Shown here in pieces: positions 1 through 64,000 of a stretch of 64,000 nucleotides of DNA. This DNA comes from Minisyncoccota bacterium. Lineage in GTDB: Bacteria > Patescibacteriota > Minisyncoccia > JAHIHE01 > JAGLIN01. A program made the position numbers and the translations under genes. The notes under the pieces were generated by a model, which had not been told where the DNA came from, ran no database searches, and saw only the letters and a list, made by a program, of their open reading frames with translations. Numbering within the stretch: position 1 is the stretch's first letter; each line of letters opens with the position of its first letter. The stretch spans positions 1,134 through 65,133 of the forward strand of contig JBAZUT010000008.1 in assembly GCA_041661265.1 (NCBI GenBank), in the 5' to 3' direction.

Positions 1-270
1 TTCTATCCTGCGCCGGAAGTCGATTCCGCGATAATCAGGATCAAAAATATCAGAAAAGATAAGGGCGATGAATATTACAGGAAGATGTTCAGGATGATAA
101 AGATCGGATTTTCTTCAAAAAGAAAGAAGCTATCGAGCAATCTTTCCGGCGGACTCCATCTTGAAAAGAGCGAAGTCGAAAAGAAACTCTCGGCTATCGG
201 CATTGGTCCGAATGCCCGCGCGCAGGAACTTTCGCTTCAGGACTGGGAAAGAGTTATGGAAATGTTTTGA
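1..270 (+). CDS. rsmA: 16S rRNA dimethyltransferase RsmA/KsgA, C-terminal fragment (5' end lies before the window)
   Basis: Frame 1 is open from nt 1: FYPAPEVDSAIIRIKNIRKDKG...FRMIKIGFSSKRKKLSSNL...ARAQELSLQDWERVMEMF. This resembles the KsgA C-terminal helical domain. Confidence 0.55.
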   Translation, partial: FYPAPEVDSAIIRIKNIRKDKGDEYYRKMFRMIKIGFSSKRKKLSSNLSGGLHLEKSEVEKKLSAIGIGPNARAQELSLQDWERVMEMF

Positions 271-605
271 CGGCAACTCAATATTCCCCTCTTGAGAGGG
301 GTTAGGGGTGTGTCTTTTCTATCGGTTGTTCTATTGCCAAACGGCCCGTGTCGGCTGTTTTTCTATTTGCGTCCTGGTGTATTGTGAGGAACTCAGTAGA
401 GTGACGTGGCAATCCCGTTTTCAATCAACAGTTTTTGTATTGTTTTGTATCCCTAAGAAACATAATTTCAGTTAGATTATAGCGACAAACATCGTTCATA
501 ACGACAAGTCGCAACTTGTCGTTACGGGAAAAATACACAGAAACTGTGCAAATCTTGATGGAATCGATTCTGTTCCAGGTCTAATCTTTTCGTTTCCGAA
601 AGTGC

Positions 606-634
606 TTGACAAAAGCATTTTTTCAGTTTATAAT
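606..634 (+). promoter_or_regulatory. Sigma-70 consensus promoter TTGACA-N17-TATAAT upstream of the SPFH gene
   Basis: Read directly: ttgaca aaagcattttttcagtt tataat, about 210 nt upstream of the start at 853. Confidence 0.45.
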
Positions 635-852
635 ACTTTGTTCGGATAATGGAAGAATAGTACCAAAACAGGTATTTCAGCCATCATTCCGAAGAAATGA
701 ATGCATAAGACATGGTTTTTTTCATGTCATGCAAAAAAAGAATGGTCATTGAAAACTTAATAATGAAGGTGAAATGATGAAGATAGCGGATAATAGTTTG
801 AAAAAACACGCGGAATCGATTATGAACAGAAAAAACACTAGAGGTGATTGAT

Positions 853-2310
853 ATGGCATTACCAGAGGAAAACCCGGGGCGTATAGCGCTTTCATCGGGA
901 AAAATAAATGAAGATACTGAAGAAAAAAAGGTTAGTGACAGAGAAGAAGCGAAGCTGCGATGGTATGAATATCTGGTTATATATGTTGTGGAAGTATTTC
1001 TTTGTCTTACGATTGGCGCGGGAATCGCACTCATAACCATATATGGCATATTCAGCGGAATGAACAGCCAGAATATCGGGCTAGGAATAATTCTTCTTCT
1101 TCCATTCGCTTATGCGATATATATGAAAATGATCATAGTTATGGTTCCGGAAAAAAAGAGATATTTGCTTCTTGCTTTTAAGAGGTACTACAAGTCTCTT
1201 GGTCCGGGCCTGCATTTGATCGTTCCATATATTATGGAAGTCGGACGGGAACTGACGCTTGCCGCCACAAAAATGTTTGATATCTATATGAAAACAGATT
1301 CAGCTCGGTTGGAGTTCAAGGGCGGAACTATAGGTGTGAACATCAAGTTGATATGCAGAGCATATGATTCCTATGAATTGGGTTTCGGAATATATATCAC
1401 CGATGAAGAAATAGCCGCAATTGAAAAGACAGAAAGGGATATGGGATTTGACAAGCTTCCCGAGAACTGGATGTATTTTGCGGCGATAAAGGCTGAAGCT
1501 GCTATTCGAGGCGTATGCGGCAGATATACGATCGACGAAGCCATAGAAGCAAGGTCGGTTGGGAAACAAGAAGTCGGTGAATTCAGAGCAGGGATCATTT
1601 CCAAGGCATTAGATGAATGCAATAAAAGCGTTGAGAAATATGGCATAATCTTTGAGCAGGTCGCTTTTTCTTCAATTGAACTGCCCAAGAAACTTGAAGA
1701 AGCACGAAACAAGATCCAGATAGCAGTTGAGACCAAGAAAGAAAAAGATAAATTGCTCGAAGTGGCAATAGTTGATGCAAAAATAGGCGAGCAAGAAGGC
1801 TTAAAAACAAGGAACAGGCTGGATGCTATTGCGTCTGACGAGGAAATCAAGGAAGAATATACGGACCATGCGGATGGCAACAAGAAAAAGTCAAGAGTTG
1901 TCGGGAAAAAGTCTTCCGGCTTGTCACGCGCGGATGTCATGAAATGGGAGGCATCAATGGAAGTGGCAAAATCGGTTGACAATATTTCGGTTTTGTCCGG
2001 CGGGAAAGATGAATCTATTCCGCTTGAGATCGCGGCCAGAATGGGAGCGGCTTTCAGAACCGGATCGGATTCCGCTGCAAGAAAAGAAAAGCAGAAGCCT
2101 GAGAAAAAAGAGAAGAAGGAAGAGGGATCTGAGGAGGAAGGCGAGGATAGCGAACAAGAAAAAGAAGAAACCGATACGAAAGCGGTTGAAAAAAAGGAGA
2201 ATAAAGAAAAAAATAAGAGAAATGGGTATAAGAAAAAGAATAAAGCCAAGAAGGAAGAGGAAGTTTCCGAAACCGATAAAAACGTGATTGAGACGGAGAA
2301 AAAACAATAG
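853..2310 (+). CDS. SPFH/band-7 (stomatin/prohibitin-like) membrane protein with a long Lys/Glu-rich C-terminal tail
   Basis: N-terminal TM helices, then an SPFH-like core (LHLIVPYIMEVGRELTLAATKMFDIYMKTDSARLEF...). The tail is KEKQKPEKKEKKEEGSEEEGE... ORF 844..2310 starts at GTG; the ATG at 853 has a GAGGTGA RBS 5 nt upstream. Confidence 0.55.
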   Translation: MALPEENPGRIALSSGKINEDTEEKKVSDREEAKLRWYEYLVIYVVEVFLCLTIGAGIALITIYGIFSGMNSQNIGLGIILLLPFAYAIYMKMIIVMVPEKKRYLLLAFKRYYKSLGPGLHLIVPYIMEVGRELTLAATKMFDIYMKTDSARLEFKGGTIGVNIKLICRAYDSYELGFGIYITDEEIAAIEKTERDMGFDKLPENWMYFAAIKAEAAIRGVCGRYTIDEAIEARSVGKQEVGEFRAGIISKALDECNKSVEKYGIIFEQVAFSSIELPKKLEEARNKIQIAVETKKEKDKLLEVAIVDAKIGEQEGLKTRNRLDAIASDEEIKEEYTDHADGNKKKSRVVGKKSSGLSRADVMKWEASMEVAKSVDNISVLSGGKDESIPLEIAARMGAAFRTGSDSAARKEKQKPEKKEKKEEGSEEEGEDSEQEKEETDTKAVEKKENKEKNKRNGYKKKNKAKKEEEVSETDKNVIETEKKQ

Positions 2311-2348
2311 AAAAGGATCTTTGATACAAAAGATCAGGAGGTGATGGA

Positions 2349-3122
2349 ATGTCAGACAATGATCCGGAAAGGTCAAAAAAAGCCAAAAAAATGGTTCTCT
2401 TCTACCTTTTGTTCGCGGTGCTGGTCTATCTTCTTGGAATAGTTAATGCAATTGTACTGATGGCTATTCTGGTGATCGGCCCGAAGATTGTCCGATACAT
2501 AAACGCAAAAAGAGGAACACCCGCGGGTGAAGGGATAGCGGCTAAGCTGAATTTTGGCAAGATCTTCAAAACTTTGTTATTTGTTGCACTTGTTGCCGTG
2601 ATCCTGTATTTTCTCATTTCATATCTTATGAGTATGGATACGTCGGAAAATAAAGGTCCATTGAATAGCGTGATCTATGTTGAAAGCCAGGAAGGCGCTG
2701 GAATAGTGAATAACAACGGCACCTATGGGATCCAGCTTGCAACCGGAGGCGCGACAACCGGAACGACTTTCATCATCAGAACAAAGGAAACTGTGACAGG
2801 CTGGCCTGCATTCGGGGCCGATGTATATTCTCCAAAAGGAGGTTCGACGTTGAAGGTGTCATATATTGATGCGGACAATTTGAAGAATAGCATTCGTTTT
2901 CAAGAGGTTTCAATTCCGGCCAACTATAGCTTCGGGTATTCGAATAAATACAAGCTAAGCGATTATCGCGGTTGGATCAAGAACGGGACGAGTGAGGAAG
3001 TCGTGAGCAAGGGAAATCTTCCTCGCAAAGATCCGATAAGGCATGACATAGAGCTTGAGGTATATGTGGCTCCAAACAGCTACGTTGAACTCAGCAATAT
3101 GATTTTGCGCAGAAACTGGTAG
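2349..3122 (+). CDS. Hypothetical membrane protein (two N-terminal TM helices, Gly/Thr-rich extracytoplasmic domain)
   Basis: ORF with hydrophobic segments FYLLFAVLVYLLGIVNAIVLMAILVIG and LLFVALVAVILYFLISYL. No recognisable motif. Confidence 0.4.
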   Translation: MSDNDPERSKKAKKMVLFYLLFAVLVYLLGIVNAIVLMAILVIGPKIVRYINAKRGTPAGEGIAAKLNFGKIFKTLLFVALVAVILYFLISYLMSMDTSENKGPLNSVIYVESQEGAGIVNNNGTYGIQLATGGATTGTTFIIRTKETVTGWPAFGADVYSPKGGSTLKVSYIDADNLKNSIRFQEVSIPANYSFGYSNKYKLSDYRGWIKNGTSEEVVSKGNLPRKDPIRHDIELEVYVAPNSYVELSNMILRRNW

Positions 3123-3148
3123 GAATAACAATTCCTACTTTTTTTATT
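3121..3148 (+). terminator. Rho-independent terminator (AGGAAT-aaca-ATTCCT plus T-run)
   Basis: Hairpin overlapping the stop codon of 2349..3122, followed by ACTTTTTTTATT. Confidence 0.45.
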
Positions 3149-3787
3149 GGGGAAAAAAGCCTTGGTATCAGCCGGTGTGTGCGCCTGCCTGCTCGCCTCG
3201 CTGTCAGCATCCGGCGAAGCGGGCCGGAGGGTAGCCGTTATGGTTCGACCTGCCTTCGCCAATACTTCGACAAGGCAAGCAGGTTCACCATGACAAATAC
3301 TCACAGCGCTAATTAGTTTCCGTTGAAATAGCGGTAATTTCAGGTGTCTTTGCGAGGCTCATCAGAGCCGTGGCAATCCCTATTCTATGCAAATTATGCT
3401 TTATTATAAGAGTTTTATCGGCTTAGTTTTGGGATTGCTTCGTTGTTGTTACTCCTCGCAATGACGAAATTTATGGCTATTTCATCAGGAATTAATTAGG
3501 TTACTTCGGTACTATGCGAGAGCTTCGTCTTGTCTTTAATGACAAATTTAAACCTTGAAATTAAAGCCGGAATTTGTCCAATCTATCATAAATAACCGAG
3601 AAGCAGTTCTGACGGATCAGTGTGGACTATTCAGCATATAAGCCTGTTTCTTTCTTTTTGATTTTGTGTTATAATGAAGCCAGTTACGATGCGAGCGCGA
3701 AGGTGCGAAATTTTTTGAAGTGGAAGTTTTCAAAGACAAAAATAAAACCGTAATGTTCATTTCCGACCTAATTTATTTTATAATACT

Positions 3788-6100
3788 ATGAACATAAATT
3801 TAAAAGAAAAAATAAAAAATATGATGCATTCTTTCAACTTTGGAAAAATCAAAGAAAGCGAAGTAACCGGAAAAAAGGGAAAGCATATTTCAGTTTTGAA
3901 GATGCTTTTTGTTTTTGTGTCCATGCTGGCCTTGCCTGTTCATATGGCAAATGCGGTATGGTACAAACCATGGACATGGACACTGAGGGGCGTTGGAGAA
4001 GAAATACTGGAGGCAATTTTATTCGGTTTTAACTTGATCGTCTATAATCTCGGCAACTTTGCCCTGAATATAGCCGGACAGCTGGTCCATTTTGGAGCGT
4101 GGCTCGTCGATCTCATGATGGACCAGGGAATATACAAGGCGGTTTTGGTTGATTCCACAGCCATCAAGATCGGATGGGAAACTATCAGGGATTTTTGCAA
4201 CATGTTTTTCATTTTTTTCCTGCTCATCGTAGCATTCGCAACAGTACTTCGGATCAGCGAATATAGCGCGAAAGTCATACTTCCGAAGTTTCTGATCGCG
4301 ATCTTTATGATCAATTTCAGCATGGAGATCACGAAGCTCGTGATCGATTTCGGACAGGTTTTTATGTATGAGATCAGGGGCTGGATGGGTGATTTTTCCG
4401 GAACGACGGGAGGAGGAAGCAGCCTCACTTCGATCGTGGATTATTTCAATGAATATTTCAATGCAAGTGCAACGAACATTACGGCAGATTCGGCCATAGC
4501 TATTCTTTTTGCGGCCGCCTATTCTTTCATGCTCGGATTCACCTATATCATGATGGCGGGATTCCTTCTTATCCGACTGCTGATGTTCGCTGTTCTGATG
4601 ATCCTCTCTCCTTTTGCCTTTTTCGCGAATATTTTTCCGGGGACAAGGCACTATTCCAGCGATTGGTGGAGATCCATAATGAAATATTCTCTTTTCGGTC
4701 CGATATTCATTTTCTTCGTTTTCATATCCGCGACCATGGCCTTTGAACTTACAAACAATTACAATCCTGCGGCAGTCGTTCCTGCCGGATATGCGCAGAT
4801 CGAAGCCGTGAAAGGACTCATCCCGAAGCTTATTCCGAATGTTATCGCGCTGATGATGCTTTGGATGGCAATTCCGATCACTCAGAAACTGGGAATTGCC
4901 GGTTCGAGCAGACTGATCGGCGGAACGCTCGGTCTTGGCACTGTGGCCATGGCAAGCTATGGCGCGACGAAGCTTGCAGGAGGATGGGGAAAGAAAGCGG
5001 TTGAAGCACCGGCGAGCAGGTTACATGCTTACGGTATGGGCCAGAACGGAAGATACAAAGCAGCGGTGGATAAATTAAGCGGCGGATTGAAAAAACTGCC
5101 CCTTGGCACAGGAAGAATATTCATTCAATACGAAGCTGACAAGGCCGTACAGAAAAAGGAAGATGTTGCAAAGCATCAGAAGATCATGGAAAATCTTTCC
5201 GACAAAGATAAGAAATCATATGTCGATAGCTTCTCGATCGATCGAAAAGCAAAAGCAGATGCTCAGCAGGCTATGTTTAATTTGCTTGCAAAGGATTCCG
5301 GCAAGGGTTTGACGGATGCAAGATTGCAGAAGATGGGTTATGAGAAAGAAGTGAACGGACAGCAGGTGTTTGATAAGAAGAAATTTGAAAGCGATTATAA
5401 TCGGGCAAAGGCTTATGGACATGACACGGGCACTTTGGAGACCTACAGGCCTGATATGTTGACGAAAGATGATGACATAAGGGAAAAAGTCAAAAAAGTT
5501 GTCCAGGATGGAAACTATAAGAACATAAAGAGCGATGCTCTCGCAAATGAGACCGTTGCTAAGGAATTGGAAGGATTGATTGGCAAGAAAAAATATGATG
5601 AATTTATAAACAACAAGTCACAAGAAGAAAAATCAAGCCTTTCAAAGCATAAAGAGAAAAAATTAGCAGTGGAATATGCAACGCTATCTCCTGCTGATTT
5701 ACAAAAAAAACAGGTTGAGATTGCAAGCCTTGCAAGTCCAGATGATAAAGTGGAAGCCATGAAACAGATGACGGGAGTTGTAAATGGTCAAATTCAATAT
5801 GCGCCAAACATCAACAACAGGCCGGTTGTTAATTTGGACGTTGTAAATGAAGTCATGGATAGCATGTCCAAGGATCAATTCCTTGATTTGAATAAAGATT
5901 TCTTTGAGGAATATGGGCACATGGTTTCAGATGCTAATATTGACCATATTGCCAAATTTGGCGATACGGAACAGCTTAAATCAATGAAAGAAGCGATTGT
6001 AAGGGCACAAGCAGGAACTAATAATTTTTATCGCGGAAATCAGCTGGTGGATGCTCAAAAATTAACAGATAGACTGAATAAAATAAATAGTAAAATATAA
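3788..6100 (+). CDS. VirB6/TrbL-like type IV secretion polytopic membrane protein with a long charged C-terminal extension
   Basis: About 8 predicted TM helices in residues 30-400, then a ~370-aa K/D/E-rich hydrophilic tail. Sits in an operon with PrgI-like and VirB4 genes. An extended -10 (tgttataat) lies at ~3674-3682. Confidence 0.45.
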   Translation: MNINLKEKIKNMMHSFNFGKIKESEVTGKKGKHISVLKMLFVFVSMLALPVHMANAVWYKPWTWTLRGVGEEILEAILFGFNLIVYNLGNFALNIAGQLVHFGAWLVDLMMDQGIYKAVLVDSTAIKIGWETIRDFCNMFFIFFLLIVAFATVLRISEYSAKVILPKFLIAIFMINFSMEITKLVIDFGQVFMYEIRGWMGDFSGTTGGGSSLTSIVDYFNEYFNASATNITADSAIAILFAAAYSFMLGFTYIMMAGFLLIRLLMFAVLMILSPFAFFANIFPGTRHYSSDWWRSIMKYSLFGPIFIFFVFISATMAFELTNNYNPAAVVPAGYAQIEAVKGLIPKLIPNVIALMMLWMAIPITQKLGIAGSSRLIGGTLGLGTVAMASYGATKLAGGWGKKAVEAPASRLHAYGMGQNGRYKAAVDKLSGGLKKLPLGTGRIFIQYEADKAVQKKEDVAKHQKIMENLSDKDKKSYVDSFSIDRKAKADAQQAMFNLLAKDSGKGLTDARLQKMGYEKEVNGQQVFDKKKFESDYNRAKAYGHDTGTLETYRPDMLTKDDDIREKVKKVVQDGNYKNIKSDALANETVAKELEGLIGKKKYDEFINNKSQEEKSSLSKHKEKKLAVEYATLSPADLQKKQVEIASLASPDDKVEAMKQMTGVVNGQIQYAPNINNRPVVNLDVVNEVMDSMSKDQFLDLNKDFFEEYGHMVSDANIDHIAKFGDTEQLKSMKEAIVRAQAGTNNFYRGNQLVDAQKLTDRLNKINSKI

Positions 6101-6882
6101 TGAAAAAAGAAATTAAAGATAAAATCAAAAACACCCTTCCGGCTTTCGTGTTGGATAGTCTTTATAGTGATTATAGTTCTGAGGCTATCGAAAAAATAAT
6201 TGATGACTATATCCAGAATGAAGAAACAATGGATAATTTGAAAGATATAATCGGTCTTATAGTTTTGAAAGAAATAAGAATAGAAGAAGTTTTTGATTTC
6301 ATAAAAAAACTTGGGATTGATGATAAAAAGGCGAAAGACGTCACATTGATCGTTCTTTGCGAGATATTATTCCCGATGAAAGATTTTTTCCCTGGCATTG
6401 AAGATGTGATCGTCAAACTTGGCGGGGAGATCCCCAAAACGAATCCGATTAGCATTGATCAGCAGATGCTCAAAAGAGAGAAGGAAATGGAAGAAATGGA
6501 AGAGGCTGAAGAAAGAGAGCAAGAAGAAGCGGAAAAAGACATGATGGTGAGTCTTCCGATAGCTGAACTTGTAAAAGAATATCCTCAGGTTCAATCCCAG
6601 CGGATCGGATCGCAGGAGTCGATCATCGTTCAGGGAAGCGATGTGCCTATGAAACCGGAAATAAAATACTGGATGAAAGATTATATGGAAAAGGCGGGAT
6701 ATCGCATGCACTCGAATCTTGATCGGGTCAGTTATGTCTATCACGACAAGAACACAAAGAATATGAATGAGGAAGAAAGAAGGCAATTGGGTTTGGTTTT
6801 GAAATCCTTTGATGAAGAAATACCCCTCCCCTATTCCACCAAGCATGTCAAGATCGACTTTTCGAAAATTGCTGAAGAGTAA
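6100..6882 (+). CDS. Hypothetical cytoplasmic acidic protein, translationally coupled to the VirB6-like gene (taATGa overlap)
   Basis: ORF without TM segments. Contains an E-rich stretch REKEMEEMEEAEEREQEEAEKD. Confidence 0.4.
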   Translation: MKKEIKDKIKNTLPAFVLDSLYSDYSSEAIEKIIDDYIQNEETMDNLKDIIGLIVLKEIRIEEVFDFIKKLGIDDKKAKDVTLIVLCEILFPMKDFFPGIEDVIVKLGGEIPKTNPISIDQQMLKREKEMEEMEEAEEREQEEAEKDMMVSLPIAELVKEYPQVQSQRIGSQESIIVQGSDVPMKPEIKYWMKDYMEKAGYRMHSNLDRVSYVYHDKNTKNMNEEERRQLGLVLKSFDEEIPLPYSTKHVKIDFSKIAEE

Positions 6883-6958
6883 AATATATTTATAAGATAC
6901 AAGGACACAAGATACAATAACCAGACAATAATCAACAACCAAATTTCAATAATCAATT

Positions 6959-7324
6959 ATGCACGATTTTGATTTAGAAAGAAGAACAACTGAATTCGCG
7001 AAAAGAGTAGTTCGTTTATGCAGATCATTACCGAAAGATTCAATTAACAATAGATTAAGCGGACAGGTTGTCGGTTCGGCTGGTTCCGTCGGCGCAAATT
7101 ATCGTGAAGCAAATGATGCTTTGGGGAAAAAGGACTTTATTCTCAGGCTTAAAATAGCCAGAAAAGAAGCAAAGGAAACGATGCATTGGCTGGAACTGGT
7201 TGAAGAAGCGAATCCTGAGCTGAAACCAAGAATGGCAGAATTAAAACAAGAAGCAACTGAATTGAAGAATATTCTATCAGCAATAATCGGCAAAACGGTA
7301 AAAAATAACAATCCTGTTCGATAA
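6959..7324 (+). CDS. Four-helix-bundle protein (23S rRNA intervening-sequence protein / DGR Avd-like family)
   Basis: Family motif GSAGSVGANYREA. Flanked by short inverted repeats (6890-6935 vs 7340-7375). Confidence 0.6.
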   Translation: MHDFDLERRTTEFAKRVVRLCRSLPKDSINNRLSGQVVGSAGSVGANYREANDALGKKDFILRLKIARKEAKETMHWLELVEEANPELKPRMAELKQEATELKNILSAIIGKTVKNNNPVR

Positions 7325-7430
7325 TTGATCATTGAGATTTGTTTGTATCCTTGTAGCTTGGTTATTGTATCTTTACTTTTGAAGACATAAGCAATGAATT
7401 TAACGATATAACAATTTAACAATAGAATTT

Positions 7431-7883
7431 ATGCAGTACGGCGTACCGCAATTTATCGACGTTGAAGACAAGATAGTAGGTCCTTTTACCGGCAAACAAA
7501 CTCTGTATATGATGATCGGAGGAGGATTTTTGATCCTGATCTTCTCGTTCTTCACTCTGGGATTTTTTCTCGTCGCCGTTGTCATCATTCTTCCGCTTAC
7601 GCTGGTTTTCGCTTTCTATAAGCCGAAAGGCATCACCGTTGCCCAATATCTCTCGAATTTCATGAAGTTTTTCTCATCGAATCGTCTTTATGTCTGGAGG
7701 AGGGAGAATGAAGGAAGCTTTTTCAAAACAGTACAGAAGAAGAAAAAGGCTACCGTGGAAGTCGAGGCTAAGACTGTCACAAGAAGCAAGATCCGCGAAC
7801 TTGCCTGGGTTCTCGACACCAGCACTGCGGTGAGCGTTCCCTATGAGGCAAAAGAGAGGCCGGACGAAGCGGTGAGAAGATGA
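7431..7883 (+). CDS. PrgI family (VirB3-like) type IV secretion protein
   Basis: MQYGVPQFIDVEDKIVGPFTGKQTLYMM followed by two TM helices. This is the characteristic PrgI N-terminus and topology. Confidence 0.55.
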   Translation: MQYGVPQFIDVEDKIVGPFTGKQTLYMMIGGGFLILIFSFFTLGFFLVAVVIILPLTLVFAFYKPKGITVAQYLSNFMKFFSSNRLYVWRRENEGSFFKTVQKKKKATVEVEAKTVTRSKIRELAWVLDTSTAVSVPYEAKERPDEAVRR

Positions 7884-7892
7884 TTTTTGGCA

Positions 7893-8344
7893 ACTGAAAA
7901 ATGAAAAGCTAAAAATGAAAAACGACAGAGAAAAATTTAAAAATGAATTTAAGGCGCGAATCTACAACTTCATATTGAATCTGATAAAATTTATCGACCA
8001 CTTACCTTCCGACAGAGCTACGGATATAATCGCCAAACAGCTCCTCAGAAGCGGCACAAGCATCGGCGCAAACTATATCGAAGCGCAAGCGGCAAGCTCA
8101 AAGAAGGACTTTACTAACTTTTTCCACTATTCCTTAAAATCGGCCAATGAAAGCAAGTTCTGGATCGCGATCTTAAGAGATAGCAAAAAGGCTGGAAAAG
8201 AAGAGGCTGAAGCTTTATTGAAAGAGCTTATAGAAATTTCAAACATACTGGGCTCAAGCATTATCACGCTGAAGAACAAAAGATAGTCCATCTTATATAT
8301 AATATTTTTTCGTTTTTCATTTTAAATTTTAAATTTGAAATATG
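7893..8344. repeat. Direct repeat copy 1 (~450 bp) carrying a four-helix-bundle gene, bounded by 17-bp terminal inverted repeats TAAAAATGAAAAACGA
   Basis: Near-identical to 9019..9480. TIRs at 7909-7925 and 8310-8326. The copy ends in the ATG (atgtcaa) of the downstream gene. Confidence 0.8.
7915..8286 (+). CDS. Four-helix-bundle protein (23S rRNA IVS protein / Avd-like family), copy A
   Basis: LLRSGTSIGANYIEAQAASSKKDF...SKFWIAILRD. 99% identical to 9047..9418. Confidence 0.7.
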   Translation: MKNDREKFKNEFKARIYNFILNLIKFIDHLPSDRATDIIAKQLLRSGTSIGANYIEAQAASSKKDFTNFFHYSLKSANESKFWIAILRDSKKAGKEEAEALLKELIEISNILGSSIITLKNKR

Positions 8345-9016
8345 TCAACTCCTGAAAAAAAACCGGTTAAGGGTCTCAGCACCCAAAGATATCTTGAAAT
8401 AGCCGAGATAAAGGATAGCGTTGTCGTGATGAAAAACGGAAACTTGAGGGCTGTTCTCATGGTGTCCTCGATAAATTTCGCCTTGAAATCCATCGATGAG
8501 CAGGATGCGATCATCTATCATTTCCAAAGTTTTCTGAATTCTTTGGATTTTTCCATCCAGATCCTCATCAACTCAAGGAAGCTCAATATTGAGAATTATC
8601 TGGACGTTCTGAGAGAAACGGAGAAAAGGCAGACGAATGAGCTCCTGCGAATGCAGACCGCAAGCTATATCGAATACATCCAGGGGCTGGTCAAAATGGC
8701 GAACATTGTCAGCAAGACTTTTTATATCGTTGTTCCCTTCTCCGCCGCTGAAACGAAAGAAGGCGGGCTTTCAAAACTGAAAGCGTCTTCAACCGCGACA
8801 CAGATCATTTCCAGCAGGGAAGTTTTTGAAAAATATAGAGATCAGCTTTTTCAGAGGGTCGATCATATAATCGAGAATCTGAGCGGAACTGGGCTTCGAA
8901 TGACAATGCTTAACACGCAGGAACTTATTGAATTGTATTATAATCTCTATAACCCCGATCTCGCGGACAAGAAAGGGCTGGCCGACATCGAAGAACTTGA
9001 CCTTGCGGTGGAGTAA
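8342..9016 (+). CDS. VirB4 N-terminal-domain-like protein (CagE/TrbE/VirB4 N-domain-like), encoded separately from the ATPase
   Basis: Segment EIKDSVVVMKNGNLRAVLMVSSINFALKSIDEQDAIIYHFQSFLNSL resembles VirB4/TrbE N-domains. No Walker motifs. Assignment is tentative. Confidence 0.35.
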   Translation: MSTPEKKPVKGLSTQRYLEIAEIKDSVVVMKNGNLRAVLMVSSINFALKSIDEQDAIIYHFQSFLNSLDFSIQILINSRKLNIENYLDVLRETEKRQTNELLRMQTASYIEYIQGLVKMANIVSKTFYIVVPFSAAETKEGGLSKLKASSTATQIISSREVFEKYRDQLFQRVDHIIENLSGTGLRMTMLNTQELIELYYNLYNPDLADKKGLADIEELDLAVE

Positions 9017-9018
9017 AC

Positions 9019-9480
9019 TTACGTATTGAAAAATGAAAAGCTAAAAATGAAAAACGACAGAGAAAAATTTAAAAATGAATTTAAGGCGCGAATCTACAAC
9101 TTCATATTGAATCTGATAAAATTCATAGATAACCTGCCCTCCGACAGAGCTACGGATATAATCGCCAAACAGCTCCTCAGAAGCGGCACAAGCATCGGCG
9201 CAAACTATATCGAAGCACAAGCGGCAAGCTCAAAGAAGGACTTTACTAACTTTTTCCACTATTCCTTAAAATCGGCCAATGAAAGCAAGTTCTGGATCGC
9301 GATCTTAAGAGATAGCAAAAAGGCTGGAAAAGAAGAGGCTGAAGCTTTATTGAAAGAGCTTATAGAAATTTCAAACATACTGGGCTCAAGCATTATCACG
9401 CTGAAGAACAAAAGATAGTCCATCTTATATATAATATTTTTTCGTTTTTCATTTTAAATTTTAAATTTGAAATATGTCAA
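9019..9480. repeat. Direct repeat copy 2 (~450 bp) carrying a four-helix-bundle gene, TIR-bounded
   Basis: Near-identical to 7893..8344. TIRs at 9041-9057 and 9442-9458. Confidence 0.8.
9047..9418 (+). CDS. Four-helix-bundle protein (23S rRNA IVS protein / Avd-like family), copy B
   Basis: ORF 9026 uses a TTG start; the ATG at 9047 gives the same 123-aa protein as copy A (one H to N difference). Confidence 0.7.
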   Translation: MKNDREKFKNEFKARIYNFILNLIKFIDNLPSDRATDIIAKQLLRSGTSIGANYIEAQAASSKKDFTNFFHYSLKSANESKFWIAILRDSKKAGKEEAEALLKELIEISNILGSSIITLKNKR

Positions 9481-11333
9481 TTTTCAGCAGTTTGCTGCCA
9501 TCCGGAAATAAGGCAAAAGAAAATAATTCCGCTTCGCCGAAGAAAGGAACCGCAACAGGCGAATCGAGCGCTGTGATCGCTTCGGAGAGGATATACAAGC
9601 AGGGACTTACGACCGTAAAGGACATCATCGCTCCCGCCGCTTTCAGGATCGAAGCGGATTATGTGATGATAAACCGGAAAATGGCGGCGACGTTCTTCGT
9701 TTATGCCTATCCGAGATATTTGCAGACGAATTGGTTCTCCCCGATCGTCAATCTTGACGCGACATTCGACATTGCGATGTTCATCCATCCGCAGAGCAGC
9801 GCGGAGATATTGAGGCATCTTCTCAAGGTTGTAACGCAGATCCAGTCGCAGATCTCCATGAACGAGGAAAGAGGAATGGTCAGGGATCCGATCCTCGAGA
9901 CCGCATATCAGGACGTTGAGAATCTCCGAGATGACCTCCAGCAGGGTATCGAGCATTTTTTCCAGTTCGGGCTCTATATGACAATCTATGGCGATACGAA
10001 AGACGAACTGATGAAGGTTGAGACGCAGATAGAGGCGATCCTTGAGGCAAAGCTCATCTATGTGAAGCCGGCGATAATGCAAATGGAGGAGGCTTTCAAT
10101 TCGACGCTTCCGCTGGCGAGCGACAAGCTCATGATCGTGAACAATATGAACACTTCTCCCCTTTCCACGACTTTCCCGTTCGTTTCGAGCGATCTCACTT
10201 CGAATCAGGGCATTCTCTATGGGATAAACAGGCACAACAACAGTCTGGTGCTTTTTGACAGGTTTTCGATGGAAAATGCGAACATGGTCATTTTCGCAAA
10301 GTCCGGCGCAGGAAAAAGCTATACGGTCAAATTGGAAATACTGCGAAGTTTGATGGTTGAAACGGATGTCATTGTCATAGACCCTGAAGATGAATATAAG
10401 CATCTTTGCGAGACCGTCGGCGGCACTTTCATGAGGATCTCTCTTTCGGCGAAGCATCACATTAATCCTTTTGATCTTCCGACTGCGCTTGAGGATGAAG
10501 CTCCCGCGGACGTGCTTCGTACGGCGATCGCCAATGTCTCCGGACTTCTCAAGGTTATGCTCGGAAAGCTTTCCGCAGAGGAAGACTCGATCTTGGACAA
10601 GGCCATTGCGGAAACCTATGCCATAAAAGACATCACTCCGGAAGCGGAATTCGCGAAGCTTGAACCTCCGACAATGACAGATCTGCAGATGGTGCTTGAG
10701 AATATGAGCGGCGCAGAAAGCCTCTCGACCAGGATCAAGAAATACACTGAAGGAACTTTTGCAGGATTTTTGAACCACAGGACGAATGTCAGCGTGGACA
10801 AAGGCCTCGTCGTTTTCAACATCAGGGACATGGAAGAAGAGCTCCGTCCGGTCGCCATGTATCTCATTCTGCACTATATCTGGACGCTGATCAGGTCCGA
10901 AAGGAAAAGAAGGATGCTTGTGGTCGATGAGGCGTGGTGGATGATGCAGCACGAAGACGCGGCCTCATTTCTCTTTTCGATCGCAAAACGATGCAGGAAA
11001 TATTTCTTGGGCCTCACGACGATCACCCAGGACGTCACCGACTTCATGGGTTCGAGATATGGAAAGCCGATCGTCACCAATTCCTCGATCCAGCTTCTCC
11101 TGAAGCAGTCCCCTGCCGCCATCAAGGTCATCGTGGACACATTCTATCTTACGGATGAGGAGAAGTTCTTGCTATTGGAAAGCAATGTCGGAGAAGGGAT
11201 ATTCTTTGCAGGGGCAAAGCGCGCCGCGATCAAAGTGGTCGCTTCATATTCCGAGGATCAGATCATAACTTCCGATCCCGCCCAGCTCCTTGAGATCGAA
11301 AAGGCAAAGAAAGAACTGGAAGATGTGGCGTAA
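9474..11333 (+). CDS. virB4: VirB4/TraE/PrgJ-type type IV secretion ATPase
   Basis: Gram-positive-type N-terminus KDIIAPAAFRIEADYV...YPRYLQTNWFSPIVNLD. Walker A is FAKSGAGKSY, Walker B is MLVVDEAWWMM. Confidence 0.85.
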   Translation: MSIFSSLLPSGNKAKENNSASPKKGTATGESSAVIASERIYKQGLTTVKDIIAPAAFRIEADYVMINRKMAATFFVYAYPRYLQTNWFSPIVNLDATFDIAMFIHPQSSAEILRHLLKVVTQIQSQISMNEERGMVRDPILETAYQDVENLRDDLQQGIEHFFQFGLYMTIYGDTKDELMKVETQIEAILEAKLIYVKPAIMQMEEAFNSTLPLASDKLMIVNNMNTSPLSTTFPFVSSDLTSNQGILYGINRHNNSLVLFDRFSMENANMVIFAKSGAGKSYTVKLEILRSLMVETDVIVIDPEDEYKHLCETVGGTFMRISLSAKHHINPFDLPTALEDEAPADVLRTAIANVSGLLKVMLGKLSAEEDSILDKAIAETYAIKDITPEAEFAKLEPPTMTDLQMVLENMSGAESLSTRIKKYTEGTFAGFLNHRTNVSVDKGLVVFNIRDMEEELRPVAMYLILHYIWTLIRSERKRRMLVVDEAWWMMQHEDAASFLFSIAKRCRKYFLGLTTITQDVTDFMGSRYGKPIVTNSSIQLLLKQSPAAIKVIVDTFYLTDEEKFLLLESNVGEGIFFAGAKRAAIKVVASYSEDQIITSDPAQLLEIEKAKKELEDVA

Positions 11334-11396
11334 AAAAACTCAAAAGTAAAAACTCAAAAGTTAAAATTGCAATTGAAAATTAAAAAGTGATAATTT

Positions 11397-11437
11397 GTTG
11401 TCATCCTGATCCGCCGATTGGCGGAGAAGGATCCCGT
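11397..11437 (+). repeat. Box A repeat (gttgtcatcctgaTCCGCCgattGGCGGAgaaggatcccgt), upstream flank of a GIY-YIG mini-element
   Basis: Identical copy at 13184-13224. Contains a perfect 6-bp stem hairpin. Confidence 0.7.
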
Positions 11438-11503
11438 CAATTATTTCGTATCGCTATAAATTTCACAATTCATTGTTAATATAGGATTTCAAGATGATAC
11501 AAT

Positions 11504-11782
11504 ATGAATAGATATTTTGTATATATAGCTTCAAACAGCAGAAATACAGTTCTATATACCGGTATCACAAATGACATAAATCGAAGAATGTTTCAGCACA
11601 AAAACAAGCTGGTAAAAGGTTTCACAGAAAAATATAATGTTGACAAGTTAGTATATTGCGAAGAGTTTAATTCGCCAGGAGAAGCAATCTCCGCCGAAAA
11701 GAAAATTAAAGGATGGACAAGAAAGAAAAAGATAGATTTGATCAAAAGCATTAATCCCGAATTCGCAGACTTGTTGATATAA
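11504..11782 (+). CDS. GIY-YIG nuclease family protein (small UPF0213/YhbQ-like)
   Basis: YFVYIASNSRNTVLYTGITNDINRRMFQHKN...EEFNSPGEAISAEKKIKGWTRKKK is a canonical GIY...YTG motif. Confidence 0.8.
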   Translation: MNRYFVYIASNSRNTVLYTGITNDINRRMFQHKNKLVKGFTEKYNVDKLVYCEEFNSPGEAISAEKKIKGWTRKKKIDLIKSINPEFADLLI

Positions 11783-11784
11783 AA

Positions 11785-11825
11785 CCGGGATTCTTCACTC
11801 CGCTCCGCTGCATTCAGAATGACAT
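11785..11825 (+). repeat. Box B repeat (ccgggattcttcac.ccgctccgct.cattcagaatgacat), downstream flank of a GIY-YIG mini-element
   Basis: Copies at 13724-13764 (direct) and 13259-13303 (inverted). Confidence 0.7.
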
Positions 11826-12059
11826 CATTATTTAAGCAAAAATCAGACTTCTAGACTTGATTGAGACTTGAGAATTGGTAATTGAAAATTAATAAAATAT
11901 AAAGTCTAAAATCTCGAAATTCGAATTATGGATAAGACAAGAAAATAACTCAATATATTTTCGTCTTCCATCAGATCATCAAGGTTCATTGATGATTCGA
12001 TGAAAGCCGGCAATTGCAGCTAAGCTCTGTTTTGGGAGTAATATTATTATCTATAAAAA

Positions 12060-13031
12060 ATGGAAAGTGGAAGAATAAAAAGTGGTGTATCCAGAATTGC
12101 CAAAAATGAAAGTGCTAATCGAGTAGCGAATGCAACTCCTTTTGTTGGTGGAGCTAAAAGAATGGCAGAGAGTGCAGCGGGAAAAACATTGGCCGGAGAG
12201 AAATTATCAGGCAGGGATAGGTGGAAACATGGCGCTGGAGGAGCAGCTGATCTGGCTTTGGATTTTACCGGAATTGGAGAGGTTGAGAAAGGCGCAAAAA
12301 TGGCATATATTGGAAAAAAGATAGCAAGCGGTCTGGAAGAAAATACAAAAAAGGAAGCCACAAGAGAAATTAAAGACCAAGTCATTAAAAGAGGCATTGC
12401 GGCTGATAATTATCGTATCAAAAGCCAAGCCGGCAGAAATGAGGAAGCGCAAAGGATAAAAAGCGAAGCTCAAAGAGAAGCCGAGAGGCATATGAATCAT
12501 GAATTCCAAAAATCGGCAAGAATGAGCGGAGTGAAAGGGAGAGTGGCGTCAAAAATCGCCAGCCGGGGCGTATCGGAAGCAGCCTATCAAATTGCCTCCA
12601 GGTTGAGCGAAAAGGCGAAACAAGGGGGGCATTGGGCGGTGATCGTTTTTATTGTAACTTTACTGATAGCTATAATAGTTGACGCGTTAGATATTGTAGG
12701 CACTCTTCTTATTGAAACGATCCTAGGCTGGCTTATTATTTTTCTGATTAACACACTTCTTTCATTGATCATAAATATTTTTTGGATGTTGCTTGCAGGT
12801 GGCGGACATAGCAAGTTTTTTTGGAAGATTCTTGTCAGGTATATCATATTTGGATTGATACTTGATTCCATCCCAATTATAGAATTATTTCCATTTACGG
12901 TTTTTATGGTATGCTGGAACTGGTATGATTATAGCAAAGAAAGAAGTGAAGCGAAGCAAGAATTGAAAAGATTTTCAAAAGTTTATGCAAAAACGGGAGA
13001 AATAAAAGGACAATCCATGAAATATGCTTAG
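12060..13031 (+). CDS. Hypothetical membrane protein (charged N-terminal half, 4 TM helices in C-terminal half) bracketed by the two GIY-YIG elements
   Basis: ORF with GHWAVIVFIVTLLIAIIVDALDIVGTLLIETILGWLIIFLINTLLSLIINIFWMLLAGG. No recognisable family. Confidence 0.4.
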   Translation: MESGRIKSGVSRIAKNESANRVANATPFVGGAKRMAESAAGKTLAGEKLSGRDRWKHGAGGAADLALDFTGIGEVEKGAKMAYIGKKIASGLEENTKKEATREIKDQVIKRGIAADNYRIKSQAGRNEEAQRIKSEAQREAERHMNHEFQKSARMSGVKGRVASKIASRGVSEAAYQIASRLSEKAKQGGHWAVIVFIVTLLIAIIVDALDIVGTLLIETILGWLIIFLINTLLSLIINIFWMLLAGGGHSKFFWKILVRYIIFGLILDSIPIIELFPFTVFMVCWNWYDYSKERSEAKQELKRFSKVYAKTGEIKGQSMKYA

Positions 13032-13183
13032 AGAATATCGCAAAAAGATCCTGATATTATTTTTTGATAATACCTAGTCAATGTTGACTAAAGAGCAGGG
13101 CAGAAGGAAGCGGATGAGTTAAAATTTCCAATTTTGAATTGAGCTAAGCATCGTACTTAACTTCAAGACTCAAATTAATAACC

Positions 13184-13379
13184 GTTGTCATCCTGATCCG
13201 CCGATTGGCGGAGAAGGATCCCGTATTTAAATATGGATATCACGTTCAAAAAAAATGGACTCATTGTCATTCTGAACAGAGCGGAGCGAAGTGAAGAATC
13301 CCAGTAGAAAAAAATAGCGCCTTATGTAACGGGACTCTTCGACCCGCTTCGCCGAAGGTTGACAGCGAGGCGAGCGGGC
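13184..13379. repeat. Composite repeat block: box A (13184-13224), inverted box B (13259-13303), inverted box C (13341-13379)
   Basis: All three dispersed-repeat families co-occur here, upstream of the second GIY-YIG gene. Confidence 0.65.
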
Positions 13380-13442
13380 TCAGAGTGACAAGTATTGCAT
13401 AGAAGGGATATTTGCTTTTACAATACCTCAAGACAATATAGT

Positions 13443-13721
13443 ATGAATAAATACTATGTTTATATAGCTTCGAACAGCAGAAATACAGTTTTATATACCG
13501 GCATTACACATAACATAAATCGAAGAATGTTCGAACATAAAAACAAATTAGTTAAAGGTTTTACAGAAAAATATAATGTTGATAAATTAGTGTATTGTGA
13601 AGAATTTAATTCTCCGGGAGAAGCAATTGCCGCCGAAAAGAAAATTAAAGGATGGACAAGAAAGAAAAAGATAGATTTGATCGAAGGGATTAATCCCGAA
13701 TTTGCAGACTTGTTGATATAA
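13443..13721 (+). CDS. GIY-YIG nuclease family protein, second copy (~92% aa identity to 11504..11782)
   Basis: MNKYYVYIASNSRNTVLYTGITHNINRRMFEHKN... ORF 13395 has an upstream extension; the likely start is the ATG at 13443. Confidence 0.8.
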   Translation: MNKYYVYIASNSRNTVLYTGITHNINRRMFEHKNKLVKGFTEKYNVDKLVYCEEFNSPGEAIAAEKKIKGWTRKKKIDLIEGINPEFADLLI

Positions 13722-13852
13722 AACCGGGATTCTTCATTTCGCTTTGCTTCATTCAGAATGACATTATTGTTTAAGCAAATGAAAATTAGGGTTTCATTCA
13801 AAATCCAAAATTGGAAATTAAAAATTAACTTATAATATTAACATCTAAAACT

Positions 13853-14851
13853 ATGTTTATCAGAAAACGCACCTTGCTCCTGCTTCTCCTTGTTGCATCT
13901 GCCACATTTGCTTACCCTGCTTTTGCCCAATATACCCCAATGGTCAGGATTCCCGGGCTCACCGCCGCGGGAAGCATAAATCTTTCAATGTATCTGGTGG
14001 GATTATATAATTTTATGGTCAGTATTGTGGGAATAGTTGCTGTCATGATGATGATCGTGGGAGGCATGAGATATATAACTGCTGCGGGAAGTTCAACGGC
14101 GATTAGCGATGCAAAAGATATTATCTCAAATGCCGTAGCCGGTCTCGTTATTGCCATTTTTGCCTGGATCATTGTTGCCGCAATAAATCCCGACGTCTTG
14201 TTCATAAAGAAACCCGGATCGGGATTCAAAAATGCTTCATATTTATCTTGTACGAAGCAATATACGGCCGCGATATGCAAGTGCAATGATGACGTGGGTT
14301 TGGGAGTTTTTGCATCTCCGACCGCCTGCAATGATGCATGCAAAGCCGGAAATCATTGCGGCGGTTTGGTGAATAGTTGTATCAGGGATGGAGTGAATGA
14401 AACGACCAGTCCGAAATTTAATACAGCTCCGAATAACGGAAAATGTTTATGTGCTAATGGAGTGGATGTTGTGCCTATACCGCCAGCTACATGTCAAGCG
14501 ACTTGCGCTATAGCAAATTGTATAAAGGCTGATGCAAGAATTGGAAATACAGGAATTACAGGTTTTGTCTCAGGAGTGGTAGATCAAAAAAGGACAACTA
14601 TATACATAAAAAATCCTTGCACGGATTCTTTGGCATTTGATGCTTACAAAACATTTGCTGTAAATCCCTATACGTGCAGTTGGGATTTTGAAAGCGACGG
14701 CACACCTGACAATCCCTCGTGTTTTACAGGATTTTGTCCGGTAAGTGGCGTCTTTATCGCTGGAACTTATACAGCAACGCTTACAGTGACTGACTCTGTT
14801 ACTGGAGCAAGTTCTGCGGACACTGTTATTTATGAAGCAATATATCCATAA
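13853..14851 (+). CDS. VirB2/TrbC-like pilin core with a ~210-aa Cys-rich C-terminal extension (PKD-like tail)
   Basis: Signal peptide, then a pilin-like core (INLSMYLVGLYNFMVSIVGIVAVMMMIVGGMRYITAAGSS...AGLVIAIFAWIIVAAI). Downstream are at least 14 Cys residues and a TGFCPVSGVFIAGTYTATLTVTDSVTG segment. Confidence 0.5.
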   Translation: MFIRKRTLLLLLLVASATFAYPAFAQYTPMVRIPGLTAAGSINLSMYLVGLYNFMVSIVGIVAVMMMIVGGMRYITAAGSSTAISDAKDIISNAVAGLVIAIFAWIIVAAINPDVLFIKKPGSGFKNASYLSCTKQYTAAICKCNDDVGLGVFASPTACNDACKAGNHCGGLVNSCIRDGVNETTSPKFNTAPNNGKCLCANGVDVVPIPPATCQATCAIANCIKADARIGNTGITGFVSGVVDQKRTTIYIKNPCTDSLAFDAYKTFAVNPYTCSWDFESDGTPDNPSCFTGFCPVSGVFIAGTYTATLTVTDSVTGASSADTVIYEAIYP

Positions 14852-14985
14852 GAATGGGCTTAACGACGAATTCTTGTGGCTATGGCGTAAAGGATTTGCT
14901 GATTATGATTCTGGCAGTGCGCGAAATATAATTTTAGCACCACATATTTACTAATAACCCTATCTTCACAAAAAAAATTGGGAAT

Positions 14986-15501
14986 TTATTCCCAATTTAT
15001 TATTACGTGGTCGAATTTCAGCTCATTGCCGTCAGTGTTGTCAGTTTTTTCGTAGATTGCTACGATAGACGTTGTTTCGCCGGATGCGAATGCATATTCA
15101 ACTGGAGAGAACCCAGTTGTCTTTGTTGGGTTCTGGATATCATCCTTTGACTCAACTCCGTCAAAATTCCATCCAAGGAATTTGTATCCTGCAATGTCTG
15201 TTGCCGATACTTTGACAAGAGGCCTGCGATGTGCATCTATTGATACGGTCTTATCTTTCGTATCGATACCGTTTATAAATGCTTTTATTGCGTCCAAGCT
15301 GTTCAGGTCCTGTTTCTCATACGAGAAACCGACAAATGCGCCTTCGGCTGCTGTTTTGCTGTTTAATACAGTGGGCATGGATGTGGGATTTGTAAACGTC
15401 CCCAGCGCCGTTAGTACGGCCGCTGCTATGAGCGCTACGGCCACGGTGCCAATCATCCATGTCGGAATCACTATTCCTCTCTTACGTATTGTTTCGTTCA
15501 T
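14986..15501 (-). CDS. Hypothetical signal-anchored secreted protein
   Basis: N-terminal TM helix VIPTWMIGTVAVALIAAAVLTAL. RBS AAGGAGCGTGAAAAAAAATG resembles those of the neighbouring lipoprotein genes. Confidence 0.4.
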   Translation of the reverse strand: MNETIRKRGIVIPTWMIGTVAVALIAAAVLTALGTFTNPTSMPTVLNSKTAAEGAFVGFSYEKQDLNSLDAIKAFINGIDTKDKTVSIDAHRRPLVKVSATDIAGYKFLGWNFDGVESKDDIQNPTKTTGFSPVEYAFASGETTSIVAIYEKTDNTDGNELKFDHVIINWE

Positions 15502-15771
15502 TTTTTTTCACGCTCCTTGTGTTTTCTTTCTTTATCACCTCCTGTTTCCAGCAAGGTTTTTTAGCGGGTATGTAACAGTCTAAAGTCCTTAAAGTCTAAA
15601 GTTTCTAAAGCAAAGCTTTCGGCTTTATGGATATTTTGACTTTCGACTATTTTTATACCCTTCAAAAAACCATGCTGGATTTACTTGTTGTCGGATTTGT
15701 TCTGTGAACTGTAAATGAGCTAACTGGATATAATAGCATAAATATGACATTTGTCAATCCCCTTTATCCAC

Positions 15772-15890
15772 AGCGCAAGAGGTCTGCACCTCGTCTATGA
15801 GGTCAGTCCTCTGAAGCGCCCAGCATCGGATCTTTTTGATCCTTTGCAATCGGAGGACCGATTTCCTGCTTGGAGGTGCGGATTGCTTTG
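15772..15890. repeat. Degenerate copy of the ~270-nt structured dispersed repeat (compensatory stem changes versus the full copies)
   Basis: GAGGTCTGCACCTC here vs CAAGGTCTGCACCTTG, and GAGGTCAGTCCTC vs CAAGATCAGATCCTTG. Both stems are preserved. Confidence 0.5.
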
Positions 15891-16059
15891 TAATATTCCC
15901 AGATCGCACTTCTTTTGTATATAAAATTGTTAACGAACGACATTTTTCAGCAAAAGCTGAAACTCTCTTCTCTACCATCAAAATAGCAAGAAATCCACGT
16001 TGAGTCAATTTTTGCAGAGTTCGTATTGTGGACTTCCTGTGGAGAAGATGGGGAATAAA

Positions 16060-16095
16060 GATAAAAAAAGAGTATATGTTATACTCTTCAATTGC
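16060..16095 (-). terminator. Rho-independent terminator (GAAGAGTATA-aca-TATACTCTT plus T7) downstream of 16100..16594
   Basis: Read on the minus strand. Confidence 0.45.
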
Positions 16096-16099
16096 AATG

Positions 16100-16594
16100 C
16101 TATTTATATATCGTTGTTGAACTAAAAACAAATTCTGCCCTGTTTCCCGCGCTATCGATCGCACTTATTTTTGATATGCAGGATTCCCCGTTTGAAACCT
16201 TTTTGCAAACTTCATAAAGCGGATCTGTTTTTATCATCGTAAAGAGGGCCCAATCACCGTTTTTGAAAGGTGTTTCCGTCACTCCATCTCCATTATTGTC
16301 GTACAGATAAGTTGCAGGCGGATTTGGCACGATAGAGTCACTGAAGTCCAAGACGAAGGATTTATCTTCTTCCAGAACGATAGCATTTCCGAAATAATCT
16401 CTAGTCGCTAAGGTTCTCGGATTGCTCGTATTTATATTTACCTCTCCTATTTTTGGCTGGATGACAAATGTTTTAGCCGTCATGTCGGATGTTTTATTTG
16501 CCTCTTCTGCCGGGATGGCGCTTGATGCGTATCCTGAAAATGATGCAAATATAGCAATTAGAACTGCCATAATTACAATTGCTTTAAATCTCAT
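16100..16594 (-). CDS. Hypothetical secreted protein (signal peptide)
   Basis: MRFKAIVIMAVLIAIFASFSGYASSA. Shares a conserved promoter/leader (TTGACA-N17-TATGCT ... aaaaaggacgtgaaagaATG) with the lipoprotein paralogs. Confidence 0.45.
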   Translation of the reverse strand: MRFKAIVIMAVLIAIFASFSGYASSAIPAEEANKTSDMTAKTFVIQPKIGEVNINTSNPRTLATRDYFGNAIVLEEDKSFVLDFSDSIVPNPPATYLYDNNGDGVTETPFKNGDWALFTMIKTDPLYEVCKKVSNGESCISKISAIDSAGNRAEFVFSSTTIYK

Positions 16595-16758
16595 TCTTTC
16601 ACGTCCTTTTTGTTTTATATTTTAAGGATTGATTATTCTTTCCTTAATGTCATCAGCATAAATTGTTTTTCTAAATTTGTCAAAGGTTGATGATACGGGA
16701 TTTGTTAATAATGTTTAAAAATGTCCTAAAGTTAAAAAAATAGGGATTTATTATCCCT

Positions 16759-17397
16759 TTATTGATAGAACCTTATATTGATATTTACTCTATAGAGTTC
16801 ATCATTAGCGCTTTTGTCTGCCATCCAGACGGTGGATTTTCTCTGTGGGCCCTTCACTCCTTCTACAGAACCGCCTCTATTCCATTTGCCGCCATTTCCA
16901 GACTCAACTGTGAGTTTGACCACACCTTGCAGATCACGGAGATATGAATTAACTGTCAGTATCTTATTGTCTCCGGAAATTTCCGCTTTGAAATTATCCA
17001 GGACTAGATTGTCATCAACTGCAATTGCGATGTTTTGCAGTTTATTTTTTGGGACAGTAAAATAAACCTCCACTACACCATTGCTTCTGAAACTGGCATA
17101 TTTTTGAACATACGCTACATTATTTTCGTAGCTTCTATTGTTGTATGCACCGACCAGGGGCTCTTTTACGGGGAGGCCTTTGACAGTAATTCCGTTGAGA
17201 GTATTTCCTTCAATTTTTTTCGAATCATCTAAACTGTTGGAATCTGTGATTCCAGTATTTTCGGAAATTGGCTGTTTGATGGCCGTTTCTGCTACTTTCG
17301 GCGCTATTGTCTCCGGACCTTTGTCCGACACGCATCCCGAGATCAACAAAGCTCCCGCAAGCAGAAATACTGCCAATATTTTCAATTTTATTCTCAT
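16759..17397 (-). CDS. Lipoprotein, paralog 1 (variable surface lipoprotein)
   Basis: MRIKLKILAVFLLAGALLISGC has a lipobox. ORF 16759..17442 starts at an upstream TTG/ATG; the likely start is at 17397. Confidence 0.5.
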   Translation of the reverse strand: MRIKLKILAVFLLAGALLISGCVSDKGPETIAPKVAETAIKQPISENTGITDSNSLDDSKKIEGNTLNGITVKGLPVKEPLVGAYNNRSYENNVAYVQKYASFRSNGVVEVYFTVPKNKLQNIAIAVDDNLVLDNFKAEISGDNKILTVNSYLRDLQGVVKLTVESGNGGKWNRGGSVEGVKGPQRKSTVWMADKSANDELYRVNINIRFYQ

Positions 17398-17523
17398 TCT
17401 TTCACGTCCTTTTTGTTTTGTTTTCCATATTTCAAGGATCAATTTGTCTTATCCTCAATGCCACCAGCATAAAGTTTTTTTTGAGATTTGTCAAGAATTG
17501 AGGCATCTATTGTCCCATTACTA

Positions 17524-17797
17524 AAAAGTCCCCTCTCGAGAGGGGCAGGGGTGTGTGAGTTGGGAAGCGCGGCTAGGTCGCTTTGAGTTAATTTGATAAA
17601 CAAAAAAACACAAATCTCTCTGAGGTTCAAGGTCTGCACCTTGTCCACAAGGTCAGATCCTTGAAGAACCGGCGAAGACATCGAACAACTTCATTTATTA
17701 TCGGAGGATCCGACTTCTTTGAGGGGGTGCGGACCTCTTTTGTTCTCGGACTTCCCTGTTCCTTCCACACAAGAGGAAGAGGCCAGGTGGATTTGGA
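17524..17797. repeat. Structured dispersed repeat, copy 1 (~270 nt; begins with the perfect palindrome CCCCTCTCGAGAGGGG)
   Basis: Near-identical core to 20218-20490 and 21054-21262. Confidence 0.75.
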
Positions 17798-17818
17798 ATC
17801 AGGGCCCTCGGATCTCGA

Positions 17819-18661
17819 TCAGACCAGATATTTTTTCATTATTTCTTTGTAATTTTTGCAGAAATCAGTCACGAAAGATTGGTCGGGAAAGAAATTCTGA
17901 AGATCATATGCGAGCTTTCTTTCATCGACCTCCTTTTCGATTTTGTTTTTCAGGACTTGTTTCAGTTCATTCTCGTCTTTGATGGAGAAAGCCTTTTCAA
18001 GGACAGCAAAGTCAGGACTGATGCCTTTGCTGAGATACCAGAATAGGTCATAGAAGTCGCGTCCCTTTATGTCGATAACATTGTTTTTTCCCTTGAACCA
18101 TTTTCGTCCCAGTATCGCCATGATCTTTCCGGTCATCAGAAATTTTAGGGTGTAATTTTTGGCAAGAAAATTGAAGCCGAATGAAGAGACTGGGGAAAGC
18201 TCGGTTTCAAATACTTCGAATTGGCTGATCTCCGGCTCGATTTTGACATAGAGAAAATCGCTTTTTTCTCCATAAATAAGACCAAGATCTTTCAGGATCG
18301 GGAATTTGAGATAGAGCCTGTTTTTTCCCTGGACCCGGAAGGAAGGAACTATAAGGAAATTGTTTTCAAAATATGCAGAAAGTGCCGTGCCCATTTTTTC
18401 CAGATCCAATGTCCGGAAATCAGATTCTTCGAGGTCAAAGTCCAGGTCTTCGGAAAGTCGCGACAAGCCATAGCAAATGCGAAGGCACGATCCGCCGGTG
18501 AAGATGAAGTTTTTATATTCTTTGCTGTTATATATATAGCTCAGAACTGGAAATTGCAGGACCTCTTTAAGGAAGTTTGCGATCACAAAATCAGGAAGCC
18601 CGGCTCTCTTTTTCTCCTGCACCAGGGTTTTCATGGTCTCTTTAAGCATAATATTGTTCAT
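17819..18661 (-). CDS. abiEii: AbiEii/AbiGii family nucleotidyltransferase toxin (type IV toxin-antitoxin / abortive infection)
   Basis: FIFTGGSCLRICYGLSRLSEDLDFDL matches the DUF1814 GGtaL...R.SeDlDf motif. Confidence 0.7.
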   Translation of the reverse strand: MNNIMLKETMKTLVQEKKRAGLPDFVIANFLKEVLQFPVLSYIYNSKEYKNFIFTGGSCLRICYGLSRLSEDLDFDLEESDFRTLDLEKMGTALSAYFENNFLIVPSFRVQGKNRLYLKFPILKDLGLIYGEKSDFLYVKIEPEISQFEVFETELSPVSSFGFNFLAKNYTLKFLMTGKIMAILGRKWFKGKNNVIDIKGRDFYDLFWYLSKGISPDFAVLEKAFSIKDENELKQVLKNKIEKEVDERKLAYDLQNFFPDQSFVTDFCKNYKEIMKKYLV

Positions 18662-19280
18662 TAATGAGTTTAAATAGTGTATTCATGCGTTTGTTGTTGC
18701 ATATTTTTATGTATTCTTCCATTTTTTTGATGTCGGAAGCGGAAATATTTTCCCAGTTGAGGCGCAGATCTTCCAGCGCTTCTCGGTTTATTTCACGCTT
18801 GCTCAAAAAGCGAAGATAGAGAAAATCAAACAGAGCTTTTGCTTTTTCGGCTTCAAGAACGGGCGCGCCTTGAAAATATTTGACGGAATATCCGCAAAAA
18901 AGCTTCGGGCTTATTGAGTAATAGCGGAAGCTTCCGAGCTTGTTCACAATTTCCCTTCCTGTTTTTACGGTCATTGAAGTCAGGGCGTTGGCCGGTTCGC
19001 TCAGGATCTGATATTTGGAAAGCGTATATTCCATTGAGAGATAGGATGGCATCACCATTTGATTGGCGATGTATTCGAGATAGGAGTTCTTGTCTCCTTC
19101 CATGCGGAATCGGTCGCTTAGCACGTATAGGCCGTTTTTCAGGCCAATGAGTTTCCCGTTTTTAAGCCAATATTTGATGTTGGCATTCAGCGATTCAGGG
19201 TCGCTTTCAAGCGATCGAAGCGTATTTTTGCTGAAAACAAGGAACTTTTGGCTTATTTTCTCAAAATCATTATAGTTCAT
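18642..19280 (-). CDS. abiEi: Putative AbiEi-like antitoxin / transcriptional regulator
   Basis: Lies immediately upstream of and overlaps the AbiEii gene by 20 nt. Size is about 210 aa. Assigned mainly by operon context. Confidence 0.45.
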   Translation of the reverse strand: MNYNDFEKISQKFLVFSKNTLRSLESDPESLNANIKYWLKNGKLIGLKNGLYVLSDRFRMEGDKNSYLEYIANQMVMPSYLSMEYTLSKYQILSEPANALTSMTVKTGREIVNKLGSFRYYSISPKLFCGYSVKYFQGAPVLEAEKAKALFDFLYLRFLSKREINREALEDLRLNWENISASDIKKMEEYIKICNNKRMNTLFKLINEQYYA

Positions 19281-19442
19281 TATATATGTTTATGATATAG
19301 TATAATAATTATACCAAAACGTGAACGAATGTCAAGAGCTTGGAATTCTGTTAAGTTGAAATTTTGGTGAGTGCACTCACCTAATTCTTGCGAAGTGGCT
19401 GGAGTCGTAAAGATTAAAACTGTCATAAAAAAGAGACGGCAT

Positions 19443-20012
19443 TTAAGTCGTCTTTATTAGTTTTTCCGGATGTCTTGCAGTTGGATTTGGTTGAGCGGGC
19501 GGAGCATTAACTTTTGTAATTTCAACGCTCCATTCCCATTCTTTTATGGCATCGATCCCTGGGCAATTCCCTCCGCCTGCTTCTGTTATACATTTTTCCA
19601 TCATAACTGTTTTAGAACTCTTTTTGTTTCTTAGTTTAAACTGATATTCCAGATAGAACCTGGCATTATCTGGTTTCAACTCAGAAACAACAGTAATAGC
19701 TTTGCCAGCGTATACTTTGATTTTAAGATCTCCGAGATCTAATGTTTGTGGTTGCGTCGAGTCTTCAAAGAAATCATACCAGTTATCTGACTTAAAAACT
19801 TCTATTTTTGATTGCGCATCGCTGTTCTTTGGCGTTTCAGTAACTCCCGGACCGACGTTTCCGGAGTTGCCCGAACTTCCCGAACTGCCAGGACTTGCCT
19901 CACTAATTGCTACTTCTGTTACTTTTGGCGATATTGTTCCCGGGTCTTTATCCGACACGCATCCCGAGATCAACAAAGCTCCCGCAAGCAGAAATATTGC
20001 CAATATTTTCAT
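19443..20012 (-). CDS. Lipoprotein, paralog 2 (Gly/Ser-rich linker, divergent mature domain)
   Basis: MKILAIFLLAGALLISGC has a lipobox. Same upstream leader as 16759 paralog. Contains a GSSGSSGNSGN linker. Confidence 0.5.
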   Translation of the reverse strand: MKILAIFLLAGALLISGCVSDKDPGTISPKVTEVAISEASPGSSGSSGNSGNVGPGVTETPKNSDAQSKIEVFKSDNWYDFFEDSTQPQTLDLGDLKIKVYAGKAITVVSELKPDNARFYLEYQFKLRNKKSSKTVMMEKCITEAGGGNCPGIDAIKEWEWSVEITKVNAPPAQPNPTARHPEKLIKTT

Positions 20013-20217
20013 TCTTATTTTCACTTTTTCACATCCTTTTTGTTTTGTTTTCCATATTTTAAGGATCAATTTGTCTTATCCTCAATGCGAACATCATAAA
20101 GTGTTTTCTGGGTTTTGCAAACACTATCGGCTGGAAAGTGGAGGGTAGAATGTGGAAAGTGGCAAATTGTTGAAGAATCTTTTGATATTGCTCCATGACC
20201 ATATTGTTCTATTATTA

Positions 20218-20490
20218 ATAATCCCCTCTTGAGAGGGGCAGGGGTGTGTGAGTTGGGAAGCGCGGCTAGGTCGCTTTGAGTTAATTTGATAAACAAAAGA
20301 ACGCAAATCTCTCTCAGGTTCAAGGTCTGCACCTTGTCCACAAGATCAGATCCTTGAAGAACCGGCGAAGACATCGAACAACTTCATTAATTATCGGAGG
20401 ATCCGACCTCCTGCTGGAGGTGCGGACCTCCTTCGTCCCCGGATCTCCCCGCTCTTTCTGCACAAGATGAGGAGACCTGGTGGATTTGAG
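20218..20490. repeat. Structured dispersed repeat, copy 2
   Basis: Sequence identity to copy 1 and copy 3. Confidence 0.75.
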
Positions 20491-20513
20491 AATAAACTGT
20501 ATTGCAATAACTT

Positions 20514-20984
20514 TTGAGTTGTATTAGAATGAAGATAATAAATGAAATATTCTTACTTTCAAAACAGGCCATGAATATCGATGAAAACAAATTAAAAGAA
20601 ATACTAAAGGAGCAAAGTGATGATTTCAAGCGGCATGTGAGCGTGATTTCGGAAGATTTTCATTCGAGCGTGAAGCTGATCTCTGAACAATATAGTTCAA
20701 TCAAAGAAACGCTGGATCGTCATACTGAGATACTAGATTCTCACTCCGAAACACTTGAATCGCATGGTAGAATACTTGAATCGCATACCAAAACACTCGA
20801 ATCTCACACAAGAACTCTTGATTTTCACACTGAGATGATAGGCTCACTGAAGGAAGATGTGGAAATCATCAAAACTGATGTGGAGTTTGTGAAAAACTCT
20901 CTCAAGAAAAAGGTTGATGCTGAAGAGTTTTCGGTTTTGGAAAGAAGAGTCGCTGCACTGGAGTCAAAGGTCAGGGCGAGATAG
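20514..20984 (+). CDS. Coiled-coil protein with tandem heptad repeats (TEILDSH/SETLESH/GRILESH/TKTLESH/TRTLDFH)
   Basis: ORF with degenerate 7-aa repeats. The likely true start is at 20571 (MNIDENK). Confidence 0.4.
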   Translation: MSCIRMKIINEIFLLSKQAMNIDENKLKEILKEQSDDFKRHVSVISEDFHSSVKLISEQYSSIKETLDRHTEILDSHSETLESHGRILESHTKTLESHTRTLDFHTEMIGSLKEDVEIIKTDVEFVKNSLKKKVDAEEFSVLERRVAALESKVRAR

Positions 20985-21053
20985 AGTTTATCGTTTTAGA
21001 AATATGCCACACTTCCGGTTGAGGGGTGGTTTTTTGTTTTGTTGTGACATCTC

Positions 21054-21262
21054 ATCCCTCCTTTATGAAAAGGAGGGTTAGGGTGGATTTGAATTAATCC
21101 GGTAAGCAAAAGAACGCAAATCTCTCTCAGGTTCAAGGTCTGCACCTTGTCCACAAGATCAGATCCTTGAAGAACCGGCGAAGACATCGAACAACTTCAT
21201 TAATTATCGGAGGATCCGATCTCCTGCTGGAGGTGCGGACCTCCTTCGTCCTCGGACCCCTC
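21054..21262. repeat. Structured dispersed repeat, copy 3 (alternative head hairpin CCCTCCTTT-atgaaa-AGGAGGG)
   Basis: Core identical to copies 1 and 2. The head hairpin differs in sequence but keeps its structure. Confidence 0.7.
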
Positions 21263-21380
21263 CATCCACTTTGTCCAAGACAGACAGACTATGTGGGCTT
21301 GGATCGATCTGAAGATAAGGGAAATTGACACTCGTTTTTTGTGGAGTATAATAGAAATATAATTTGAATAGGTTATTGCA

Positions 21381-21626
21381 ATGCTTTCGGACAAAGATGT
21401 TCAAAAACTGGTAAAAGTTTTCGCGACTCGCGATGAGGTGATTTCAAAGAGCGAATTGGGTGAATTAAAACGCGATTTCGGCAATCTTCAATTGTCTATT
21501 GACTCTTATGCCAAGAGGGCTGATGCTTATTTTCAGGAAATGGCGATGTTTTCACATAAGATCGATCGTCAGGAAAGATGGATCCAGGAAATTGCGAAAA
21601 AAATCGGAATGAAATTAGATTATTGA
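21381..21626 (+). CDS. Small hypothetical coiled-coil protein downstream of repeat copy 3
   Basis: 81-aa ORF, no recognisable motif. Confidence 0.3.
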   Translation: MLSDKDVQKLVKVFATRDEVISKSELGELKRDFGNLQLSIDSYAKRADAYFQEMAMFSHKIDRQERWIQEIAKKIGMKLDY

Positions 21627-21726
21627 TCAAAAAATATTTTTTGATTTTACTTCCTACTTCCTTTTTATAAGTGAAGTTTTTTCATTTTGACCGGGAATAT
21701 CGCACGAAATAAAAAAAGAAACAAGT

Positions 21727-22029
21727 TTATTGTTTCTTGTAAGCTCTTTCTATTTCGCTTTCCCTTATCAATTGAAATCCCAGATTCATGAGCCTGGTTC
21801 CGACCGAGAGCATCAAAATGCCATAAACGAGCAAGCCGTTCAGGTTGAGCAGTTCGGGAGGGATTTGCATTCCTTGGGCGACCTGGGCGCCATTTTTAAA
21901 CAGTGGCGCGAGGTTTTGCTTCCCGCTATACACGTCATTTACGTATAATCCCATCATTATCACGATCACAAGACCTATGCCGATGAATGTCCATCCGGTT
22001 TTTTTCTTCAGGGAAACTGTGTTAACCAT
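21727..22029 (-). CDS. Small hypothetical membrane protein (2 TM)
   Basis: GWTFIGIGLVIVIMMGLYV and LLVYGILMLSVG. Confidence 0.3.
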   Translation of the reverse strand: MVNTVSLKKKTGWTFIGIGLVIVIMMGLYVNDVYSGKQNLAPLFKNGAQVAQGMQIPPELLNLNGLLVYGILMLSVGTRLMNLGFQLIRESEIERAYKKQ

Positions 22030-22319
22030 TTCTATACCTCCGATCTGAAAATCCTGAATAAAGAATAGTATATTATGGGATAAAAGTAAATGAGCCGGGA
22101 TATTGACAAAAACTATATTATATGCTATGCTTTTATGTTTGCTGTGCTAATTAAACAGCAAATATTCAGGTTCGTTGAAAAATAATCTTTCGGTTAAAAT
22201 AGCGCTAAATGGTTTTTGGCGTTGTTTCAACCGAAGGATTCACAAGAATTCCATCGGTCCGATAGTATACGAACAAGAATAAAAGTAATGAATAGTTAAG
22301 GAGAAAAAGAAGAAAACAG

Positions 22320-22943
22320 GTGATTAACATGGTAGATGCAAAAACAATAGGTATCGGAGCGGTAATAGTGCTGGTTATACTGGCATTCAGCGGATGGAGC
22401 ATGTATATCGGACTGAACAATGCAAGACTCGACGCGGACAAGGCAAGAAGTGATGTCGCTGTCAAAATGAAAGACAGGCATGATGTCATACCTGCATTTA
22501 TAAATGCTGCCGAAGCCAGTTTCAAGGCTCAGGATAAGATTCTTACAAACTATGCGAAGAACAGAGAAGGTTTGGATCGGGCAGAGAAACTATATAACGA
22601 AGCTCGTAACAATTCAGATGATCCTGACGCGCCTGTAAAGATGGCTGAGGCTATCAGAGAGGCACAGAATAGTTTTGAAGGCATAATCATAAATGCCCGC
22701 CAGGAATCGGTACCTGATGTAGATATTGAGGCGCTTATTCGGCTACAGAATGAAATTTCTGTGAGGCAGAATGTGATCTCGGGTTTCTGGCTCGACTACA
22801 ATGCGGTTGTAAACGAATATAACAAAAAGGTTACAAACCCGCCTTCATCGATCGTGGCATCTTTCTTTGGCTTCAAGACAAGAAAGACATTTGAAGCCAC
22901 TGCCGAAGAAGAGGCAATGCCAGACACAAAGATAAACGTTTAA
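22320..22943 (+). CDS. lemA: LemA family protein
   Basis: N-terminal TM helix, then YIGLNNARLDADKARSDVAVKMKDRHDVIPAFINAAE, a LemA-like pattern. Confidence 0.65.
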   Translation: MINMVDAKTIGIGAVIVLVILAFSGWSMYIGLNNARLDADKARSDVAVKMKDRHDVIPAFINAAEASFKAQDKILTNYAKNREGLDRAEKLYNEARNNSDDPDAPVKMAEAIREAQNSFEGIIINARQESVPDVDIEALIRLQNEISVRQNVISGFWLDYNAVVNEYNKKVTNPPSSIVASFFGFKTRKTFEATAEEEAMPDTKINV

Positions 22944-22987
22944 TCGGATTGGAGAACCCAATCCCTTTATTTTAAAGAGGTGAAGTT

Positions 22988-23839
22988 ATGAATTTTGACA
23001 GAGATTACGGAAATGAAAGAAAGGGAAAACCTTCGAAAATAGTGATTTCGGCTATAATAGCAATGATCTTGGTCGGGCTGTATTTATTAGTGCCTGCGAC
23101 AAGCAAAGCAATATATGCACCCCCCAGAGAGAACATCACAGTCGTAACCAATCTGCCATATCCTCCTTTTGAGGACTTGGCAGGCGGTGAATTCACCGGT
23201 TTGGATATCGATATTGCATATAAATTCGGGGACAAATACAACACAAGAGTGATTGTGACGGACGTTCCTGAATTTGATGACATATTCCTGGCATTGAAAG
23301 ACGGAAAGGCGGATATGGCTATTTCGGCCATTACGATCAGTTCCGGCAATTCCAGCAGAAGCAATTTATCCGATTTTTCAATTGGATATTACAATGCTTC
23401 ACAGGCAGTGCTAGCTATGGAAAATGGAAAGTTCAAGATCGCAAACGAATTATTCGCGGGCGATTTCAAGGGCATGAGGGTGGGATATCAGGGATCCACC
23501 ACAAATGAAGGCTGGGCAGCGGCAAATCTGTTCGGAAAAGTAGATCTTGCCGGCAATGTATCCTTCGGCGATGTCGACAGCGGATTACAGATATTGAGAT
23601 CCGGCGATATTGACGGGATCATTTTGGATGAACCGGCCGCACGCGCTCTTGAAAAGAAAAATCCCGGAATGGTGGTTGCTGGAGTTATCAACAACACTCA
23701 AGAGGAATATGGGATAGCCGTGAAGAAAGGCGATCCGAAAAAACTGCTCCCGAAGATCAACGAGCTCATCAAAGAGCTGAAAGGGAACGGGGAGTATGAG
23801 AAATTGATCAAGAAGCACTTCGGAGGCGGTCAGAAATGA
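22988..23839 (+). CDS. ABC transporter substrate-binding protein, family 3 (polar amino-acid type)
   Basis: Signal anchor, then DIDIAYKFGDKYNTRVIVTDVPEFDDIFLALKDGKADMAISAITIS...ILDEPAA. Confidence 0.65.
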   Translation: MNFDRDYGNERKGKPSKIVISAIIAMILVGLYLLVPATSKAIYAPPRENITVVTNLPYPPFEDLAGGEFTGLDIDIAYKFGDKYNTRVIVTDVPEFDDIFLALKDGKADMAISAITISSGNSSRSNLSDFSIGYYNASQAVLAMENGKFKIANELFAGDFKGMRVGYQGSTTNEGWAAANLFGKVDLAGNVSFGDVDSGLQILRSGDIDGIILDEPAARALEKKNPGMVVAGVINNTQEEYGIAVKKGDPKKLLPKINELIKELKGNGEYEKLIKKHFGGGQK

Positions 23840-24867
23840 AAACGATAACCGCATATCTGATGCTGTTCCTTGTCGTTTCTTTGTCGATTCCTATGGTGTT
23901 GGCACAAGAAAATACGGTCCCGAGGGGAAAGTATATATACGATGAAAGAGGAACCTTGAGCATTCAAGATACTCTCTTTCTGAGTTCTTCCTTATGGAAG
24001 CTGGATGCGAAAACGGGATATCAAACCGTGTATGTGTTTCCAAAGGACAATCTTACCGAAAGGGAAATGGCGAAGTGGTTCAATGATCACGGAGTGGGAA
24101 ATGCCAAAACCGAAACCGGTTTAGCTTTCTTCATATTTCCGGACAATTCCGTTTTCGGAATGATCGGAAGAAAACATGATCGGATCGGAACACCATATCT
24201 GTCGTATTTTTCGGCAAGATCTCTTGCTGGCATAGAGAATGACAGAACAAGGGCTCTGAACAATCTGACGTTTGATCTGAAGAAAGAATTGGGAGTTTCA
24301 GCGACATACGAGAGAGCATATAATACCGGAAAGGCGGTGGCGGATAACTTTCACATAATCATGGGCTGGGCATTTATGATCTCTTTGTTTGTGTTGCTAT
24401 ACAAACAGAAAGATGGCTACCAGTCGAGTGATCTTGTTTTGCCAGCGATCATTTTGGTCCTCACACTTTTCGCGGTGGGCATAATGTCGCTTGGCTCAAA
24501 TGACAGTTTGCCGTCATACACAAAAGAATTCGGCATAACAACTTCCACGAAGCTGAAAGACCACGAATATACAGAACGTCATTGCAGCGGATCTGGTGAT
24601 GACGAGATTTGCTGGTGGGACCGTCATACGGAATACTTCAATTATGTGACCATAACATCATATGATTTTAAGGTCTATAATTACCGGTTCTACAGCAAAG
24701 ACAATAAATGGGCATGGGAACGGAAGGAAGGAGAACTACTTGGATTGGATGTGTACATTCAAGGAAATTCAGTCTCATCGGTAGAATTACCGGTCAGAGA
24801 TAATTCGGGCGGTCGCACGGAGTATATGGGAACCTGGATTAAGACGACGAACGTAACAAAAAAATAA
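23836..24867 (+). CDS. TPM-domain (YgcG/TLP18.3-like) membrane protein
   Basis: Signal peptide, then YIYDERGTLSIQDTLFLSSSLWKLDAKTGYQTVYVF...GMIGRKHDRIG and a later TM helix. Confidence 0.45.
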   Translation: MKTITAYLMLFLVVSLSIPMVLAQENTVPRGKYIYDERGTLSIQDTLFLSSSLWKLDAKTGYQTVYVFPKDNLTEREMAKWFNDHGVGNAKTETGLAFFIFPDNSVFGMIGRKHDRIGTPYLSYFSARSLAGIENDRTRALNNLTFDLKKELGVSATYERAYNTGKAVADNFHIIMGWAFMISLFVLLYKQKDGYQSSDLVLPAIILVLTLFAVGIMSLGSNDSLPSYTKEFGITTSTKLKDHEYTERHCSGSGDDEICWWDRHTEYFNYVTITSYDFKVYNYRFYSKDNKWAWERKEGELLGLDVYIQGNSVSSVELPVRDNSGGRTEYMGTWIKTTNVTKK

Positions 24868-24986
24868 AGGCAGTGAACGCACTGTCCTTTTTTTATGGAT
24901 AAAAAGTCCCCTCTCGAGAGGGGCAGGGGTGTGTGGGTTGGGAAGCGAGGCCAGACCTTGGAAATAACGGAAAATCATTGGCAGAG

Positions 24987-25073
24987 CGGAGAGGGTGGGA
25001 TTTGAACCCACGGTCCCGATGAAGAGACGCTGGTTTTCGAAACCAGTACGTTAAACCGCTCTGTCACCTCTCC
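24987..25073 (-). tRNA. tRNA-Ser (anticodon CGA), class II with long variable arm, no encoded CCA
   Basis: Hand-folded: acceptor stem GGAGAGG/CCTCTCC, anticodon stem-loop CTGGT-TTCGAAA-ACCAG, T-arm GTGGG-TTCAAAT-CCCAC. Confidence 0.75.
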
Positions 25074-25176
25074 GCTCTGTCAATGATTGTTGAGAATTTT
25101 ATATAAACAAGCAACTAGGTTTGCAGATTACCATATTGGAGGATTTTCCGCCTTCGGCGGACCAGTCGCAGGCCGG

Positions 25177-25266
25177 CGAAACCAGTACGTTAAACCCTGT
25201 CTTCCGGCCCGCTTCGCCGAAGGCTGACAGCGAGGCGAGCATGCAGGCGCTCTGTCACCTCTCCGG
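25177..25266 (-). pseudogene. Disrupted duplicate of the tRNA-Ser 5' half with a ~50-nt box C repeat inserted in the D-loop region
   Basis: GGAGAGGTGACAGAGC [insert] GGTTTAACGTACTGGTTTCG, then divergence. A box-A-like hairpin TCCGCCGAAGGCGGA lies adjacent at 25141-25172. Confidence 0.55.
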
Positions 25267-25595
25267 AATTGGGATGTAGAAAGTCGAAAGTGGCAGGTAG
25301 AAAGAACAATATCAAACTACTTACTACTAATCCACTTTATCACATAATGAAAAAAAGAAAAGAGTATTTACTCTTTATCTTATCGGTGAAAGCCTTTCTC
25401 TGAATACTTTTAAATTGTGGATAAAAGTATCATATATTCTTTTTAGGCGGGGCCTTTTGTCCCCGGCTTTCGCGGATCTTATCAAAATATCATTTATTTC
25501 GAATTCTTTTTCCGCTGGCATTCTATCATCCTCTTTCTGAGCTCTAGTCTATAGGGAAAAATGAACTAAGTCAATAATGTGGTGGCAAAAAAAAC

Positions 25596-25632
25596 GCCCC
25601 ATGGCGAGCCAGGCGTTTCTGTCATATGTCGG
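25596..25632 (-). terminator. Rho-independent terminator (AAACGCC...GGCGTTT plus T8) downstream of the 805-aa protein gene
   Basis: Read on the minus strand. Confidence 0.45.
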
Positions 25633-25753
25633 ACTATTTTGAAGCCAGTTTATAGGCGATTGCCATAATGATCGCCCCAAGGAGCAATATCGAGGAAATT
25701 ATGGGAAGTATCTTGTATTTACTCATATGGGGTAATGTAAGTTATGGTGTTGG

Positions 25754-28171
25754 TCATTGAACAGACGTTAGGATGTCTATAAATTTGAATGTATCGTCTT
25801 TTGTCGTTGCGATAACGAGAATGTTTTTGTGGATGAAATAGTCTATTGCAGAGTCCTTGTCCGGGAGGGAAACATATCTTATGCTGATATTCTTATAGCT
25901 TCCGGCCTGGAAATAGCTGTTTTGTATATCAGAGGTTCTGTCCGAGATGAACAGCGGATTCAATCCGTCTTTCATCTTTATCCTGTCTTTTTCCCAACTG
26001 TTCATTGTGGTTTGCATGGATTCCGGAGATTTCAATCTGATCGCTATTGCGAATCTCATTGTCAGCTTGGATGTTTTGGAAATTATTAAGCTATAGTCGT
26101 TTTCAGTCGCGCCCATGAAGTTCTGGGGCAAGGCTGGTACATTGAAACCGATCCCCCCAAGAGCGTTTTTCAGGTCGACGATATCCCCCTTATCATTTTT
26201 AATAATAAGCCTGAATAATTTTAAGTTCGGATCCGATGCGAATTTCTTGCCGGCCTCATCCCTGAGGGCAGTGGGGTTTTTCAGTTTCTCTGCGGTTATT
26301 TCAAGAGAATCCTTTATCTGGGAAAGTTCTTTGAGTTCGTTCCCTGTGATCACAGGCACTATAATATCGGGCGGTTTGACCTCGATCTTTGAAAGATAGC
26401 CATAGAGGGCCGCTCCTCCGATCACAATGACCAGAACGGCAAGGATCAGGATATTTCTCAGGAATGGAGAGGACCTGATGTGATATTTGCTCATTATCCT
26501 TTCTCTTAACCTCTTCTTCTCTTCCTTCTCGGAAATGACAATATTCTTCGCGACCGCTACCCTGCTTTCAAGGTCCTTAAGGTTTGCGTCCAGGTGGCGC
26601 TCTTCTATGTGTTTTCTGATCGAGCTGTAGTGTTCTTGTTTTCCGAAAACCAGCCTGCTTGTCGGAGAAACATACTGGGAGTCCAGATAGTTCCTGCGAG
26701 CTTTTGTAAGCTCATCTTCTTTTTTCAAGTCCGATTTCGAGCTGCTTTTTATGACTCCTGAGGTATTTTCAAATTCATTTATTTTTTCCGGTTTAATGAT
26801 GGATGACTGTTTTTCCTGAGGGAGATTCGAGAATTTTTCCTCTACGCTTTCTATTTTTGCGGCGGAAAGAGTTTTATCCTCGGAGATCTTTTTGAAATAA
26901 TCTTTGGCATCCGTTTTTTTTGCCGGGGTTGCCGCCGAGGTATTCTTTTCTTCAGTTTTCCGGTTTTCGGCAGGGACCTGCATGGCCTCCTTGTCGTTTT
27001 TGGCTGTTTGAACGGGCGCGGTTTCTGTCACGGGCTTGGCTTGCGAGATCTCTTTTTCCAAGCCGAACAAGCGTTCTCTTATTTTCTTCATTATGGGTTT
27101 TTCTTCTCCCGACCCCGTATTTTTTATAGGAACGGTTTTCTGTTCCGGAGAAGTTACCAGTGTTTCTTTGATCCCGAGAGACTTTAGAGAAGGTTTTTCG
27201 GCGGGTTTGATGAGCTTGTCCAGGTATGTTGTTGCGGCCGGTGCTGCTGTTTTTTTGGCTTGCATACTCGGGACAGCGGACGTCCTGGCGGGCGCTTGGG
27301 GTATCGCTTTCACTTCGGAATCGGTTATGACAGTGTCAGATCTTTTGTTCCTTGACATTTTTTCGAGAAGCTCTTTCAATTCATTCTCTTTTTTCGTAAT
27401 ACTTTCCAAAACTTCCTTTGTCTCTGTGATTTTTTCTTCCAAGGCGCGGCCATTTGCCTGCGGTGCGGGCTGTTCGGCTGGAATGGCCTTTTCCATAATG
27501 TTTTTTGCGCTTATCATCTTTTCCGGCGCGGTTTCCGGCTTTTTTTCTTCAGATGCCGGCGTTGGTCTTGAAACCGGCTTTATCAGTGTATTCAAGTCGG
27601 GTTTTTCAAACGGTGTTTTATCTGCAATCGGAGTTTTCAAAGGCTCTATGATCTTTTCCGGCTCCTGTTTGGGTATTACGGAAGGTTTCACGGCAGGCAG
27701 CGCTATCTTGGCGGCAATTGCCGGTTCTTTTTGCGGTTCTGTATCCGGCACTATCTCTTTTTCTTTGTCCTCAGACGCTGTCAGCGGTTTTTCGCGTTCG
27801 CCCTCTCTTTTCGATATCCTGTCGATAAGAGCTTTGAGCTCGGTTGCTTCTGAGGTTGAGGTTTTTATATCTGGAATGTATGATGGTGCAGCTGTTTTTT
27901 GGCTTGAGGGTGGAACAACTCCTGATTTGTTCTTTGAAAGCCTGTCAACGATATTGCGGAGTTCCTTGGTTTTCAGGTCATGGCCTTCGGAATCGTTTTT
28001 TGGCAATGGAAAACCGGCACTCGGTTTTTGGCCGGGCAGCACGCTCGAAGTTCCGGATGAAAGCGTTGCAGACTTCTGCTGCTTTTCGGGAATTTTCATG
28101 GATTGGGACACCTTGTTCTCTATTTCGAGAAGGTCGTCTTTCATTGTTTTTATTTTTGTACCGTTCGACAT
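25754..28171 (-). CDS. Large single-pass membrane protein: ~570-aa low-complexity K/E/P/S/T-rich N-terminal region, one TM helix, ~230-aa C-terminal extracytoplasmic domain
   Basis: ORF with TM helix ILILAVLVIVIGGAALYGYL. No recognisable catalytic motif. Confidence 0.45.
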   Translation of the reverse strand: MSNGTKIKTMKDDLLEIENKVSQSMKIPEKQQKSATLSSGTSSVLPGQKPSAGFPLPKNDSEGHDLKTKELRNIVDRLSKNKSGVVPPSSQKTAAPSYIPDIKTSTSEATELKALIDRISKREGEREKPLTASEDKEKEIVPDTEPQKEPAIAAKIALPAVKPSVIPKQEPEKIIEPLKTPIADKTPFEKPDLNTLIKPVSRPTPASEEKKPETAPEKMISAKNIMEKAIPAEQPAPQANGRALEEKITETKEVLESITKKENELKELLEKMSRNKRSDTVITDSEVKAIPQAPARTSAVPSMQAKKTAAPAATTYLDKLIKPAEKPSLKSLGIKETLVTSPEQKTVPIKNTGSGEEKPIMKKIRERLFGLEKEISQAKPVTETAPVQTAKNDKEAMQVPAENRKTEEKNTSAATPAKKTDAKDYFKKISEDKTLSAAKIESVEEKFSNLPQEKQSSIIKPEKINEFENTSGVIKSSSKSDLKKEDELTKARRNYLDSQYVSPTSRLVFGKQEHYSSIRKHIEERHLDANLKDLESRVAVAKNIVISEKEEKKRLRERIMSKYHIRSSPFLRNILILAVLVIVIGGAALYGYLSKIEVKPPDIIVPVITGNELKELSQIKDSLEITAEKLKNPTALRDEAGKKFASDPNLKLFRLIIKNDKGDIVDLKNALGGIGFNVPALPQNFMGATENDYSLIISKTSKLTMRFAIAIRLKSPESMQTTMNSWEKDRIKMKDGLNPLFISDRTSDIQNSYFQAGSYKNISIRYVSLPDKDSAIDYFIHKNILVIATTKDDTFKFIDILTSVQ

Positions 28172-28266
28172 GTATGTTTATTTTATCTCATCGATCAACT
28201 CATAAAACATGCGATAGTATGATCTACCGAATTCGCATGCTATATGACAGCAATCTTATAAATAAG

Positions 28267-30348
28267 CTATATGCCTTTGTGTGTAAGGTTTATCCTGCCC
28301 TGAGAATCGATCTCTTTCACTTTGACCGCAATGACATCGCCAATCTTTACGACATCTTCAACCCTGTTCACTCTGGTCGGGGCAAGTTCGGAAATATGCA
28401 CGAGGCCTTCTTGGCCGGGGAGTATCTCAACGAAAGCTCCGAAGTTCATTATTCTGGTGACCTTTCCCTGGAAAAGTTCTCCGGGAGCGACTTCGCGCAC
28501 TATATTTTTGATCCAGGCGGCGGCTTTTATTGCAGCTTCGGCATTTTTTGAGGTTATCATAACGAGTCCGTCATCTTCAATATCGATGGTCACTCCGGTG
28601 TCGGCAATTATTTCGTTTATAACTTTTCCGCCAGGCCCGATGACATCGCGGATCTTGTCAGTGTTGATCCTGAAGGAGGTTATTCTGGGAGCATAAACAG
28701 AGAGGTCTTTTCTGGATTCCGGTATGGCCTTTTTCATTATCTCCATTATCTTGAGCCTTGCGTCTTTAGCTTTTGCAAGGGTTTTTTCGATTATTTCAAC
28801 GGTTATTCCTTCGATCTTTACATCAAGTTGGATGGCGGTCACTCCATTTTCTGTTCCCGCTATCTTGAAATCCATGTCTCCATGATGATCTTCCGGTCCC
28901 TGAATATCGGTTAGTATGGTATAATCTTTTTCATCTTTCATGATGAGCCCCATGGCAATTCCGGCGGCGGCTCTTGGGATCGGTACGCCGGCATCCATGA
29001 GCGCGAGAGAGCTTCCGCAAACGCTTGCCATCGAGCTTGATCCGTTCGATGAAAGGGTTTCAGAAACGAGCCTGATCGTATATGGGAAACTTTCCTTGTC
29101 CGGTATCAGGGGTTCGATAGCTTTTTCAGCCAATGCTCCGTGTCCGATCTCGCGGCGTCCGGGTCCTCGCATCGGAGCGACTTCTCCCACTGAGAATGCC
29201 GGGAAAGAATAGTGATGCATGAATCTTTTTGTCCCTTCTTCTTCCATGCCGTCGAGGGTCTGTTCGTCTCCCGGAGCTCCGAGAGTGGCGATTGTGAGGG
29301 CCTGCGTCGCTCCCCTGTTGAAAAGTCCCGTTCCGTGAGTCCTTGGAAGTATTCCGACACTTGCGCTGATCGGCCTCAGTTCGTCCATTTTTCTTCCGTC
29401 AGGCCTCTTCTTTTCATCGAGTACATATTTCCGAAGCAGAGAGTCCATTTCTTCTTCAACAATGAGATCCGCTATTTTCATGATGTCTTCGCCGAATTTT
29501 TCTACGGCAAAAGTCTTAAGCTCTTCGTTAAGTTTCGTCTTGATCTCGGCTTGCTTGTCCTTATCTTTCTCGGTCATCAGCGCGTTGAGCTTTCCATGGA
29601 GGAATTTCTTGATCTCGTCTTCCGTTTTCTCATCGGCCTGAAGAACCTTGACCGCCTTTTTCTTTTTGCCTATTTTTGAAATTATTTCATTTTGAAAATC
29701 GATCACGTCCTTAATCGTGTCTTCGATGGCTTTCACCGCTTCGACGATATCGGATTCCGGAACTTCTTTTCCTTCCGCTTCGATCATATTCACCCTGCCG
29801 ATCTTTCCGGTCACTATTATGTTGTACTGGCTTTTCTTGCGCTGTTCGTAGCTGGGATTTATGACGATCTTTTCGTCAACCTTTGCTGCTCGAACCGCTC
29901 CGACCGGTCCGTCCCACGGTATGTCGGAAATTGCCAGAGCCGCAGAAGCTCCGATCACCGCCAAATAATCCGGATCGGTCTCCTGGTCGACAGAAAGAAC
30001 TGTGAGAACGACTTGGATGTCGTTCCTGGTTCTTCCATTGAAAAGCGGTCTGATGGTTCTGTCCACAATACGTCCGGAAAGTATCGCTTCGTCGGATGGG
30101 CGCCCTTCTCTTTTGATGAATCTGCTTCCTTTTATCTTTCCCGCAGCGTACAGTCTTTCTTCATAGTCGCACATGAGGGGGAAATAATTCATCCCCTCTC
30201 GGACGTGTCCGCTCATTGTCGCCGTTGCCAGGATTACAGTGTCGCCATACTGGATGGTTACCGATCCATTGGCTTGTCCGGCCAGCTTGCCGGCTTCGAT
30301 CGTCATAGTTCGTCCCGCGATCTCCCTTTTAAATGTCTTGATGTCCAT
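28267..30348 (-). CDS. pnp: Polyribonucleotide nucleotidyltransferase (PNPase)
   Basis: Two RNase PH domains plus KH and S1. C-terminal S1 segment is GELFQGKVTRIMNFGAFVEILPGQEGLVHISELA. Confidence 0.95.
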   Translation of the reverse strand: MDIKTFKREIAGRTMTIEAGKLAGQANGSVTIQYGDTVILATATMSGHVREGMNYFPLMCDYEERLYAAGKIKGSRFIKREGRPSDEAILSGRIVDRTIRPLFNGRTRNDIQVVLTVLSVDQETDPDYLAVIGASAALAISDIPWDGPVGAVRAAKVDEKIVINPSYEQRKKSQYNIIVTGKIGRVNMIEAEGKEVPESDIVEAVKAIEDTIKDVIDFQNEIISKIGKKKKAVKVLQADEKTEDEIKKFLHGKLNALMTEKDKDKQAEIKTKLNEELKTFAVEKFGEDIMKIADLIVEEEMDSLLRKYVLDEKKRPDGRKMDELRPISASVGILPRTHGTGLFNRGATQALTIATLGAPGDEQTLDGMEEEGTKRFMHHYSFPAFSVGEVAPMRGPGRREIGHGALAEKAIEPLIPDKESFPYTIRLVSETLSSNGSSSMASVCGSSLALMDAGVPIPRAAAGIAMGLIMKDEKDYTILTDIQGPEDHHGDMDFKIAGTENGVTAIQLDVKIEGITVEIIEKTLAKAKDARLKIMEIMKKAIPESRKDLSVYAPRITSFRINTDKIRDVIGPGGKVINEIIADTGVTIDIEDDGLVMITSKNAEAAIKAAAWIKNIVREVAPGELFQGKVTRIMNFGAFVEILPGQEGLVHISELAPTRVNRVEDVVKIGDVIAVKVKEIDSQGRINLTHKGI

Positions 30349-30745
30349 TTTTTTGTTCCCTTATGCCGCTTTGTTTTGCAAACTCTAGACTAATATCGTT
30401 TGTGCGATATTCCTCTAACTGTTTGCAAACCAGCGCGACTGATTAGTTGTTAATTGCTTTTTATGAAAAGTTATAAAAAGTTCAAAAGACGTTTATGCTC
30501 CGCTATTTTTGTCTTTAACTTCATATTCGACATTTTCAACGAATTTATCGTCTTGTTTCTTCTTCTTCATCGCATTTGCGATGATGTCGTATAAATATGA
30601 AACCAAAGCCAAAAAAGCAGCCTTTTTCAGCACTTTCATTTTTTCGGATGCTTTTGCTTTTAATTTTGAAAACATAAGACTTGAATTGTTATGTTGCTCT
30701 ATCATTGTATCGTCCCATTGTTTCTGGCAATACAACAATACGTGA

Positions 30746-31285
30746 TTACTTTATCAAAAATCTTCTTTTATCTTTGCTCAGGTCGATGAAATCGTCAGCA
30801 ACATTGATGAGCTTGCTGGAAGAGCTTTCCGAAAAAGCTATGATCTCAACGCGGCAGCCTTTGTTGACTTTGAGGTACTCAACCAATGGCTCATAGTCCC
30901 CGTCTCCGGAGACAATTACAACCACATCGAGCTTGTCTGCGAGTTTGATCGTGTCAACCGCAAGTCCGACATCCCAGTCGGCTTTTTTCGCCCCGCCGGC
31001 GAAGATCTGCAAGTCTTTCTCTTTTATTTCAAAACCGAGCTTTCCCATCGCCTCAAAAAATGTTTTTTCTTCCCCGGTTTCAGTTCTTATTACGTAGGTT
31101 ATGGCTCTTATCAGGTTTCTTCCCGCAACCGCCACCTGAAGCACTTCTTTGAAATTAACTCTCGCTTTATACAGATTCTTCGAGCTGTGATACATATTTT
31201 GAGCATCGACAAAAACACCGACCCTCTGATCTTTATGCTTTATGGTCGTATATTTTGAGAATTCCTCGCTAAGCTTTTTCTTCAT
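30746..31285 (-). CDS. NYN domain (LabA-like/PIN-like) protein
   Basis: VGVFVDAQN...DVGLAVD...VVIVSGDGDY are conserved acidic NYN motifs. Confidence 0.7.
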   Translation of the reverse strand: MKKKLSEEFSKYTTIKHKDQRVGVFVDAQNMYHSSKNLYKARVNFKEVLQVAVAGRNLIRAITYVIRTETGEEKTFFEAMGKLGFEIKEKDLQIFAGGAKKADWDVGLAVDTIKLADKLDVVVIVSGDGDYEPLVEYLKVNKGCRVEIIAFSESSSSKLINVADDFIDLSKDKRRFLIK

Positions 31286-31574
31286 CAGCGCTTTCGTTAG
31301 TTTGCTTAACTTCCTTCAGTTTCAGGGCTTTTGTCAGTTTCGCATATCTCGCCTCATCATTATTCTTGATGTCCTTGAGCAGTTTTTTTCTTTTCGAGAC
31401 CATTTGCAAAAGACCTCTTCTCGAATGATTATCTTTCTTGTTCTTTTTTAGGTGGTCCGTAAGCTCCTTGATCCTCTCCGTCAGGACGGCAACTTGGATA
31501 TCCGATGATCCGGTATCGCTTTTATGAATCGCAAACTTGGTGATTATTTTCTTTTTCTTCTCTTTTTTGATCAT
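31269..31574 (-). CDS. rpsO: 30S ribosomal protein S15
   Basis: TGSSDIQVAVLTERIKELTDHLKKNKKDNHSRRGLLQMVSKRKKLL. Confidence 0.85.
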   Translation of the reverse strand: MIKKEKKKKIITKFAIHKSDTGSSDIQVAVLTERIKELTDHLKKNKKDNHSRRGLLQMVSKRKKLLKDIKNNDEARYAKLTKALKLKEVKQTNESADEEKA

Positions 31575-31924
31575 TTTATAATCTGATTATTAATTAAACT
31601 CTAACTTGATTTATTCCATGCTCGTACAGCGGAATGGATGCGACAAGTCCTCGGGCCATTCTTTGTGTTTCAGCCGTATCAAACAAGACGGCACAAACAA
31701 TAAATAGACTCATGTCTTGCAATTAAAGTATAACATATTTTTTGAAGTTAGACAAATCCCGGAGTATGTCGTAAAATGTGACTAGAAATATGTTATTTAC
31801 CGCCATCTTAACAAAAATCAAACCAAAGCTATTGCTTTAGCCGCTTGATGCTATTTATGGATTCTTACTGATCGGCGTTGTTCCCGATCTTGCAGTGGCT
31901 TAATATTAATAATAAAATGCAAAA

Positions 31925-32860
31925 ATGTCAATAGATATCATAAGAAAGCTGAAAACCGAATTTCTTGAATATCTGGAAATTGAAAAGAACAGATCTCAGC
32001 TCACCATCAGGAACTATGATCACTATCTTGAGTATTTCTTGGATTGGGCCGAAGTGAAGCGCGCGGAGGAAATAAATGCTGATCTGGTGAGAAAATTCAG
32101 GCTTTTTTTGAATCGCAGGAAGGAAAATAACCAGAAGGAGCTGAAAAAGGTGACGCAGGATTATTATATAATAGCCATCAGAGGCTTTTTGAACTATCTT
32201 GCAAAGCGCGACATTAAGACGCTTCCGAGCGAAAAGATCGAACTTGGAAAAACACAAGACAGGGAGGTTGAGTTCCTTGAGCCTTTGGAGGTCGAGAAGC
32301 TTCTTTCCGTTGTTGCTGGCGAGGATCTTTCGAGTGCGCGGGACCGGGCCATACTGTCGCTTCTTTTCTCAACCGGGCTTCGAGTTTCCGAGCTTACTGG
32401 GCTGAATCGGGACAGTATGAATTTCGAAAGCGGAGAGTTTCCGGTCAGGGGAAAAGGCGGGAAGATCAGGCTGGTTTTCATCTCAGATAGCGCAAAAAAA
32501 ATAATCCGAGATTACCTGGAAAAGAGAAAGGACGTCGAGCCCGCTCTTTTTGTGAGGATCAGGGATAGAAAGTCCAAGGAGAAGGATAACGAAGCAAAAG
32601 GCGCGGGTTTGAGACTGACCCCGAGAAGCGTGCAGAGGATCGTCAGGAAATATGCCATAAGGGCGGGAATAGTGAAGAAAGTGACTCCGCATACTCTGAG
32701 GCACAGCTTTGCAACGGATCTTCTTTTCAACGGCGCGGATATCCGGAGCGTGCAGACCATGCTCGGACATTCAAGCATAACGACGACCCAGATATATACG
32801 CATATAACGAACAAGCAACTCAAGGATGTGTATAGAAAATATCACTCCAAAGGCGGATGA
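31925..32860 (+). CDS. xerC: Site-specific tyrosine recombinase, XerC/XerD family
   Basis: C-terminal catalytic region HTLRHSFATDLLFNGADIRSVQTMLGHSSITTTQIYTHI, of R...HxxR...Y type. Confidence 0.85.
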   Translation: MSIDIIRKLKTEFLEYLEIEKNRSQLTIRNYDHYLEYFLDWAEVKRAEEINADLVRKFRLFLNRRKENNQKELKKVTQDYYIIAIRGFLNYLAKRDIKTLPSEKIELGKTQDREVEFLEPLEVEKLLSVVAGEDLSSARDRAILSLLFSTGLRVSELTGLNRDSMNFESGEFPVRGKGGKIRLVFISDSAKKIIRDYLEKRKDVEPALFVRIRDRKSKEKDNEAKGAGLRLTPRSVQRIVRKYAIRAGIVKKVTPHTLRHSFATDLLFNGADIRSVQTMLGHSSITTTQIYTHITNKQLKDVYRKYHSKGG

Positions 32861-33041
32861 GCAGATCAGTCCAAAAGACTTGATTATTAACGAAAACTGG
32901 TGTATTGTTTTAAGGTGATAGAAATTTAAAATTTAAAAATAAAAGTGAAAAATGACAGTTTAAAATGTAAAAATATCAACATTTTTATTTTTTTTGCATT
33001 GTCATTTTGATCTTTGAATTTTGATCTTTGAATTTTCATAT

Positions 33042-33124
33042 GCAGGCGTGGCGGAATTGGCATACGCGCATGGCTTAGGACCATGTTCTTCGGAGTGTGG
33101 GTTCGACTCCCACCGCCTGCACCA
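33042..33124 (+). tRNA. tRNA-Leu (anticodon TAG), class II, CCA encoded
   Basis: Hand-folded: acceptor stem GCAGGCG/CGCCTGC, anticodon stem-loop CATGG-CTTAGGA-CCATG, T-arm GTGGG-TTCGACT-CCCAC, then ACCA. Confidence 0.85.
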
Positions 33125-33162
33125 ATCGTGAAGCATGAAACATAAAACATAAGGCATGGAGC

Positions 33163-34572
33163 ATGAAACAGGAGGCCTGGGGCCAAACAGAATCTCAGTT
33201 ACGTTTTAGCGAAGTCTCCAAGCATAAAATATACTCGTACAACATGAATTTACCCAATTATAAAAAATGCGAGGAATTTGCCGGCGTATTATTTATCATA
33301 TTTTCGGGATTGGTCATAACGGCGCTCTATAAGATCAGCAACTATATGACCTTTCCGAATCTTGATGAGCTTTTGTGGCAGACAAGATCAAGAGTATTTT
33401 GGGATAAGATCACAACATTCGATTTTTCGGGGCTCATACAATCGGCACAACCGGGGATAATGGTATATTGGTTCACGGGGTTCATGATGAAATTCGTAGA
33501 TTTCGATTTTTCATACATGAATTATCTTGTTGAAAAGGAGGAGGCTGCCGGCGGTAACTTCAATGACGTAATGAACACCAACGATCAAGCTGTATATGCA
33601 ATATATGAAAGAGTGAGCTTTCTCTTCAACTTTCCGCTGATCATGCTGATGGTTGTTTTTTTTATCCTTTTTTATTATCTTATAAGAAAAATCGGATTTA
33701 ACCGGGTCATCGCTTCTTTCTCATTGTTTTTTCTTGTTTCGAACATTTTCTTTATCTATTGGACGACTCCCAGCGACAAGATGCTGAATATTTTTATGAC
33801 TCTCAGCACGCTGACCTTTCTTGTCTATATGAGAAACAGGGCATCGAAAAAATATCTGGTTTATTCCGCAATATTCGGTTCCTGGGCGGTGCTTTCCAAG
33901 ATATCGGCGCTGTTCATTATTCCGTTCTTTTTTATGGTTTACGCGTATTATCTTTGTCCGATCGATAGAAAAAAGATCATTATTGTCTTTAAAGATGCGG
34001 CAGTCTGGGCAATTGTCTTTTGTCTGGTATCGATAATTTTTCTTCCGACAATAGTAACAAATCCTGTCGAGATCTATAATCTTATTTTTACAACCAGCGG
34101 GAATGTCTATGAAACGACCTATGGGGCCAAAAGTTTTGTATTCAAGCTGCCGGATTATCTCGGGCCGATGTTTATGATCCTCGGAAGCAGCATGTCTCCC
34201 GGCATAATCATATATCTGGTCGTTTTTGCATATCTTGCGTCGAAAAAAAAATACAGGAGCTTGTTCGATTATGGTCCCAGAAAGGAAGTTAATATTATCG
34301 GAGCATATATTATCCTTTTCATGATCGAGGTGGCGGTGCTTAGTATAAATCATGATATACGATTCATGTCCCCCGCTTTTGTCATGCTTAATATTATAGC
34401 GGGCGTGGCTTTTTATAACGTGATGGAGATCATCAGGAAAAAGCTGAATTTCGGCCTGATATATTATTATCAAATGGCAATGATCGTCATTATTCTGTCA
34501 CAGATCCTGACCATATTTTCAACCGGACTTATGATGCAAGAATTCATAAAAAAAATATTCAATAGGTCGTAA
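33163..34572 (+). CDS. GT-C fold membrane glycosyltransferase (PMT/ArnT-like; DE motif in first extracytoplasmic loop), paralog 1
   Basis: Polytopic protein with NLDELLWQTRSR...QPGIMVYWF. Paralogous to 34616..35938. True start may be downstream at MNLPNYKK. Confidence 0.5.
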   Translation: MKQEAWGQTESQLRFSEVSKHKIYSYNMNLPNYKKCEEFAGVLFIIFSGLVITALYKISNYMTFPNLDELLWQTRSRVFWDKITTFDFSGLIQSAQPGIMVYWFTGFMMKFVDFDFSYMNYLVEKEEAAGGNFNDVMNTNDQAVYAIYERVSFLFNFPLIMLMVVFFILFYYLIRKIGFNRVIASFSLFFLVSNIFFIYWTTPSDKMLNIFMTLSTLTFLVYMRNRASKKYLVYSAIFGSWAVLSKISALFIIPFFFMVYAYYLCPIDRKKIIIVFKDAAVWAIVFCLVSIIFLPTIVTNPVEIYNLIFTTSGNVYETTYGAKSFVFKLPDYLGPMFMILGSSMSPGIIIYLVVFAYLASKKKYRSLFDYGPRKEVNIIGAYIILFMIEVAVLSINHDIRFMSPAFVMLNIIAGVAFYNVMEIIRKKLNFGLIYYYQMAMIVIILSQILTIFSTGLMMQEFIKKIFNRS

Positions 34573-34615
34573 GGTCTGCGGACAATCATTGTTGGGACAC
34601 ATAAACTGATCTTAT

Positions 34616-35938
34616 ATGGCAAAATTATTTTCAAAAATAAACAAAGATGCCGCATGCCTTTTTTTTGTGGCGGCTGCGGGTTTTTTCTTTATGCTTTTTT
34701 TTAAAGAGAAACATTCCATCAGTTTTATGAACCTTGATGAATTCTTGTGGATGTACAGGTCCAGGTTTTTCATTGACAGGATCATGGGTCTGGATTTCGG
34801 TAATCTGATACAGTCTTCGCAGCCCGGGATAATGGTTATGTGGTTTGCCGGTCCATTTATGAAACTCATTGACTTTGATTTTACGAAGATCCAGCTGCTG
34901 ATCCAAAACCTGAACGAGGCCGGAGGATATAATGTCATCAATGATACCGGCAGGAACTATTATGTAGGATATGAATTTATAAGCTTCATGTTCAATATTC
35001 CGGTGATCCTTCTGATGCTGGTATTTTTTCCGGCGTCATATTCGCTTATGCGGAGGCTCGGGATCGGAAGAAGGGCGATATTTCTGTCGCTTCTCCTTAT
35101 TGCCACGACGCCCTATTATGTTTTTTTTACGACGCCCACCGATAAGCTTGTCGGAATATTTTCAACCTTAAGCATTCTTTCGTTTCTGGTGTTCCTTGCA
35201 AAAAAAGGCGGCAAAGGGTTCATCTATCTTTCCGGTTTTGTCGGTTCCTGGGCGGCGCTTACGAAGATGTCGGCTTTATTCCTTATTCCGTTCTTTCTGT
35301 TCGCGCTGCTGGTTTATGTGTTCAAGAAAAGCGATCTTGCGGACTTGAAAGTGTTTCAAAAAAAGGCGGGAGTTTGCGCGAAAGTTTTCTCGGGATGGCT
35401 TTTGGCGTTCATCGTCACGAGTATAATATTTCTTCCGACGATTATCACAGATCCGAGGCAGGTTGCCGGATTATTCATTAGGGAAAGTGATTCAAGATAC
35501 TTGATCCAGAATGCCGAGGCGCAAGATCCGGGAAGCCTTTCCCTGTTCGATTCGGTGAGGAACTATCTTGAGGACCCATTCCTCCCCTCTTTCAATTTTT
35601 TCGTTATCATGGCTTTTCTTGCGTTCCTATTCTTGATTATTCGGAGGATTGAGTATAAAATAAATGTACGAAAAGAGATCTTGCTGTTGTATATTTTTGT
35701 ATTCTCATTTCTGATCTTTTCGGCGACGTTCAGCAGAACATACTCTTTCAGATACATAATGCCGGCCCTGGTTGTTTTTCAGATAATTTCGGGATGGGCG
35801 GTTTATGAGTTTTTCGAGATATTCAGGCGAAAGAACAGTGTTTATTCCAGAAATGAGATCTTTGCCTGGGCGGTTGTTGTCATTCTCATTTCACAGGCGC
35901 TTCTTATCCACTATTCTGAAATTGCGCCGATAGAATGA
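34616..35938 (+). CDS. GT-C fold membrane glycosyltransferase, paralog 2
   Basis: NLDEFLWMYRSR...QPGIMVMWF. Polytopic. Confidence 0.5.
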   Translation: MAKLFSKINKDAACLFFVAAAGFFFMLFFKEKHSISFMNLDEFLWMYRSRFFIDRIMGLDFGNLIQSSQPGIMVMWFAGPFMKLIDFDFTKIQLLIQNLNEAGGYNVINDTGRNYYVGYEFISFMFNIPVILLMLVFFPASYSLMRRLGIGRRAIFLSLLLIATTPYYVFFTTPTDKLVGIFSTLSILSFLVFLAKKGGKGFIYLSGFVGSWAALTKMSALFLIPFFLFALLVYVFKKSDLADLKVFQKKAGVCAKVFSGWLLAFIVTSIIFLPTIITDPRQVAGLFIRESDSRYLIQNAEAQDPGSLSLFDSVRNYLEDPFLPSFNFFVIMAFLAFLFLIIRRIEYKINVRKEILLLYIFVFSFLIFSATFSRTYSFRYIMPALVVFQIISGWAVYEFFEIFRRKNSVYSRNEIFAWAVVVILISQALLIHYSEIAPIE

Positions 35939-35981
35939 TTTATTTTAGCAGATATACAAACCGGATAAATTAAGCAAACAT

Positions 35982-37280
35982 ATGAGAATTTCTATCTTTG
36001 GAACAGGTTATGTCGGATTGGTCACGGGTGCATGCCTGGCAGAGCTCGGGAACGATGTTGTCTGTTATGATATAAACGAAAAAAAGATCGGATTGCTGAA
36101 AAGCGGCAAGATCCCCATTCATGAACCGGAGCTCGAAAGTCTTGTAGCGAGAAATATCGGCGAAGGAAGGCTAAGCTTTACGCTGGATCCGAAGGAAGCC
36201 GTACGGAAAAGAGGAGCTATTTTCATCGCGGTCGGAACTCCCCAGAAAAAAAATGGAGGAGCGGATCTTTCTTATGTGGAGAATGCGGCGAGAACTATCG
36301 GCAAGAATCTTTCCGGATATGCCGTTATAGTCACGAAGAGCACTGTTCCTGTCGGCACGGGCCAAGGGATCAGAAAATTTATCAGAGAGCATTATGAAGA
36401 GGATTTTGACATTGTGTCCAATCCGGAATTTTTGAGGCAAGGAAGTGCGGTTTTCGATTTCATGAATCCGGAAAGGATCATTGTCGGAGCGAGTTCTGAC
36501 AGGTCCCAGAAAATAATAAACAGCCTCTATGATTCCTTTACATGCCCCATTTTGAACACGAATCTTGAAACTGCGGAAATGATAAAATATGCGAGTAATG
36601 CATTCCTTGCCACGAAGATATCGTTTGTGAATGAGATAGCAAATATCTGTGAAAGGGTCGGAGCGGACATCGAGGATGTTTCATATGCCATGGGTCTGGA
36701 TTCCCGGATCGGAAATAAATTCCTGAAGGCCGGGATCGGATATGGAGGAAGCTGTTTTCCAAAAGACGTGAAGGCCCTGCATAATATGGCCATGACGAAT
36801 AACTATGATTTCAAGCTTTTGAAATCCGTGATAAAGGTGAATAACGATCAGCGTCTTTTTGTTATGAGAAAAACGGAAAAACTTCTTGGAGATCTGGAAG
36901 GAAGAAGGATCTGTATCTGGGGGCTCACTTTCAAGCCGGATACCGATGATATCAGAGAATCGGCCGGAGTGGATCTTGTAAGGCTTTTTCATAAAAAGAA
37001 GACGATAATAAATGTATATGATCCAAAGGCCGACTATGACGTTGTGAGGGAAGTTTTGGGCGGAAAGATAAATATCGCATTCCATCGGGATAAATATGAA
37101 GCGGCAAGAGGATGCCATGCCCTTATCATCACAACGGAATGGGAGGAGTTCAAGTCTGCCGATCTCGAAAGAATTTCAGGATTGCTTTTTGAAGCGAATA
37201 TAATCGACGGGAGGAATATTTTCAAGGTTGATGACATGAAAAAAAGAGGATTTAATTATATTAGCGTAGGAAGATCGTGA
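35982..37280 (+). CDS. ugd: UDP-glucose 6-dehydrogenase
   Basis: MRISIFGTGYVGLVTGACLA Rossmann fold, and catalytic GGSCFPKDVKAL. Confidence 0.9.
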   Translation: MRISIFGTGYVGLVTGACLAELGNDVVCYDINEKKIGLLKSGKIPIHEPELESLVARNIGEGRLSFTLDPKEAVRKRGAIFIAVGTPQKKNGGADLSYVENAARTIGKNLSGYAVIVTKSTVPVGTGQGIRKFIREHYEEDFDIVSNPEFLRQGSAVFDFMNPERIIVGASSDRSQKIINSLYDSFTCPILNTNLETAEMIKYASNAFLATKISFVNEIANICERVGADIEDVSYAMGLDSRIGNKFLKAGIGYGGSCFPKDVKALHNMAMTNNYDFKLLKSVIKVNNDQRLFVMRKTEKLLGDLEGRRICIWGLTFKPDTDDIRESAGVDLVRLFHKKKTIINVYDPKADYDVVREVLGGKINIAFHRDKYEAARGCHALIITTEWEEFKSADLERISGLLFEANIIDGRNIFKVDDMKKRGFNYISVGRS

Positions 37281-38011
37281 AAAAAGAGAATTATGACCAA
37301 ATGAACAGATTCGAGCATCAATACTGGTGGCATGTCGGAAGAAGATTTATTTTTACAAGGCTGATAAGAAGATATGCAGCTTGTTTTAAAAATGATCTGT
37401 CGATCGTTGATGTCGGATGCGGAACGGGCGGAAATTTCGAGTTTCTGGAGAATTTCGGCCGCGTCCTTGGCGCCGACAACTCGACGTTTGCCGTTGAATA
37501 TTGCCGAAAAAAGGGCAAAACGGTCAAGCTTGTCAGTAAAGACGTGCTTCCGTTTCCGGACGGATCATGCGATCTCGTAACCGTTTTTGACGTCTTGGAG
37601 CATATCGAAAATGACGGAAGAATGATCGAGGAGTGCCGGCGCATACTCAAAAAGGGCGGAAAGATCGTGGCCGCCGTCCCCGCATATATGTCCATATGGT
37701 CCAGCCATGATGAGATCCTCGGGCATCGCCGAAGGTATTCAAAAAAGGAACTGTTAGGCAAGGTTGAGGAAAGGGGTTTCAGGACAATAAAAATAACACA
37801 CTGCATAACCTTTATGTTTCCGATCATTTTTGTTTTCAGGCTGATCAGCAAGAAATTTTCCAAGAGTAGTCGGACCAATAGCGCATATTTTATGCTTCCC
37901 GGCATTATCAACAGTTTGCTTGCTGCAATATTACGCGTTGAGTCCTGTCTTATTGATAAGATAGAAATGCCATTTGGCTGTTCGGTAGTTATCGTTGCTG
38001 AAAAGATCTGA
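37277..38011 (+). CDS. Class I SAM-dependent methyltransferase
   Basis: VDVGCGTGGN motif I; DLVTVFDVLEHI. Confidence 0.7.
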   Translation: MKKENYDQMNRFEHQYWWHVGRRFIFTRLIRRYAACFKNDLSIVDVGCGTGGNFEFLENFGRVLGADNSTFAVEYCRKKGKTVKLVSKDVLPFPDGSCDLVTVFDVLEHIENDGRMIEECRRILKKGGKIVAAVPAYMSIWSSHDEILGHRRRYSKKELLGKVEERGFRTIKITHCITFMFPIIFVFRLISKKFSKSSRTNSAYFMLPGIINSLLAAILRVESCLIDKIEMPFGCSVVIVAEKI

Positions 38012-38084
38012 TCTGTCAAAATAAGATAAAAGGATTCTGTGGTCGCGTCCGGCGTTGTGTTTCTCATAATTTCTTTTTCGTTTT

Positions 38085-39782
38085 ATGATGAATTATACCA
38101 AGGAACGGAAAGCAAGGGCATTGCTGGTCTCGATATTATTTGTCGCGATCTTCGCAAGATTTTTGTTCCTTTATGCCAGAGATGTTCCTGTTATTGCGGA
38201 TGCAGTCCTCTATGCCCAGTCCGGGAAAAACTTTATAGAGACCGGGCGGTATGCAACTTCAGGAGGCGATCTGGTGGATATTGTTTTTCCTCCCGGCTAT
38301 CCGATCGCCGTAGGATTAGCCGATCATTTTTTCAATAATCCCCTCTTTTCCCTCAGATTCGTATCTTTTGTCTTCGGGTCTTTGCTTGTGCATCTGTTCT
38401 ATCTTACCGGAAGGGAAATGAGCGGCGAGAAGGCCGGACTGTTCGCATCTTTTTTTGCCGCTACGAACTCCACTTTGATATTGTTTTCTCAGGAAGTTTA
38501 TTCCGAGTCCATGTTTTTTTTCTTCACTCTGCTTTCTTTTTATCTGTTTCTCAGGCTAAGTAAGGAACCCAAGAACAAAAATGCGGTTTTTTTCGGCTTC
38601 TCCATAGGCATGTCCTATCTTATCCGTCCAGAGGGACTGCTTTTAATGGTCCTGCCCTTTATTTTCTTATTGCGGATAATAAAGAAGTTTCAGTATGAAA
38701 TTTTATTACGCTTTCTTTTGGTCTTATTTGTCACATTTTTCGTGATGTTTCCGTATGTCTATTTTCTTTCGCAAAAGACCGGAAAGCCTGCCATTACCGC
38801 CAAAATGAGCACGAATCTGGCTGCCGGAATAAATTTCGACGGTGCGGATATGTCCCGTTTGAGCAGAGATCATTTTTTGCGGTATGAGGAAAATGAGGCG
38901 AATTATAATGAACAGACGAATGAATTGGATTATCCAAAAGAAGAGTTCAAAAATACCAGCATTCTGACCGTTCTTTTGGATAATAATTTCTCCGGAAGAT
39001 ATATTGCCGGATTCAGATCAGAGGCATATGCCTTGTCAGCCGATCATTGGGCGGGCATTCTCTTGCTGCCGATATTATTGGCTATCATTTATGCGGTCAG
39101 GGATCAGAAAAACAGAAAAAACATCCTTGTGCTTTCCATCCTGTCGGCCGAACTGCTCATAATGTTTCCGATATTCCACATTGAAAGCAGGTATCTCGCG
39201 CAGGTGCTGATATTTCTGATCCTGTTTGCTTCTTTGGGGTATGCCGGATATAAAGGTCCCGGAACCGAGTTGTTGCCAAGGAAATTCACCGTTTTCATAA
39301 AAAATTTGGTGATAGTCCTGATATCGTCAAGTTTTATATTATTTTTATATCTATCGTTCGTTACCAATGAGTTCGGGGGTTTCTGCAATTATGCTTTTTG
39401 CATCAATACCAATGTCCGTGACAGGTCATTTCCTCCCACTGAAAACAGCCTGGCATATGAATATAAAATTGCGGGAGAATATATTAAAAATAATTCAGAT
39501 AGCGGCGAGGGCGGCGGTCTTATCATGTCCAGACGGCCCGTCGAAGTTTCTTTTTACGCGGGTATGGACAGTTTGGGAATAACATTTCCCGATACCAGTG
39601 CGGAAAATGTGATAAAATTCGCTAAAGCCAACAATGTTAAATATATCATAGTGGACAAAAGATATCTTGGCGTAAGGAAAAACTATAAAGATTTGGCCAG
39701 TCTGCAAGATTTTTCGAACGACGTTTATCTTGTTTTTGAAGACAGCTCGGTATCTGACATTAAATTGTTCCAAGTCAAGTGA
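38085..39782 (+). CDS. ArnT/PMT-like (GT39/GT83-type) GT-C glycosyltransferase, paralog A
   Basis: PPGYPIAVGLADHFFNNPLFSLRFVSFVFGSLLVHLFYLTGREMSGEKAGLFASFFAATNS. Polytopic with a C-terminal soluble domain. Confidence 0.6.
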   Translation: MMNYTKERKARALLVSILFVAIFARFLFLYARDVPVIADAVLYAQSGKNFIETGRYATSGGDLVDIVFPPGYPIAVGLADHFFNNPLFSLRFVSFVFGSLLVHLFYLTGREMSGEKAGLFASFFAATNSTLILFSQEVYSESMFFFFTLLSFYLFLRLSKEPKNKNAVFFGFSIGMSYLIRPEGLLLMVLPFIFLLRIIKKFQYEILLRFLLVLFVTFFVMFPYVYFLSQKTGKPAITAKMSTNLAAGINFDGADMSRLSRDHFLRYEENEANYNEQTNELDYPKEEFKNTSILTVLLDNNFSGRYIAGFRSEAYALSADHWAGILLLPILLAIIYAVRDQKNRKNILVLSILSAELLIMFPIFHIESRYLAQVLIFLILFASLGYAGYKGPGTELLPRKFTVFIKNLVIVLISSSFILFLYLSFVTNEFGGFCNYAFCINTNVRDRSFPPTENSLAYEYKIAGEYIKNNSDSGEGGGLIMSRRPVEVSFYAGMDSLGITFPDTSAENVIKFAKANNVKYIIVDKRYLGVRKNYKDLASLQDFSNDVYLVFEDSSVSDIKLFQVK

Positions 39783-39797
39783 CGCAGGGCCTGCGTT

Positions 39798-41504
39798 GTG
39801 CTTGTGAGCTCGTTATCCGGGATGTTTTGTTTATTTAAGATCCGACAGATGCTGAAAAATATCAATAAAATCTGCAGAGGGAGCATTCCAGTGCTCCTGA
39901 TCCTGGCAATAGCTCTTTTTGCGAGGCTGGTTTTGTTCTTTCATGACGTAACCATAGATAATGACGGGATCGCATATGGACTTGCCGGAAAGAATCTGGT
40001 CGAAAGCGGAAAATATGAAGTTTACGGCGATCCATTGCTGATATATCCTCCCGTGTATCCCATAGCCATAGGGATAGTCGATCATTTTTCCGGTAACCTG
40101 CTTTTTTCCGGAAGGTTTGTTTCGCTGCTATTCGGGATGCTGCTGGTCTATGCATTTTATGCGTTTGGCAAGAAGCTTTATGGAAAGGAGGCGGGACTCT
40201 TTGCGTCTTTTTTCGCTGCAACGAATTATTCGCTGGTCGCATATTCGTCAGTGACCAGATCGGAAATGATATATTTATTCATCCTGGCACTTATTTTGTA
40301 TGTATATATTCTGCTGATCGAAAAATGCGAAGATGCCAAGGCGGCAGTTCTGGGATCGTTGATGGCAGCATTATATCTTACGAGGCCGGAAGGACTACTG
40401 ATGTGGATCTTGCCGATATTATTGTTTTATAAGCTTCTGAAAAAGACAAATATCTATGCGGCCCTGCGTTCTCTGGCTATTATTTTCTTATCGTTTATGA
40501 TAATTTCCGCCCCTTATATTTATTTTTTATATGAAAATACGGGAAGGGTGGAATTGACCGAGAAGACGAATTCCAATGTAATCCCGGCAGTGATCTTCGG
40601 AGGCAGTGCGATCGAGGATTTGAGCGGAGAGAAATGGCTGAAATATGAAAAAAGCAGAGATTATTATGACGAAGATACTAATACGATCATCGATTATAAG
40701 GAGTATTCCAATGGCGATGCGGTAAGTTATGTTTTAAAAAAACCGGACATTATTTTGAATAATTATGTACGGGGTATAAAGTCGGAAATCTCAATTTTAT
40801 TCATTGAACACGGGATCAGTCTCATACTCTTGCCGCTGCTGTTGTCTTTTTTGTTTCTGTTTAAAAAAACCAAGGAGAGGGAGAGTGTTGCTGTGTTGTT
40901 GTTAGTCGCAATCCTGTATCTGATGATAATACCGGTCTTCCATATTGAAAGCAGGTATATGCTGCAGGTACTTGTTTTTTTGATACTTATTTCTTCGCTG
41001 GGATATTCTTTCCGCACTGAGCGCGGAATTAAGGTCCTGGGTATAGAATTCAATGGCGGGGATTTTTTCCGTATTTTCAGAACGATAACATTGTTTCTTG
41101 TCATGATCCAATTTGCGTTTTCAATTGTTAATATTTATAAACAAGATGACGGCAAATTCTATCCATGGGAGTATAGGCTGGCCGGAGAATTCATTGGAAA
41201 ATATGATACTAAGGAAAACGGAGTTTTGATAATGTCCAGAAATAGTTACATAATCTCATACTATGCAAATGCCGGAAATAGCGGCATCAGAATGCCTTAT
41301 GCCGATGTCCCAAGTATCATCAGGTTTGCCAGGGAAAACAAAGCAAATTACATTGTAATTGATGAAAGGTTCCTTTCGGTGAGAGAGAATTACGACGAAC
41401 TTTGGAAATTAGATCGATTTTCAAATGATGCCGAACTTATTTTTGAAGACAGTTCCGTAATGCCGATCCGAATATTCAGATTTCGCGATGCAAATGAAAA
41501 TTAA
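39798..41504 (+). CDS. ArnT/PMT-like GT-C glycosyltransferase, paralog B (first ~400 nt identical to paralog C)
   Basis: Same family as paralog A. Likely start is the ATG at 39849 (MLKNINK). Confidence 0.6.
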   Translation: MLVSSLSGMFCLFKIRQMLKNINKICRGSIPVLLILAIALFARLVLFFHDVTIDNDGIAYGLAGKNLVESGKYEVYGDPLLIYPPVYPIAIGIVDHFSGNLLFSGRFVSLLFGMLLVYAFYAFGKKLYGKEAGLFASFFAATNYSLVAYSSVTRSEMIYLFILALILYVYILLIEKCEDAKAAVLGSLMAALYLTRPEGLLMWILPILLFYKLLKKTNIYAALRSLAIIFLSFMIISAPYIYFLYENTGRVELTEKTNSNVIPAVIFGGSAIEDLSGEKWLKYEKSRDYYDEDTNTIIDYKEYSNGDAVSYVLKKPDIILNNYVRGIKSEISILFIEHGISLILLPLLLSFLFLFKKTKERESVAVLLLVAILYLMIIPVFHIESRYMLQVLVFLILISSLGYSFRTERGIKVLGIEFNGGDFFRIFRTITLFLVMIQFAFSIVNIYKQDDGKFYPWEYRLAGEFIGKYDTKENGVLIMSRNSYIISYYANAGNSGIRMPYADVPSIIRFARENKANYIVIDERFLSVRENYDELWKLDRFSNDAELIFEDSSVMPIRIFRFRDANEN

Positions 41505-41566
41505 TTGTGATCGGAAGCGCTGCTTTTTGGGTAAATAACGATCCTTAATATATTTTTGTCCGACAG

Positions 41567-43210
41567 ATGCTGAAAAATATCAATAAAATCTGCAGAGGGA
41601 GCATTCCAGTGCTCCTGATCCTGGCAATAGCTCTTTTTGCGAGGCTGGTTTTGTTCTTTCATGACGTAACCATAGATAATGACGGGATCGCATATGGACT
41701 TGCCGGAAAGAATCTGGTCGAAAGCGGAAAATATGAAGTTTACGGCGATCCATTGCTGATATATCCTCCCGTGTATCCCATAGCCATAGGGATAGTCGAT
41801 CATTTTTCCGGTAACCTGCTTTTTTCCGGAAGGTTTGTTTCGCTGCTATTCGGGATGCTGCTGGTCTATGCATTTTATGCGTTTGGCAAGAAGCTTTATG
41901 GAAAGGAGGCGGGACTCTTTGCGTCTTTTTTCGCTGCAACGAATTATTCGCTGATTATATATTCTCAAGAAACACAGGCCGAGTCCATGTATTTGTTCTT
42001 TATACTGCTGACTTTCTACTTCTATCTGAAAATCACTGAGAAATACAAAAATAATTTTGCAATAGCCATGGGGTCGTCGACGGCTATTGCCTATCTGATC
42101 AGGCCGGAAGCGTTGCTTTTTTTAATTTTATCTTTGGTGTTTTTTATACAAAGAATGAGAGGCTTTGAACCCAAGAAAGCCGTTCTCGGATTTTTCCTTA
42201 TGCTCTTTTCTTTTCTTGCGGTTTCAACTCCCTATATTTATTTTCTTTATAAATATACCGGGAAAATATCCCTGACTGAAAAAGCAAGTTCAAATATTAT
42301 TCACGGAGTGATTTTCGATGGCATAGACAAGGAAAGATTGGGCGACGAAGAAGCTCGTTATTATGAAAGAAGCATAGCCTATTATGACGAAAGCACGAAT
42401 ATGATAAAGGATCCGTCGGAATTCAGAGAAATAAGCCTCGATAAGTCAATCTTGAATGATTCTGATAAGTTTATTCTTAAATATATAAGAAGTGTCAAAT
42501 CAGAGATCATGGTTTTGCTGGCTGATCATAGCGTAAATCTGATTCTGCTTCCTCTTCTTGTTACGTATATATATTTTATCAGGTCAAAAAAGGACAAAAA
42601 CAACATCGGAGTCATGTCCCTGATTTCCTTTTTATATTTTCTTATTTTGCCCTTTTTTCACATAGAGAGCAGATATTTGCTTCAAGTGCTGGTGTTTCTG
42701 ATCCTTCTTTCCTCTTTCGGATATGCCATGCGGAAAGACTTCAAGCTAAGTATATTGAGGCTGGAGCTGCCCAGTAAAATATTTTTTAGCTATATGAGGA
42801 TAATGATCCTATTCCTGGTTTCCCTGCAATTTGTTTTCTCTATTGTCTTGTTTTCCCTTTTTTCCAGAACCGAAGACTATCCATGGGAGTATAAGCTGGC
42901 CGGAGAATTTATAAAAAATGATCATCTGCAGGAGAAAGATGTTGTAATAATGTCAAGAAACAGGAGCATCGTTTCATATTATGCCAATACTGAGCATGGG
43001 GGGGTCAATATTCCATATACAGATGCTCTTAATGTCATTAAATTTGCCAAAGCAAACAAAGTAAATTATATTGTAATTGACAAAAGATTTTTGCAAATAA
43101 GAGAGAATTATGACGAACTGGCCGATCTCGACAGATATGCCGTAGGTATTAAATTGGTTTACGAAGATGATTCCGTTTATCCGGTGAGGGTTTTCAAGCT
43201 TTCTTATTAA
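41567..43210 (+). CDS. ArnT/PMT-like GT-C glycosyltransferase, paralog C
   Basis: N-terminal 133 aa identical to paralog B, remainder about 50% identical. Confidence 0.6.
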   Translation: MLKNINKICRGSIPVLLILAIALFARLVLFFHDVTIDNDGIAYGLAGKNLVESGKYEVYGDPLLIYPPVYPIAIGIVDHFSGNLLFSGRFVSLLFGMLLVYAFYAFGKKLYGKEAGLFASFFAATNYSLIIYSQETQAESMYLFFILLTFYFYLKITEKYKNNFAIAMGSSTAIAYLIRPEALLFLILSLVFFIQRMRGFEPKKAVLGFFLMLFSFLAVSTPYIYFLYKYTGKISLTEKASSNIIHGVIFDGIDKERLGDEEARYYERSIAYYDESTNMIKDPSEFREISLDKSILNDSDKFILKYIRSVKSEIMVLLADHSVNLILLPLLVTYIYFIRSKKDKNNIGVMSLISFLYFLILPFFHIESRYLLQVLVFLILLSSFGYAMRKDFKLSILRLELPSKIFFSYMRIMILFLVSLQFVFSIVLFSLFSRTEDYPWEYKLAGEFIKNDHLQEKDVVIMSRNRSIVSYYANTEHGGVNIPYTDALNVIKFAKANKVNYIVIDKRFLQIRENYDELADLDRYAVGIKLVYEDDSVYPVRVFKLSY

Positions 43211-43228
43211 GTGGTATAAATTAAAATA

Positions 43229-44179
43229 ATGAACGATATTGAGAAGGAAATATCCATAGTGATTCCCGCATATAATGAAGAGGAAAACATACCCTGTTTG
43301 ATCGGAGAAATATCACGTGTCATGAAGAGAATCACGAATAATTACGAAGTCATAGTGGTTGATGATGGGAGTTCGGACAGGACAACCGATGCCATCGAGA
43401 AACTGTTCAGGGGGGATCCCGAGCATGTCTCGGGAATACAATTCAGGTCCAATTTCGGCAAAGCTGAGGCCTTGAAAGCGGGATTTACCGCGGCACGGGG
43501 AGAAATAATAATTACGATGGATGCGGACCTTCAGGATGATCCGGCGGAAATACCGAATTTTATCGCGAAGATCAAAGGGGGTTATGATCTTGTTTCGGGA
43601 TGGAAGCAGAACAGAAAGGACACGTTTATAAAGAACAACAGTTCAAAATTTTTCAATTACATCACTTCTAAGTTCTCGAGGGTGAAGTTGCATGACTTCA
43701 ACTGCGGCTTTAAGGCATACAGAAAAGAAGTGGCCAAGGGGTTGGACCTTTATGGCCAGATGCATAGATATATTCCGGTCATGGCCAGGAATCAGGGTTA
43801 TGTCATCGGAGAGATCCCGGTTCATCACAGAAAGAGAAAATTCGGAAGATCGAAATATGGTCCGATCAGATTCATAAACGGCTACCTGGACCTTCTGACG
43901 GTTATGATGCTCACGAAATATTTCAAAAGGCCGGCACATTTCTTTGGCGGAATAGGATCTCTGGCTCTTGCAGCCGGAATTGCAATAGGTTTGTATATCA
44001 CCTATCTAAGGCTTGCCTATGGGAGCATACAATCGAGGCTTCCCCTTTTTATCGCGGGAATTCTGCTTATTATGGTAGGTTTTCAGTTCATTTCGCTCGG
44101 ATTGATCGGTGAAATGTTCGTGAAAAATTATGGAAGAGAGGATGATTCCTCCAAGATAAAAAAAATTATTAAAAAATGA
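43229..44179 (+). CDS. GT2 polyprenyl-phosphate glycosyltransferase (ArnC/DPM1-like) with C-terminal TM helices
   Basis: ISIVIPAYNEEENI...VVDDGSSDRT...DADLQDDP. Has a C-terminal membrane anchor. Confidence 0.8.
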   Translation: MNDIEKEISIVIPAYNEEENIPCLIGEISRVMKRITNNYEVIVVDDGSSDRTTDAIEKLFRGDPEHVSGIQFRSNFGKAEALKAGFTAARGEIIITMDADLQDDPAEIPNFIAKIKGGYDLVSGWKQNRKDTFIKNNSSKFFNYITSKFSRVKLHDFNCGFKAYRKEVAKGLDLYGQMHRYIPVMARNQGYVIGEIPVHHRKRKFGRSKYGPIRFINGYLDLLTVMMLTKYFKRPAHFFGGIGSLALAAGIAIGLYITYLRLAYGSIQSRLPLFIAGILLIMVGFQFISLGLIGEMFVKNYGREDDSSKIKKIIKK

Positions 44180-45318
44180 CAATGGAAGTTTGTTTTTTCG
44201 GGACATATGAAAAAGATTATCCCATGAACAGGGTTATCATAAAAGGCTTGAAGAAAAATGGCATTGCCGTGAAGGAATGCCATGTTTCTTTATGGGAGAA
44301 GCATAGAGATAAACATGGAAAATTCCTGACTATTGCATCGCTTGCAAGGTTTGCGATAGATATGCTTTTGGCCTATTTTAAGCTCGGAGCGAGATACTTT
44401 TCGACACACAGAAACTCGGATGCCGTTATTGTCGGATATATCGGCCAATTAGACATTATTTTTCTCAGATTTCTGACAATTTTCACCCGGAAAAAACCGA
44501 AAATAATATTCGTACCGCTTGTTTCGCTTTATGATACGGCGATCGTGGACAGGAATCTCTCGAAAGAAAAAGGATTTTTTGCCAAAGTCCTGTTTTTTAT
44601 CGACAAGCTGTCTTTCAGATCGGCGGACGTGATGATTATGGATACCGATGAGCATGTGAAATACATTTCTAGTCTTTTCAGTCTGGATGAAAATAAGCTG
44701 AAAAGAGTGTGGGTCGGAGCGGACGAGGATGTTTTTTATCCGATAGACGCGAAGGTCAATTCGGATAAATTCACAGCGCTGTTCTTTGGAAAATATATTC
44801 CGCTTCATGGGATTGAATATATCATAAAAGCGGCCAAGATGCTGGAAAATGACGGCGTGCGGATAAGAATGGTTGGAAACGGCCAATTATATGAAAAAAT
44901 GCTTGATTTAAGCAAAAAGTTGGGCGTAGTAAACGTTGATTTTGTCAAATGGATAGAGTATAATGAGTTATTGAATGAGATTGCGAAAGCGGACGTCGTT
45001 TTAGGTGTCTTCGGAGGTTCCAAAAAGGCTTCCAGGGTTATTCCGAACAAGGTTTTTCAGGCAATTGCATGCAGGAAGGCGGTAATTACGGGTGAGACGC
45101 CAGCTATAAGGGAGTTTTTTAAGGATAGGGAGGACATATTATTTTGTTTGAATAAAGATCCCAGATCGTTGGCGGAAAGCATATTGCTTCTTAGAAATAG
45201 CCCGGAATTGAAAAAAACTATCGAAGAGAATGCTTATTTGCTTTTTAAGGCAAATGCCGATTTGGAAAAAATAGGAATAGGTGTAAAAGAGACAATAATG
45301 TCCGTTTTGAATAAATAA
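44176..45318 (+). CDS. Glycosyltransferase, GT1/GT4-like
   Basis: The C-terminal half shows a GT-B nucleotide-sugar-binding pattern. Divergent. Confidence 0.5.
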   Translation: MTMEVCFFGTYEKDYPMNRVIIKGLKKNGIAVKECHVSLWEKHRDKHGKFLTIASLARFAIDMLLAYFKLGARYFSTHRNSDAVIVGYIGQLDIIFLRFLTIFTRKKPKIIFVPLVSLYDTAIVDRNLSKEKGFFAKVLFFIDKLSFRSADVMIMDTDEHVKYISSLFSLDENKLKRVWVGADEDVFYPIDAKVNSDKFTALFFGKYIPLHGIEYIIKAAKMLENDGVRIRMVGNGQLYEKMLDLSKKLGVVNVDFVKWIEYNELLNEIAKADVVLGVFGGSKKASRVIPNKVFQAIACRKAVITGETPAIREFFKDREDILFCLNKDPRSLAESILLLRNSPELKKTIEENAYLLFKANADLEKIGIGVKETIMSVLNK

Positions 45319-45333
45319 TATTTTTTCAACAGA

Positions 45334-46449
45334 ATGAAGATAGGAATTAATGTTGATAAACTTTCAAGGACGAATAAACGGGGCGTAAGCGTTTATATTT
45401 ATCAGATCTTGAAGGAATTGTCCGAGATTGATAATAAGAATGATTATATTTTATACTCAAGGCGTGATATCGGCGATAAGCCTTTTTTGAGCAATCCGAG
45501 ATTTTCATTAAGCCTGGTAAAATCAAATTTCGGCCTTCTTTATTGGACTTATTTTAAACTTCCAAAACAGGCTATTGAAGATAAGGTAGATATTTTTTTT
45601 TCACCTGCGCAAAACTATCCGTTTATTTTCATGAAACCGTATGGAATAAAGACCGTAACCAGCGTTCTTGATATTGCCTTCAGGATCTTTCCGAAGCACT
45701 TCAGGGCCGGGGATAAGATTGGTTTGGATATAAATACAAAAATTGCGGTCCGACGATCCGATAAGATAATTGCAATTTCGGAATCGACGAAAAGGGATAT
45801 TATCAAATATTACAAAACGGATGATGGAAAAATAGATGTAGTATATCTTGCGAGCAGAATGGGCGAGAAATGCCCGAAGTTGTGCGAAATTGATGTTCAT
45901 AATGCACTTAACATCAAAAAGTCTTACATCCTTTTTGTGGGAGCGATACAACCCAGGAAAAACATAATAAAACTCGTTGATGCTTTTGAAATCTGCAAGG
46001 ATAGAAATAGCGATATCGGCCTTGTCATTTGCGGAGAGAGAGGGTGGTTGTACCAGGAAATATTGGCGAGAATAAGCCGAAGCAGATATTCCAAAGACAT
46101 ATTTGTAACAGGCGGAGTAAGCGAGAAGGAGCTAAAAAGTATTTATTGCAAGGCATTAATGTTCGCACTCCCCTCTCTTTACGAAGGATTCGGAATTCCG
46201 GTTTTGGAGGCTATGAGTCTTGGGGTTCCGGTTATCGTACCCAATAACTCTTCTTTTCCCGAGCTCGTCGGTGATGCAGGGCTTTATGTGGACGAATATA
46301 ATGCGGAAGATATTGCAGACAAGATCAGCATGATAATGAGTGATCCCGGTCTCGGAACAGAATTAGCCAAAAAAGGAAAACTGAAAGCGAGAGAATTCAG
46401 CTGGAAAATAACCGCAAAAAAACATTTGGAGATATTTGAAAGTATTTAA
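45334..46449 (+). CDS. Glycosyltransferase family 4
   Basis: LFVGAIQPRKN...YEGFGIPVLEAMSLGVPVIV, with the E-X7-E motif region. Confidence 0.75.
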   Translation: MKIGINVDKLSRTNKRGVSVYIYQILKELSEIDNKNDYILYSRRDIGDKPFLSNPRFSLSLVKSNFGLLYWTYFKLPKQAIEDKVDIFFSPAQNYPFIFMKPYGIKTVTSVLDIAFRIFPKHFRAGDKIGLDINTKIAVRRSDKIIAISESTKRDIIKYYKTDDGKIDVVYLASRMGEKCPKLCEIDVHNALNIKKSYILFVGAIQPRKNIIKLVDAFEICKDRNSDIGLVICGERGWLYQEILARISRSRYSKDIFVTGGVSEKELKSIYCKALMFALPSLYEGFGIPVLEAMSLGVPVIVPNNSSFPELVGDAGLYVDEYNAEDIADKISMIMSDPGLGTELAKKGKLKAREFSWKITAKKHLEIFESI

Positions 46450-46481
46450 CGGCAGTTGTTAATAAGTAAAGATCCAAAACC

Positions 46482-47525
46482 ATGAATAAGCCGAAAATAG
46501 CGGTCGTTATCATAAATTGGAATGGTATTGTCCTATTGGAAGAATGTTTATGTTCGGTTGAGAACCAGATCTATGGCAATAGCAAGATAATATTTGTCGA
46601 CAATGGATCTTCGGATGGATCAGCGGGATTTGTGAGGGGAAGATTTCCAAAGGTGGATATTATTCAGTTAGACAAGAATACCGGTTTTGCAAAGGCGAAT
46701 AATGTCGGTATCCATAGGGCCCTTGAGGACAAAGAAGTGGAGTATGTGGCATTGTTAAATAACGATGCCGTTGCGGAAAAGTCCTGGTTGGGCAAAATGC
46801 TGGAAGTCGCTGAACAAAATGATAGAATAGGTTCAGTTGCTCCCAAAATACTCAAATATTACCATAAAAATGAATTTGACTGTTTTGGCATAAAAATACG
46901 CATTATTGGAAGCGGTATGAATAACCTGTTGAATATGAAGGATGATGGAAGCTATGATAGGTCATATGAGGTATTCGGGACAAGCGGCTGTTCTTGCTTA
47001 TATAAAAGGAAGATGCTTGAAGATATCGTGATCGAAGATGAGTATTTTGATAATGATTTTTTTGCCTATTGTGAAGACATAGATCTGGATTGGAGGATGA
47101 GGCTTAGGGGATGGAAAAGCTTCACGGCTCCCGGATCGGTCGTGTTTCATAAGGGCTCGGCGACGTGCCAAACTTATTCCTATTTCAAGGCATTTCATTC
47201 GCATCGAAATCGTTTGTTCGTGATGTTGAAAAACTATCCCCTATTCTTTTTGGCGAGAGGGATGGCTGTATTTATATTCAGTTATCTGCATTATTTTAAA
47301 AGCATATTCAGAAACAAGGGTTATTCCGCCAGAACGAAGGAAAAAATAGGATATTTAAATACGGCAAAGTTCATAATCTTGGGATGGTCCAGCTATTTCT
47401 CACATTTCTTTAAGATGTTAAAGAAGAGGAGAATAATACAGAAGATGAGGATAGCGAGTGATCGGGATGTGTCGGAATGGTTTACATTGCTTGGTGAGGC
47501 CGATAATGTATCGGAGGCTGAATAA
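46482..47525 (+). CDS. Glycosyltransferase family 2
   Basis: IAVVIINWNG...FVDNGSSDGS...LLNNDAV. Confidence 0.75.
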   Translation: MNKPKIAVVIINWNGIVLLEECLCSVENQIYGNSKIIFVDNGSSDGSAGFVRGRFPKVDIIQLDKNTGFAKANNVGIHRALEDKEVEYVALLNNDAVAEKSWLGKMLEVAEQNDRIGSVAPKILKYYHKNEFDCFGIKIRIIGSGMNNLLNMKDDGSYDRSYEVFGTSGCSCLYKRKMLEDIVIEDEYFDNDFFAYCEDIDLDWRMRLRGWKSFTAPGSVVFHKGSATCQTYSYFKAFHSHRNRLFVMLKNYPLFFLARGMAVFIFSYLHYFKSIFRNKGYSARTKEKIGYLNTAKFIILGWSSYFSHFFKMLKKRRIIQKMRIASDRDVSEWFTLLGEADNVSEAE

Positions 47526-48579
47526 GCCTGCGACAGAATGGCAATGGGATGATCTTCGGCATAATATGGATTTTATTATAAGCAAATATATAACACAAAT
47601 GCTCAATAATCTTATCAATAAATATGATGCCGTGTTGCTGTGCAACGCAGTAAGGGAGGGAAAATTAGGGAGAGTTTTATCCAAATTGACAGGCAGCAAG
47701 CAGACAAAGATAGCCGATTCCTGGAGGCATATAAAGAAACCGCCTACTAATTGGTATGACATACCGGCGGTGAATGAGCATTGGAATCTTCTGATCTCCG
47801 GAAGAGCAGATATTGATTATAATGAATATATCTCGCGAAAGTATTTTTCGGACCGTAAAGACATGAAAGCGTTATCTCTTGGTTGCGGAACCGGACATAG
47901 AGAGCTAAGGTGGGCAGGGTTGGGTAATTTTGAAAAGATAGATGCATACGATCTCTCAATAAATAGGATAGAATATGCGAAAAAAAAAGCCGAGGAGGCG
48001 GGATACGAAAATATTATTAATTATCAGGTCGGAGATATCTATGGACTGGAAAAATTAGATAATCAGTACGATGTCATCTTGATGGAACAGTCATTACATC
48101 ACTTTTCTCCGCTAAGAAATATATTGCTTAAAATGGATAATTTTCTCAAGCCACACGGATTTGCTGTCATCAATGAATTTGTTGGTCCGACGAGATTTCA
48201 ATGGACAGATAGGCAGCTGGATATAATAAATGGTTTACTGTCGGTTCTGCCCGTCAAATACAAGAAAAAACTAAGTGGTGGCATAAAGAATAGGGTTTAC
48301 AGGCCGAGCAAGTTAAATTTGATCTTAAGTGATCCGTCAGAGGCTGTTGAATCATCGAATATAATTCCTTTGTTGAAAGATGTTTTTAACGTCATGGAGA
48401 TTAAAGAATATGGCGGGACTATCCTGATGATGCTACTTAGTGAAATCGGCCATAATTTTCTGTCGGGTGACAAGGAAACAAGGGATTTATTGGATCTCTG
48501 CTTCAATGTTGAAGATGTTTTAATCAAACACAAGGAGATTCAAAGTGATTTTGTCGTTGCTGTGTGCAGAAAAGAATGA
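47458..48579 (+). CDS. Class I SAM-dependent methyltransferase
   Basis: LSLGCGTGHRE motif I. Its 5' end overlaps the preceding GT2 gene, so the true start may be downstream. Confidence 0.6.
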   Translation: MIGMCRNGLHCLVRPIMYRRLNKPATEWQWDDLRHNMDFIISKYITQMLNNLINKYDAVLLCNAVREGKLGRVLSKLTGSKQTKIADSWRHIKKPPTNWYDIPAVNEHWNLLISGRADIDYNEYISRKYFSDRKDMKALSLGCGTGHRELRWAGLGNFEKIDAYDLSINRIEYAKKKAEEAGYENIINYQVGDIYGLEKLDNQYDVILMEQSLHHFSPLRNILLKMDNFLKPHGFAVINEFVGPTRFQWTDRQLDIINGLLSVLPVKYKKKLSGGIKNRVYRPSKLNLILSDPSEAVESSNIIPLLKDVFNVMEIKEYGGTILMMLLSEIGHNFLSGDKETRDLLDLCFNVEDVLIKHKEIQSDFVVAVCRKE

Positions 48580-48896
48580 CTATTTCGGGATAATATAAGC
48601 GGGAAGGTTTCCGGGAGGAGGTTTGGTTTATTGTATGGAAAAACAGGATTATTGCTTAGTTCTGACGAATCAGATAGTATGCTGCCAATATGATGTCGAT
48701 TTGATAACTATATTCCGTTGTTTCGGTCTATGAGGACTCGCAGGTTAACCGCAAGGATGGCCTGAATTTTTTACATTAGGTATTGTATTTGACAATAGAT
48801 GTTGTATTATCTTTATGCTATAATGGAATATGTGGATTTGGGTAAACTGAATAGTCAAGGGATTTGAGCGATAAAATGCTATAATAGTAAGATATA

Positions 48897-49823
48897 ATGA
48901 TACACGAAAACAGAATTACGGTAAGTGTAATAATACCTACATATAACAGGGCTAGTTTGCTGAAAAGATCGATCGATAGCGTTCTAAGCCAGACATTCGG
49001 AGATTTTGAAGTGATCATTGTTGATGATGGATCTACGGACGATACGGAAGAGGTGGTGTGCGGGGTCAGGGATCCGAGGATTAAATATATAAAGTATAAT
49101 GAAAATAGGGGTGCTACGGCTGCCAGAAATGTCGGGATTAGGGCAGCCAGAGGTGAATTTATTGCTTTTCAGGACAGTGATGACGAGTGGCTCCCTGAAA
49201 AGTTGGAAAAACAAATGAATGTCTTCAAAAAAGCCGCTCGGGATGTGGGCGTGGTTTATGTAGGTTTCTGGAAGTTAAAAAATGGCAGAAAAATATACAT
49301 TCCGGCTAAGGCCGTAAAGAAGAGACAAGGCGCCATATACGAAGAGCTGATCAAAAGAAACTTCGTTTCGACTCAGACGATCCTGGTGAGAAGCGAATGT
49401 TTCGCAAAAACCGGGTTGTTTGATGAAAAATTGTCCAGGCTTCAGGACTGGGACATTGTACTAAGGCTTTCAAGGTATTATAAGTTTTGTTTTATCGAAG
49501 AACCTTTAGTGTTGCAACACTATACTCCCGGAAGCATATCGGACAATTCCGGTGCGCTTATGGAGTCAATTGAACTGATAATAGATAAAAATAGGGAATA
49601 TTTATATAAACACAAAAAAATACTGTCGAGGCATTATTTCCGGATGGGTAGTGAATTGTGTTCGGATGGAAGGATCAAGGATGGAAGGAGCTATCTTATC
49701 AAGTCGATCAGGCATAACATTTTAAATATTCCAGCACTGTTATTTTTCACATTGTCCGGGGCAGGATTCGGTAAAAACAATTTCAAAAGACTGGATGAAT
49801 TGATAACGTATTTGACGAATTAA
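48897..49823 (+). CDS. Glycosyltransferase family 2
   Basis: VSVIIPTYNRASLL...IIVDDGSTDDT...FQDSDDEW. Confidence 0.8.
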   Translation: MIHENRITVSVIIPTYNRASLLKRSIDSVLSQTFGDFEVIIVDDGSTDDTEEVVCGVRDPRIKYIKYNENRGATAARNVGIRAARGEFIAFQDSDDEWLPEKLEKQMNVFKKAARDVGVVYVGFWKLKNGRKIYIPAKAVKKRQGAIYEELIKRNFVSTQTILVRSECFAKTGLFDEKLSRLQDWDIVLRLSRYYKFCFIEEPLVLQHYTPGSISDNSGALMESIELIIDKNREYLYKHKKILSRHYFRMGSELCSDGRIKDGRSYLIKSIRHNILNIPALLFFTLSGAGFGKNNFKRLDELITYLTN

Positions 49824-49919
49824 GCTTAGTTTGATGAGAGTTTTACTGAATATCTAAAAATGCCGTTGGAAATATATATAGTCAGCCGAAAGGTTTAGAC
49901 TGGACCGGTCATCAGCAGG

Positions 49920-51110
49920 TTGGAAGAAGTAAGTATTCCGGTAATTAGTATTATATTTGTAAATATGAGAAAAAACTTCTTGGTATTTGGAAATCCGATA
50001 ATTGAGGAGGGGGAAATAAGCGAAGTAGTTGATTCCCTCAGGGCCGGCTGGCCTGGTACTGGACCGAAAGTGAAGAAGTTCGAAGATATGTTCAAAGACT
50101 ACAAAGGAAGAAAATTCGCACTGGCTCTAAATTCCTGCACGGCATCTCTGCATTTATCTCTTTTGGCCATCGGAATACGTTCCGGAGACGAGGTAATTGT
50201 TCCTGCCATGACATTTACGGCAACGGCCAGCACTGTAATTCATGCGGGCGGGAAGCCGGTTTTTGCAGATTGCGAGAAGGATACGATGAATATCGATCCT
50301 TTGGACATAGAAAAAAAAATAACTGCAAGAACGAAAGCGATAGTTCCTGTTCATTTTGCCGGGCGTGCATGTAATATGGACGCTATAATGGATATTGCAC
50401 AGCGTCATGGGTTGAAAGTGATAGAAGATTGCGCACATGCGATCGAAACCGAATATAAAGGCCGAAAAGCCGGAACTTTCGGGGATTTGGGATGTTTCAG
50501 CTTCTATGTGACCAAGAATATAATTACCGGTGAAGGGGGGATGGCGATCACTGATAACGAAGAATATGGGGATAAGATAAAAATGCTCGGACTTCATGGA
50601 ATGAGCAAGGATGCATGGAAGAGATTCGGCAGTTCCGGATATAAGCACTATGAAGTATTGTATCCGGGGTATAAATATAATATGATGGATATTCAGGCAG
50701 CACTGGGGATCCATCAATTGCCCAGGGTGGATAGATATTGGCTCCGTCGCCAAGAGATTTGGAATCAGTACAATGAGGCACTTAAAGATCTGCCCGTTTT
50801 CATCCCTGCTCCCATTGAAGAAAATACAAGGCATGCATATCATCTATATACATTGCTGATAGATATTGATAAGATCAAAATCAGCAGAGATGAATTATTA
50901 GACAAAATGACAGCAAGGAACATCGGCGTAGGGGTTCATTATATTGCCTTGCACCTGCATCCGTATTATAAGGAAGAGTTCGGATATGAAAAGGGAGATT
51001 TTCCAAATGCAGAATGGATCTCTGAAAGAACGGTTTCATTGCCGTTATCTGCGAAGCTGACGGATAAAGATGTGAAGGATGTAATCGAGGCAGTTAGAGA
51101 TATTTTGTAA
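49920..51110 (+). CDS. DegT/DnrJ/EryC1/StrS (ArnB/VioA-like) sugar aminotransferase
   Basis: The PLP-lysine region is FSFYVTKNIITGEGG. Likely start is at 49965 (MRKNFLVFG). Confidence 0.85.
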   Translation: MEEVSIPVISIIFVNMRKNFLVFGNPIIEEGEISEVVDSLRAGWPGTGPKVKKFEDMFKDYKGRKFALALNSCTASLHLSLLAIGIRSGDEVIVPAMTFTATASTVIHAGGKPVFADCEKDTMNIDPLDIEKKITARTKAIVPVHFAGRACNMDAIMDIAQRHGLKVIEDCAHAIETEYKGRKAGTFGDLGCFSFYVTKNIITGEGGMAITDNEEYGDKIKMLGLHGMSKDAWKRFGSSGYKHYEVLYPGYKYNMMDIQAALGIHQLPRVDRYWLRRQEIWNQYNEALKDLPVFIPAPIEENTRHAYHLYTLLIDIDKIKISRDELLDKMTARNIGVGVHYIALHLHPYYKEEFGYEKGDFPNAEWISERTVSLPLSAKLTDKDVKDVIEAVRDIL

Positions 51111-51116
51111 CAAAAT

Positions 51117-51908
51117 ATGAATAAAATAAAGAAATTTTGGGATAATAGGGTTGACAAGTATGGGCACACCGGCTGGAGCGATAGCTCTATCTATGCATAC
51201 GATCAACAGGCTCGTCTTATGGCTGTCGAAAAGATATTACAGCTTATGGCGCTAAACGGATCAATTGCTTTGGACTTTGGAACTGGTGTGGGAGATTTTG
51301 CTGATCTGTTGTCAAGATATTTCAACAAAGTAGTTGCTTTTGATGTTTCCGAAAGTGTAATTGTCAAAGCGAAGAAAAGATACGGCAGAGTTAAGAATAT
51401 TCAATTTTTTTCCGGCGGTTCCATTGAGAATGTGCCAGTGTCAAACAAGGCGTTGGATCTTGTTTTATCCGTAACGGTGCTTGATCATATTATCGATGAT
51501 TCCGAGCTGGCAAGAACAATAAAGCATTTCCAGGGTATATTAAAAGACAACGGCACTCTTATTATATTCGAATATGCGCTGGACCATAAGAAGCAGAAGA
51601 CGCAATATCAAAGATTTATGGAACTGGAAGAATGGCGCTCGATGTTTTTGGAAAGTGGATTCAGCTTAAATAAATATTATAACTTTTATCATCCGATAGA
51701 GCATCCCTGTGACAGTTATCTGTCCTATAGAAACAGCTTTTTGGTAAAAGCACTGAACATGTTCTCGAAATATACCGCTTCTCATTTGGCAAGCGGATAT
51801 CTAAATGAATTAGCGCGTAGATACTTGAAAGGAAAGCGAGACTTTTTGATAGAGGATAATAAAGAGAGTTCTCCGATTAAAATAATGATATTTAAAAGAA
51901 ATTGCTGA
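51117..51908 (+). CDS. Class I SAM-dependent methyltransferase
   Basis: ALDFGTGVGDFADLL motif I. Confidence 0.6.
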   Translation: MNKIKKFWDNRVDKYGHTGWSDSSIYAYDQQARLMAVEKILQLMALNGSIALDFGTGVGDFADLLSRYFNKVVAFDVSESVIVKAKKRYGRVKNIQFFSGGSIENVPVSNKALDLVLSVTVLDHIIDDSELARTIKHFQGILKDNGTLIIFEYALDHKKQKTQYQRFMELEEWRSMFLESGFSLNKYYNFYHPIEHPCDSYLSYRNSFLVKALNMFSKYTASHLASGYLNELARRYLKGKRDFLIEDNKESSPIKIMIFKRNC

Positions 51909-52020
51909 TTTTTACCGCGCAGTGTAAATTTCGGGGGTTTGCCCGGGGCAGTTAATTTGAATTCCGATGATGCATTCATAATGAGCGGCAAAGTGATTAC
52001 TAACTTGATAAATTGTTTAT

Positions 52021-52674
52021 ATGATAGGAGATAATGTGCCAGAAAAAGATTATTTCATTAAATGGTATGGAGGAAGGAATTGGGATCGATATCGCGATCT
52101 GGTGGCAGGATGCATAAAATATGGCGCTCCCGGGAAGTGGCTTGATGTAGGGTGCGGCACAGGTTATTTTGTCGAATGTGCCGGAAAATTTGGGATCGAT
52201 TGTGTCGGGATAGATGGATCGGCCGATGCTGTAAATATTGCTAAAGCGCGGTGTTCCAGTCTGGACATCAGACAGCATTTTTTGGAAAACAAATTACCTT
52301 TCGAAGATGATTCTATGTCGACTATAATGTGTAATCAAGTAATAGAACATCTTTCGCTCGAAGCTGCAGATCATATGCTTTCGGAATGTCATAGAATTCT
52401 GAAGCCTCATGGGGTGATATTTATCAATTCTCCCTGTAAATATAATACAAGAGAAAGATATTCTGATGAAACTCATATAAATCTGTACACTCCCGGTTCG
52501 CTGAAGATGAAGCTTGAAAAAGCGGGTTTTAGGACAGTCGCATCGCTCAATAGTCCCATGAAGATTCTTGGTACAAACAGAATATCAAAAAATATAATTT
52601 ATCTGTTATTTAAACTGTTTCCGATCGATCACTTGTCGGCTTCGGCAAATTGTATCGCTGTTAAAGATAAGTGA
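52021..52674 (+). CDS. Class I SAM-dependent methyltransferase
   Basis: WLDVGCGTGYF motif I; ILKPHGVIFI. Confidence 0.7.
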   Translation: MIGDNVPEKDYFIKWYGGRNWDRYRDLVAGCIKYGAPGKWLDVGCGTGYFVECAGKFGIDCVGIDGSADAVNIAKARCSSLDIRQHFLENKLPFEDDSMSTIMCNQVIEHLSLEAADHMLSECHRILKPHGVIFINSPCKYNTRERYSDETHINLYTPGSLKMKLEKAGFRTVASLNSPMKILGTNRISKNIIYLLFKLFPIDHLSASANCIAVKDK

Positions 52675-53051
52675 GGACATCAGATGGGGCTGGTTGGTGT
52701 GCGGCCGGCAGGCAAGAAGCGTTATTGTTTACTGTGTCTTTCGCGCAATTAATGGATCTTCTCGTTTACAAAACATTTGTTCCCGGTTTAGAAGGTGCCA
52801 TATCGAAATATTCAATTGGCAAGTTTTCAGATATCGGGTGCGGCGATAAACTGCATGAAAGCATCGTTATATCCTGTGTCGATGAATATCGGCTTTTATC
52901 ACAAAGATATGTTTCGCAACAAGTCAAAAATTGATTTGATTGGGGATGACTATTCTTTTCCTGCAGATGATAGTTGTTTCGATACTATTCTTTGTACTGC
53001 ATAGACCATTCAGAAAGCTTTACGCGGTTGGTATTAATTAGTTGAGAATAT

Positions 53052-54518
53052 ATGAATCTAGAAAAAAGGACCATTAGGGGTCTTGGTTGGTCCGGCATTT
53101 CACTGTTTATCCGTTTGTTGTTTAATTTTGTCATAACGGCGATCCTGGCCAGAGTGCTGGTGCCGGGAGATTTTGGAATGTTTGCGATGGTTGTTTCTTT
53201 CACAAATTTCTTTGCAATCTTTTATGACCTTGGATTAACTGCAGCGTTAGTACAATATAAAGAACCCATGGAAGAGCATTTTTCCTCAGTGTTCTGGTTA
53301 AATATTTTGGCCGGTTTTATTTTAATGCTGGTGGTAATGTTGTTGGCCTCGACAATTGCCGGTTTCTATGGGGAGAGCAGGGTCATATCCGTTGTTCTGG
53401 TGTTGGCCTCGATATTCTTCATCTCTTCTTTTGGCATGGTTCAATCCGCCATATTCACAAGGCAGCTTGATTTCAAGTCTCTGGCCATAATTGAAATACT
53501 GGCAGTTTTTATTTCCGGTGTAATCGCCATAGCATTAGCTTTTTATGGGTTTGGGGTTTGGAGCCTTGTCTGGCAGCAAGTCATTCTTAGTTTCATTGCA
53601 ACGGTCTTTCTTTGGGTGTTTTCAAAATGGAGGCCTAAACTATTGTTCGAATGGCAGCGGATAAAGGAGTTGTTAGGTTTCGGTCTAAACCTCACCGGTT
53701 TCAGTTTGCTGAATTATTTTAACCGTAATTTTGATAATATTTTTATTGGAAAAACATTAGGACCCGTATCATTGGGATTCTATAATTTGTCTTATAGGCT
53801 GATGCTTTTTCCCTTAAATAACATCTCCCAGGTTATTGGCAGGGTCATGTTCCCCAGTCTTGCATTGATCCAGGGCAATAAAGATAAAATCAGTCTTATG
53901 TATATTAAGGCGACTCGACATATTGCCGCAATAACGTTCCCTTTGATGACGGGCCTTTTTTTGGTGGCGCCTCAGTTTATAAGGATAGTTTTCGGAGATA
54001 AGTGGGAAAGATCTGTTTTGATTCTTCAAATTCTTGCCTTTATCGGATTGATACAGTCAATTGGAACAACTGTGGGGTGGATCTATCAATCACAAGGAAG
54101 GATGGATATTATGTTTCGCTGGGGAAGATATGCTTCGATCATAATCGTAGCTTCTTTTATTGTGGGGGCGCAGTGGGATATAGAGGGAGTGGCTGCTGCC
54201 TATGCAATAGTTTCATTATCTCTGGCACTTCCTAATTTTATTATTCCTTTTAGGTTAATAGATCTAAAATTGTCTTATTTTATCAAGCAATTCAGATCGA
54301 TTTTTCTTTCAGCGATGGGAATGGGATTAATGGTAATATTTTCGAATGTTATAATGATAAAGTTGTCAGTAGAAAATGATATGATCATTTTTCTTACAGA
54401 AGTATTTATTGGCGCTATAAGTTATGCTATCTTCATGTCGATATTTGATAAGCCTTTGTGCAGAGACAGTATTATTTTAATCAGGCAATTGTTATATTTT
54501 ACAGATGCCGGAAAGTAA
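53052..54518 (+). CDS. wzx: Wzx-like polysaccharide/oligosaccharide flippase (MOP superfamily)
   Basis: About 12-14 TM helices; N-terminal RGLGWSGISLFIRLLFNFVITAILARVL. Confidence 0.7.
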   Translation: MNLEKRTIRGLGWSGISLFIRLLFNFVITAILARVLVPGDFGMFAMVVSFTNFFAIFYDLGLTAALVQYKEPMEEHFSSVFWLNILAGFILMLVVMLLASTIAGFYGESRVISVVLVLASIFFISSFGMVQSAIFTRQLDFKSLAIIEILAVFISGVIAIALAFYGFGVWSLVWQQVILSFIATVFLWVFSKWRPKLLFEWQRIKELLGFGLNLTGFSLLNYFNRNFDNIFIGKTLGPVSLGFYNLSYRLMLFPLNNISQVIGRVMFPSLALIQGNKDKISLMYIKATRHIAAITFPLMTGLFLVAPQFIRIVFGDKWERSVLILQILAFIGLIQSIGTTVGWIYQSQGRMDIMFRWGRYASIIIVASFIVGAQWDIEGVAAAYAIVSLSLALPNFIIPFRLIDLKLSYFIKQFRSIFLSAMGMGLMVIFSNVIMIKLSVENDMIIFLTEVFIGAISYAIFMSIFDKPLCRDSIILIRQLLYFTDAGK

Positions 54519-54530
54519 ATCTTAAAAATT

Positions 54531-55724
54531 ATGAAAGTAGTTATTCACTACAAGAACGGTTCTTATCTTGGTATTACTGAAAATTGGATATATAGCCAGA
54601 CAAAGAACCTGAAAAGATATAGGCCAATCGTTTACGCATTATGTTCGGAGAATCTGAATGTCTATCCGACCGAATGCATAAGATCATTTGGGCCTTGCAG
54701 AAAAGGATCTTCAGAGCGCAGAACGCCCCTGATGTTTCTTAACAGAATATTCAATAAAATATTTAGTTTTTATCCGATGTTCTGCTACTATTTAAGAAAA
54801 GATAAGCCCGATCTGATACATGCCCATTTCGGTCCTTCCGGGTATAGTTTTTTAAAACTAAAGGATTATTATCATGTGCCCATGATAACGACTTTTTATG
54901 GCTATGACCTTAGCATGCTCCCCCTGGAGCAGCCCAAGTGGAGAAAGAGATATAAAAAATTATTCGCAGAAGGAGAAAGATTTCTTGTTGAAGGAAGCCA
55001 TATGAGGAATTGTTTGGTGAAGTTGGGCTGTCCCGAAGAAAAAATACGCATCTTCCATCTTGGCGTGGATCTCAAAAAAATTAAATTTGTTGCGAGAGAC
55101 AAATACGCAGAAAACGGGGATATCAAAATTCTTATAGCTGCCAGTTTCAGAGAAAAAAAGGGCATACCTTTCGCAATTGAGGCGGTGGGGAGGGTGGCTA
55201 GGAAGCGGTCCGGGTTAACACTTACTATAATCGGAGATTCGAATGGAAACGACGAGGGAGAGAGGGAAAAGAAGAAGATCATTGAATTGATAGAAAAGTA
55301 TGACCTAAAGAGCAAAGTCAGGATGCTGGGCTATCAGCCGCATGATATTTTTGTGAAGGAGCTTTATGAAAATCATATTTTTATACATCCAAGCGTTCAT
55401 GCTTCTAATGGTGACACCGAAGGAGGATCTCCCGTGTCCATAATAGAAGCTTCTGCTTCCGGGATTCCAATTTTGTCGACTTTTCATTGTGATATACCGG
55501 AAGTAGTCATTGATAATAAGAGCGGTTTTTTGGTTCCGGAAAGAAATGTCGAGGCTTTGGAGGAAAGGTTGGAATTCATGTTGACTAATTGTGATTTATG
55601 GAAGAAAATGGGTTTATGTGGAAGACGGCGTATTGAGGACGAATATGATATGATAAAACAAGCCATAAAATTGGAGGACATATATGACGAATGTGTTAGT
55701 ATGAGATCAAGTTTAAAACAATAA
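54531..55724 (+). CDS. Glycosyltransferase family 4
   Basis: GGSPVSIIEASASGIPILST...FLVPE. Confidence 0.7.
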   Translation: MKVVIHYKNGSYLGITENWIYSQTKNLKRYRPIVYALCSENLNVYPTECIRSFGPCRKGSSERRTPLMFLNRIFNKIFSFYPMFCYYLRKDKPDLIHAHFGPSGYSFLKLKDYYHVPMITTFYGYDLSMLPLEQPKWRKRYKKLFAEGERFLVEGSHMRNCLVKLGCPEEKIRIFHLGVDLKKIKFVARDKYAENGDIKILIAASFREKKGIPFAIEAVGRVARKRSGLTLTIIGDSNGNDEGEREKKKIIELIEKYDLKSKVRMLGYQPHDIFVKELYENHIFIHPSVHASNGDTEGGSPVSIIEASASGIPILSTFHCDIPEVVIDNKSGFLVPERNVEALEERLEFMLTNCDLWKKMGLCGRRRIEDEYDMIKQAIKLEDIYDECVSMRSSLKQ

Positions 55725-55795
55725 TGCAGTTTTAGGGATAATACCGGAATTGACAGTCAAGGAAATTGCGCAAGGCTATGTGAAAATGATTTAAA

Positions 55796-56848
55796 ATGAG
55801 AATACCGGCGAATTTTATCAATATAAGAAGCATCATGACTAAAATACTTATAACTGGCGGAGCGGGATTTATTGCAAGCAATTTCATTCGTTATATTTTG
55901 GAAAAATATGACGATTATTCTGTTATAAACATAGACAAGTTAACTTATGCAGGAAATCTGTATAATCTGAGAGATGTTGAAAGAGATCCTCGCTATAAGT
56001 TCATAAGGGGAAATATCTGCAATAAAAAAGCGATAGAAGGGATTTTTAAGAGAGAAATGCCGGAACTTGTTGTTAACTTCGCTGCTGCGACTAATGTCGA
56101 CCAATCGATCATTGAACCTGAAGTGTTCACGGAAACGAATGTTTTAGGCGTTCATATTTTACTTGAAGCGGCGAGAAAATTCGGCATAAAGAAATTTTTA
56201 CAAATATCTACCGATGAGGTCTATGGCAGTGCAGACGAACATAAATTCAAAGAAACCGATAACATATCTCCAAATAATCCATACTCATCATCCAAGGCCG
56301 GAGCCGATCTGTTGGCGAGGTCTTATTATAATACCTTTGGATTGCCGGTGGTTGTTACGCGTTCATCCAATAATTTCGGATCATTTCAGTTTCCGGAGAA
56401 ACTAATTCCTTTTTTTATTACAAATCTTCTGGAAAATAAAAAAGTTACATTATACGGAGATGGTTCCAATATACGCGATTGGATCTATGTTTTAGACAAT
56501 TGTATCGGAATAGACATTGTTTTGCACAAAGGAAATGTCGGGGAAGCTTATAATATAGGGGGCGGGAATGAAAAGAGCAATCTGGAGGTTACAAAACTTA
56601 TTTTGCAGGAAACCGGAAAAGACGAATCTTTTATAGAATATGTCAAAGACAGGCCGGGACATGATTTTCGTTACGCCTTGGATACTACAAAGACAAGAAA
56701 ATTAGGATGGGAGCCGAAACATGATTTTGAGGAGGCAATAATTCAAACTGTTAGTTGGTATAGAAATAATGGATCTTGGTGGAAACGGATAAAATCCAAA
56801 AAGCAGTTTAAGAACTATAAGAAACAGCTCAAGGGAATATTGAAATAA
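55796..56848 (+). CDS. rfbB: dTDP-glucose 4,6-dehydratase
   Basis: ILITGGAGFIASNF, ISTDEVYGS and YSSSKAGADLL (the YxxxK motif). Likely start is at 55835 (MTKIL). Confidence 0.85.
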   Translation: MRIPANFINIRSIMTKILITGGAGFIASNFIRYILEKYDDYSVINIDKLTYAGNLYNLRDVERDPRYKFIRGNICNKKAIEGIFKREMPELVVNFAAATNVDQSIIEPEVFTETNVLGVHILLEAARKFGIKKFLQISTDEVYGSADEHKFKETDNISPNNPYSSSKAGADLLARSYYNTFGLPVVVTRSSNNFGSFQFPEKLIPFFITNLLENKKVTLYGDGSNIRDWIYVLDNCIGIDIVLHKGNVGEAYNIGGGNEKSNLEVTKLILQETGKDESFIEYVKDRPGHDFRYALDTTKTRKLGWEPKHDFEEAIIQTVSWYRNNGSWWKRIKSKKQFKNYKKQLKGILK

Positions 56849-56885
56849 GCCACAAGAAAGGCTAAACAAACTAATATAAAAGTTC

Positions 56886-57614
56886 ATGAACGTCAGTAAT
56901 GTTTGTGGTCTTATTAAAAACGAGATTCTCAGTGTCTGGTATCGAGGCGCTAACTATGAGTGTCCGTTCTGCAATAAAAAATGCCGTAAATTTTCAGTTG
57001 CCGGAATAGACAAAAGAGCGAATGCGAAATGTCCACTTTGCCAATCGTTGGAGAGGCACAGATTCCTGTGGTTATATTTGAGAAACAAAACGCCTTTTTT
57101 TGAAGAAAGGATAAAAGTGCTCGATGTAGCGCCAACTCCCTTTTTTCAGAAGATGTGCAAAAAACTTCCCAATATGGAATATGTCAGTGCGGATATATCC
57201 TCTCCGATTGCAATGGTAAAAATGGATATAACCGATATCAAATTACCTGACGAGCAATTCGATTGTATTATTTGCTATCATGTCCTGGAGCACATCACTG
57301 AAGACAGCAAGGCCATTGGCGAACTGTTCAGAATTTTGAAACGTGGAGGGTGGGCAATTATACAATCGCCGATTGATCCAAATAGAGAAAAAACATTCGA
57401 AGATCATGCGATAACTGGCTTCAACGATAGGATAAAAAATTTCGGACAGGGAGATCATGTCCGAATCTACGGGTTGGATTATATAAAGAGATTAGAAGAA
57501 GCCGGATTTATCGTAAGGATCGATGATTATTATTGTGAACTACCATCTGACATTTCACAAAAATACGGTCTGCTAAAAGATGAAAAGATATATTTTTGCA
57601 TGAAGAAAAGATAG
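56886..57614 (+). CDS. SAM-dependent methyltransferase with N-terminal Cys4 zinc-ribbon
   Basis: CPFCNKKC...CPLCQS, then a methyltransferase core (FDCIICYHVLEHI). Confidence 0.55.
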   Translation: MNVSNVCGLIKNEILSVWYRGANYECPFCNKKCRKFSVAGIDKRANAKCPLCQSLERHRFLWLYLRNKTPFFEERIKVLDVAPTPFFQKMCKKLPNMEYVSADISSPIAMVKMDITDIKLPDEQFDCIICYHVLEHITEDSKAIGELFRILKRGGWAIIQSPIDPNREKTFEDHAITGFNDRIKNFGQGDHVRIYGLDYIKRLEEAGFIVRIDDYYCELPSDISQKYGLLKDEKIYFCMKKR

Positions 57615-57645
57615 CTCTCGGCAATTAAACATTTAAGCAATAAAT

Positions 57646-58371
57646 ATGAAAGGGATAATCTTGGCCGGAGGAAATGGCACTAGGCTTTTGCCTTGTACCA
57701 TGGTGATCAATAAACATCTCTTGCCTGTCTATGATAAACCGATGATCTATTACCCATTGCGGACTTTGGCTTATGCCGGAATAAAAGAAGTTTTAATAGT
57801 CATAGGAGGTAATAATCCGGGTGATTTCGTAAAACTTCTGAAGAATGGCAAAAGTTTCGGCTTAAAGGGAATCAATTATGAGTATCAGGAGGGGTCTGGC
57901 GGAATTGCCCAGGCGCTTAGCTTGGCAGAAGATTTTGCGAATAAAGAAAAGATCGCTGTACTGCTCGGAGACAATATCATTGAGGATAATATAAAAAAAA
58001 GTGTTGAAGATTTTAAAACTCAAAAAAAAGGCGCTAAGTTGTTTTTAAAAGAGGTGTCTGATCCTGAGAGATTCGGCGTTGCGGAGATAAAAGGAAATAA
58101 AATTATTGCGATTGAAGAGAAACCCAAAAAGCCTAAGACCAAATTAGCCGTTACCGGATTATACATGTACGATAGCCATGTTTTTGATGTCATAAGGACT
58201 TTGAAGCCTTCTGATCGCGGAGAACTGGAAATTACCGATGTCAACAACTATTATATTAAAAACAGTAATGTGACTTTTGAGATATTGAGTGGATATTGGG
58301 GTGATGTCGGGAAATTCGATTCGTTGCATGAAGCGGCGGATTATGTCAAAAGCAAGCACTTTAGATATTAG
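57646..58371 (+). CDS. rfbA: Glucose-1-phosphate thymidylyltransferase-like sugar nucleotidyltransferase (short RmlA-type)
   Basis: MKGIILAGGNGTRLLP...LGDNI. Confidence 0.75.
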   Translation: MKGIILAGGNGTRLLPCTMVINKHLLPVYDKPMIYYPLRTLAYAGIKEVLIVIGGNNPGDFVKLLKNGKSFGLKGINYEYQEGSGGIAQALSLAEDFANKEKIAVLLGDNIIEDNIKKSVEDFKTQKKGAKLFLKEVSDPERFGVAEIKGNKIIAIEEKPKKPKTKLAVTGLYMYDSHVFDVIRTLKPSDRGELEITDVNNYYIKNSNVTFEILSGYWGDVGKFDSLHEAADYVKSKHFRY

Positions 58372-58442
58372 ATCACAGTCCTTGTATAAAGATCATTGTT
58401 TTTTTCGGATGGTATTGTCAGATCGAATGAAGTTAACTGTCC

Positions 58443-58475
58443 AAAAAAAGAAAGGCCGTCGCCTTTCTTTTTAAA
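58443..58475. terminator. Bidirectional rho-independent terminator (GAAAGGC-cgtc-GCCTTTC flanked by A-run and T-run)
   Basis: Lies between the convergent genes 57646..58371 (+) and 58498..58878 (-). Confidence 0.6.
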
Positions 58476-58497
58476 ATTGATATCTTTTGCAATGTTT

Positions 58498-58878
58498 TTA
58501 GGAAACGCCCTTTGTCAGGACAACAGTAGAAACGACGATGACCATAGCATATGCGAGACCGCAGATGACCATGCCGATAACTCCGTAGGAGATAGTTTTC
58601 TTTGCAGTAGCAACTGAATCTTCATTTCCAGCAGCGGTTAGATATTGAAAACCGCCCATAATGATGACCAATGTAGCGATCATAGCGATGAAACCGAGAA
58701 TGAAGTTGGTAACATTCATAATCGATTGTATGATGTCGGTCTGTACGTTCTTTGGTGATCTTTTGGTTCCCCAAGTAGGGATAGTAGTAGCGAAAGCGAC
58801 TCCTGTCGTATATGCCAATGCGTATGCGATCGATAGAGAAGCAAATACGCTTTTTACCGTTTTTGTCATTTTGTTCAC
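58498..58878 (-). CDS. VirB2/TrbC-like pilin, paralog 1
   Basis: Signal peptide, then MNVTNFILGFIAMIATLVIIMGGFQYLTAAGNED...GVIGMVICGLAYAMVIVV. Confidence 0.6.
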   Translation of the reverse strand: MNKMTKTVKSVFASLSIAYALAYTTGVAFATTIPTWGTKRSPKNVQTDIIQSIMNVTNFILGFIAMIATLVIIMGGFQYLTAAGNEDSVATAKKTISYGVIGMVICGLAYAMVIVVSTVVLTKGVS

Positions 58879-58918
58879 CTCCTTTCAAATATAATAAAAA
58901 TAATTTCTGTAATAATTT

Positions 58919-59293
58919 TTATGTTGGCTTTAATACGGTTTCAACCAGTACGACTACGATAGCGTAGGCGAGGCCGCAGATTATAAGTCCCAGAAGTCCG
59001 TTTTTGATGGTCTTTTTTCCGGTTTCGGCTTGTGATTCGTCTCCGGCAGAGGTTAGATACAAGATACCGCCCCAGATTATGGCAAGCACTGCGATCGAAC
59101 CGACAAATCCCAGGATCCAGTTCGTCATGTTCAGTATCGCTTTGTCAAAACTTGTCGGAACGCTGTTCGGCTTCGAAGGCGCTGACCACTTGCTCGCTGC
59201 GCTCGCGACTTCTGTCGCGAATAACATTATATTAACAAAAAAGAATGAAAAAATGTGCTTTAAATTCATTCTTTTGCAGTGATTTTCGGTCAT
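58919..59293 (-). CDS. VirB2/TrbC-like pilin, paralog 2
   Basis: LNMTNWILGFVGSIAVLAIIWGGILYLTSAGDE. Confidence 0.6.
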   Translation of the reverse strand: MTENHCKRMNLKHIFSFFFVNIMLFATEVASAASKWSAPSKPNSVPTSFDKAILNMTNWILGFVGSIAVLAIIWGGILYLTSAGDESQAETGKKTIKNGLLGLIICGLAYAIVVVLVETVLKPT

Positions 59294-59325
59294 TTTTTTA
59301 TTTTATTTTTTAAAATATTTGAGAA

Positions 59326-59658
59326 CTATTTCAGTATCGTATTTACGAAGACTACGACCAATGCATAGGATATGCCCGAGATCACAAGTCCCATCAAAGC
59401 ATACTTGATCACTTTTTTGGCTTCGCTTGCAGTGTTCTGATCTCCCAGGGAATATGTGTATTTTATTCCGCCCCAGATAATCGCGAGCACTGCCATGGAA
59501 GCGACAAATCCCAGGATCCAGTTCGTCATATTCAGTACGGCTCTGTCAAAGTTACTAGGAAGGCCAAAATCATTTACGGGAAGGGCCCATTGCGCAGAGG
59601 CGATTTGGATCGGTGCAAGACAGACAGCTATATATAAAACAGGTTTTAATAAATTCAT
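59326..59658 (-). CDS. VirB2/TrbC-like pilin, paralog 3
   Basis: LNMTNWILGFVASMAVLAIIWGGIKYTYSLGDQ. Confidence 0.6.
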   Translation of the reverse strand: MNLLKPVLYIAVCLAPIQIASAQWALPVNDFGLPSNFDRAVLNMTNWILGFVASMAVLAIIWGGIKYTYSLGDQNTASEAKKVIKYALMGLVISGISYALVVVFVNTILK

Positions 59659-59716
59659 GAGTTCTATTGCTTATCTTGTGTTAATTATTGCACAATAAGT
59701 CTTGAAGGTCAAATGG

Positions 59717-60112
59717 CTATGTAAGTATGGTGCTGACTACAACGATCAGGGCATAGGATATGCCTACAACTACAAGTCCCATGAGGGAATATTGGACTAT
59801 TTTTTTGCCCGTTTGAGCTTGTTCCTGGTTTCCTGTGGACATAATATAATATAAACCTCCAATAATGATCATTATAACACAAATCGCCGTTGCAAAACCC
59901 AGGATCCATCCTGTCAGGTCGTGCAGGGCTGCAGTGAAGGCTTTTGATGGAATTCCCGCTCCGCAATCCGCCTTACAATTGAAGATGTCTTCGCCTGCTT
60001 TCCAGTCGCACGTGCCGTCGGGGCAAGCGGCAGCGATCACCCTATTGGCAGAGAATGGCAGAAATGTAAAAAACAAAACTAACAATAATTGTGCGAAAAA
60101 ACGCTTTTTCAT
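59717..60112 (-). CDS. VirB2/TrbC-like pilin, paralog 4, with a Cys-rich insert (CPDGTCDWKAGEDIFNCKADC)
   Basis: LHDLTGWILGFATAICVIMIIIGGLYYIMSTGNQE. Confidence 0.6.
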   Translation of the reverse strand: MKKRFFAQLLLVLFFTFLPFSANRVIAAACPDGTCDWKAGEDIFNCKADCGAGIPSKAFTAALHDLTGWILGFATAICVIMIIIGGLYYIMSTGNQEQAQTGKKIVQYSLMGLVVVGISYALIVVVSTILT

Positions 60113-60127
60113 TCGTTTTGAATATTT

Positions 60128-60556
60128 TTATTTATGAGCGCGATAGTTTTCAATTGCCTTATGGAGCGCCGTTGCGGCGAGGTTTGAACAATGCATTTTG
60201 ACCGGAGGAAGCCCCTCGAGGCTGTCCGCTACATTCTTGTTGGAAATTTTTAATGCCTCGTCCAGCGTTTTTCCTTTGGCAAGGTCCGTTACCATCGATG
60301 AGGTGGCGATCGCAGCTGCGCAGCCCAGGGTTTCGAATTTAATATCCTCTATCGAATCATTTCTTTTGTCTACTTTTATATAAATTTTCATCAGATCTCC
60401 GCAGACCGGATTGCCTGCTTCGCCTATTGCGTCCGCTATTTCGATTTTACCATAATTGTGCGGCTTTGTAAAATGCTCTATGACCTTTTTTGAATACATA
60501 TATGTAAATTTATAGTCTCGCGGTGCTTGATTAATGCTCTTATTGTATAATATCAT
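60128..60556 (-). CDS. iscU: Fe-S cluster assembly scaffold protein, IscU/NifU-like
   Basis: Three conserved Cys: NPVCGD, LGCAAAIAT, MHCSNLA. Likely start is at the internal MYSKKVIEHF. Confidence 0.8.
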   Translation of the reverse strand: MILYNKSINQAPRDYKFTYMYSKKVIEHFTKPHNYGKIEIADAIGEAGNPVCGDLMKIYIKVDKRNDSIEDIKFETLGCAAAIATSSMVTDLAKGKTLDEALKISNKNVADSLEGLPPVKMHCSNLAATALHKAIENYRAHK

Positions 60557-60917
60557 AGATTTGTGTCAAACGGGACTTTTGCGGGATGTTGAGGCGAAAC
60601 GCAAAAATGCGGTAAAGCTTCGAATTTGAATGTGTTTCTCCTACATTGCTCAGCCTACGTCCGGCTTTCCGTTCGTCGTAAAAATTTGACATTTATCCAA
60701 TGTTTGCTATTATTATATTACAGGAGATGATCATTGTGAAATCAAATAAAATAATTCCAGGCGAGGAAGAAAAGAAATTCATGGGAGAGCCTCTCCCAAT
60801 AAGATTTATGAACAGAATGTTCAATTTCTTCGGTTCTCTGGGACCGCCAAATAATGGTAAGGGCAGTTTTATGTAACTTCCCTTTTATTTTATCAAGATC
60901 GCGCGTTGCGCGTTTTT

Positions 60918-63269
60918 TTATTCATTGTCAAAATTTCGTGTAAAAACAGTTCCAAATATTTTGTCCGATGCAAGGTCTGTGCTGGCCTTCATTTCATTCA
61001 CAGCCGCAATTTGCATATTATTGGAAGTCCATGCGATCTTCCAGTTTATGGGAATTGTGATCAATGAATTGAATTTGCTTCCCCTGCTTCCCAATTGTTT
61101 CTGGACCAAAATGCTATATTTTTCGGCAGGTTTCGTGTAGTCGTCGAAATTTATCTTATATGGAAGCTTGTACTTGTATGTAACTTCAACTTTTTCTTTG
61201 GGGCTGACAAAGACCCAGTTTCCGAATACGGTCTTTCCCGATTCTTCGAATATCTGCGTTTTGGAATCAACGTCGATCCTAATGGTCTTTTCTATTTTTT
61301 CAACATCCTCATCGGTCTTGAATCCGCTGTAGTCCATCGGAGGGGCATATTCTTCAATGGTATGGCCTTTTGCTTCAAGGAGCGTGCTTCCGAGCGGAAC
61401 ATACACTCTCATATAATCCGCGTTTACGCGATTATACCAGTCATAGTCGCTGTCTCCTCCATTGTGGATCCTGGTTATTTTTACGGTATCAATGATCGAA
61501 CCATCGGCCATTATTTCGGTCCGGAGATCTATTGTTTCGTCGACGACAGCATCCGTTTTAAATCCGTTAATGTTACTGTTCACGACGCTGAGATAGTCCC
61601 CGCTTGAGTTCTGGATCTGTCCTCCCCATCCTCGTTTCAGGATCATGTTCTCTATTTCAGCCTCTCTGTGAAAAAGGACGATATGTTTTTCTTTCAGGCT
61701 TTTTTCGAATGCCTCGAATGTTCTCAGGTATTTTGATATTTTTTCTTGGGTTGAAAGATTCTCGGTATCCAGAAGTTTTTCTATGATCCTCGGAGCAAGA
61801 TCAGCCAAGAACTTTTTGGGATTGTTCTCTTTCTTGTCATACAGTTCCTCGACTTGAAGCTGGGTCATCCTTAAAAAATTATCCTTGTCTACGATCGTAT
61901 TGTATTCGGGCATTGCGATCGGTCCGGTGATCCCTAAAATATTTTCTATCACATTCGGAGTGATGGCTATGACGCCGTCAACCGTCGGTCCGCCTGTTTT
62001 CTCATAGAATGAGGCAACCTTTTTCGCGCTGAGCGGAAAATCCGCAAACCAGTTCGCATCGTGCATGCTCCAGGCGGCGCTGATCTTCTGGATCGGCATC
62101 GGAGGAACTATCTTTTCTTTGAGCTGGCCATCCGGATTGAATATTCCATCCACGAAGAAGTTCTCCAATTTGCCGTTTTCGATGTCGGCGATGGCATAGC
62201 TTCCGATAAAACCTCCGCCTGCCCTGATCTCGGTATTGTTCTCAAATATGAAAAGATATTTTTGCAGGCGGTTTTCGCTGCCCAGCATTTTGAGCAGTAT
62301 CGGAATGTCCTGGTCCAGATTTTTCATGTTATTTGCGACATAAGGAACCTTGTCTTTCAGTGTGGCCAGTTTTTCGCGATAATCTTCCGGAACGAAAGCA
62401 TCATCGATATTCTGCATGTTGTCACTTGCAGTTTCCAGGTGTGTTGAAATTTTCCTGATGTGTCCCTGAAGAGGATATATCTGGTCGATGGAGAAATTGT
62501 TCTTGTCCAGAAAGGAAATATCTTCGAAAAGGCCGGCAGCTTCTTTTCCGGCAAGGGAGACATTTTCTCCCGCTGATGCGATGTTCTTTGCTGTGGAAAG
62601 AGGCGTGTTGATGGGGAGGCTGTTCAGGATTCCGGAGATCCCCATTCCGAGGTCATCGATAGTGTTTTTGGTATTTGAAAAATAGAGATTTGCATTGGAA
62701 AGATTATTTTGAGTATTTACCAGATCGGAATTCGAGATGGAAATGCCGGCATCTTTCAGGTATCCCAACGCCTTTGTTCCTTCGGCGAGAACCTGATCTT
62801 TTCTCTCCAGCTCTTTTTCGAGGGAAGCCAGGCCAAAGACCATGGATGTTACGACCAAGGCGGATGACAAGAAGAAAACGAAATTCTTCGCAAAAGAGAA
62901 TGACGGGCGGGACAGCAGCAGCTTTTTTTCAGGCCTATCCGCCGCACTCGACTCCTTCATCTCGTTGCGGGTGTTTTTTGTCTCGATCTTTTTTTGGGCG
63001 GATCCTTTTTCCGGCCTGATGTCTTGTGGGCCATCGTTCTTGAAAGCGGCCTGTTCTACCCAATCCTTTCTTTTTTGGAAGACACGTTCCGTGCCGATCT
63101 TCGCGCTTTCCGTCCTGATTATTCCGGAAACGGACTTTTTGTTATTTTTTGTCGGAGCATCGGCGTTCTTTCTGGAAACAGAAAAATTGCGGAGATCAAC
63201 TACGCCTTTTGTCCTCAAGTCCCCCCTCTGATAGAGAAGGTTGGATTTTCTAACGGGAATGATGTCCAC
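60918..63269 (-). CDS. DUF4012-like large membrane-anchored extracytoplasmic protein
   Basis: N-terminal TM helix FFLSSALVVTSMVFGLASL. Central RAGGGFIGSYAIADIENGKL resembles the DUF4012 signature. Confidence 0.55.
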   Translation of the reverse strand: MDIIPVRKSNLLYQRGDLRTKGVVDLRNFSVSRKNADAPTKNNKKSVSGIIRTESAKIGTERVFQKRKDWVEQAAFKNDGPQDIRPEKGSAQKKIETKNTRNEMKESSAADRPEKKLLLSRPSFSFAKNFVFFLSSALVVTSMVFGLASLEKELERKDQVLAEGTKALGYLKDAGISISNSDLVNTQNNLSNANLYFSNTKNTIDDLGMGISGILNSLPINTPLSTAKNIASAGENVSLAGKEAAGLFEDISFLDKNNFSIDQIYPLQGHIRKISTHLETASDNMQNIDDAFVPEDYREKLATLKDKVPYVANNMKNLDQDIPILLKMLGSENRLQKYLFIFENNTEIRAGGGFIGSYAIADIENGKLENFFVDGIFNPDGQLKEKIVPPMPIQKISAAWSMHDANWFADFPLSAKKVASFYEKTGGPTVDGVIAITPNVIENILGITGPIAMPEYNTIVDKDNFLRMTQLQVEELYDKKENNPKKFLADLAPRIIEKLLDTENLSTQEKISKYLRTFEAFEKSLKEKHIVLFHREAEIENMILKRGWGGQIQNSSGDYLSVVNSNINGFKTDAVVDETIDLRTEIMADGSIIDTVKITRIHNGGDSDYDWYNRVNADYMRVYVPLGSTLLEAKGHTIEEYAPPMDYSGFKTDEDVEKIEKTIRIDVDSKTQIFEESGKTVFGNWVFVSPKEKVEVTYKYKLPYKINFDDYTKPAEKYSILVQKQLGSRGSKFNSLITIPINWKIAWTSNNMQIAAVNEMKASTDLASDKIFGTVFTRNFDNE

Positions 63270-63424
63270 AATAGAAAAATCAAAATTTAAAAATCAAAAT
63301 GCAAAATGAATGTGTTTTAAAAAATTTATAATTTTTAAAACTCCTAAATTTTGATCTTTGATTTTTGCACTTTGAATTATATCGGGATTTATTGAGTAAA
63401 GTATTATCTGTCGACAAAATGTTT

Positions 63425-64000
63425 TTACTTCAGCATCCTTTCGTATATTTTCAATGTTTCTCTTCCCATTTTTTCCCAGCTGTATTTTTTTACCTGCTCG
63501 AAACCTTTTTGTATGAGTTCATTATACAACTTTTTGTCCGTCAGAACCAGCCTCATTTTTTCCGCCATCTCCCTGTGGTTGTTCGGATCGAAATAGATCG
63601 CGGCGTCCCCAAGGATCTCTGGGAGGCTGGTTCTGTTTGACGAGATCACGGGCGTTCCCGAGGCGAATGACTCAAGGCCTATGAGGCCGAATCCTTCATA
63701 GAAAGAAGGTATAACAAATAAGCTCGCGGCATTGTAGAAGGCGGGAAGCTCTTCCTGGGCGATAAAGCCGATCCGCCTTATATCTTTTTCAAGGCCTAGT
63801 TTTTGCCAAGTTTTCCTGACTTCCGGATAATATGGATCTTCATTTCCGCCGAGAACCAGATCGAAATCCATTTTGTATTCTTTTTTCAGGACACCGAAAG
63901 CTTCTATGAGGCCTACGAGGTTCTTGTGATTCCTCCACACGCCCGTGTAAAAAATGAAAGGTTTATGAAGCGCGTATTTGCTTTTCAGCGCACTTATTTT
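63425..64000 (-). CDS. Glycosyltransferase family 4, C-terminal part (gene continues past the window end)
   Basis: YEGFGLIGLESFASGTPVISSN...EILGDAAIYFDP. The reading frame is open to nt 64000. Confidence 0.6.
   Translation of the reverse strand, partial: KISALKSKYALHKPFIFYTGVWRNHKNLVGLIEAFGVLKKEYKMDFDLVLGGNEDPYYPEVRKTWQKLGLEKDIRRIGFIAQEELPAFYNAASLFVIPSFYEGFGLIGLESFASGTPVISSNRTSLPEILGDAAIYFDPNNHREMAEKMRLVLTDKKLYNELIQKGFEQVKKYSWEKMGRETLKIYERMLK

Follow-up and report, generated by a model that had tools for sequence, protein, structure and literature searches.

A putative surface-glycan locus with a conserved core and a variable cassette at a fixed chromosomal site in a Candidatus Paceibacterota genome

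Which glycan does a 25-kb block of co-oriented sugar-pathway genes encode in a metagenome-assembled genome, and by which route would it be assembled? The window analysed here is a stretch of 64,000 nucleotides, in which positions 33163 to 58371 hold 22 ORFs, all on the forward strand. The ORF list together with Pfam and NCBIfam confirmed the positions, strand and families that the initial annotation had given to the genes it listed; the 22 are five polytopic GT-C enzymes, one Ugd, one ArnC-like GT2, two further GT2, three GT4, one DegT, five class-I SAM methyltransferases, one Wzx/MOP flippase, one RmlB and one short-type RmlA. Twenty-two consecutive co-oriented glycan-pathway genes are no chance pattern, and all the enzymes of the block belong to known families. 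No methyltransferase or glycosyltransferase among them reached an NCBIfam equivalog cut-off. Likely starts at 33244, 39849, 49965 and about 47599 follow from gene calls in the database and from alignments with homologues. The genes point most likely to a methylated, amino-sugar-containing cell-surface glycan of a Candidatus Paceibacterota (Patescibacteria/CPR) bacterium, an uncultivated organism of ultra-small size. We consider it fairly probable that the block is a chromosomal surface-glycan locus, placed at a fixed site, with a content that varies among relatives and with two known assembly routes combined.

The polytopic proteins had been described as five GT-C paralogs. Their GT-C nature holds, since the AF2 models (pLDDT 86-87) match GT-C structures only; the single paralog set does not, as the proteins fall into two barely related families of two (A) and three (B) members, for which hhalign gives a probability of just 46% (E 2e-4). 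The GT-C structures matched by the two families include STT3, ArnT, PglB, PMT, AftB, ALG and DPY19. Both families conserve acidic residues in their first external loop; D41-E42 after TM1 is invariant across 68 family A sequences, and D39 after TM1 is kept in at least 90% of family B sequences. A1 (33244-34572; 442 aa, in an ORF open from 33163) has no soluble domain and shares 36% identity over 411 residues with A2 (34616-35938; 440 aa), which is kept as the second A copy in the related loci L006, L017 and L019. Against Pfam PMT_2, A1 scores 20 bits, under the gathering score of 26.1 bits, and A2 28.1 bits; the NCBIfam search of A1 gave zero matches. Because the Pfam scores lie below or barely above the cut-off, the assignment of A1 and A2 to GT-C rests on the fold model and on profile searches: the A1 model (pLDDT 87, pTM 0.89) has GT-C proteins as all of its top 23 Foldseek matches in the PDB, and the family A profile finds PMT_2 proteins with E values of 1e-27 to 1e-38. 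All named homologues of A1 come from Patescibacteria, and family A is a small clade, so far met in that group only and without an NCBIfam model. Within family B, whose mutual identities are 37-58%, B1 (38085-39782; 565 aa) has a C-terminal soluble domain, scores above the cut-offs of PMT, PMT_2 and Glyco_transf_22, and occurs as an identical protein on three other assemblies. B2 (39849-41504; 551 aa, ORF 39798-41504), with its likely start given by a database gene call of 551 aa, matches PMT_2 and Glyco_transf_22, and B3 (41567-43210; 547 aa) matches PMT_2 with 50 bits. The top 50 Foldseek matches of the B3 model (pLDDT 86, pTM 0.87) are all GT-C, with STT3 at 2e-8 and ArnT at 4e-7.

B2 and B3 share an exact direct repeat of 395 nt. 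Copy 1 (39841-40235) comprises 8 nt upstream and codons 1-129 of B2, and copy 2 (41559-41953) the 5′ end of B3, so that the first 129 codons of the two genes are identical whereas past residue 129 the identity is only 39-53%. Independent short-read contigs stop about one assembler k-mer length into copy 1: contig L001, with k141 in its name, breaks off 141 nt into the repeat, and the Logan contig L002 30 nt into it. By sequence comparison, the N-terminus that both genes encode belongs originally to the B3 lineage; the orthologue P0122 is 78% identical to it and 63-72% identical elsewhere.

The GT-C genes belong to a 5′ core that is conserved across related loci and consists of two GT-C A genes, one to three GT-C B genes, the ArnC-like GT2 and usually Ugd and GT4a. 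GT-C B is present once in L006, L017 and L020, twice in L019 and three times in the window. Of all glycan genes in the locus the GT2 (43229-44179; 316 aa) is conserved best, with 70-79% identity in L005, L006, L017, L019 and L020; its product is a putative polyprenyl-phosphate sugar synthase. Its earlier reading as ArnC-like was correct: the protein is ArnC/GtrB-like over nearly its full length, including predicted C-terminal hydrophobic helices (hydrophobic segments in residues 239-296), its best PDB match is ArnC 9hwj (E 2e-57, residues 6-300 aligned), with GtrB at 4e-30 and DPMS at 3e-20, and against PRK10714 it scores 210 bits, short of the cut-off of 529. Ugd (35982-37280), a UDP-glucose 6-dehydrogenase with all three UDPG_MGDP_dh domains and a TIGR03026 score of 465 (cut-off 189.8), is represented by 65-67% identical orthologues in the corresponding place of L006, L017 and L020, and is missing from L019. 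The same three loci carry GT4a orthologues (44176-45318 in the window; Glycos_transf_1; 55-60% identical) directly 3′ of the ArnC-like GT2; GT4a was not detected in L019, a locus cut at a contig end.

The cassette 3′ of the core is variable. L017 and L018 represent a 15-kb version of the locus, with conserved flanks and tRNA-Leu, and without DegT, Rml or methyltransferase genes. In L020, a sister Patescibacteria locus, an orthologous GT2c-DegT-Wzx-GT4c-MT5 module occurs without RmlA or RmlB and with different inserts (FemAB-like, sulfotransferase, CysD and CysNC). The module members in the window are GT2c (48897-49823; Glycos_transf_2, 136 bits; 55-57% identical in L006 and L020), the flippase (53052-54518; Polysacc_synt_3, 312 bits; NF007773, 319 against a cut-off of 273; 59% identical in L020), GT4c (54531-55724; Glycos_transf_1, Glyco_transf_4; 62%) and MT5 (56886-57614; Methyltransf_11 and a weak Zn_ribbon match), which has an N-terminal Cys-rich zinc-ribbon-like segment with readable CxxC pairs and whose L020 orthologue (63%) is the final gene ahead of the pilins. 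Glycosyltransferases GT4b (45334-46449; Glycos_transf_1, Glyco_transf_4; no equivalog) and GT2b (46482-47525; Glycos_transf_2; two copies in L006, 59-61% identical) lie further 5′. Of the remaining methyltransferases, MT1 (37277-38011; Methyltransf_11/25/23) has no specific NCBIfam family and an orthologue in L019 (48%), and MT2 (47599-48579; Methyltransf_31/25/11; ORF from 47458) one in L006 (64%) that aligns from residue 48, with the likely start near 47599. Only generic matches were obtained with MT3 (51117-51908; Methyltransf_11/25; PDB and NCBIfam) and MT4 (52021-52674; Methyltransf_23/11). In four of six related DegT loci a FemAB-like acyltransferase takes the slot of MT3. MT3 and MT4 occupy a position that holds an N-acyltransferase in relatives, and may therefore act on the amino group.

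Amination would be the task of the DegT/DnrJ/EryC1-family PLP sugar aminotransferase (49965-51110; 381 aa from 49965, ORF 49920; PF01041, 438 bits). Its best PDB match is ArnB 1mdo (2e-93), and the PLP lysine expected of it is kept: the lysine of FSFYVTK(199)NI aligns with the Schiff-base lysine K188 of ArnB, where 4OCA, the ArnB entry ranked second, has alanine. In NCBIfam its best match is ArnB, and the ArnB, PseC and WecE equivalog cut-offs were missed; homologues 75-80% identical are spread over bacteria and archaea. RmlB (55796-56848; TIGR01181, 442 against 365) and RmlA (57646-58371; 241 aa; NTP_transferase, 203 bits) are present as annotated; RmlB exceeds the equivalog cut-off, and RmlA is closest to the short Bacillus anthracis enzyme 3hl3 (1e-76) and misses TIGR01207 (260, cut-off 360). 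Neither RmlC (PF00908) nor an RmlD equivalog was found by profile search of the block proteins, as had been stated. It is plausible that DegT acts on the RmlB product, as had been proposed. The block holds no other maker or consumer of a keto-sugar, and dTDP-6-deoxyhexose genes accompany DegT in four of seven loci in which it is 75-100% identical, whereas ArnA and PseB are absent from all seven; the L020 module, lacking RmlA and RmlB, counts against it. Also against the reading preferred here, DegT and the ArnC-like GT2 both score best against Arn enzymes.

We propose two routes. In the first, in the cytoplasm, Ugd would supply UDP-GlcA and RmlA with RmlB dTDP-4-keto-6-deoxyglucose, which DegT would aminate to a dTDP-4-amino-4,6-dideoxyhexose. 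Three GT4 and two GT2 enzymes would assemble a lipid-carried oligosaccharide, O- or N-methyl groups would come from the five methyltransferases, and Wzx would flip the product, primed by an enzyme outside the locus. This Wzx route is incomplete as seen, because no priming phosphoglycosyltransferase, Wzy, O-antigen-type ligase, LCP transferase or GtrA-type flippase was found in the block and about 40 other window ORFs, nor in the related loci by the recorded Pfam families of their called genes. In the second, three-component route, the ArnC-like GT2 would load one common sugar onto polyprenyl phosphate and, after flipping, both GT-C families would transfer it outside the membrane to the glycan or to another envelope acceptor, the three B copies giving different linkages or acceptors; pilins, lipoproteins and the S-layer had been suggested as possible acceptors in the initial annotation. 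Delivery of the amino sugar itself by polyprenyl phosphate, as initially annotated, is not supported: the ArnC-like GT2 and GT-C core is kept in L017 without DegT, Rml or methyltransferases, and the lipid-phosphate-linked sugar is therefore probably other than the amino sugar.

The locus lies between two flanks that are conserved in relatives, one with S15, a Xer-like integrase and tRNA-Leu, the other with four T4SS-type pilins, NifU and DUF4012, and shorter versions occur between the same flanks in related genomes. The tRNA-Leu(UAG) (33042-33124, forward strand; ARAGORN) also stands ahead of the first GT-C A gene of L017 and of L006, and a repeat of this tRNA was looked for at the opposite end of the block and not found. 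At the 3′ end of the locus, where the RmlA and pilin genes converge, a terminator-like hairpin (58443-58472) is visible by eye as an A-run, GAAAGGC-cgtc-GCCTTTC and a T-run, and was not among the calls of the consensus scan. An island in the mobile sense is not supported, since relatives keep both flanks as well as the integrase and the tRNA-Leu.

A conserved core followed by a variable cassette at a fixed site is the arrangement of O-antigen or capsule loci. The second route resembles the three-component systems Gtr, GacIKL, Arn and Ppm1. Systems composed of a GT2, a flippase and a GT-C enzyme have published precedents, which include GacK, a flippase of Wzx type for which flipping of Und-P-GlcNAc has been proposed (bioRxiv 10.1101/180810; PMC11127046).

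The segment from 33163 to 58371 is composed of 22 consecutive ORFs, all on the + strand and separated by short gaps, and Pfam and NCBIfam searches placed every one of the 22 in a glycan-pathway family. They include five PMT_2-type polytopic proteins, Ugd, an ArnC-like GT2, two further GT2 and three GT4 glycosyltransferases, a DegT aminotransferase, five class-I SAM methyltransferases (MT1 to MT5), a MOP/Wzx flippase, RmlB and RmlA; all the genes listed in the initial annotation were found. Ugd scored 465 bits with TIGR03026 (cut-off 190), and the flippase scored 319 with NF007773 (cut-off 273) and 312 bits with Polysacc_synt_3. The block is a genuine, well-delimited surface-glycan locus; all of its components belong to known families and its logic matches that of known systems. 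Its upstream neighbours are PNPase, a NYN-domain gene, S15 and, directly upstream, a tyrosine recombinase of the Phage_integrase family (31925-32860) and tRNA-Leu(UAG) (33042-33124). The downstream neighbours, convergent to the block, are a tandem array of four pilin genes, NifU and DUF4012. Promoter and terminator scans gave no signals above shuffled expectation.

The rest of the window holds T4SS-type pilins (PF18895), DUF4012, a VirB4/TraG-like ATPase and PrgI, a content that fits a Patescibacteria genome. The T4SS-like set (6959-11333 and 13853-14851) contains a PrgI-family protein, a VirB4/TraG P-loop ATPase and a pilin-domain protein of 332 aa, and interspersed with its genes are three paralogous members of the four-helix-bundle family '23S rRNA intervening sequence protein' (6959-7324, 7915-8286 and 9026-9418). 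At 17819-19280, a gene for an AbiEii-family nucleotidyltransferase toxin (17819-18661, - strand) overlaps an upstream 212-aa ORF with no Pfam match, and the two may constitute a type IV toxin-antitoxin pair. An 805-aa ORF (25754-28171, - strand), which has no Pfam match, lies where the GC content of the window peaks (0.45-0.47) and its AT skew is most negative (-0.26 to -0.36).

Pairwise comparison splits the five polytopic proteins into two families, A (33163-34572 and 34616-35938, + strand, 36% identical to each other) and B (three genes, B1 to B3, from 38085 to 43210, + strand, 37-58% identity), whose mutual relation is marginal (hhalign probability 46%). Pfam PMT_2 was above the gathering score in four of the five, being barely visible in family A (20 and 28 bits), and PF02366 was found only in 38085-39782. 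None of the five passed an NCBIfam model, and family A had no NCBIfam match; the NCBI label 'GT39 family' is carried by the family B proteins and by some family A homologues. Since a search of PDB sequences with the family B profile gave nothing at E <= 1, a comparison of folds was needed. The predicted models had pLDDT 87 and pTM 0.89 for family A, and pLDDT 86 and pTM 0.87 for family B. With Foldseek against the PDB, the first 23 matches of family A were all GT-C enzymes (probability 0.77-1.0, best E 1.3e-3, TM 0.5), and so were the first 50 of family B, 30 of them at E <= 1e-3. These matches include STT3, AglB, PglB, ArnT, PMT, AftB, Emb, ALG3/9/12, DPY19 and PimE, and sequence identity to solved GT-Cs is 9-17%. 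In the models of both families, acidic residues are located at the start of the first external-loop helix, after TM1; in the alignments D41-E42 is invariant among 68 family A sequences, and D39 is kept in at least 90% of 24 family B sequences. We infer that these residues are catalytic in both families. A profile search of 1.84 billion representatives showed family A to be a tight clade, with about a dozen clusters (50% identity) scoring under 1e-70; beyond these, the profile picks up some 900 remoter proteins at E <= 1e-10, of which nine out of ten sampled were clear PMT_2/PMT members. Hence, given the fold matches, the acidic loop residues and the reach of the family A profile, the polytopic proteins are GT-C enzymes, as had been proposed, and not transporters. 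An ArnC/GtrB-type GT2 adjoins GT-C genes in every related locus, and by analogy the GT-C enzymes would use a polyprenyl-phosphate-linked sugar donor. An N-oligosaccharyltransferase identity was also considered for family B, with STT3, PglB and AglB at the head of its fold list; it was set aside, since the family B sequences and their alignment show no conserved motif of the WWDYG type. The small, uncurated family A has so far been seen only in Patescibacteria and is one source of the interest of the locus.

Within family B, an exact direct repeat of 395 nt (39841-40235 and 41559-41953) joins the 5′ ends of genes B2 and B3. The repeat spans 8 nt upstream plus codons 1-129, which encode TM1, the catalytic loop and the next helices, and past it the identity between the two proteins drops to 39-53%. 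An orthologue of B3 (P0122) is 63-78% identical, uniformly along its whole length, so that the shared segment is native to B3 and was apparently copied into B2 by gene conversion. The event looks recent and appears to have transferred the catalytic N-terminal module. The repeat pair could mediate deletion or duplication of 1,718 bp. An assembly artefact was ruled out: two independent short-read contigs break inside the repeat at about one k-mer length, 141 nt in a contig named k141 and 30 nt in a Logan contig, and therefore the repeat is real.

The block occupies a fixed place on the chromosome; its 5′ core (two GT-C A, GT-C B, the ArnC-like GT2 and usually Ugd and GT4a) is conserved and its 3′ cassette variable, because the same flanks enclose differing content in the related loci. 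Two Parcubacteria assemblies (L017 and L018) share the flanks of the window, with identities of 86% for NYN, 76% for S15, 70% for the integrase, 79% for NifU and 41-64% for the pilins, and between them the locus measures only 15 kb. In L017 the order is GT-C A, an unannotated 574-aa polytopic protein, GT-C A, Ugd, a short GT2, one GT-C B, the ArnC-like GT2 (77%), GT4a (60%), another GT4, two unknown proteins and a flippase; DegT, the Rml genes and the methyltransferases are all absent from the L017/L018 locus. A third locus (L019) has the left flank of the window, two GT-C B copies and MT1, and no Ugd. In a MAG labelled Saccharibacteria (L006), tRNA-Leu is followed by two GT-C A, Ugd, GT-C B, the ArnC-like GT2, GT4a, GT2b, MT2 and GT2c. 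In L020, a sister locus, the core precedes orthologues of GT2c (57%), DegT (78%), Wzx (59%), GT4c (62%) and MT5 (63%), and then a pilin; it carries insertions of a FemAB-like acyltransferase, a sulfotransferase, CysD and CysNC, and has neither RmlA nor RmlB. The window, with three GT-C B copies, is the largest version among the loci compared.

The additional unannotated gene between the two GT-C A genes, of 521-574 aa, is found in L017 (4487-6211) and L019 (5419-6984) and is absent in the window. Its L017 product shows about 11-12 hydrophobic segments, a C-terminal soluble part and no Pfam match, and in L006 an unmatched stretch (5076-7142) takes its place. A contig binned as 'Lysobacteraceae' (JAACEG010000005.1) carries a family B GT-C (43%) followed by an ArnC-like GT2 (70%), and is probably a mis-binned Patescibacteria contig.

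The ArnC-like GT2 (43229-44179) is the best-conserved glycan gene of the locus, with 70-79% identity. Its residues 6-300, including the predicted C-terminal hydrophobic helices, align with ArnC (2e-57), with lower matches to GtrB (4e-30) and DPMS (3e-20); with the ArnC model PRK10714 it scored 210 against a cut-off of 529. The initial annotation had coupled such a GT2, which loads the lipid carrier, to GT-C transferases, and this logic holds. The GT2 plus GT-C pattern corresponds to three-component extracytoplasmic glycosylation (PMC11127046), of which the present pair would by analogy be the signature, and in streptococcal GacI/K/L a Wzx-type protein is the proposed flippase (10.1101/180810). 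The amino sugar that had been put forward as the lipid-linked donor finds no support: L017 keeps the GT2 and the GT-Cs with neither DegT nor Rml genes, so that the donor is more likely a common sugar (Glc, GlcNAc or GlcA).

The DegT protein (49965-51110) scored 438 bits with PF01041 and aligns over its whole length with ArnB (1MDO, 2e-93). The Schiff-base lysine expected of a PLP enzyme is kept: K199 of the 396-aa ORF (FSFYVTKNI) falls opposite K188 of ArnB, a position taken by alanine in 4OCA, the ArnB entry ranked second. The protein stays below all the NCBIfam equivalog cut-offs (ArnB 381/631, PseC 362/423.5, PRK11706, of WecE type, 296/375 and TIGR02379 251/435) and is named PseC, ArnB or WecE depending on the annotation source. 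Homologues with 75-80% identity occur in lineages as far apart as Halobacteriota, Methanoperedens, Omnitrophota, Nitrospirae and Desantisbacteria, which implies unusually strong conservation together with wide horizontal spread.

RmlB passed its model (TIGR01181, 442 against 365). RmlA, of 241 aa, has the short Bacillus anthracis RmlA as best solved match (1e-76, full length) and scored 260 with TIGR01207, below the cut-off of 360. Both enzymes of the dTDP-glucose pathway are therefore taken as present from their sequence matches, the nucleotide used by RmlA being a prediction. RmlA and RmlB lead to dTDP-4-keto-6-deoxyglucose. RmlC (PF00908) and RmlD (at equivalog level), which would complete a dTDP-L-rhamnose pathway, were not detected in the block, in agreement with the initial annotation, or among the scanned window ORFs. 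Within the block, DegT is the only possible user and RmlB the only possible maker of a keto sugar, and dTDP-4-amino-4,6-dideoxyhexose is thus the economical reading of the DegT product. Seven loci carry a 75-100% identical DegT, and four of them have dTDP-6-deoxyhexose genes: the window, L021 and L024 (RmlA/RmlB-like genes plus an isomerase) and L025 (FdtA). The other three, L020 included, have no such genes within reach, and none of the seven has ArnA or a PseB/PglF-type dehydratase. The step from RmlA/RmlB to DegT proposed at the outset is therefore plausible through this association, and it is weakened by the equivalog cut-offs and by the L020 DegT, which occurs without RmlA/RmlB; on balance we lean slightly towards dTDP-4-amino-4,6-dideoxyhexose made via RmlA and RmlB. 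Of six related loci, four have a FemAB/Acetyltransf_6 acyltransferase gene next after DegT, a place occupied in the window by MT3 and MT4, so that putative N-methylation of the amino group by these two enzymes is a reasonable guess. The methyltransferases gave only generic class-I matches, with no signal of TylM1/DesVI-type sugar N-methyltransferases in PDB or NCBIfam.

Four tandem paralogs of T4SS-type pilins (PF18895/VirB2-like) occupy 58498-60112 on the - strand, with their counterpart at 18699-20435 in L017. In the window as in the related genome, three of the four contain one N-x-T sequon, LN[VML]TNW, in a shared location immediately ahead of the first hydrophobic helix. The sequon may serve for glycosylation, or it may simply be characteristic of the family.

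The window has no match to PF00953, PF02397 or PF04932, that is, no priming phosphoglycosyltransferase, Wzy polymerase or ligase, and the recorded Pfam families of the genes called in L017, L019 and L020 include none either. LCP and GtrA are likewise lacking in the window and in the recorded Pfam families of the related loci; a GtrA-like small flippase was sought in the gaps 48579-48897 and 52674-53052, which hold only short ORFs, the one of 87 codons not being hydrophobic. The missing primer, polymerase and ligase genes may lie elsewhere in the genome. Alternatively, by analogy with lipomannan/LAM, glycan assembly may start on a glycolipid primer, which the GT-Cs would then lengthen outside. 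The choice of acceptors in the initial annotation (pilins, lipoproteins and S-layer) is unsupported, and the acceptor may be a polysaccharide, a lipid, the pilins or other proteins.

Taking into account the conserved site, the variable cassette and the up to five GT-Cs, the locus points to a surface glycan under diversifying pressure. A speculative and rather unlikely model is that of a positionally fixed, rapidly diversifying 'serotype' locus beside a pilin array, common to a Patescibacteria group (Paceibacterota-type genomes and one Saccharibacteria-labelled MAG). In the model, the lineage-specific GT-Cs, including the uncurated family A, would glycosylate the pilins, perhaps at N-x-T, or would build a lipoglycan on a glycolipid primer, and the 395-nt module would be the trace of ongoing recombination that reshuffles acceptor specificity.

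Another explanation is protein glycosylation, in which the GT-Cs would be PMT/TfpW-like O- or OST-like N-glycosyltransferases acting mainly on secreted proteins, in particular the four downstream pilins; we regard it as distinctly unlikely. The Pfam families matched are PMT and PMT_2, and the oligosaccharyltransferases STT3, AglB and PglB are the best fold matches of both families, yet family B lacks the WWDYG-type motif on reading its alignment. In L017/L018 the conserved right-hand neighbour is the pilin array, and L020 shows at least one pilin gene past its locus before the contig stops; however, NifU, DUF4012, S15 and NYN are conserved too and the adjacency may be general synteny. Similarly, the sequon that three of four pilins share in position, in the window as in L017, may have a structural role common to the pilin family. 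Six cytoplasmic glycosyltransferases plus Wzx also exceed what typical single-sugar protein mannosylation systems contain.

The explanation closest to the initial annotation is an Arn-like cationic-sugar pathway. Here the 4-amino 6-deoxyhexose of DegT, made via RmlA/RmlB instead of ArnA, would be placed on polyprenyl phosphate by the ArnC-like GT2 and passed by ArnT-like GT-Cs to envelope lipids or polymers, lowering the negative surface charge. DegT has ArnB as best match in both PDB (2e-93) and NCBIfam (381 bits), the GT2 comes closest to ArnC (2e-57), with GtrB a long way behind, the leading family B fold matches include ArnT, and Ugd is present. Against this, DegT and the GT2 score far below the ArnB and ArnC equivalog cut-offs, and the window ORFs include no ArnA (decarboxylase or formyltransferase), ArnD or ArnE/F. 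Moreover, L017 keeps the GT2 (77%) and the GT-C core in a locus wholly devoid of DegT and Rml genes, and DegT travels with a Wzx/GT4c/GT2c module, not with the GT-C core. The pathway is accordingly rather improbable.

Very improbable, in our view, is synthesis of a lipoglycan of the lipomannan/LAM type. A GT4 would make a glycolipid primer (e.g. GlcA- or hexosyl-diacylglycerol, with UDP-GlcA from Ugd) that is flipped and lengthened outside by the GT-Cs with polyprenyl-P-sugar from the Ppm1/ArnC-like GT2. Such a route, which dispenses with Und-PP primer, polymerase and ligase, would explain the lack of phosphoglycosyltransferase, Wzy, ligase and LCP in the window and in the recorded Pfam families of the related loci, although the search covered 64 kb of the genome and the missing genes may sit elsewhere. 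The conserved core is exactly Ugd, GT4a, a polyprenyl-P-sugar synthase-like GT2 and several GT-Cs, but Ugd is missing in L019. The mycobacterial AftB, Emb and PimE are among the fold matches and the Ppm1 plus GT-C logic, reportedly described in earlier literature, offers a precedent; no GT4, however, reaches a glycolipid-synthase model, the IagA/BgsA score being 35 bits, for GT4b.

Finally, a horizontally acquired island put in at tRNA-Leu by the adjacent recombinase, suggested by the integrase gene and the tRNA directly upstream, is hardly credible and was rejected on synteny, and the label 'island' is not borne out: the integrase (70-71%), tRNA-Leu and both flanks are kept in relatives diverged to 64-86% in flanking proteins, no direct repeat of the tRNA lies at the far end, and the GC content of the block is not distinct from that of the flanks.

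Patescibacteria, with genomes of about 1 Mb, grow in attachment to other microorganisms, and their surface chemistry has hardly been described. A study of the Saccharibacteria pilus calls glycosylation of Saccharibacteria 'unexplored' (10.1101/2024.11.25.624915), and the literature searched gave no description of such a locus type in CPR bacteria. The 25-kb locus would take up about 2% of a genome of that size; were the 'serotype' model true, it would be one of the main factors that decide how these episymbionts attach to their hosts and escape phages. Concrete genes are at hand for testing, namely the ArnC-like GT2, members of both GT-C families and the DegT module. The parts are of standard kinds, and most already bear a name from automated annotation. 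What the locus contributes is a comparative view and not a new mechanism; the interest is moderate, resting on the lineage, the fixed-but-variable architecture and family A.

Among known systems, the block resembles GtrA/B/C of Shigella and Salmonella, GacI/J/K/L of Streptococcus pyogenes and the CsbB/YfhO teichoic-acid systems, where a GtrB/ArnC-type GT2 with C-terminal hydrophobic helices stands beside GT-C fold transferases; as in the GacK proposal, a Wzx-type flippase lies within the locus. Those three-component systems have one GT-C, whereas here there are up to five, of two families, in Patescibacteria, and a small membrane protein resembling GtrA or GacJ was not detected. With the Arn (PmrHFIJKLM) system, which modifies lipid A with L-Ara4N, the block shares Ugd, an ArnB-like aminotransferase, an ArnC-like GT2 and ArnT-like GT-Cs, ArnB and ArnC being the best solved-structure matches. 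It differs in having RmlA and RmlB instead of ArnA, ArnD and ArnE/F, which are not in the window, in equivalog scores below the cut-offs, and in a GT2 plus GT-C core that is kept without an aminotransferase. The setting differs too since, to our knowledge, Patescibacteria are generally described as devoid of lipid A and outer membrane. Like the mycobacterial and corynebacterial Ppm1 plus GT-C systems of lipomannan/LAM and of protein O-mannosylation (PMT, GT39), the block combines one GT2 of polyprenyl-P-sugar synthase type with several GT-C paralogs, and its Pfam matches are to PMT_2 and PMT. Unlike those enzymes, the present GT-Cs have no MIR domains and family A has no soluble domain at all, and unlike the mycobacterial layout the genes are clustered with a Wzx route. 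From Wzx-dependent O-antigen, capsule and teichuronic-acid loci the block differs in that the initiating phosphoglycosyltransferase, Wzy, the chain-length regulator and the ligase are not in the locus. The nearest NCBIfam names are those of teichuronic acid (TuaD, TuaB and TuaG, all below their cut-offs), and like the Wzx loci the block assembles genes for nucleotide sugars, several glycosyltransferases of GT2 and GT4 type and a MOP flippase in one operon-like unit, at a fixed chromosomal site whose content differs between relatives.

Follow-up and report, generated by a model that had tools for sequence, protein, structure and literature searches.

A considerable part of bacterial diversity belongs to the Patescibacteria, whose members live attached to other microbial cells. 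In the stretch of 64,000 nucleotides analyzed here (the window), which belongs to an ultra-small genome of Candidatus Paceibacterota, four small open reading frames lie in tandem at positions 58498–60112, surrounded by glycan genes. Are these genes subunits of a type IV secretion system (T4SS), as the first-pass annotation proposed in calling them VirB2/TrbC-like pilin paralogs, and why would there be four of them, so far from the rest of the machinery? The reading we favor, with a probability of roughly 0.7, is that they encode VirB2-like pilin subunits (PF18895) of a chromosomal, relaxase-less, monoderm-type T4SS of Paceibacterota (Patescibacteria/CPR).

The array indeed consists of four co-oriented minus-strand genes, encoding proteins of 131, 110, 124 and 123 aa and separated by gaps of 58, 32 and 40–49 bp. 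In the order of transcription, these are pilin type 1 (59717..60112), in which a signal peptide ending in …VIAAA/C (the slash marks the predicted cleavage site) is followed by a four-Cys N-terminal module and a two-helix pilin core; type 2 (59326..59658; …IASA/QW); type 3 (58919..59293; …VASA/AS); and type 4 (58498..58869; …VAFA/TT). The type 4 frame was listed as 58498–58878, with 126 aa starting from GTG. Its start is probably not this GTG but the ATG at 58869, since AAGGAGGTG precedes the latter by 8 nt and gene callers also reported 123 aa on identical metagenome contigs.

The four proteins share the common architecture that had been described for them. In their alignment, 22 columns are invariant, among them T..ILGF, GG..Y, G, KK, and G..YA. 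By hydropathy, each has an N-terminal hydrophobic segment with a small-x-small site (AFA/T, ASA/A, ASA/Q, and AAA/C, from type 4 to type 1) and two strongly hydrophobic 19-residue windows; the signal-peptide segment of type 4 is the weakest of the four and fell under the hydropathy cut-off used. In the AF2 model of type 1, the two helices span residues 59–90 and 96–130 (pLDDT 81–94). All but the Cys-rich type 1, which has no N-x-T there, contain N-[MV]-T immediately ahead of helix 1, within the motif N-x-T-N-W-I-L-G-F, and type 3 has an N-terminal extension, MTENxxKRM, that is kept in its orthologs. The paralogy is also visible in the DNA, where genes 2 and 3 share a 100-nt stretch with 83% identity, at a period of 388–401 nt. 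Directly past the type 4 gene, and facing the convergent rmlA, lies an intrinsic terminator-like hairpin with a U-run (58445..58472, minus strand), with a 12-bp stem and a folding energy of −15.5 kcal/mol (z = −3.7; 0 of 200 shuffled sequences folded as well).

Family models supported the assignment as VirB2/TrbC-like pilins. All four proteins passed the Pfam gathering cut-off of the T4SS_pilin family PF18895 (26.6 bits), with 30.9, 31.6, 48.4, and 41.7 bits for types 1 to 4, respectively, and all four combine a signal-peptide-like N-terminus, its cleavage predicted from sequence features, with the two-helix hydrophobic hairpin that characterizes this family. Since all four exceed a curated family threshold and the array recurs elsewhere, we do not regard it as a chance arrangement. 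The TrbC/VirB2 model PF04956 (cut-off 27.9 bits), with which the first-pass annotation had proposed to check the family, did not bear out the expectation: three proteins scored 25.1, 20.8, and 16.9 bits, and the Cys-rich pilin gave no match. Type 3, the top scorer of the array against both models, produced the 25.1-bit match, a sub-threshold alignment (E = 2e-5) that covers profile positions 11–95 of 98. A homolog with 54% identity to type 3 (P0205) passes both PF18895 and PF04956, the latter with 33.7 bits. Such near-full-length sub-threshold alignments, together with a homolog that passes both models, argue for kinship with the PF04956 family. Many relatives also have a precomputed PF04956 match, and relatives are named “pilin” by NCBI, where the type 1 product appears as a hypothetical protein from a MAG of Candidatus Paceibacterota. 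A protein-library search returned 39,494 cluster representatives at E values up to 1e-3.

Comparisons with more remote proteins gave less. When 45 relatives were compared by hhalign with four annotated proteins of the VirB2/TrbC type, the alignment covered 35 columns in helix 1, the helix expected, with a probability of 2.5% (E = 0.018); this alignment, confined to the first helix, and the missed PF04956 cut-off count against the T4SS pilin reading. The same 45-relative profile returned no pilin among its matches to PDB sequences. Foldseek searches of the PDB with the structure that AF2 predicted for the Cys-rich pilin found generic helical hairpins only (E ≥ 0.3), which is uninformative, since a fold as simple as a helical hairpin has no diagnostic value.

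The window also encodes a T4SS core, and the distance of 47 kb between the array and this VirB4/VirB6 cluster had been stated correctly. On the plus strand, we found a VirB4-type ATPase (9474..11333; P-loop_TraG, 93.2 bits, plus AAA_10 and DUF87), a PrgI/VirB3-like component (7431..7883; PF12666, 39.2 bits), and a candidate VirB6-like polytopic component (3788..6100), whose match to PF04610 (TrbL) is weak, at 19.6 bits against a cut-off of 25.9. In a related locus, L009, a large unannotated protein occupies the position of the VirB6-like gene. We saw no VirB5, VirB7, VirB9, VirB10, or TraF-type cyclase within the window. A fifth pilin gene, absent from the first-pass annotation, lies 2.5 kb downstream of virB4 (13853..14851, plus strand; PF18895, 34.2 bits; custom HMM, E = 5e-12). 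It encodes a “long” pilin of 332 aa, in which a signal peptide and a pilin hairpin are followed by a Cys-rich middle region and, at the C-terminus, a PKD/Ig-like domain. Its name at NCBI is “MAG: pilin”, and its 76 homologs are mostly 340–560 aa long. The top Foldseek matches of its AF2 model were the PKD domains of AAVR (probability 1.0, E = 3e-3). Among the pilins, the long one is the strongest candidate for a role in adhesion or at the tip. With a PF18895 gene near VirB4, the T4SS cluster has its own pilin, and the array is thus not the sole pilin locus of the genome. The presence of VirB6-like, PrgI, and VirB4 genes and of this fifth pilin-domain gene in the same window argues for reading the array as T4SS pilins; its location 47 kb from the T4SS genes, amid envelope-glycan genes, counts against it.

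Arrays of this kind are already known from the same phylum. A recent survey reported 441 Patescibacteria arrays of 2–11 VirB2-like genes (Quinonero-Coronel et al. 2025, PMC12102498). There, such an array comprises 2–11 PF18895/PF04956 genes, in tandem or with one non-pilin gene between them, in the presence of VirB4. Our four contiguous PF18895 genes, with VirB4 and in Candidatus Paceibacterota, fall under this description. The published arrays likewise consist of tandem, sequence-divergent small pilin genes of PF18895/PF04956 and accompany a relaxase-less, MPF-FATA-like T4SS with VirB4, PrgI/VirB3, and VirB6-like genes. The locus is a clear, if ordinary, further example of these arrays, which were described between 2023 and 2025, and reveals no new principle. 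It nevertheless differs in its details. The six-gene array of Southlakia epibionticum ML1, which is essential, lies inside the T4SS cluster (Wang et al. 2023, PMC10633639; PMC12857230), whereas the present array lies 47 kb from virB4, in a glycan region and behind nifU; here, gene 1 also carries a four-Cys module, and the core cluster has a separate long pilin. We did not find a distant glycan-region array, the four-Cys module, or the long pilin described in the available parts of PMC10633639 and PMC12102498. What is new here are the conserved position-specific types, the DUF4012-NifU-pilin block, the four-Cys module, and the 332-aa long pilin.

Likenesses extend beyond the phylum. Agrobacterium VirB2 and RP4 TrbC are also small precursors with a signal peptide and a two-helix hydrophobic hairpin, share N-x-x-x-[FW]-I-L-G at the start of helix 1, and have VirB3, VirB4, and VirB6 counterparts as our genome does; the pilins of the array differ from them in their longer mature proteins (88–102 aa), their monoderm host, and the missed PF04956 cut-off. 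The NCBI model NF045849 (Mbov_0395 family, Mycoplasma ICE) describes a similar two-helix small protein, matched weakly at 24.8–34.7 bits against a cut-off of 40. By tblastn, type 3 weakly matched a two-helix small protein of the Enterococcus mundtii plasmid pLDW-8, annotated as “TrbC/VirB2 family protein” (E = 1; E = 1 to 1e-3 overall), in a T4SS cluster of a bacterium that has no outer membrane, and an unannotated small protein of an Embleya plasmid (E = 2e-3); both reside inside T4SS gene clusters of monoderm plasmids. Such monoderm genes are single-copy and reside on mobile elements that also encode a coupling protein and relaxase, whereas here there are four to five chromosomal copies with no relaxase nearby.

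Why, then, are there four copies? The same array recurs on at least seven further contigs from metagenomes or MAGs. A search for related loci by two narrow peptide patterns yielded four loci, and the distribution figures given here come from the protein-library search and the literature. Type 1 has 16 orthologs, with 59–81% identity; the core identity of same-position orthologs is 78–97% for type 2, with a core dN/dS of about 0.03–0.08, and 75–100% for type 4. Overall, core identity was 75–100% among orthologs versus 40–62% among paralogs, the latter being higher than the average of 25% published for Patescibacteria arrays (PMC12102498). For the array, dN/dS was about 0.1–0.2, a rough ratio since dS is saturated. 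These identities and the low dN/dS indicate real genes under constraint, and, judged from these alignments, the four are old, position-specific paralog types under purifying selection. Position-specific ortholog groups are compatible with the earlier description as “major/minor pilin variants”.

In the T4SSs of Bartonella and Anaplasma, tandem diverged virB2 copies are interpreted as antigenic or host-range variation in animal pathogens (as cited in PMC12102498). We rejected a recent amplification for antigenic variation in the present array, because each copy has a same-position ortholog and dN/dS, although rough with saturated dS, is well below 1. Unlike in that reading of the Bartonella and Anaplasma copies, stable orthologs and low dN/dS point to fixed, distinct roles. 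Distinct, non-redundant roles, such as one bulk subunit accompanied by specialized ones, fit the stable types better than amplification does.

The Cys-rich insert of type 1 was confirmed: CPDGTCDWKAGEDIFNCKADC (59963..60025, minus strand) is found a single time in all six reading frames of the window, straight after the predicted signal-peptide cleavage site. Its four Cys and the motif GEDIFNCKxDC are (nearly) invariant across the 16 type 1 orthologs, and the type 1 orthologs of loci L016 and L018 are without the module. It had no match in Pfam, NCBIfam, or the PDB, a literature search for CGDGxC-type strings returned nothing relevant, and AF2 modeled it with low confidence (pLDDT 53–65). In related loci L003, L007, and L018, Cys modules reside on differing pilin types, and different Cys-rich modules occupy the same position in relatives, where the larger inserts matched no Pfam family. 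The library members P0076 and P0057 carry large N-terminal ectodomains, and some chains of the family hold 3–8 hairpins in a single polypeptide. The variable N-terminal segment of the array pilins is the site where accessory modules are added, and such modules were found only at ends predicted to face outward. Two disulfides probably stabilize the four-Cys module, which is likely exposed on the outer side. The Cys directly behind the type 1 signal peptide could suggest a lipoprotein, a reading that we rejected: position −3 is A/Y/N/R/H/Q rather than L/V/I, and the Cys count fits two disulfides.

The surroundings of the array proved conserved on one side. Directly upstream, after a 15-bp gap, lies a NifU/IscU-like gene (60128..60556, minus strand; PF01592, 160.7 bits), with a promoter-like site at 60569–60542 on the same strand (TTGACA-16-TACAAT, 11 of 12 matches). 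Judging from the spacing, this site, and the terminator-like hairpin, nifU is probably co-transcribed with the pilin genes. It also precedes the array in L003, L004, L005, L007/L008, and L018, and in L005 it shares 4 bp with the first pilin gene. Upstream of both is the gene for a DUF4012 protein of 783 aa (60918..63269, minus strand; PF13196, 91.4 bits), which adjoins the array in L001–L005, L007, L016, and L018. The pilin array is part of a conserved DUF4012-NifU-pilin block. Past this block on the same side lies a GT4 gene, and the other, convergent side holds RmlA, a methyltransferase, RmlB, GT4, and a flippase. The convergent-side genes vary among genomes, being rml, Polysacc_synt, or LPG_synthase_TM.

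Taken together, these features suggest how the array might work. The pilin genes and nifU would be transcribed from a promoter near 60.55 kb, with transcription ending at the hairpin 58445–58472. Each precursor would leave the cytoplasm through Sec, and signal peptidase I would cleave it at its A-x-A site, leaving a mature protein of 88–102 aa that is predicted with high confidence to form a helical hairpin in the membrane. The positive-inside rule, together with the analogy to F and T pilins, would place both ends outside and the short Lys-containing loop in the cytoplasm. The Cys-rich and PKD-like domains of the long pilin would then sit at the opposite outward-facing end from the modules of the array. 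By analogy, the VirB4 ATPase, PrgI/VirB3, and the VirB6-like protein (3.8–11.3 kb) may extract the subunits and build an extracellular tube or stalk.

The same family of proteins could also serve without an extended pilus, as membrane-embedded or short-stalk subunits of a translocation channel, a role presumably played by the small homologs in pilus-less monoderm conjugation systems. The weak Enterococcus and Embleya matches and the sub-threshold match to NF045849, a “pilin-like conjugal transfer protein”, are in line with this. In addition, Gram-positive T4SSs mostly lack pili, and a pilus of such proteins has never yet been seen in Patescibacteria (PMC10633639, PMC12857230); these two points also count against the favored reading. 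However, an exposed polymer accounts more easily than a buried channel part for four to six diverged copies that bear adhesin-like or Cys-rich outward modules, and 3–8 hairpins in a single chain suggest a polymerizing unit; we consider the channel role unlikely. It is very improbable, in our view, that the proteins have no link to a T4SS at all and are small two-helix envelope proteins serving DUF4012 and the glycan machinery, with pilin matches produced by hydrophobic composition. The distance from VirB4, the tight DUF4012-NifU synteny across genomes, and weak matches to unrelated membrane families in the same scans would agree with such a role, but all four proteins exceed the curated cut-off with conserved non-hydrophobic motifs (N.TNW, GG..Y..S.G, KK). 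The same domain also occurs in the gene beside VirB4, both here and in L009, a plasmid T4SS cluster holds a similar small “TrbC/VirB2 family protein”, and P0205 passes PF04956.

Another possibility, which takes up a suggestion of the first-pass annotation, is that the surrounding glycosylation genes act on the pilins, so that the cell displays them as glycoproteins; this would explain the position of the array in a glycan island. In all related genomes examined, the array lies within a polysaccharide/glycosylation region beside DUF4012 and GT4; the mature N-terminal segments are Ser/Thr/Pro-rich (for example, SAPSKPNSVPTS); N-[MV]-T precedes helix 1 in three of the four pilins; and the window holds four GT-C genes. 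These GT-C enzymes had been described as adjacent to the array, which did not hold: they lie at 34616–43210, 15–24 kb away, and the fetched flanks of the related loci contained none. They are also of the PMT_2 type rather than the STT3/PglB type, and no STT3/PglB-type enzyme for N-linked transfer was found in the window. The immediate neighbors are nucleotide-sugar and polysaccharide enzymes, with no protein-acting glycosyltransferase among them, and the convergent side varies between genomes. N-x-T is missing from the Cys-rich pilin and from genes 2 and 3 of L007, and more likely represents a helix-capping motif. Moreover, Patescibacteria pilin genes mostly reside near virB4 and not near glycan genes (PMC12102498). 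We therefore regard glycoprotein display as quite improbable.

Returning to the T4SS pilin reading, the T4SS and its pilin array are essential in the one Patescibacteria species tested genetically. The present locus offers a clean Paceibacteria case, with four stable types in fixed order, add-on modules confined to ends predicted to face outward, and a long pilin with an Ig-like domain by VirB4. Its details make predictions about which subunits have a structural role and which are exposed, and could steer antibody, cryo-ET, and structure-prediction work on the proposed pilus. As a speculation that we think unlikely, the four types and the PKD-bearing long pilin might build a heteromeric, surface-exposed T4SS filament in a bacterium that has no outer membrane, with the Cys-rich and Ig-like modules, repeatedly added at the outward-facing ends, as interchangeable host-recognition heads and the DUF4012-NifU-pilin block tying the filament to envelope-glycan assembly. 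If true, the T4SS pilus of Patescibacteria, so far unseen, would thereby gain its first defined subunit plan. In favor of the T4SS pilin reading itself, the two-locus layout was repeated in one other assembly, JAGLOZ01, in which L009 holds the T4SS core, with a long-pilin homolog directly after VirB4, and L018 holds DUF4012-NifU and four pilins.

Four co-oriented genes lie in tandem on the minus strand exactly where the first-pass annotation had placed them, according to an ORF listing that covered 56.5-64 kb of the window. In the order of transcription, these are a gene with a Cys-rich insert (59717-60112, a 131-aa ORF), a second gene (59326-59658, 110 aa), a third, which we term ORF2 (58919-59293, 124 aa), and a last, ORF1, which is open from a GTG at 58498-58878 (126 aa). 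Because AAGGAGGTG is found on the minus strand 8 nt upstream of the ATG at 58869, and because gene callers report a 123-aa protein on identical metagenome contigs, we set this last gene at 58498-58869. The common architecture ascribed to the four ORFs was also recovered: their alignment contains 22 invariant columns (T..ILGF, GG..Y, G, KK and G..YA), and all four proteins have an N-terminal hydrophobic stretch, weakest in ORF1, running up to a small-x-small site (from ORF1 back to the Cys-rich protein: AFA/T, ASA/A, ASA/Q and AAA/C), as well as two strongly hydrophobic 19-residue windows (4/4). At the DNA level, the repeat period within the array is 388-401 nt, and the second and third genes are 83% identical over 100 nt. 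The observation of a four-gene pilin array is thus confirmed, and its earlier interpretation is partly supported. Worth passing on are the fixed order of four pilin types, the modular Cys/Ig add-ons, a long pilin at the core locus, and the linkage to DUF4012 and NifU.

The array proteins reach the gathering score of one Pfam pilin family and fall short of that of the other. All four ORFs matched PF18895 (T4SS_pilin) with 41.7, 48.4, 31.6 and 30.9 bits (from ORF1 back to the Cys-rich gene), above the gathering score of 26.6, but the match to PF04956 (TrbC/VirB2) that had been anticipated missed the cut-off of 27.9 bits throughout: three ORFs scored 25.1 (ORF2), 20.8 and 16.9 bits, and the Pfam scan gave no PF04956 match for the Cys-rich gene. 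ORF2 nevertheless covered profile positions 11-95 of 98 (E = 2e-5), and a library homologue with 54% identity to it (P0205) passed both cut-offs (PF18895, 55.5 bits; PF04956, 33.7 bits). Many close relatives have precomputed PF04956 matches, and several are named “pilin” by NCBI; the NCBI entry for the Cys-rich protein itself reads hypothetical protein and belongs to a Candidatus Paceibacterota MAG. The NCBIfam scan yielded nothing above threshold; its weaker matches were to NF045849 (pilin-like conjugal transfer protein, Mycoplasma ICEs). Where genuine VirB2 reads NNICTFILGPFG…AVLGIVAIG, the array proteins read NMTNWILGFVG…AVLAIIWGG, and when the family profile was compared with a profile of four annotated VirB2/TrbC proteins, helix 1 alone could be aligned (probability 2.5%). 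The AF2 model of the Cys-rich pilin (45 sequences) predicts a hairpin of helices 59-90 and 96-130 (pLDDT 81-94), with a poorly determined Cys region (pLDDT 53-65). Neither Foldseek with this model nor a PDB sequence profile returned a pilin, as expected for so simple a fold.

The Cys-rich insert is present as described: CPDGTCDWKAGEDIFNCKADC is encoded at 59963-60025 and nowhere else in the window when all six frames are translated. Sixteen orthologues (59-81% identity) keep the four Cys residues and the motif GEDIFNCKxDC with little or no variation, immediately behind the A-x-A site. We rejected a lipobox reading of the Cys following the cleavage site, since position -3 varies among the orthologues and frequently holds a polar residue. 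The module had no match in Pfam, NCBIfam or PDB; it is missing from the type-1 (first-position) pilins of two related loci (L016 and L018) and is lineage-specific. Similar or larger Cys-rich modules occupy the same position in other pilin types (L007 genes 1 and 4, L003 gene 4, L018 genes 3 and 4) and in library proteins P0052, P0054, P0131 and P0057; in L007, gene 4 duplicates gene 3 (core identity 89%). In library protein P0076 (646 aa), this position is occupied by Ig-like repeats. Modules have thus been inserted repeatedly between signal peptide and helix 1, which fits an outward-facing N-terminus.

Upstream of the array, on the same strand, DUF4012 (about 780 aa) is followed by NifU/IscU (60128-63269). 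Together with the pilins, this block is found again both on identical contigs (L001, L002) and on diverged contigs (L003, L004, L005, and L007/L008 with five pilins); L018 carries it with four pilins, and in L016 DUF4012 stands beside five pilins without NifU. The pilins are accompanied across diverged genomes by DUF4012 and an Fe-S scaffold gene. On the convergent side, genes vary by genome: rml in the window, LPG_synthase_TM in L005 and L007, and Polysacc_synt in L004. The gap from nifU to the first pilin gene is 15 bp, and in L005 the two overlap by 4 bp. Upstream of nifU lies a promoter-like sequence close to consensus, and the last pilin gene is followed by a hairpin of 12 bp and a U-run (-15.5 kcal/mol, z = -3.7). 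The genes form position-specific paralogue types, with core identity of 75-100% between same-position genes across genomes and 40-62% between paralogues. Purifying selection is indicated by Nei-Gojobori dN/dS against L003-L005, with core values of 0.03-0.18 and overall values of about 0.1-0.2; dS is saturated, which makes the ratios rough.

The T4SS core lies on the plus strand and comprises a VirB6-like gene (3788-6100, weak TrbL match), PrgI/VirB3 (7431-7883) and a VirB4-type ATPase (9474-11333). Interleaved with it are three paralogous “23S rRNA intervening sequence protein” genes (PF05635, four-helix bundle; 6959-7324, 7915-8286 and 9026-9418, +); in the related locus L009, one PF05635 gene likewise lies between PrgI and a TraC-like gene. 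A fifth pilin in the window emerged from a search with an HMM of the array proteins and their orthologues (E = 5e-12). It lies 2.5 kb downstream of VirB4 (13853-14851, +, 332 aa), passes the PF18895 cut-off (34.2 bits) and is named “MAG: pilin” at NCBI. Behind its signal peptide and hairpin come about 210 residues, which include a Cys-rich middle part (16 Cys) and, in the AF2 model, a C-terminal beta domain whose best PDB matches are AAVR PKD domains (probability 1.0, E = 3e-3), consistent with weak Pfam PKD matches. Its 76 homologues are mostly 340-560 aa long. In L009, one directly follows VirB6-like, PrgI, TraC-like, VirB4 and 343-aa genes; as L009 and L018 come from one assembly (JAGLOZ01), a core locus with a long pilin and a remote short-pilin array is a conserved layout. 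Between VirB4 and the long pilin, the window encodes a 323-aa protein (12060-13031, +) with a pre-toxin TG (PT-TG) match below cut-off (E = 8e-4) and a GIY-YIG nuclease (13395-13721, +), which looks like an insertion relative to L009, where nothing separates the 343-aa gene from the long pilin. At 17819-18661 (-), a gene for an AbiEii-type nucleotidyltransferase toxin (type IV toxin-antitoxin, PF08843) adjoins a 212-aa gene with no family match.

Quinonero-Coronel et al. 2025 (PMC12102498) used PF04956 and PF18895 to search 3,035 Patescibacteria genomes and reported VirB2-like pilins in 1,948 VirB4-containing assemblies (near virB4 in 1,135 of the 1,948) and 441 arrays of 2-11 pilin genes (mean identity 25%, maximum 54%). 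An array of six pilin genes within the T4SS cluster of Southlakia epibionticum ML1 is essential (Wang et al. 2023, PMC10633639). The array described here is therefore a further example of a published class, for which the pilus itself is still hypothetical according to a 2025 review (PMC12857230).

We consider it probable (roughly 70%) that the array proteins are T4SS subunits, exported, held as membrane hairpins and assembled into an extracellular tube or stalk with their modules outside. Precursors would be exported by Sec and cleaved; the mature pilins would stay in the membrane with both ends outside until VirB4, VirB3 and VirB6 extract and assemble them, displaying the add-on modules on the exterior. 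Tool results back only the family membership, the predicted hairpin and the genomic association; for processing, topology and assembly, F and T pili serve as the analogy. That the proteins have nothing to do with a T4SS is very unlikely, given the PF18895 matches above the curated threshold and a pilin gene beside VirB4. The main competing explanation, in which they form part of a channel or stalk but no pilus, seems unlikely to us, yet it draws on the general absence of pili from Gram-positive systems and on genes like ORF2 within T4SS clusters of Enterococcus and Embleya plasmids (weak tblastn, E = 1 and 2e-3). These small pilin-like genes (E. mundtii pLDW-8, L010, 8926-9213; Embleya plasmid, L011, 9001-9231, unannotated) lie directly upstream of VirB6-like, PrgI, VirB4 and VirD4 genes, on plasmids whose hosts are Gram-positive. 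Monoderm T4SSs are commonly said to lack VirB2 homologues, a view that these weakly matching genes fit poorly.

Glycosylation of the pilins, which the first-pass annotation had raised as a possibility with adjacent GT-C glycosyltransferases in mind, strikes us as rather improbable. The array's position inside a glycan region is conserved, and the N-terminal segments are rich in Ser/Thr/Pro; however, the GT-C genes belong to the PMT_2 type and are found at 34.6-43.2 kb rather than beside the array (four on the plus strand, three in tandem; 34616-35938 and 38085-43210), the fetched flanks of related loci contain no GT-C gene, no STT3-type enzyme was seen, and N-x-T ahead of helix 1 is not universal. 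The PMT_2-type genes start a plus-strand run of ~24 kb that extends as far as the pilin array and includes glycosyltransferase, methyltransferase, aminotransferase, flippase and rml genes.

Among the best-matching library proteins, which lie outside the window, many (P0017, P0018, P0021 and others) are single polypeptides in which one signal peptide is followed by 3-8 pilin hairpins in succession, for example 6 hairpin repeats in 552 aa. They look like candidate pilin polyproteins, a fused counterpart of the tandem gene arrays.
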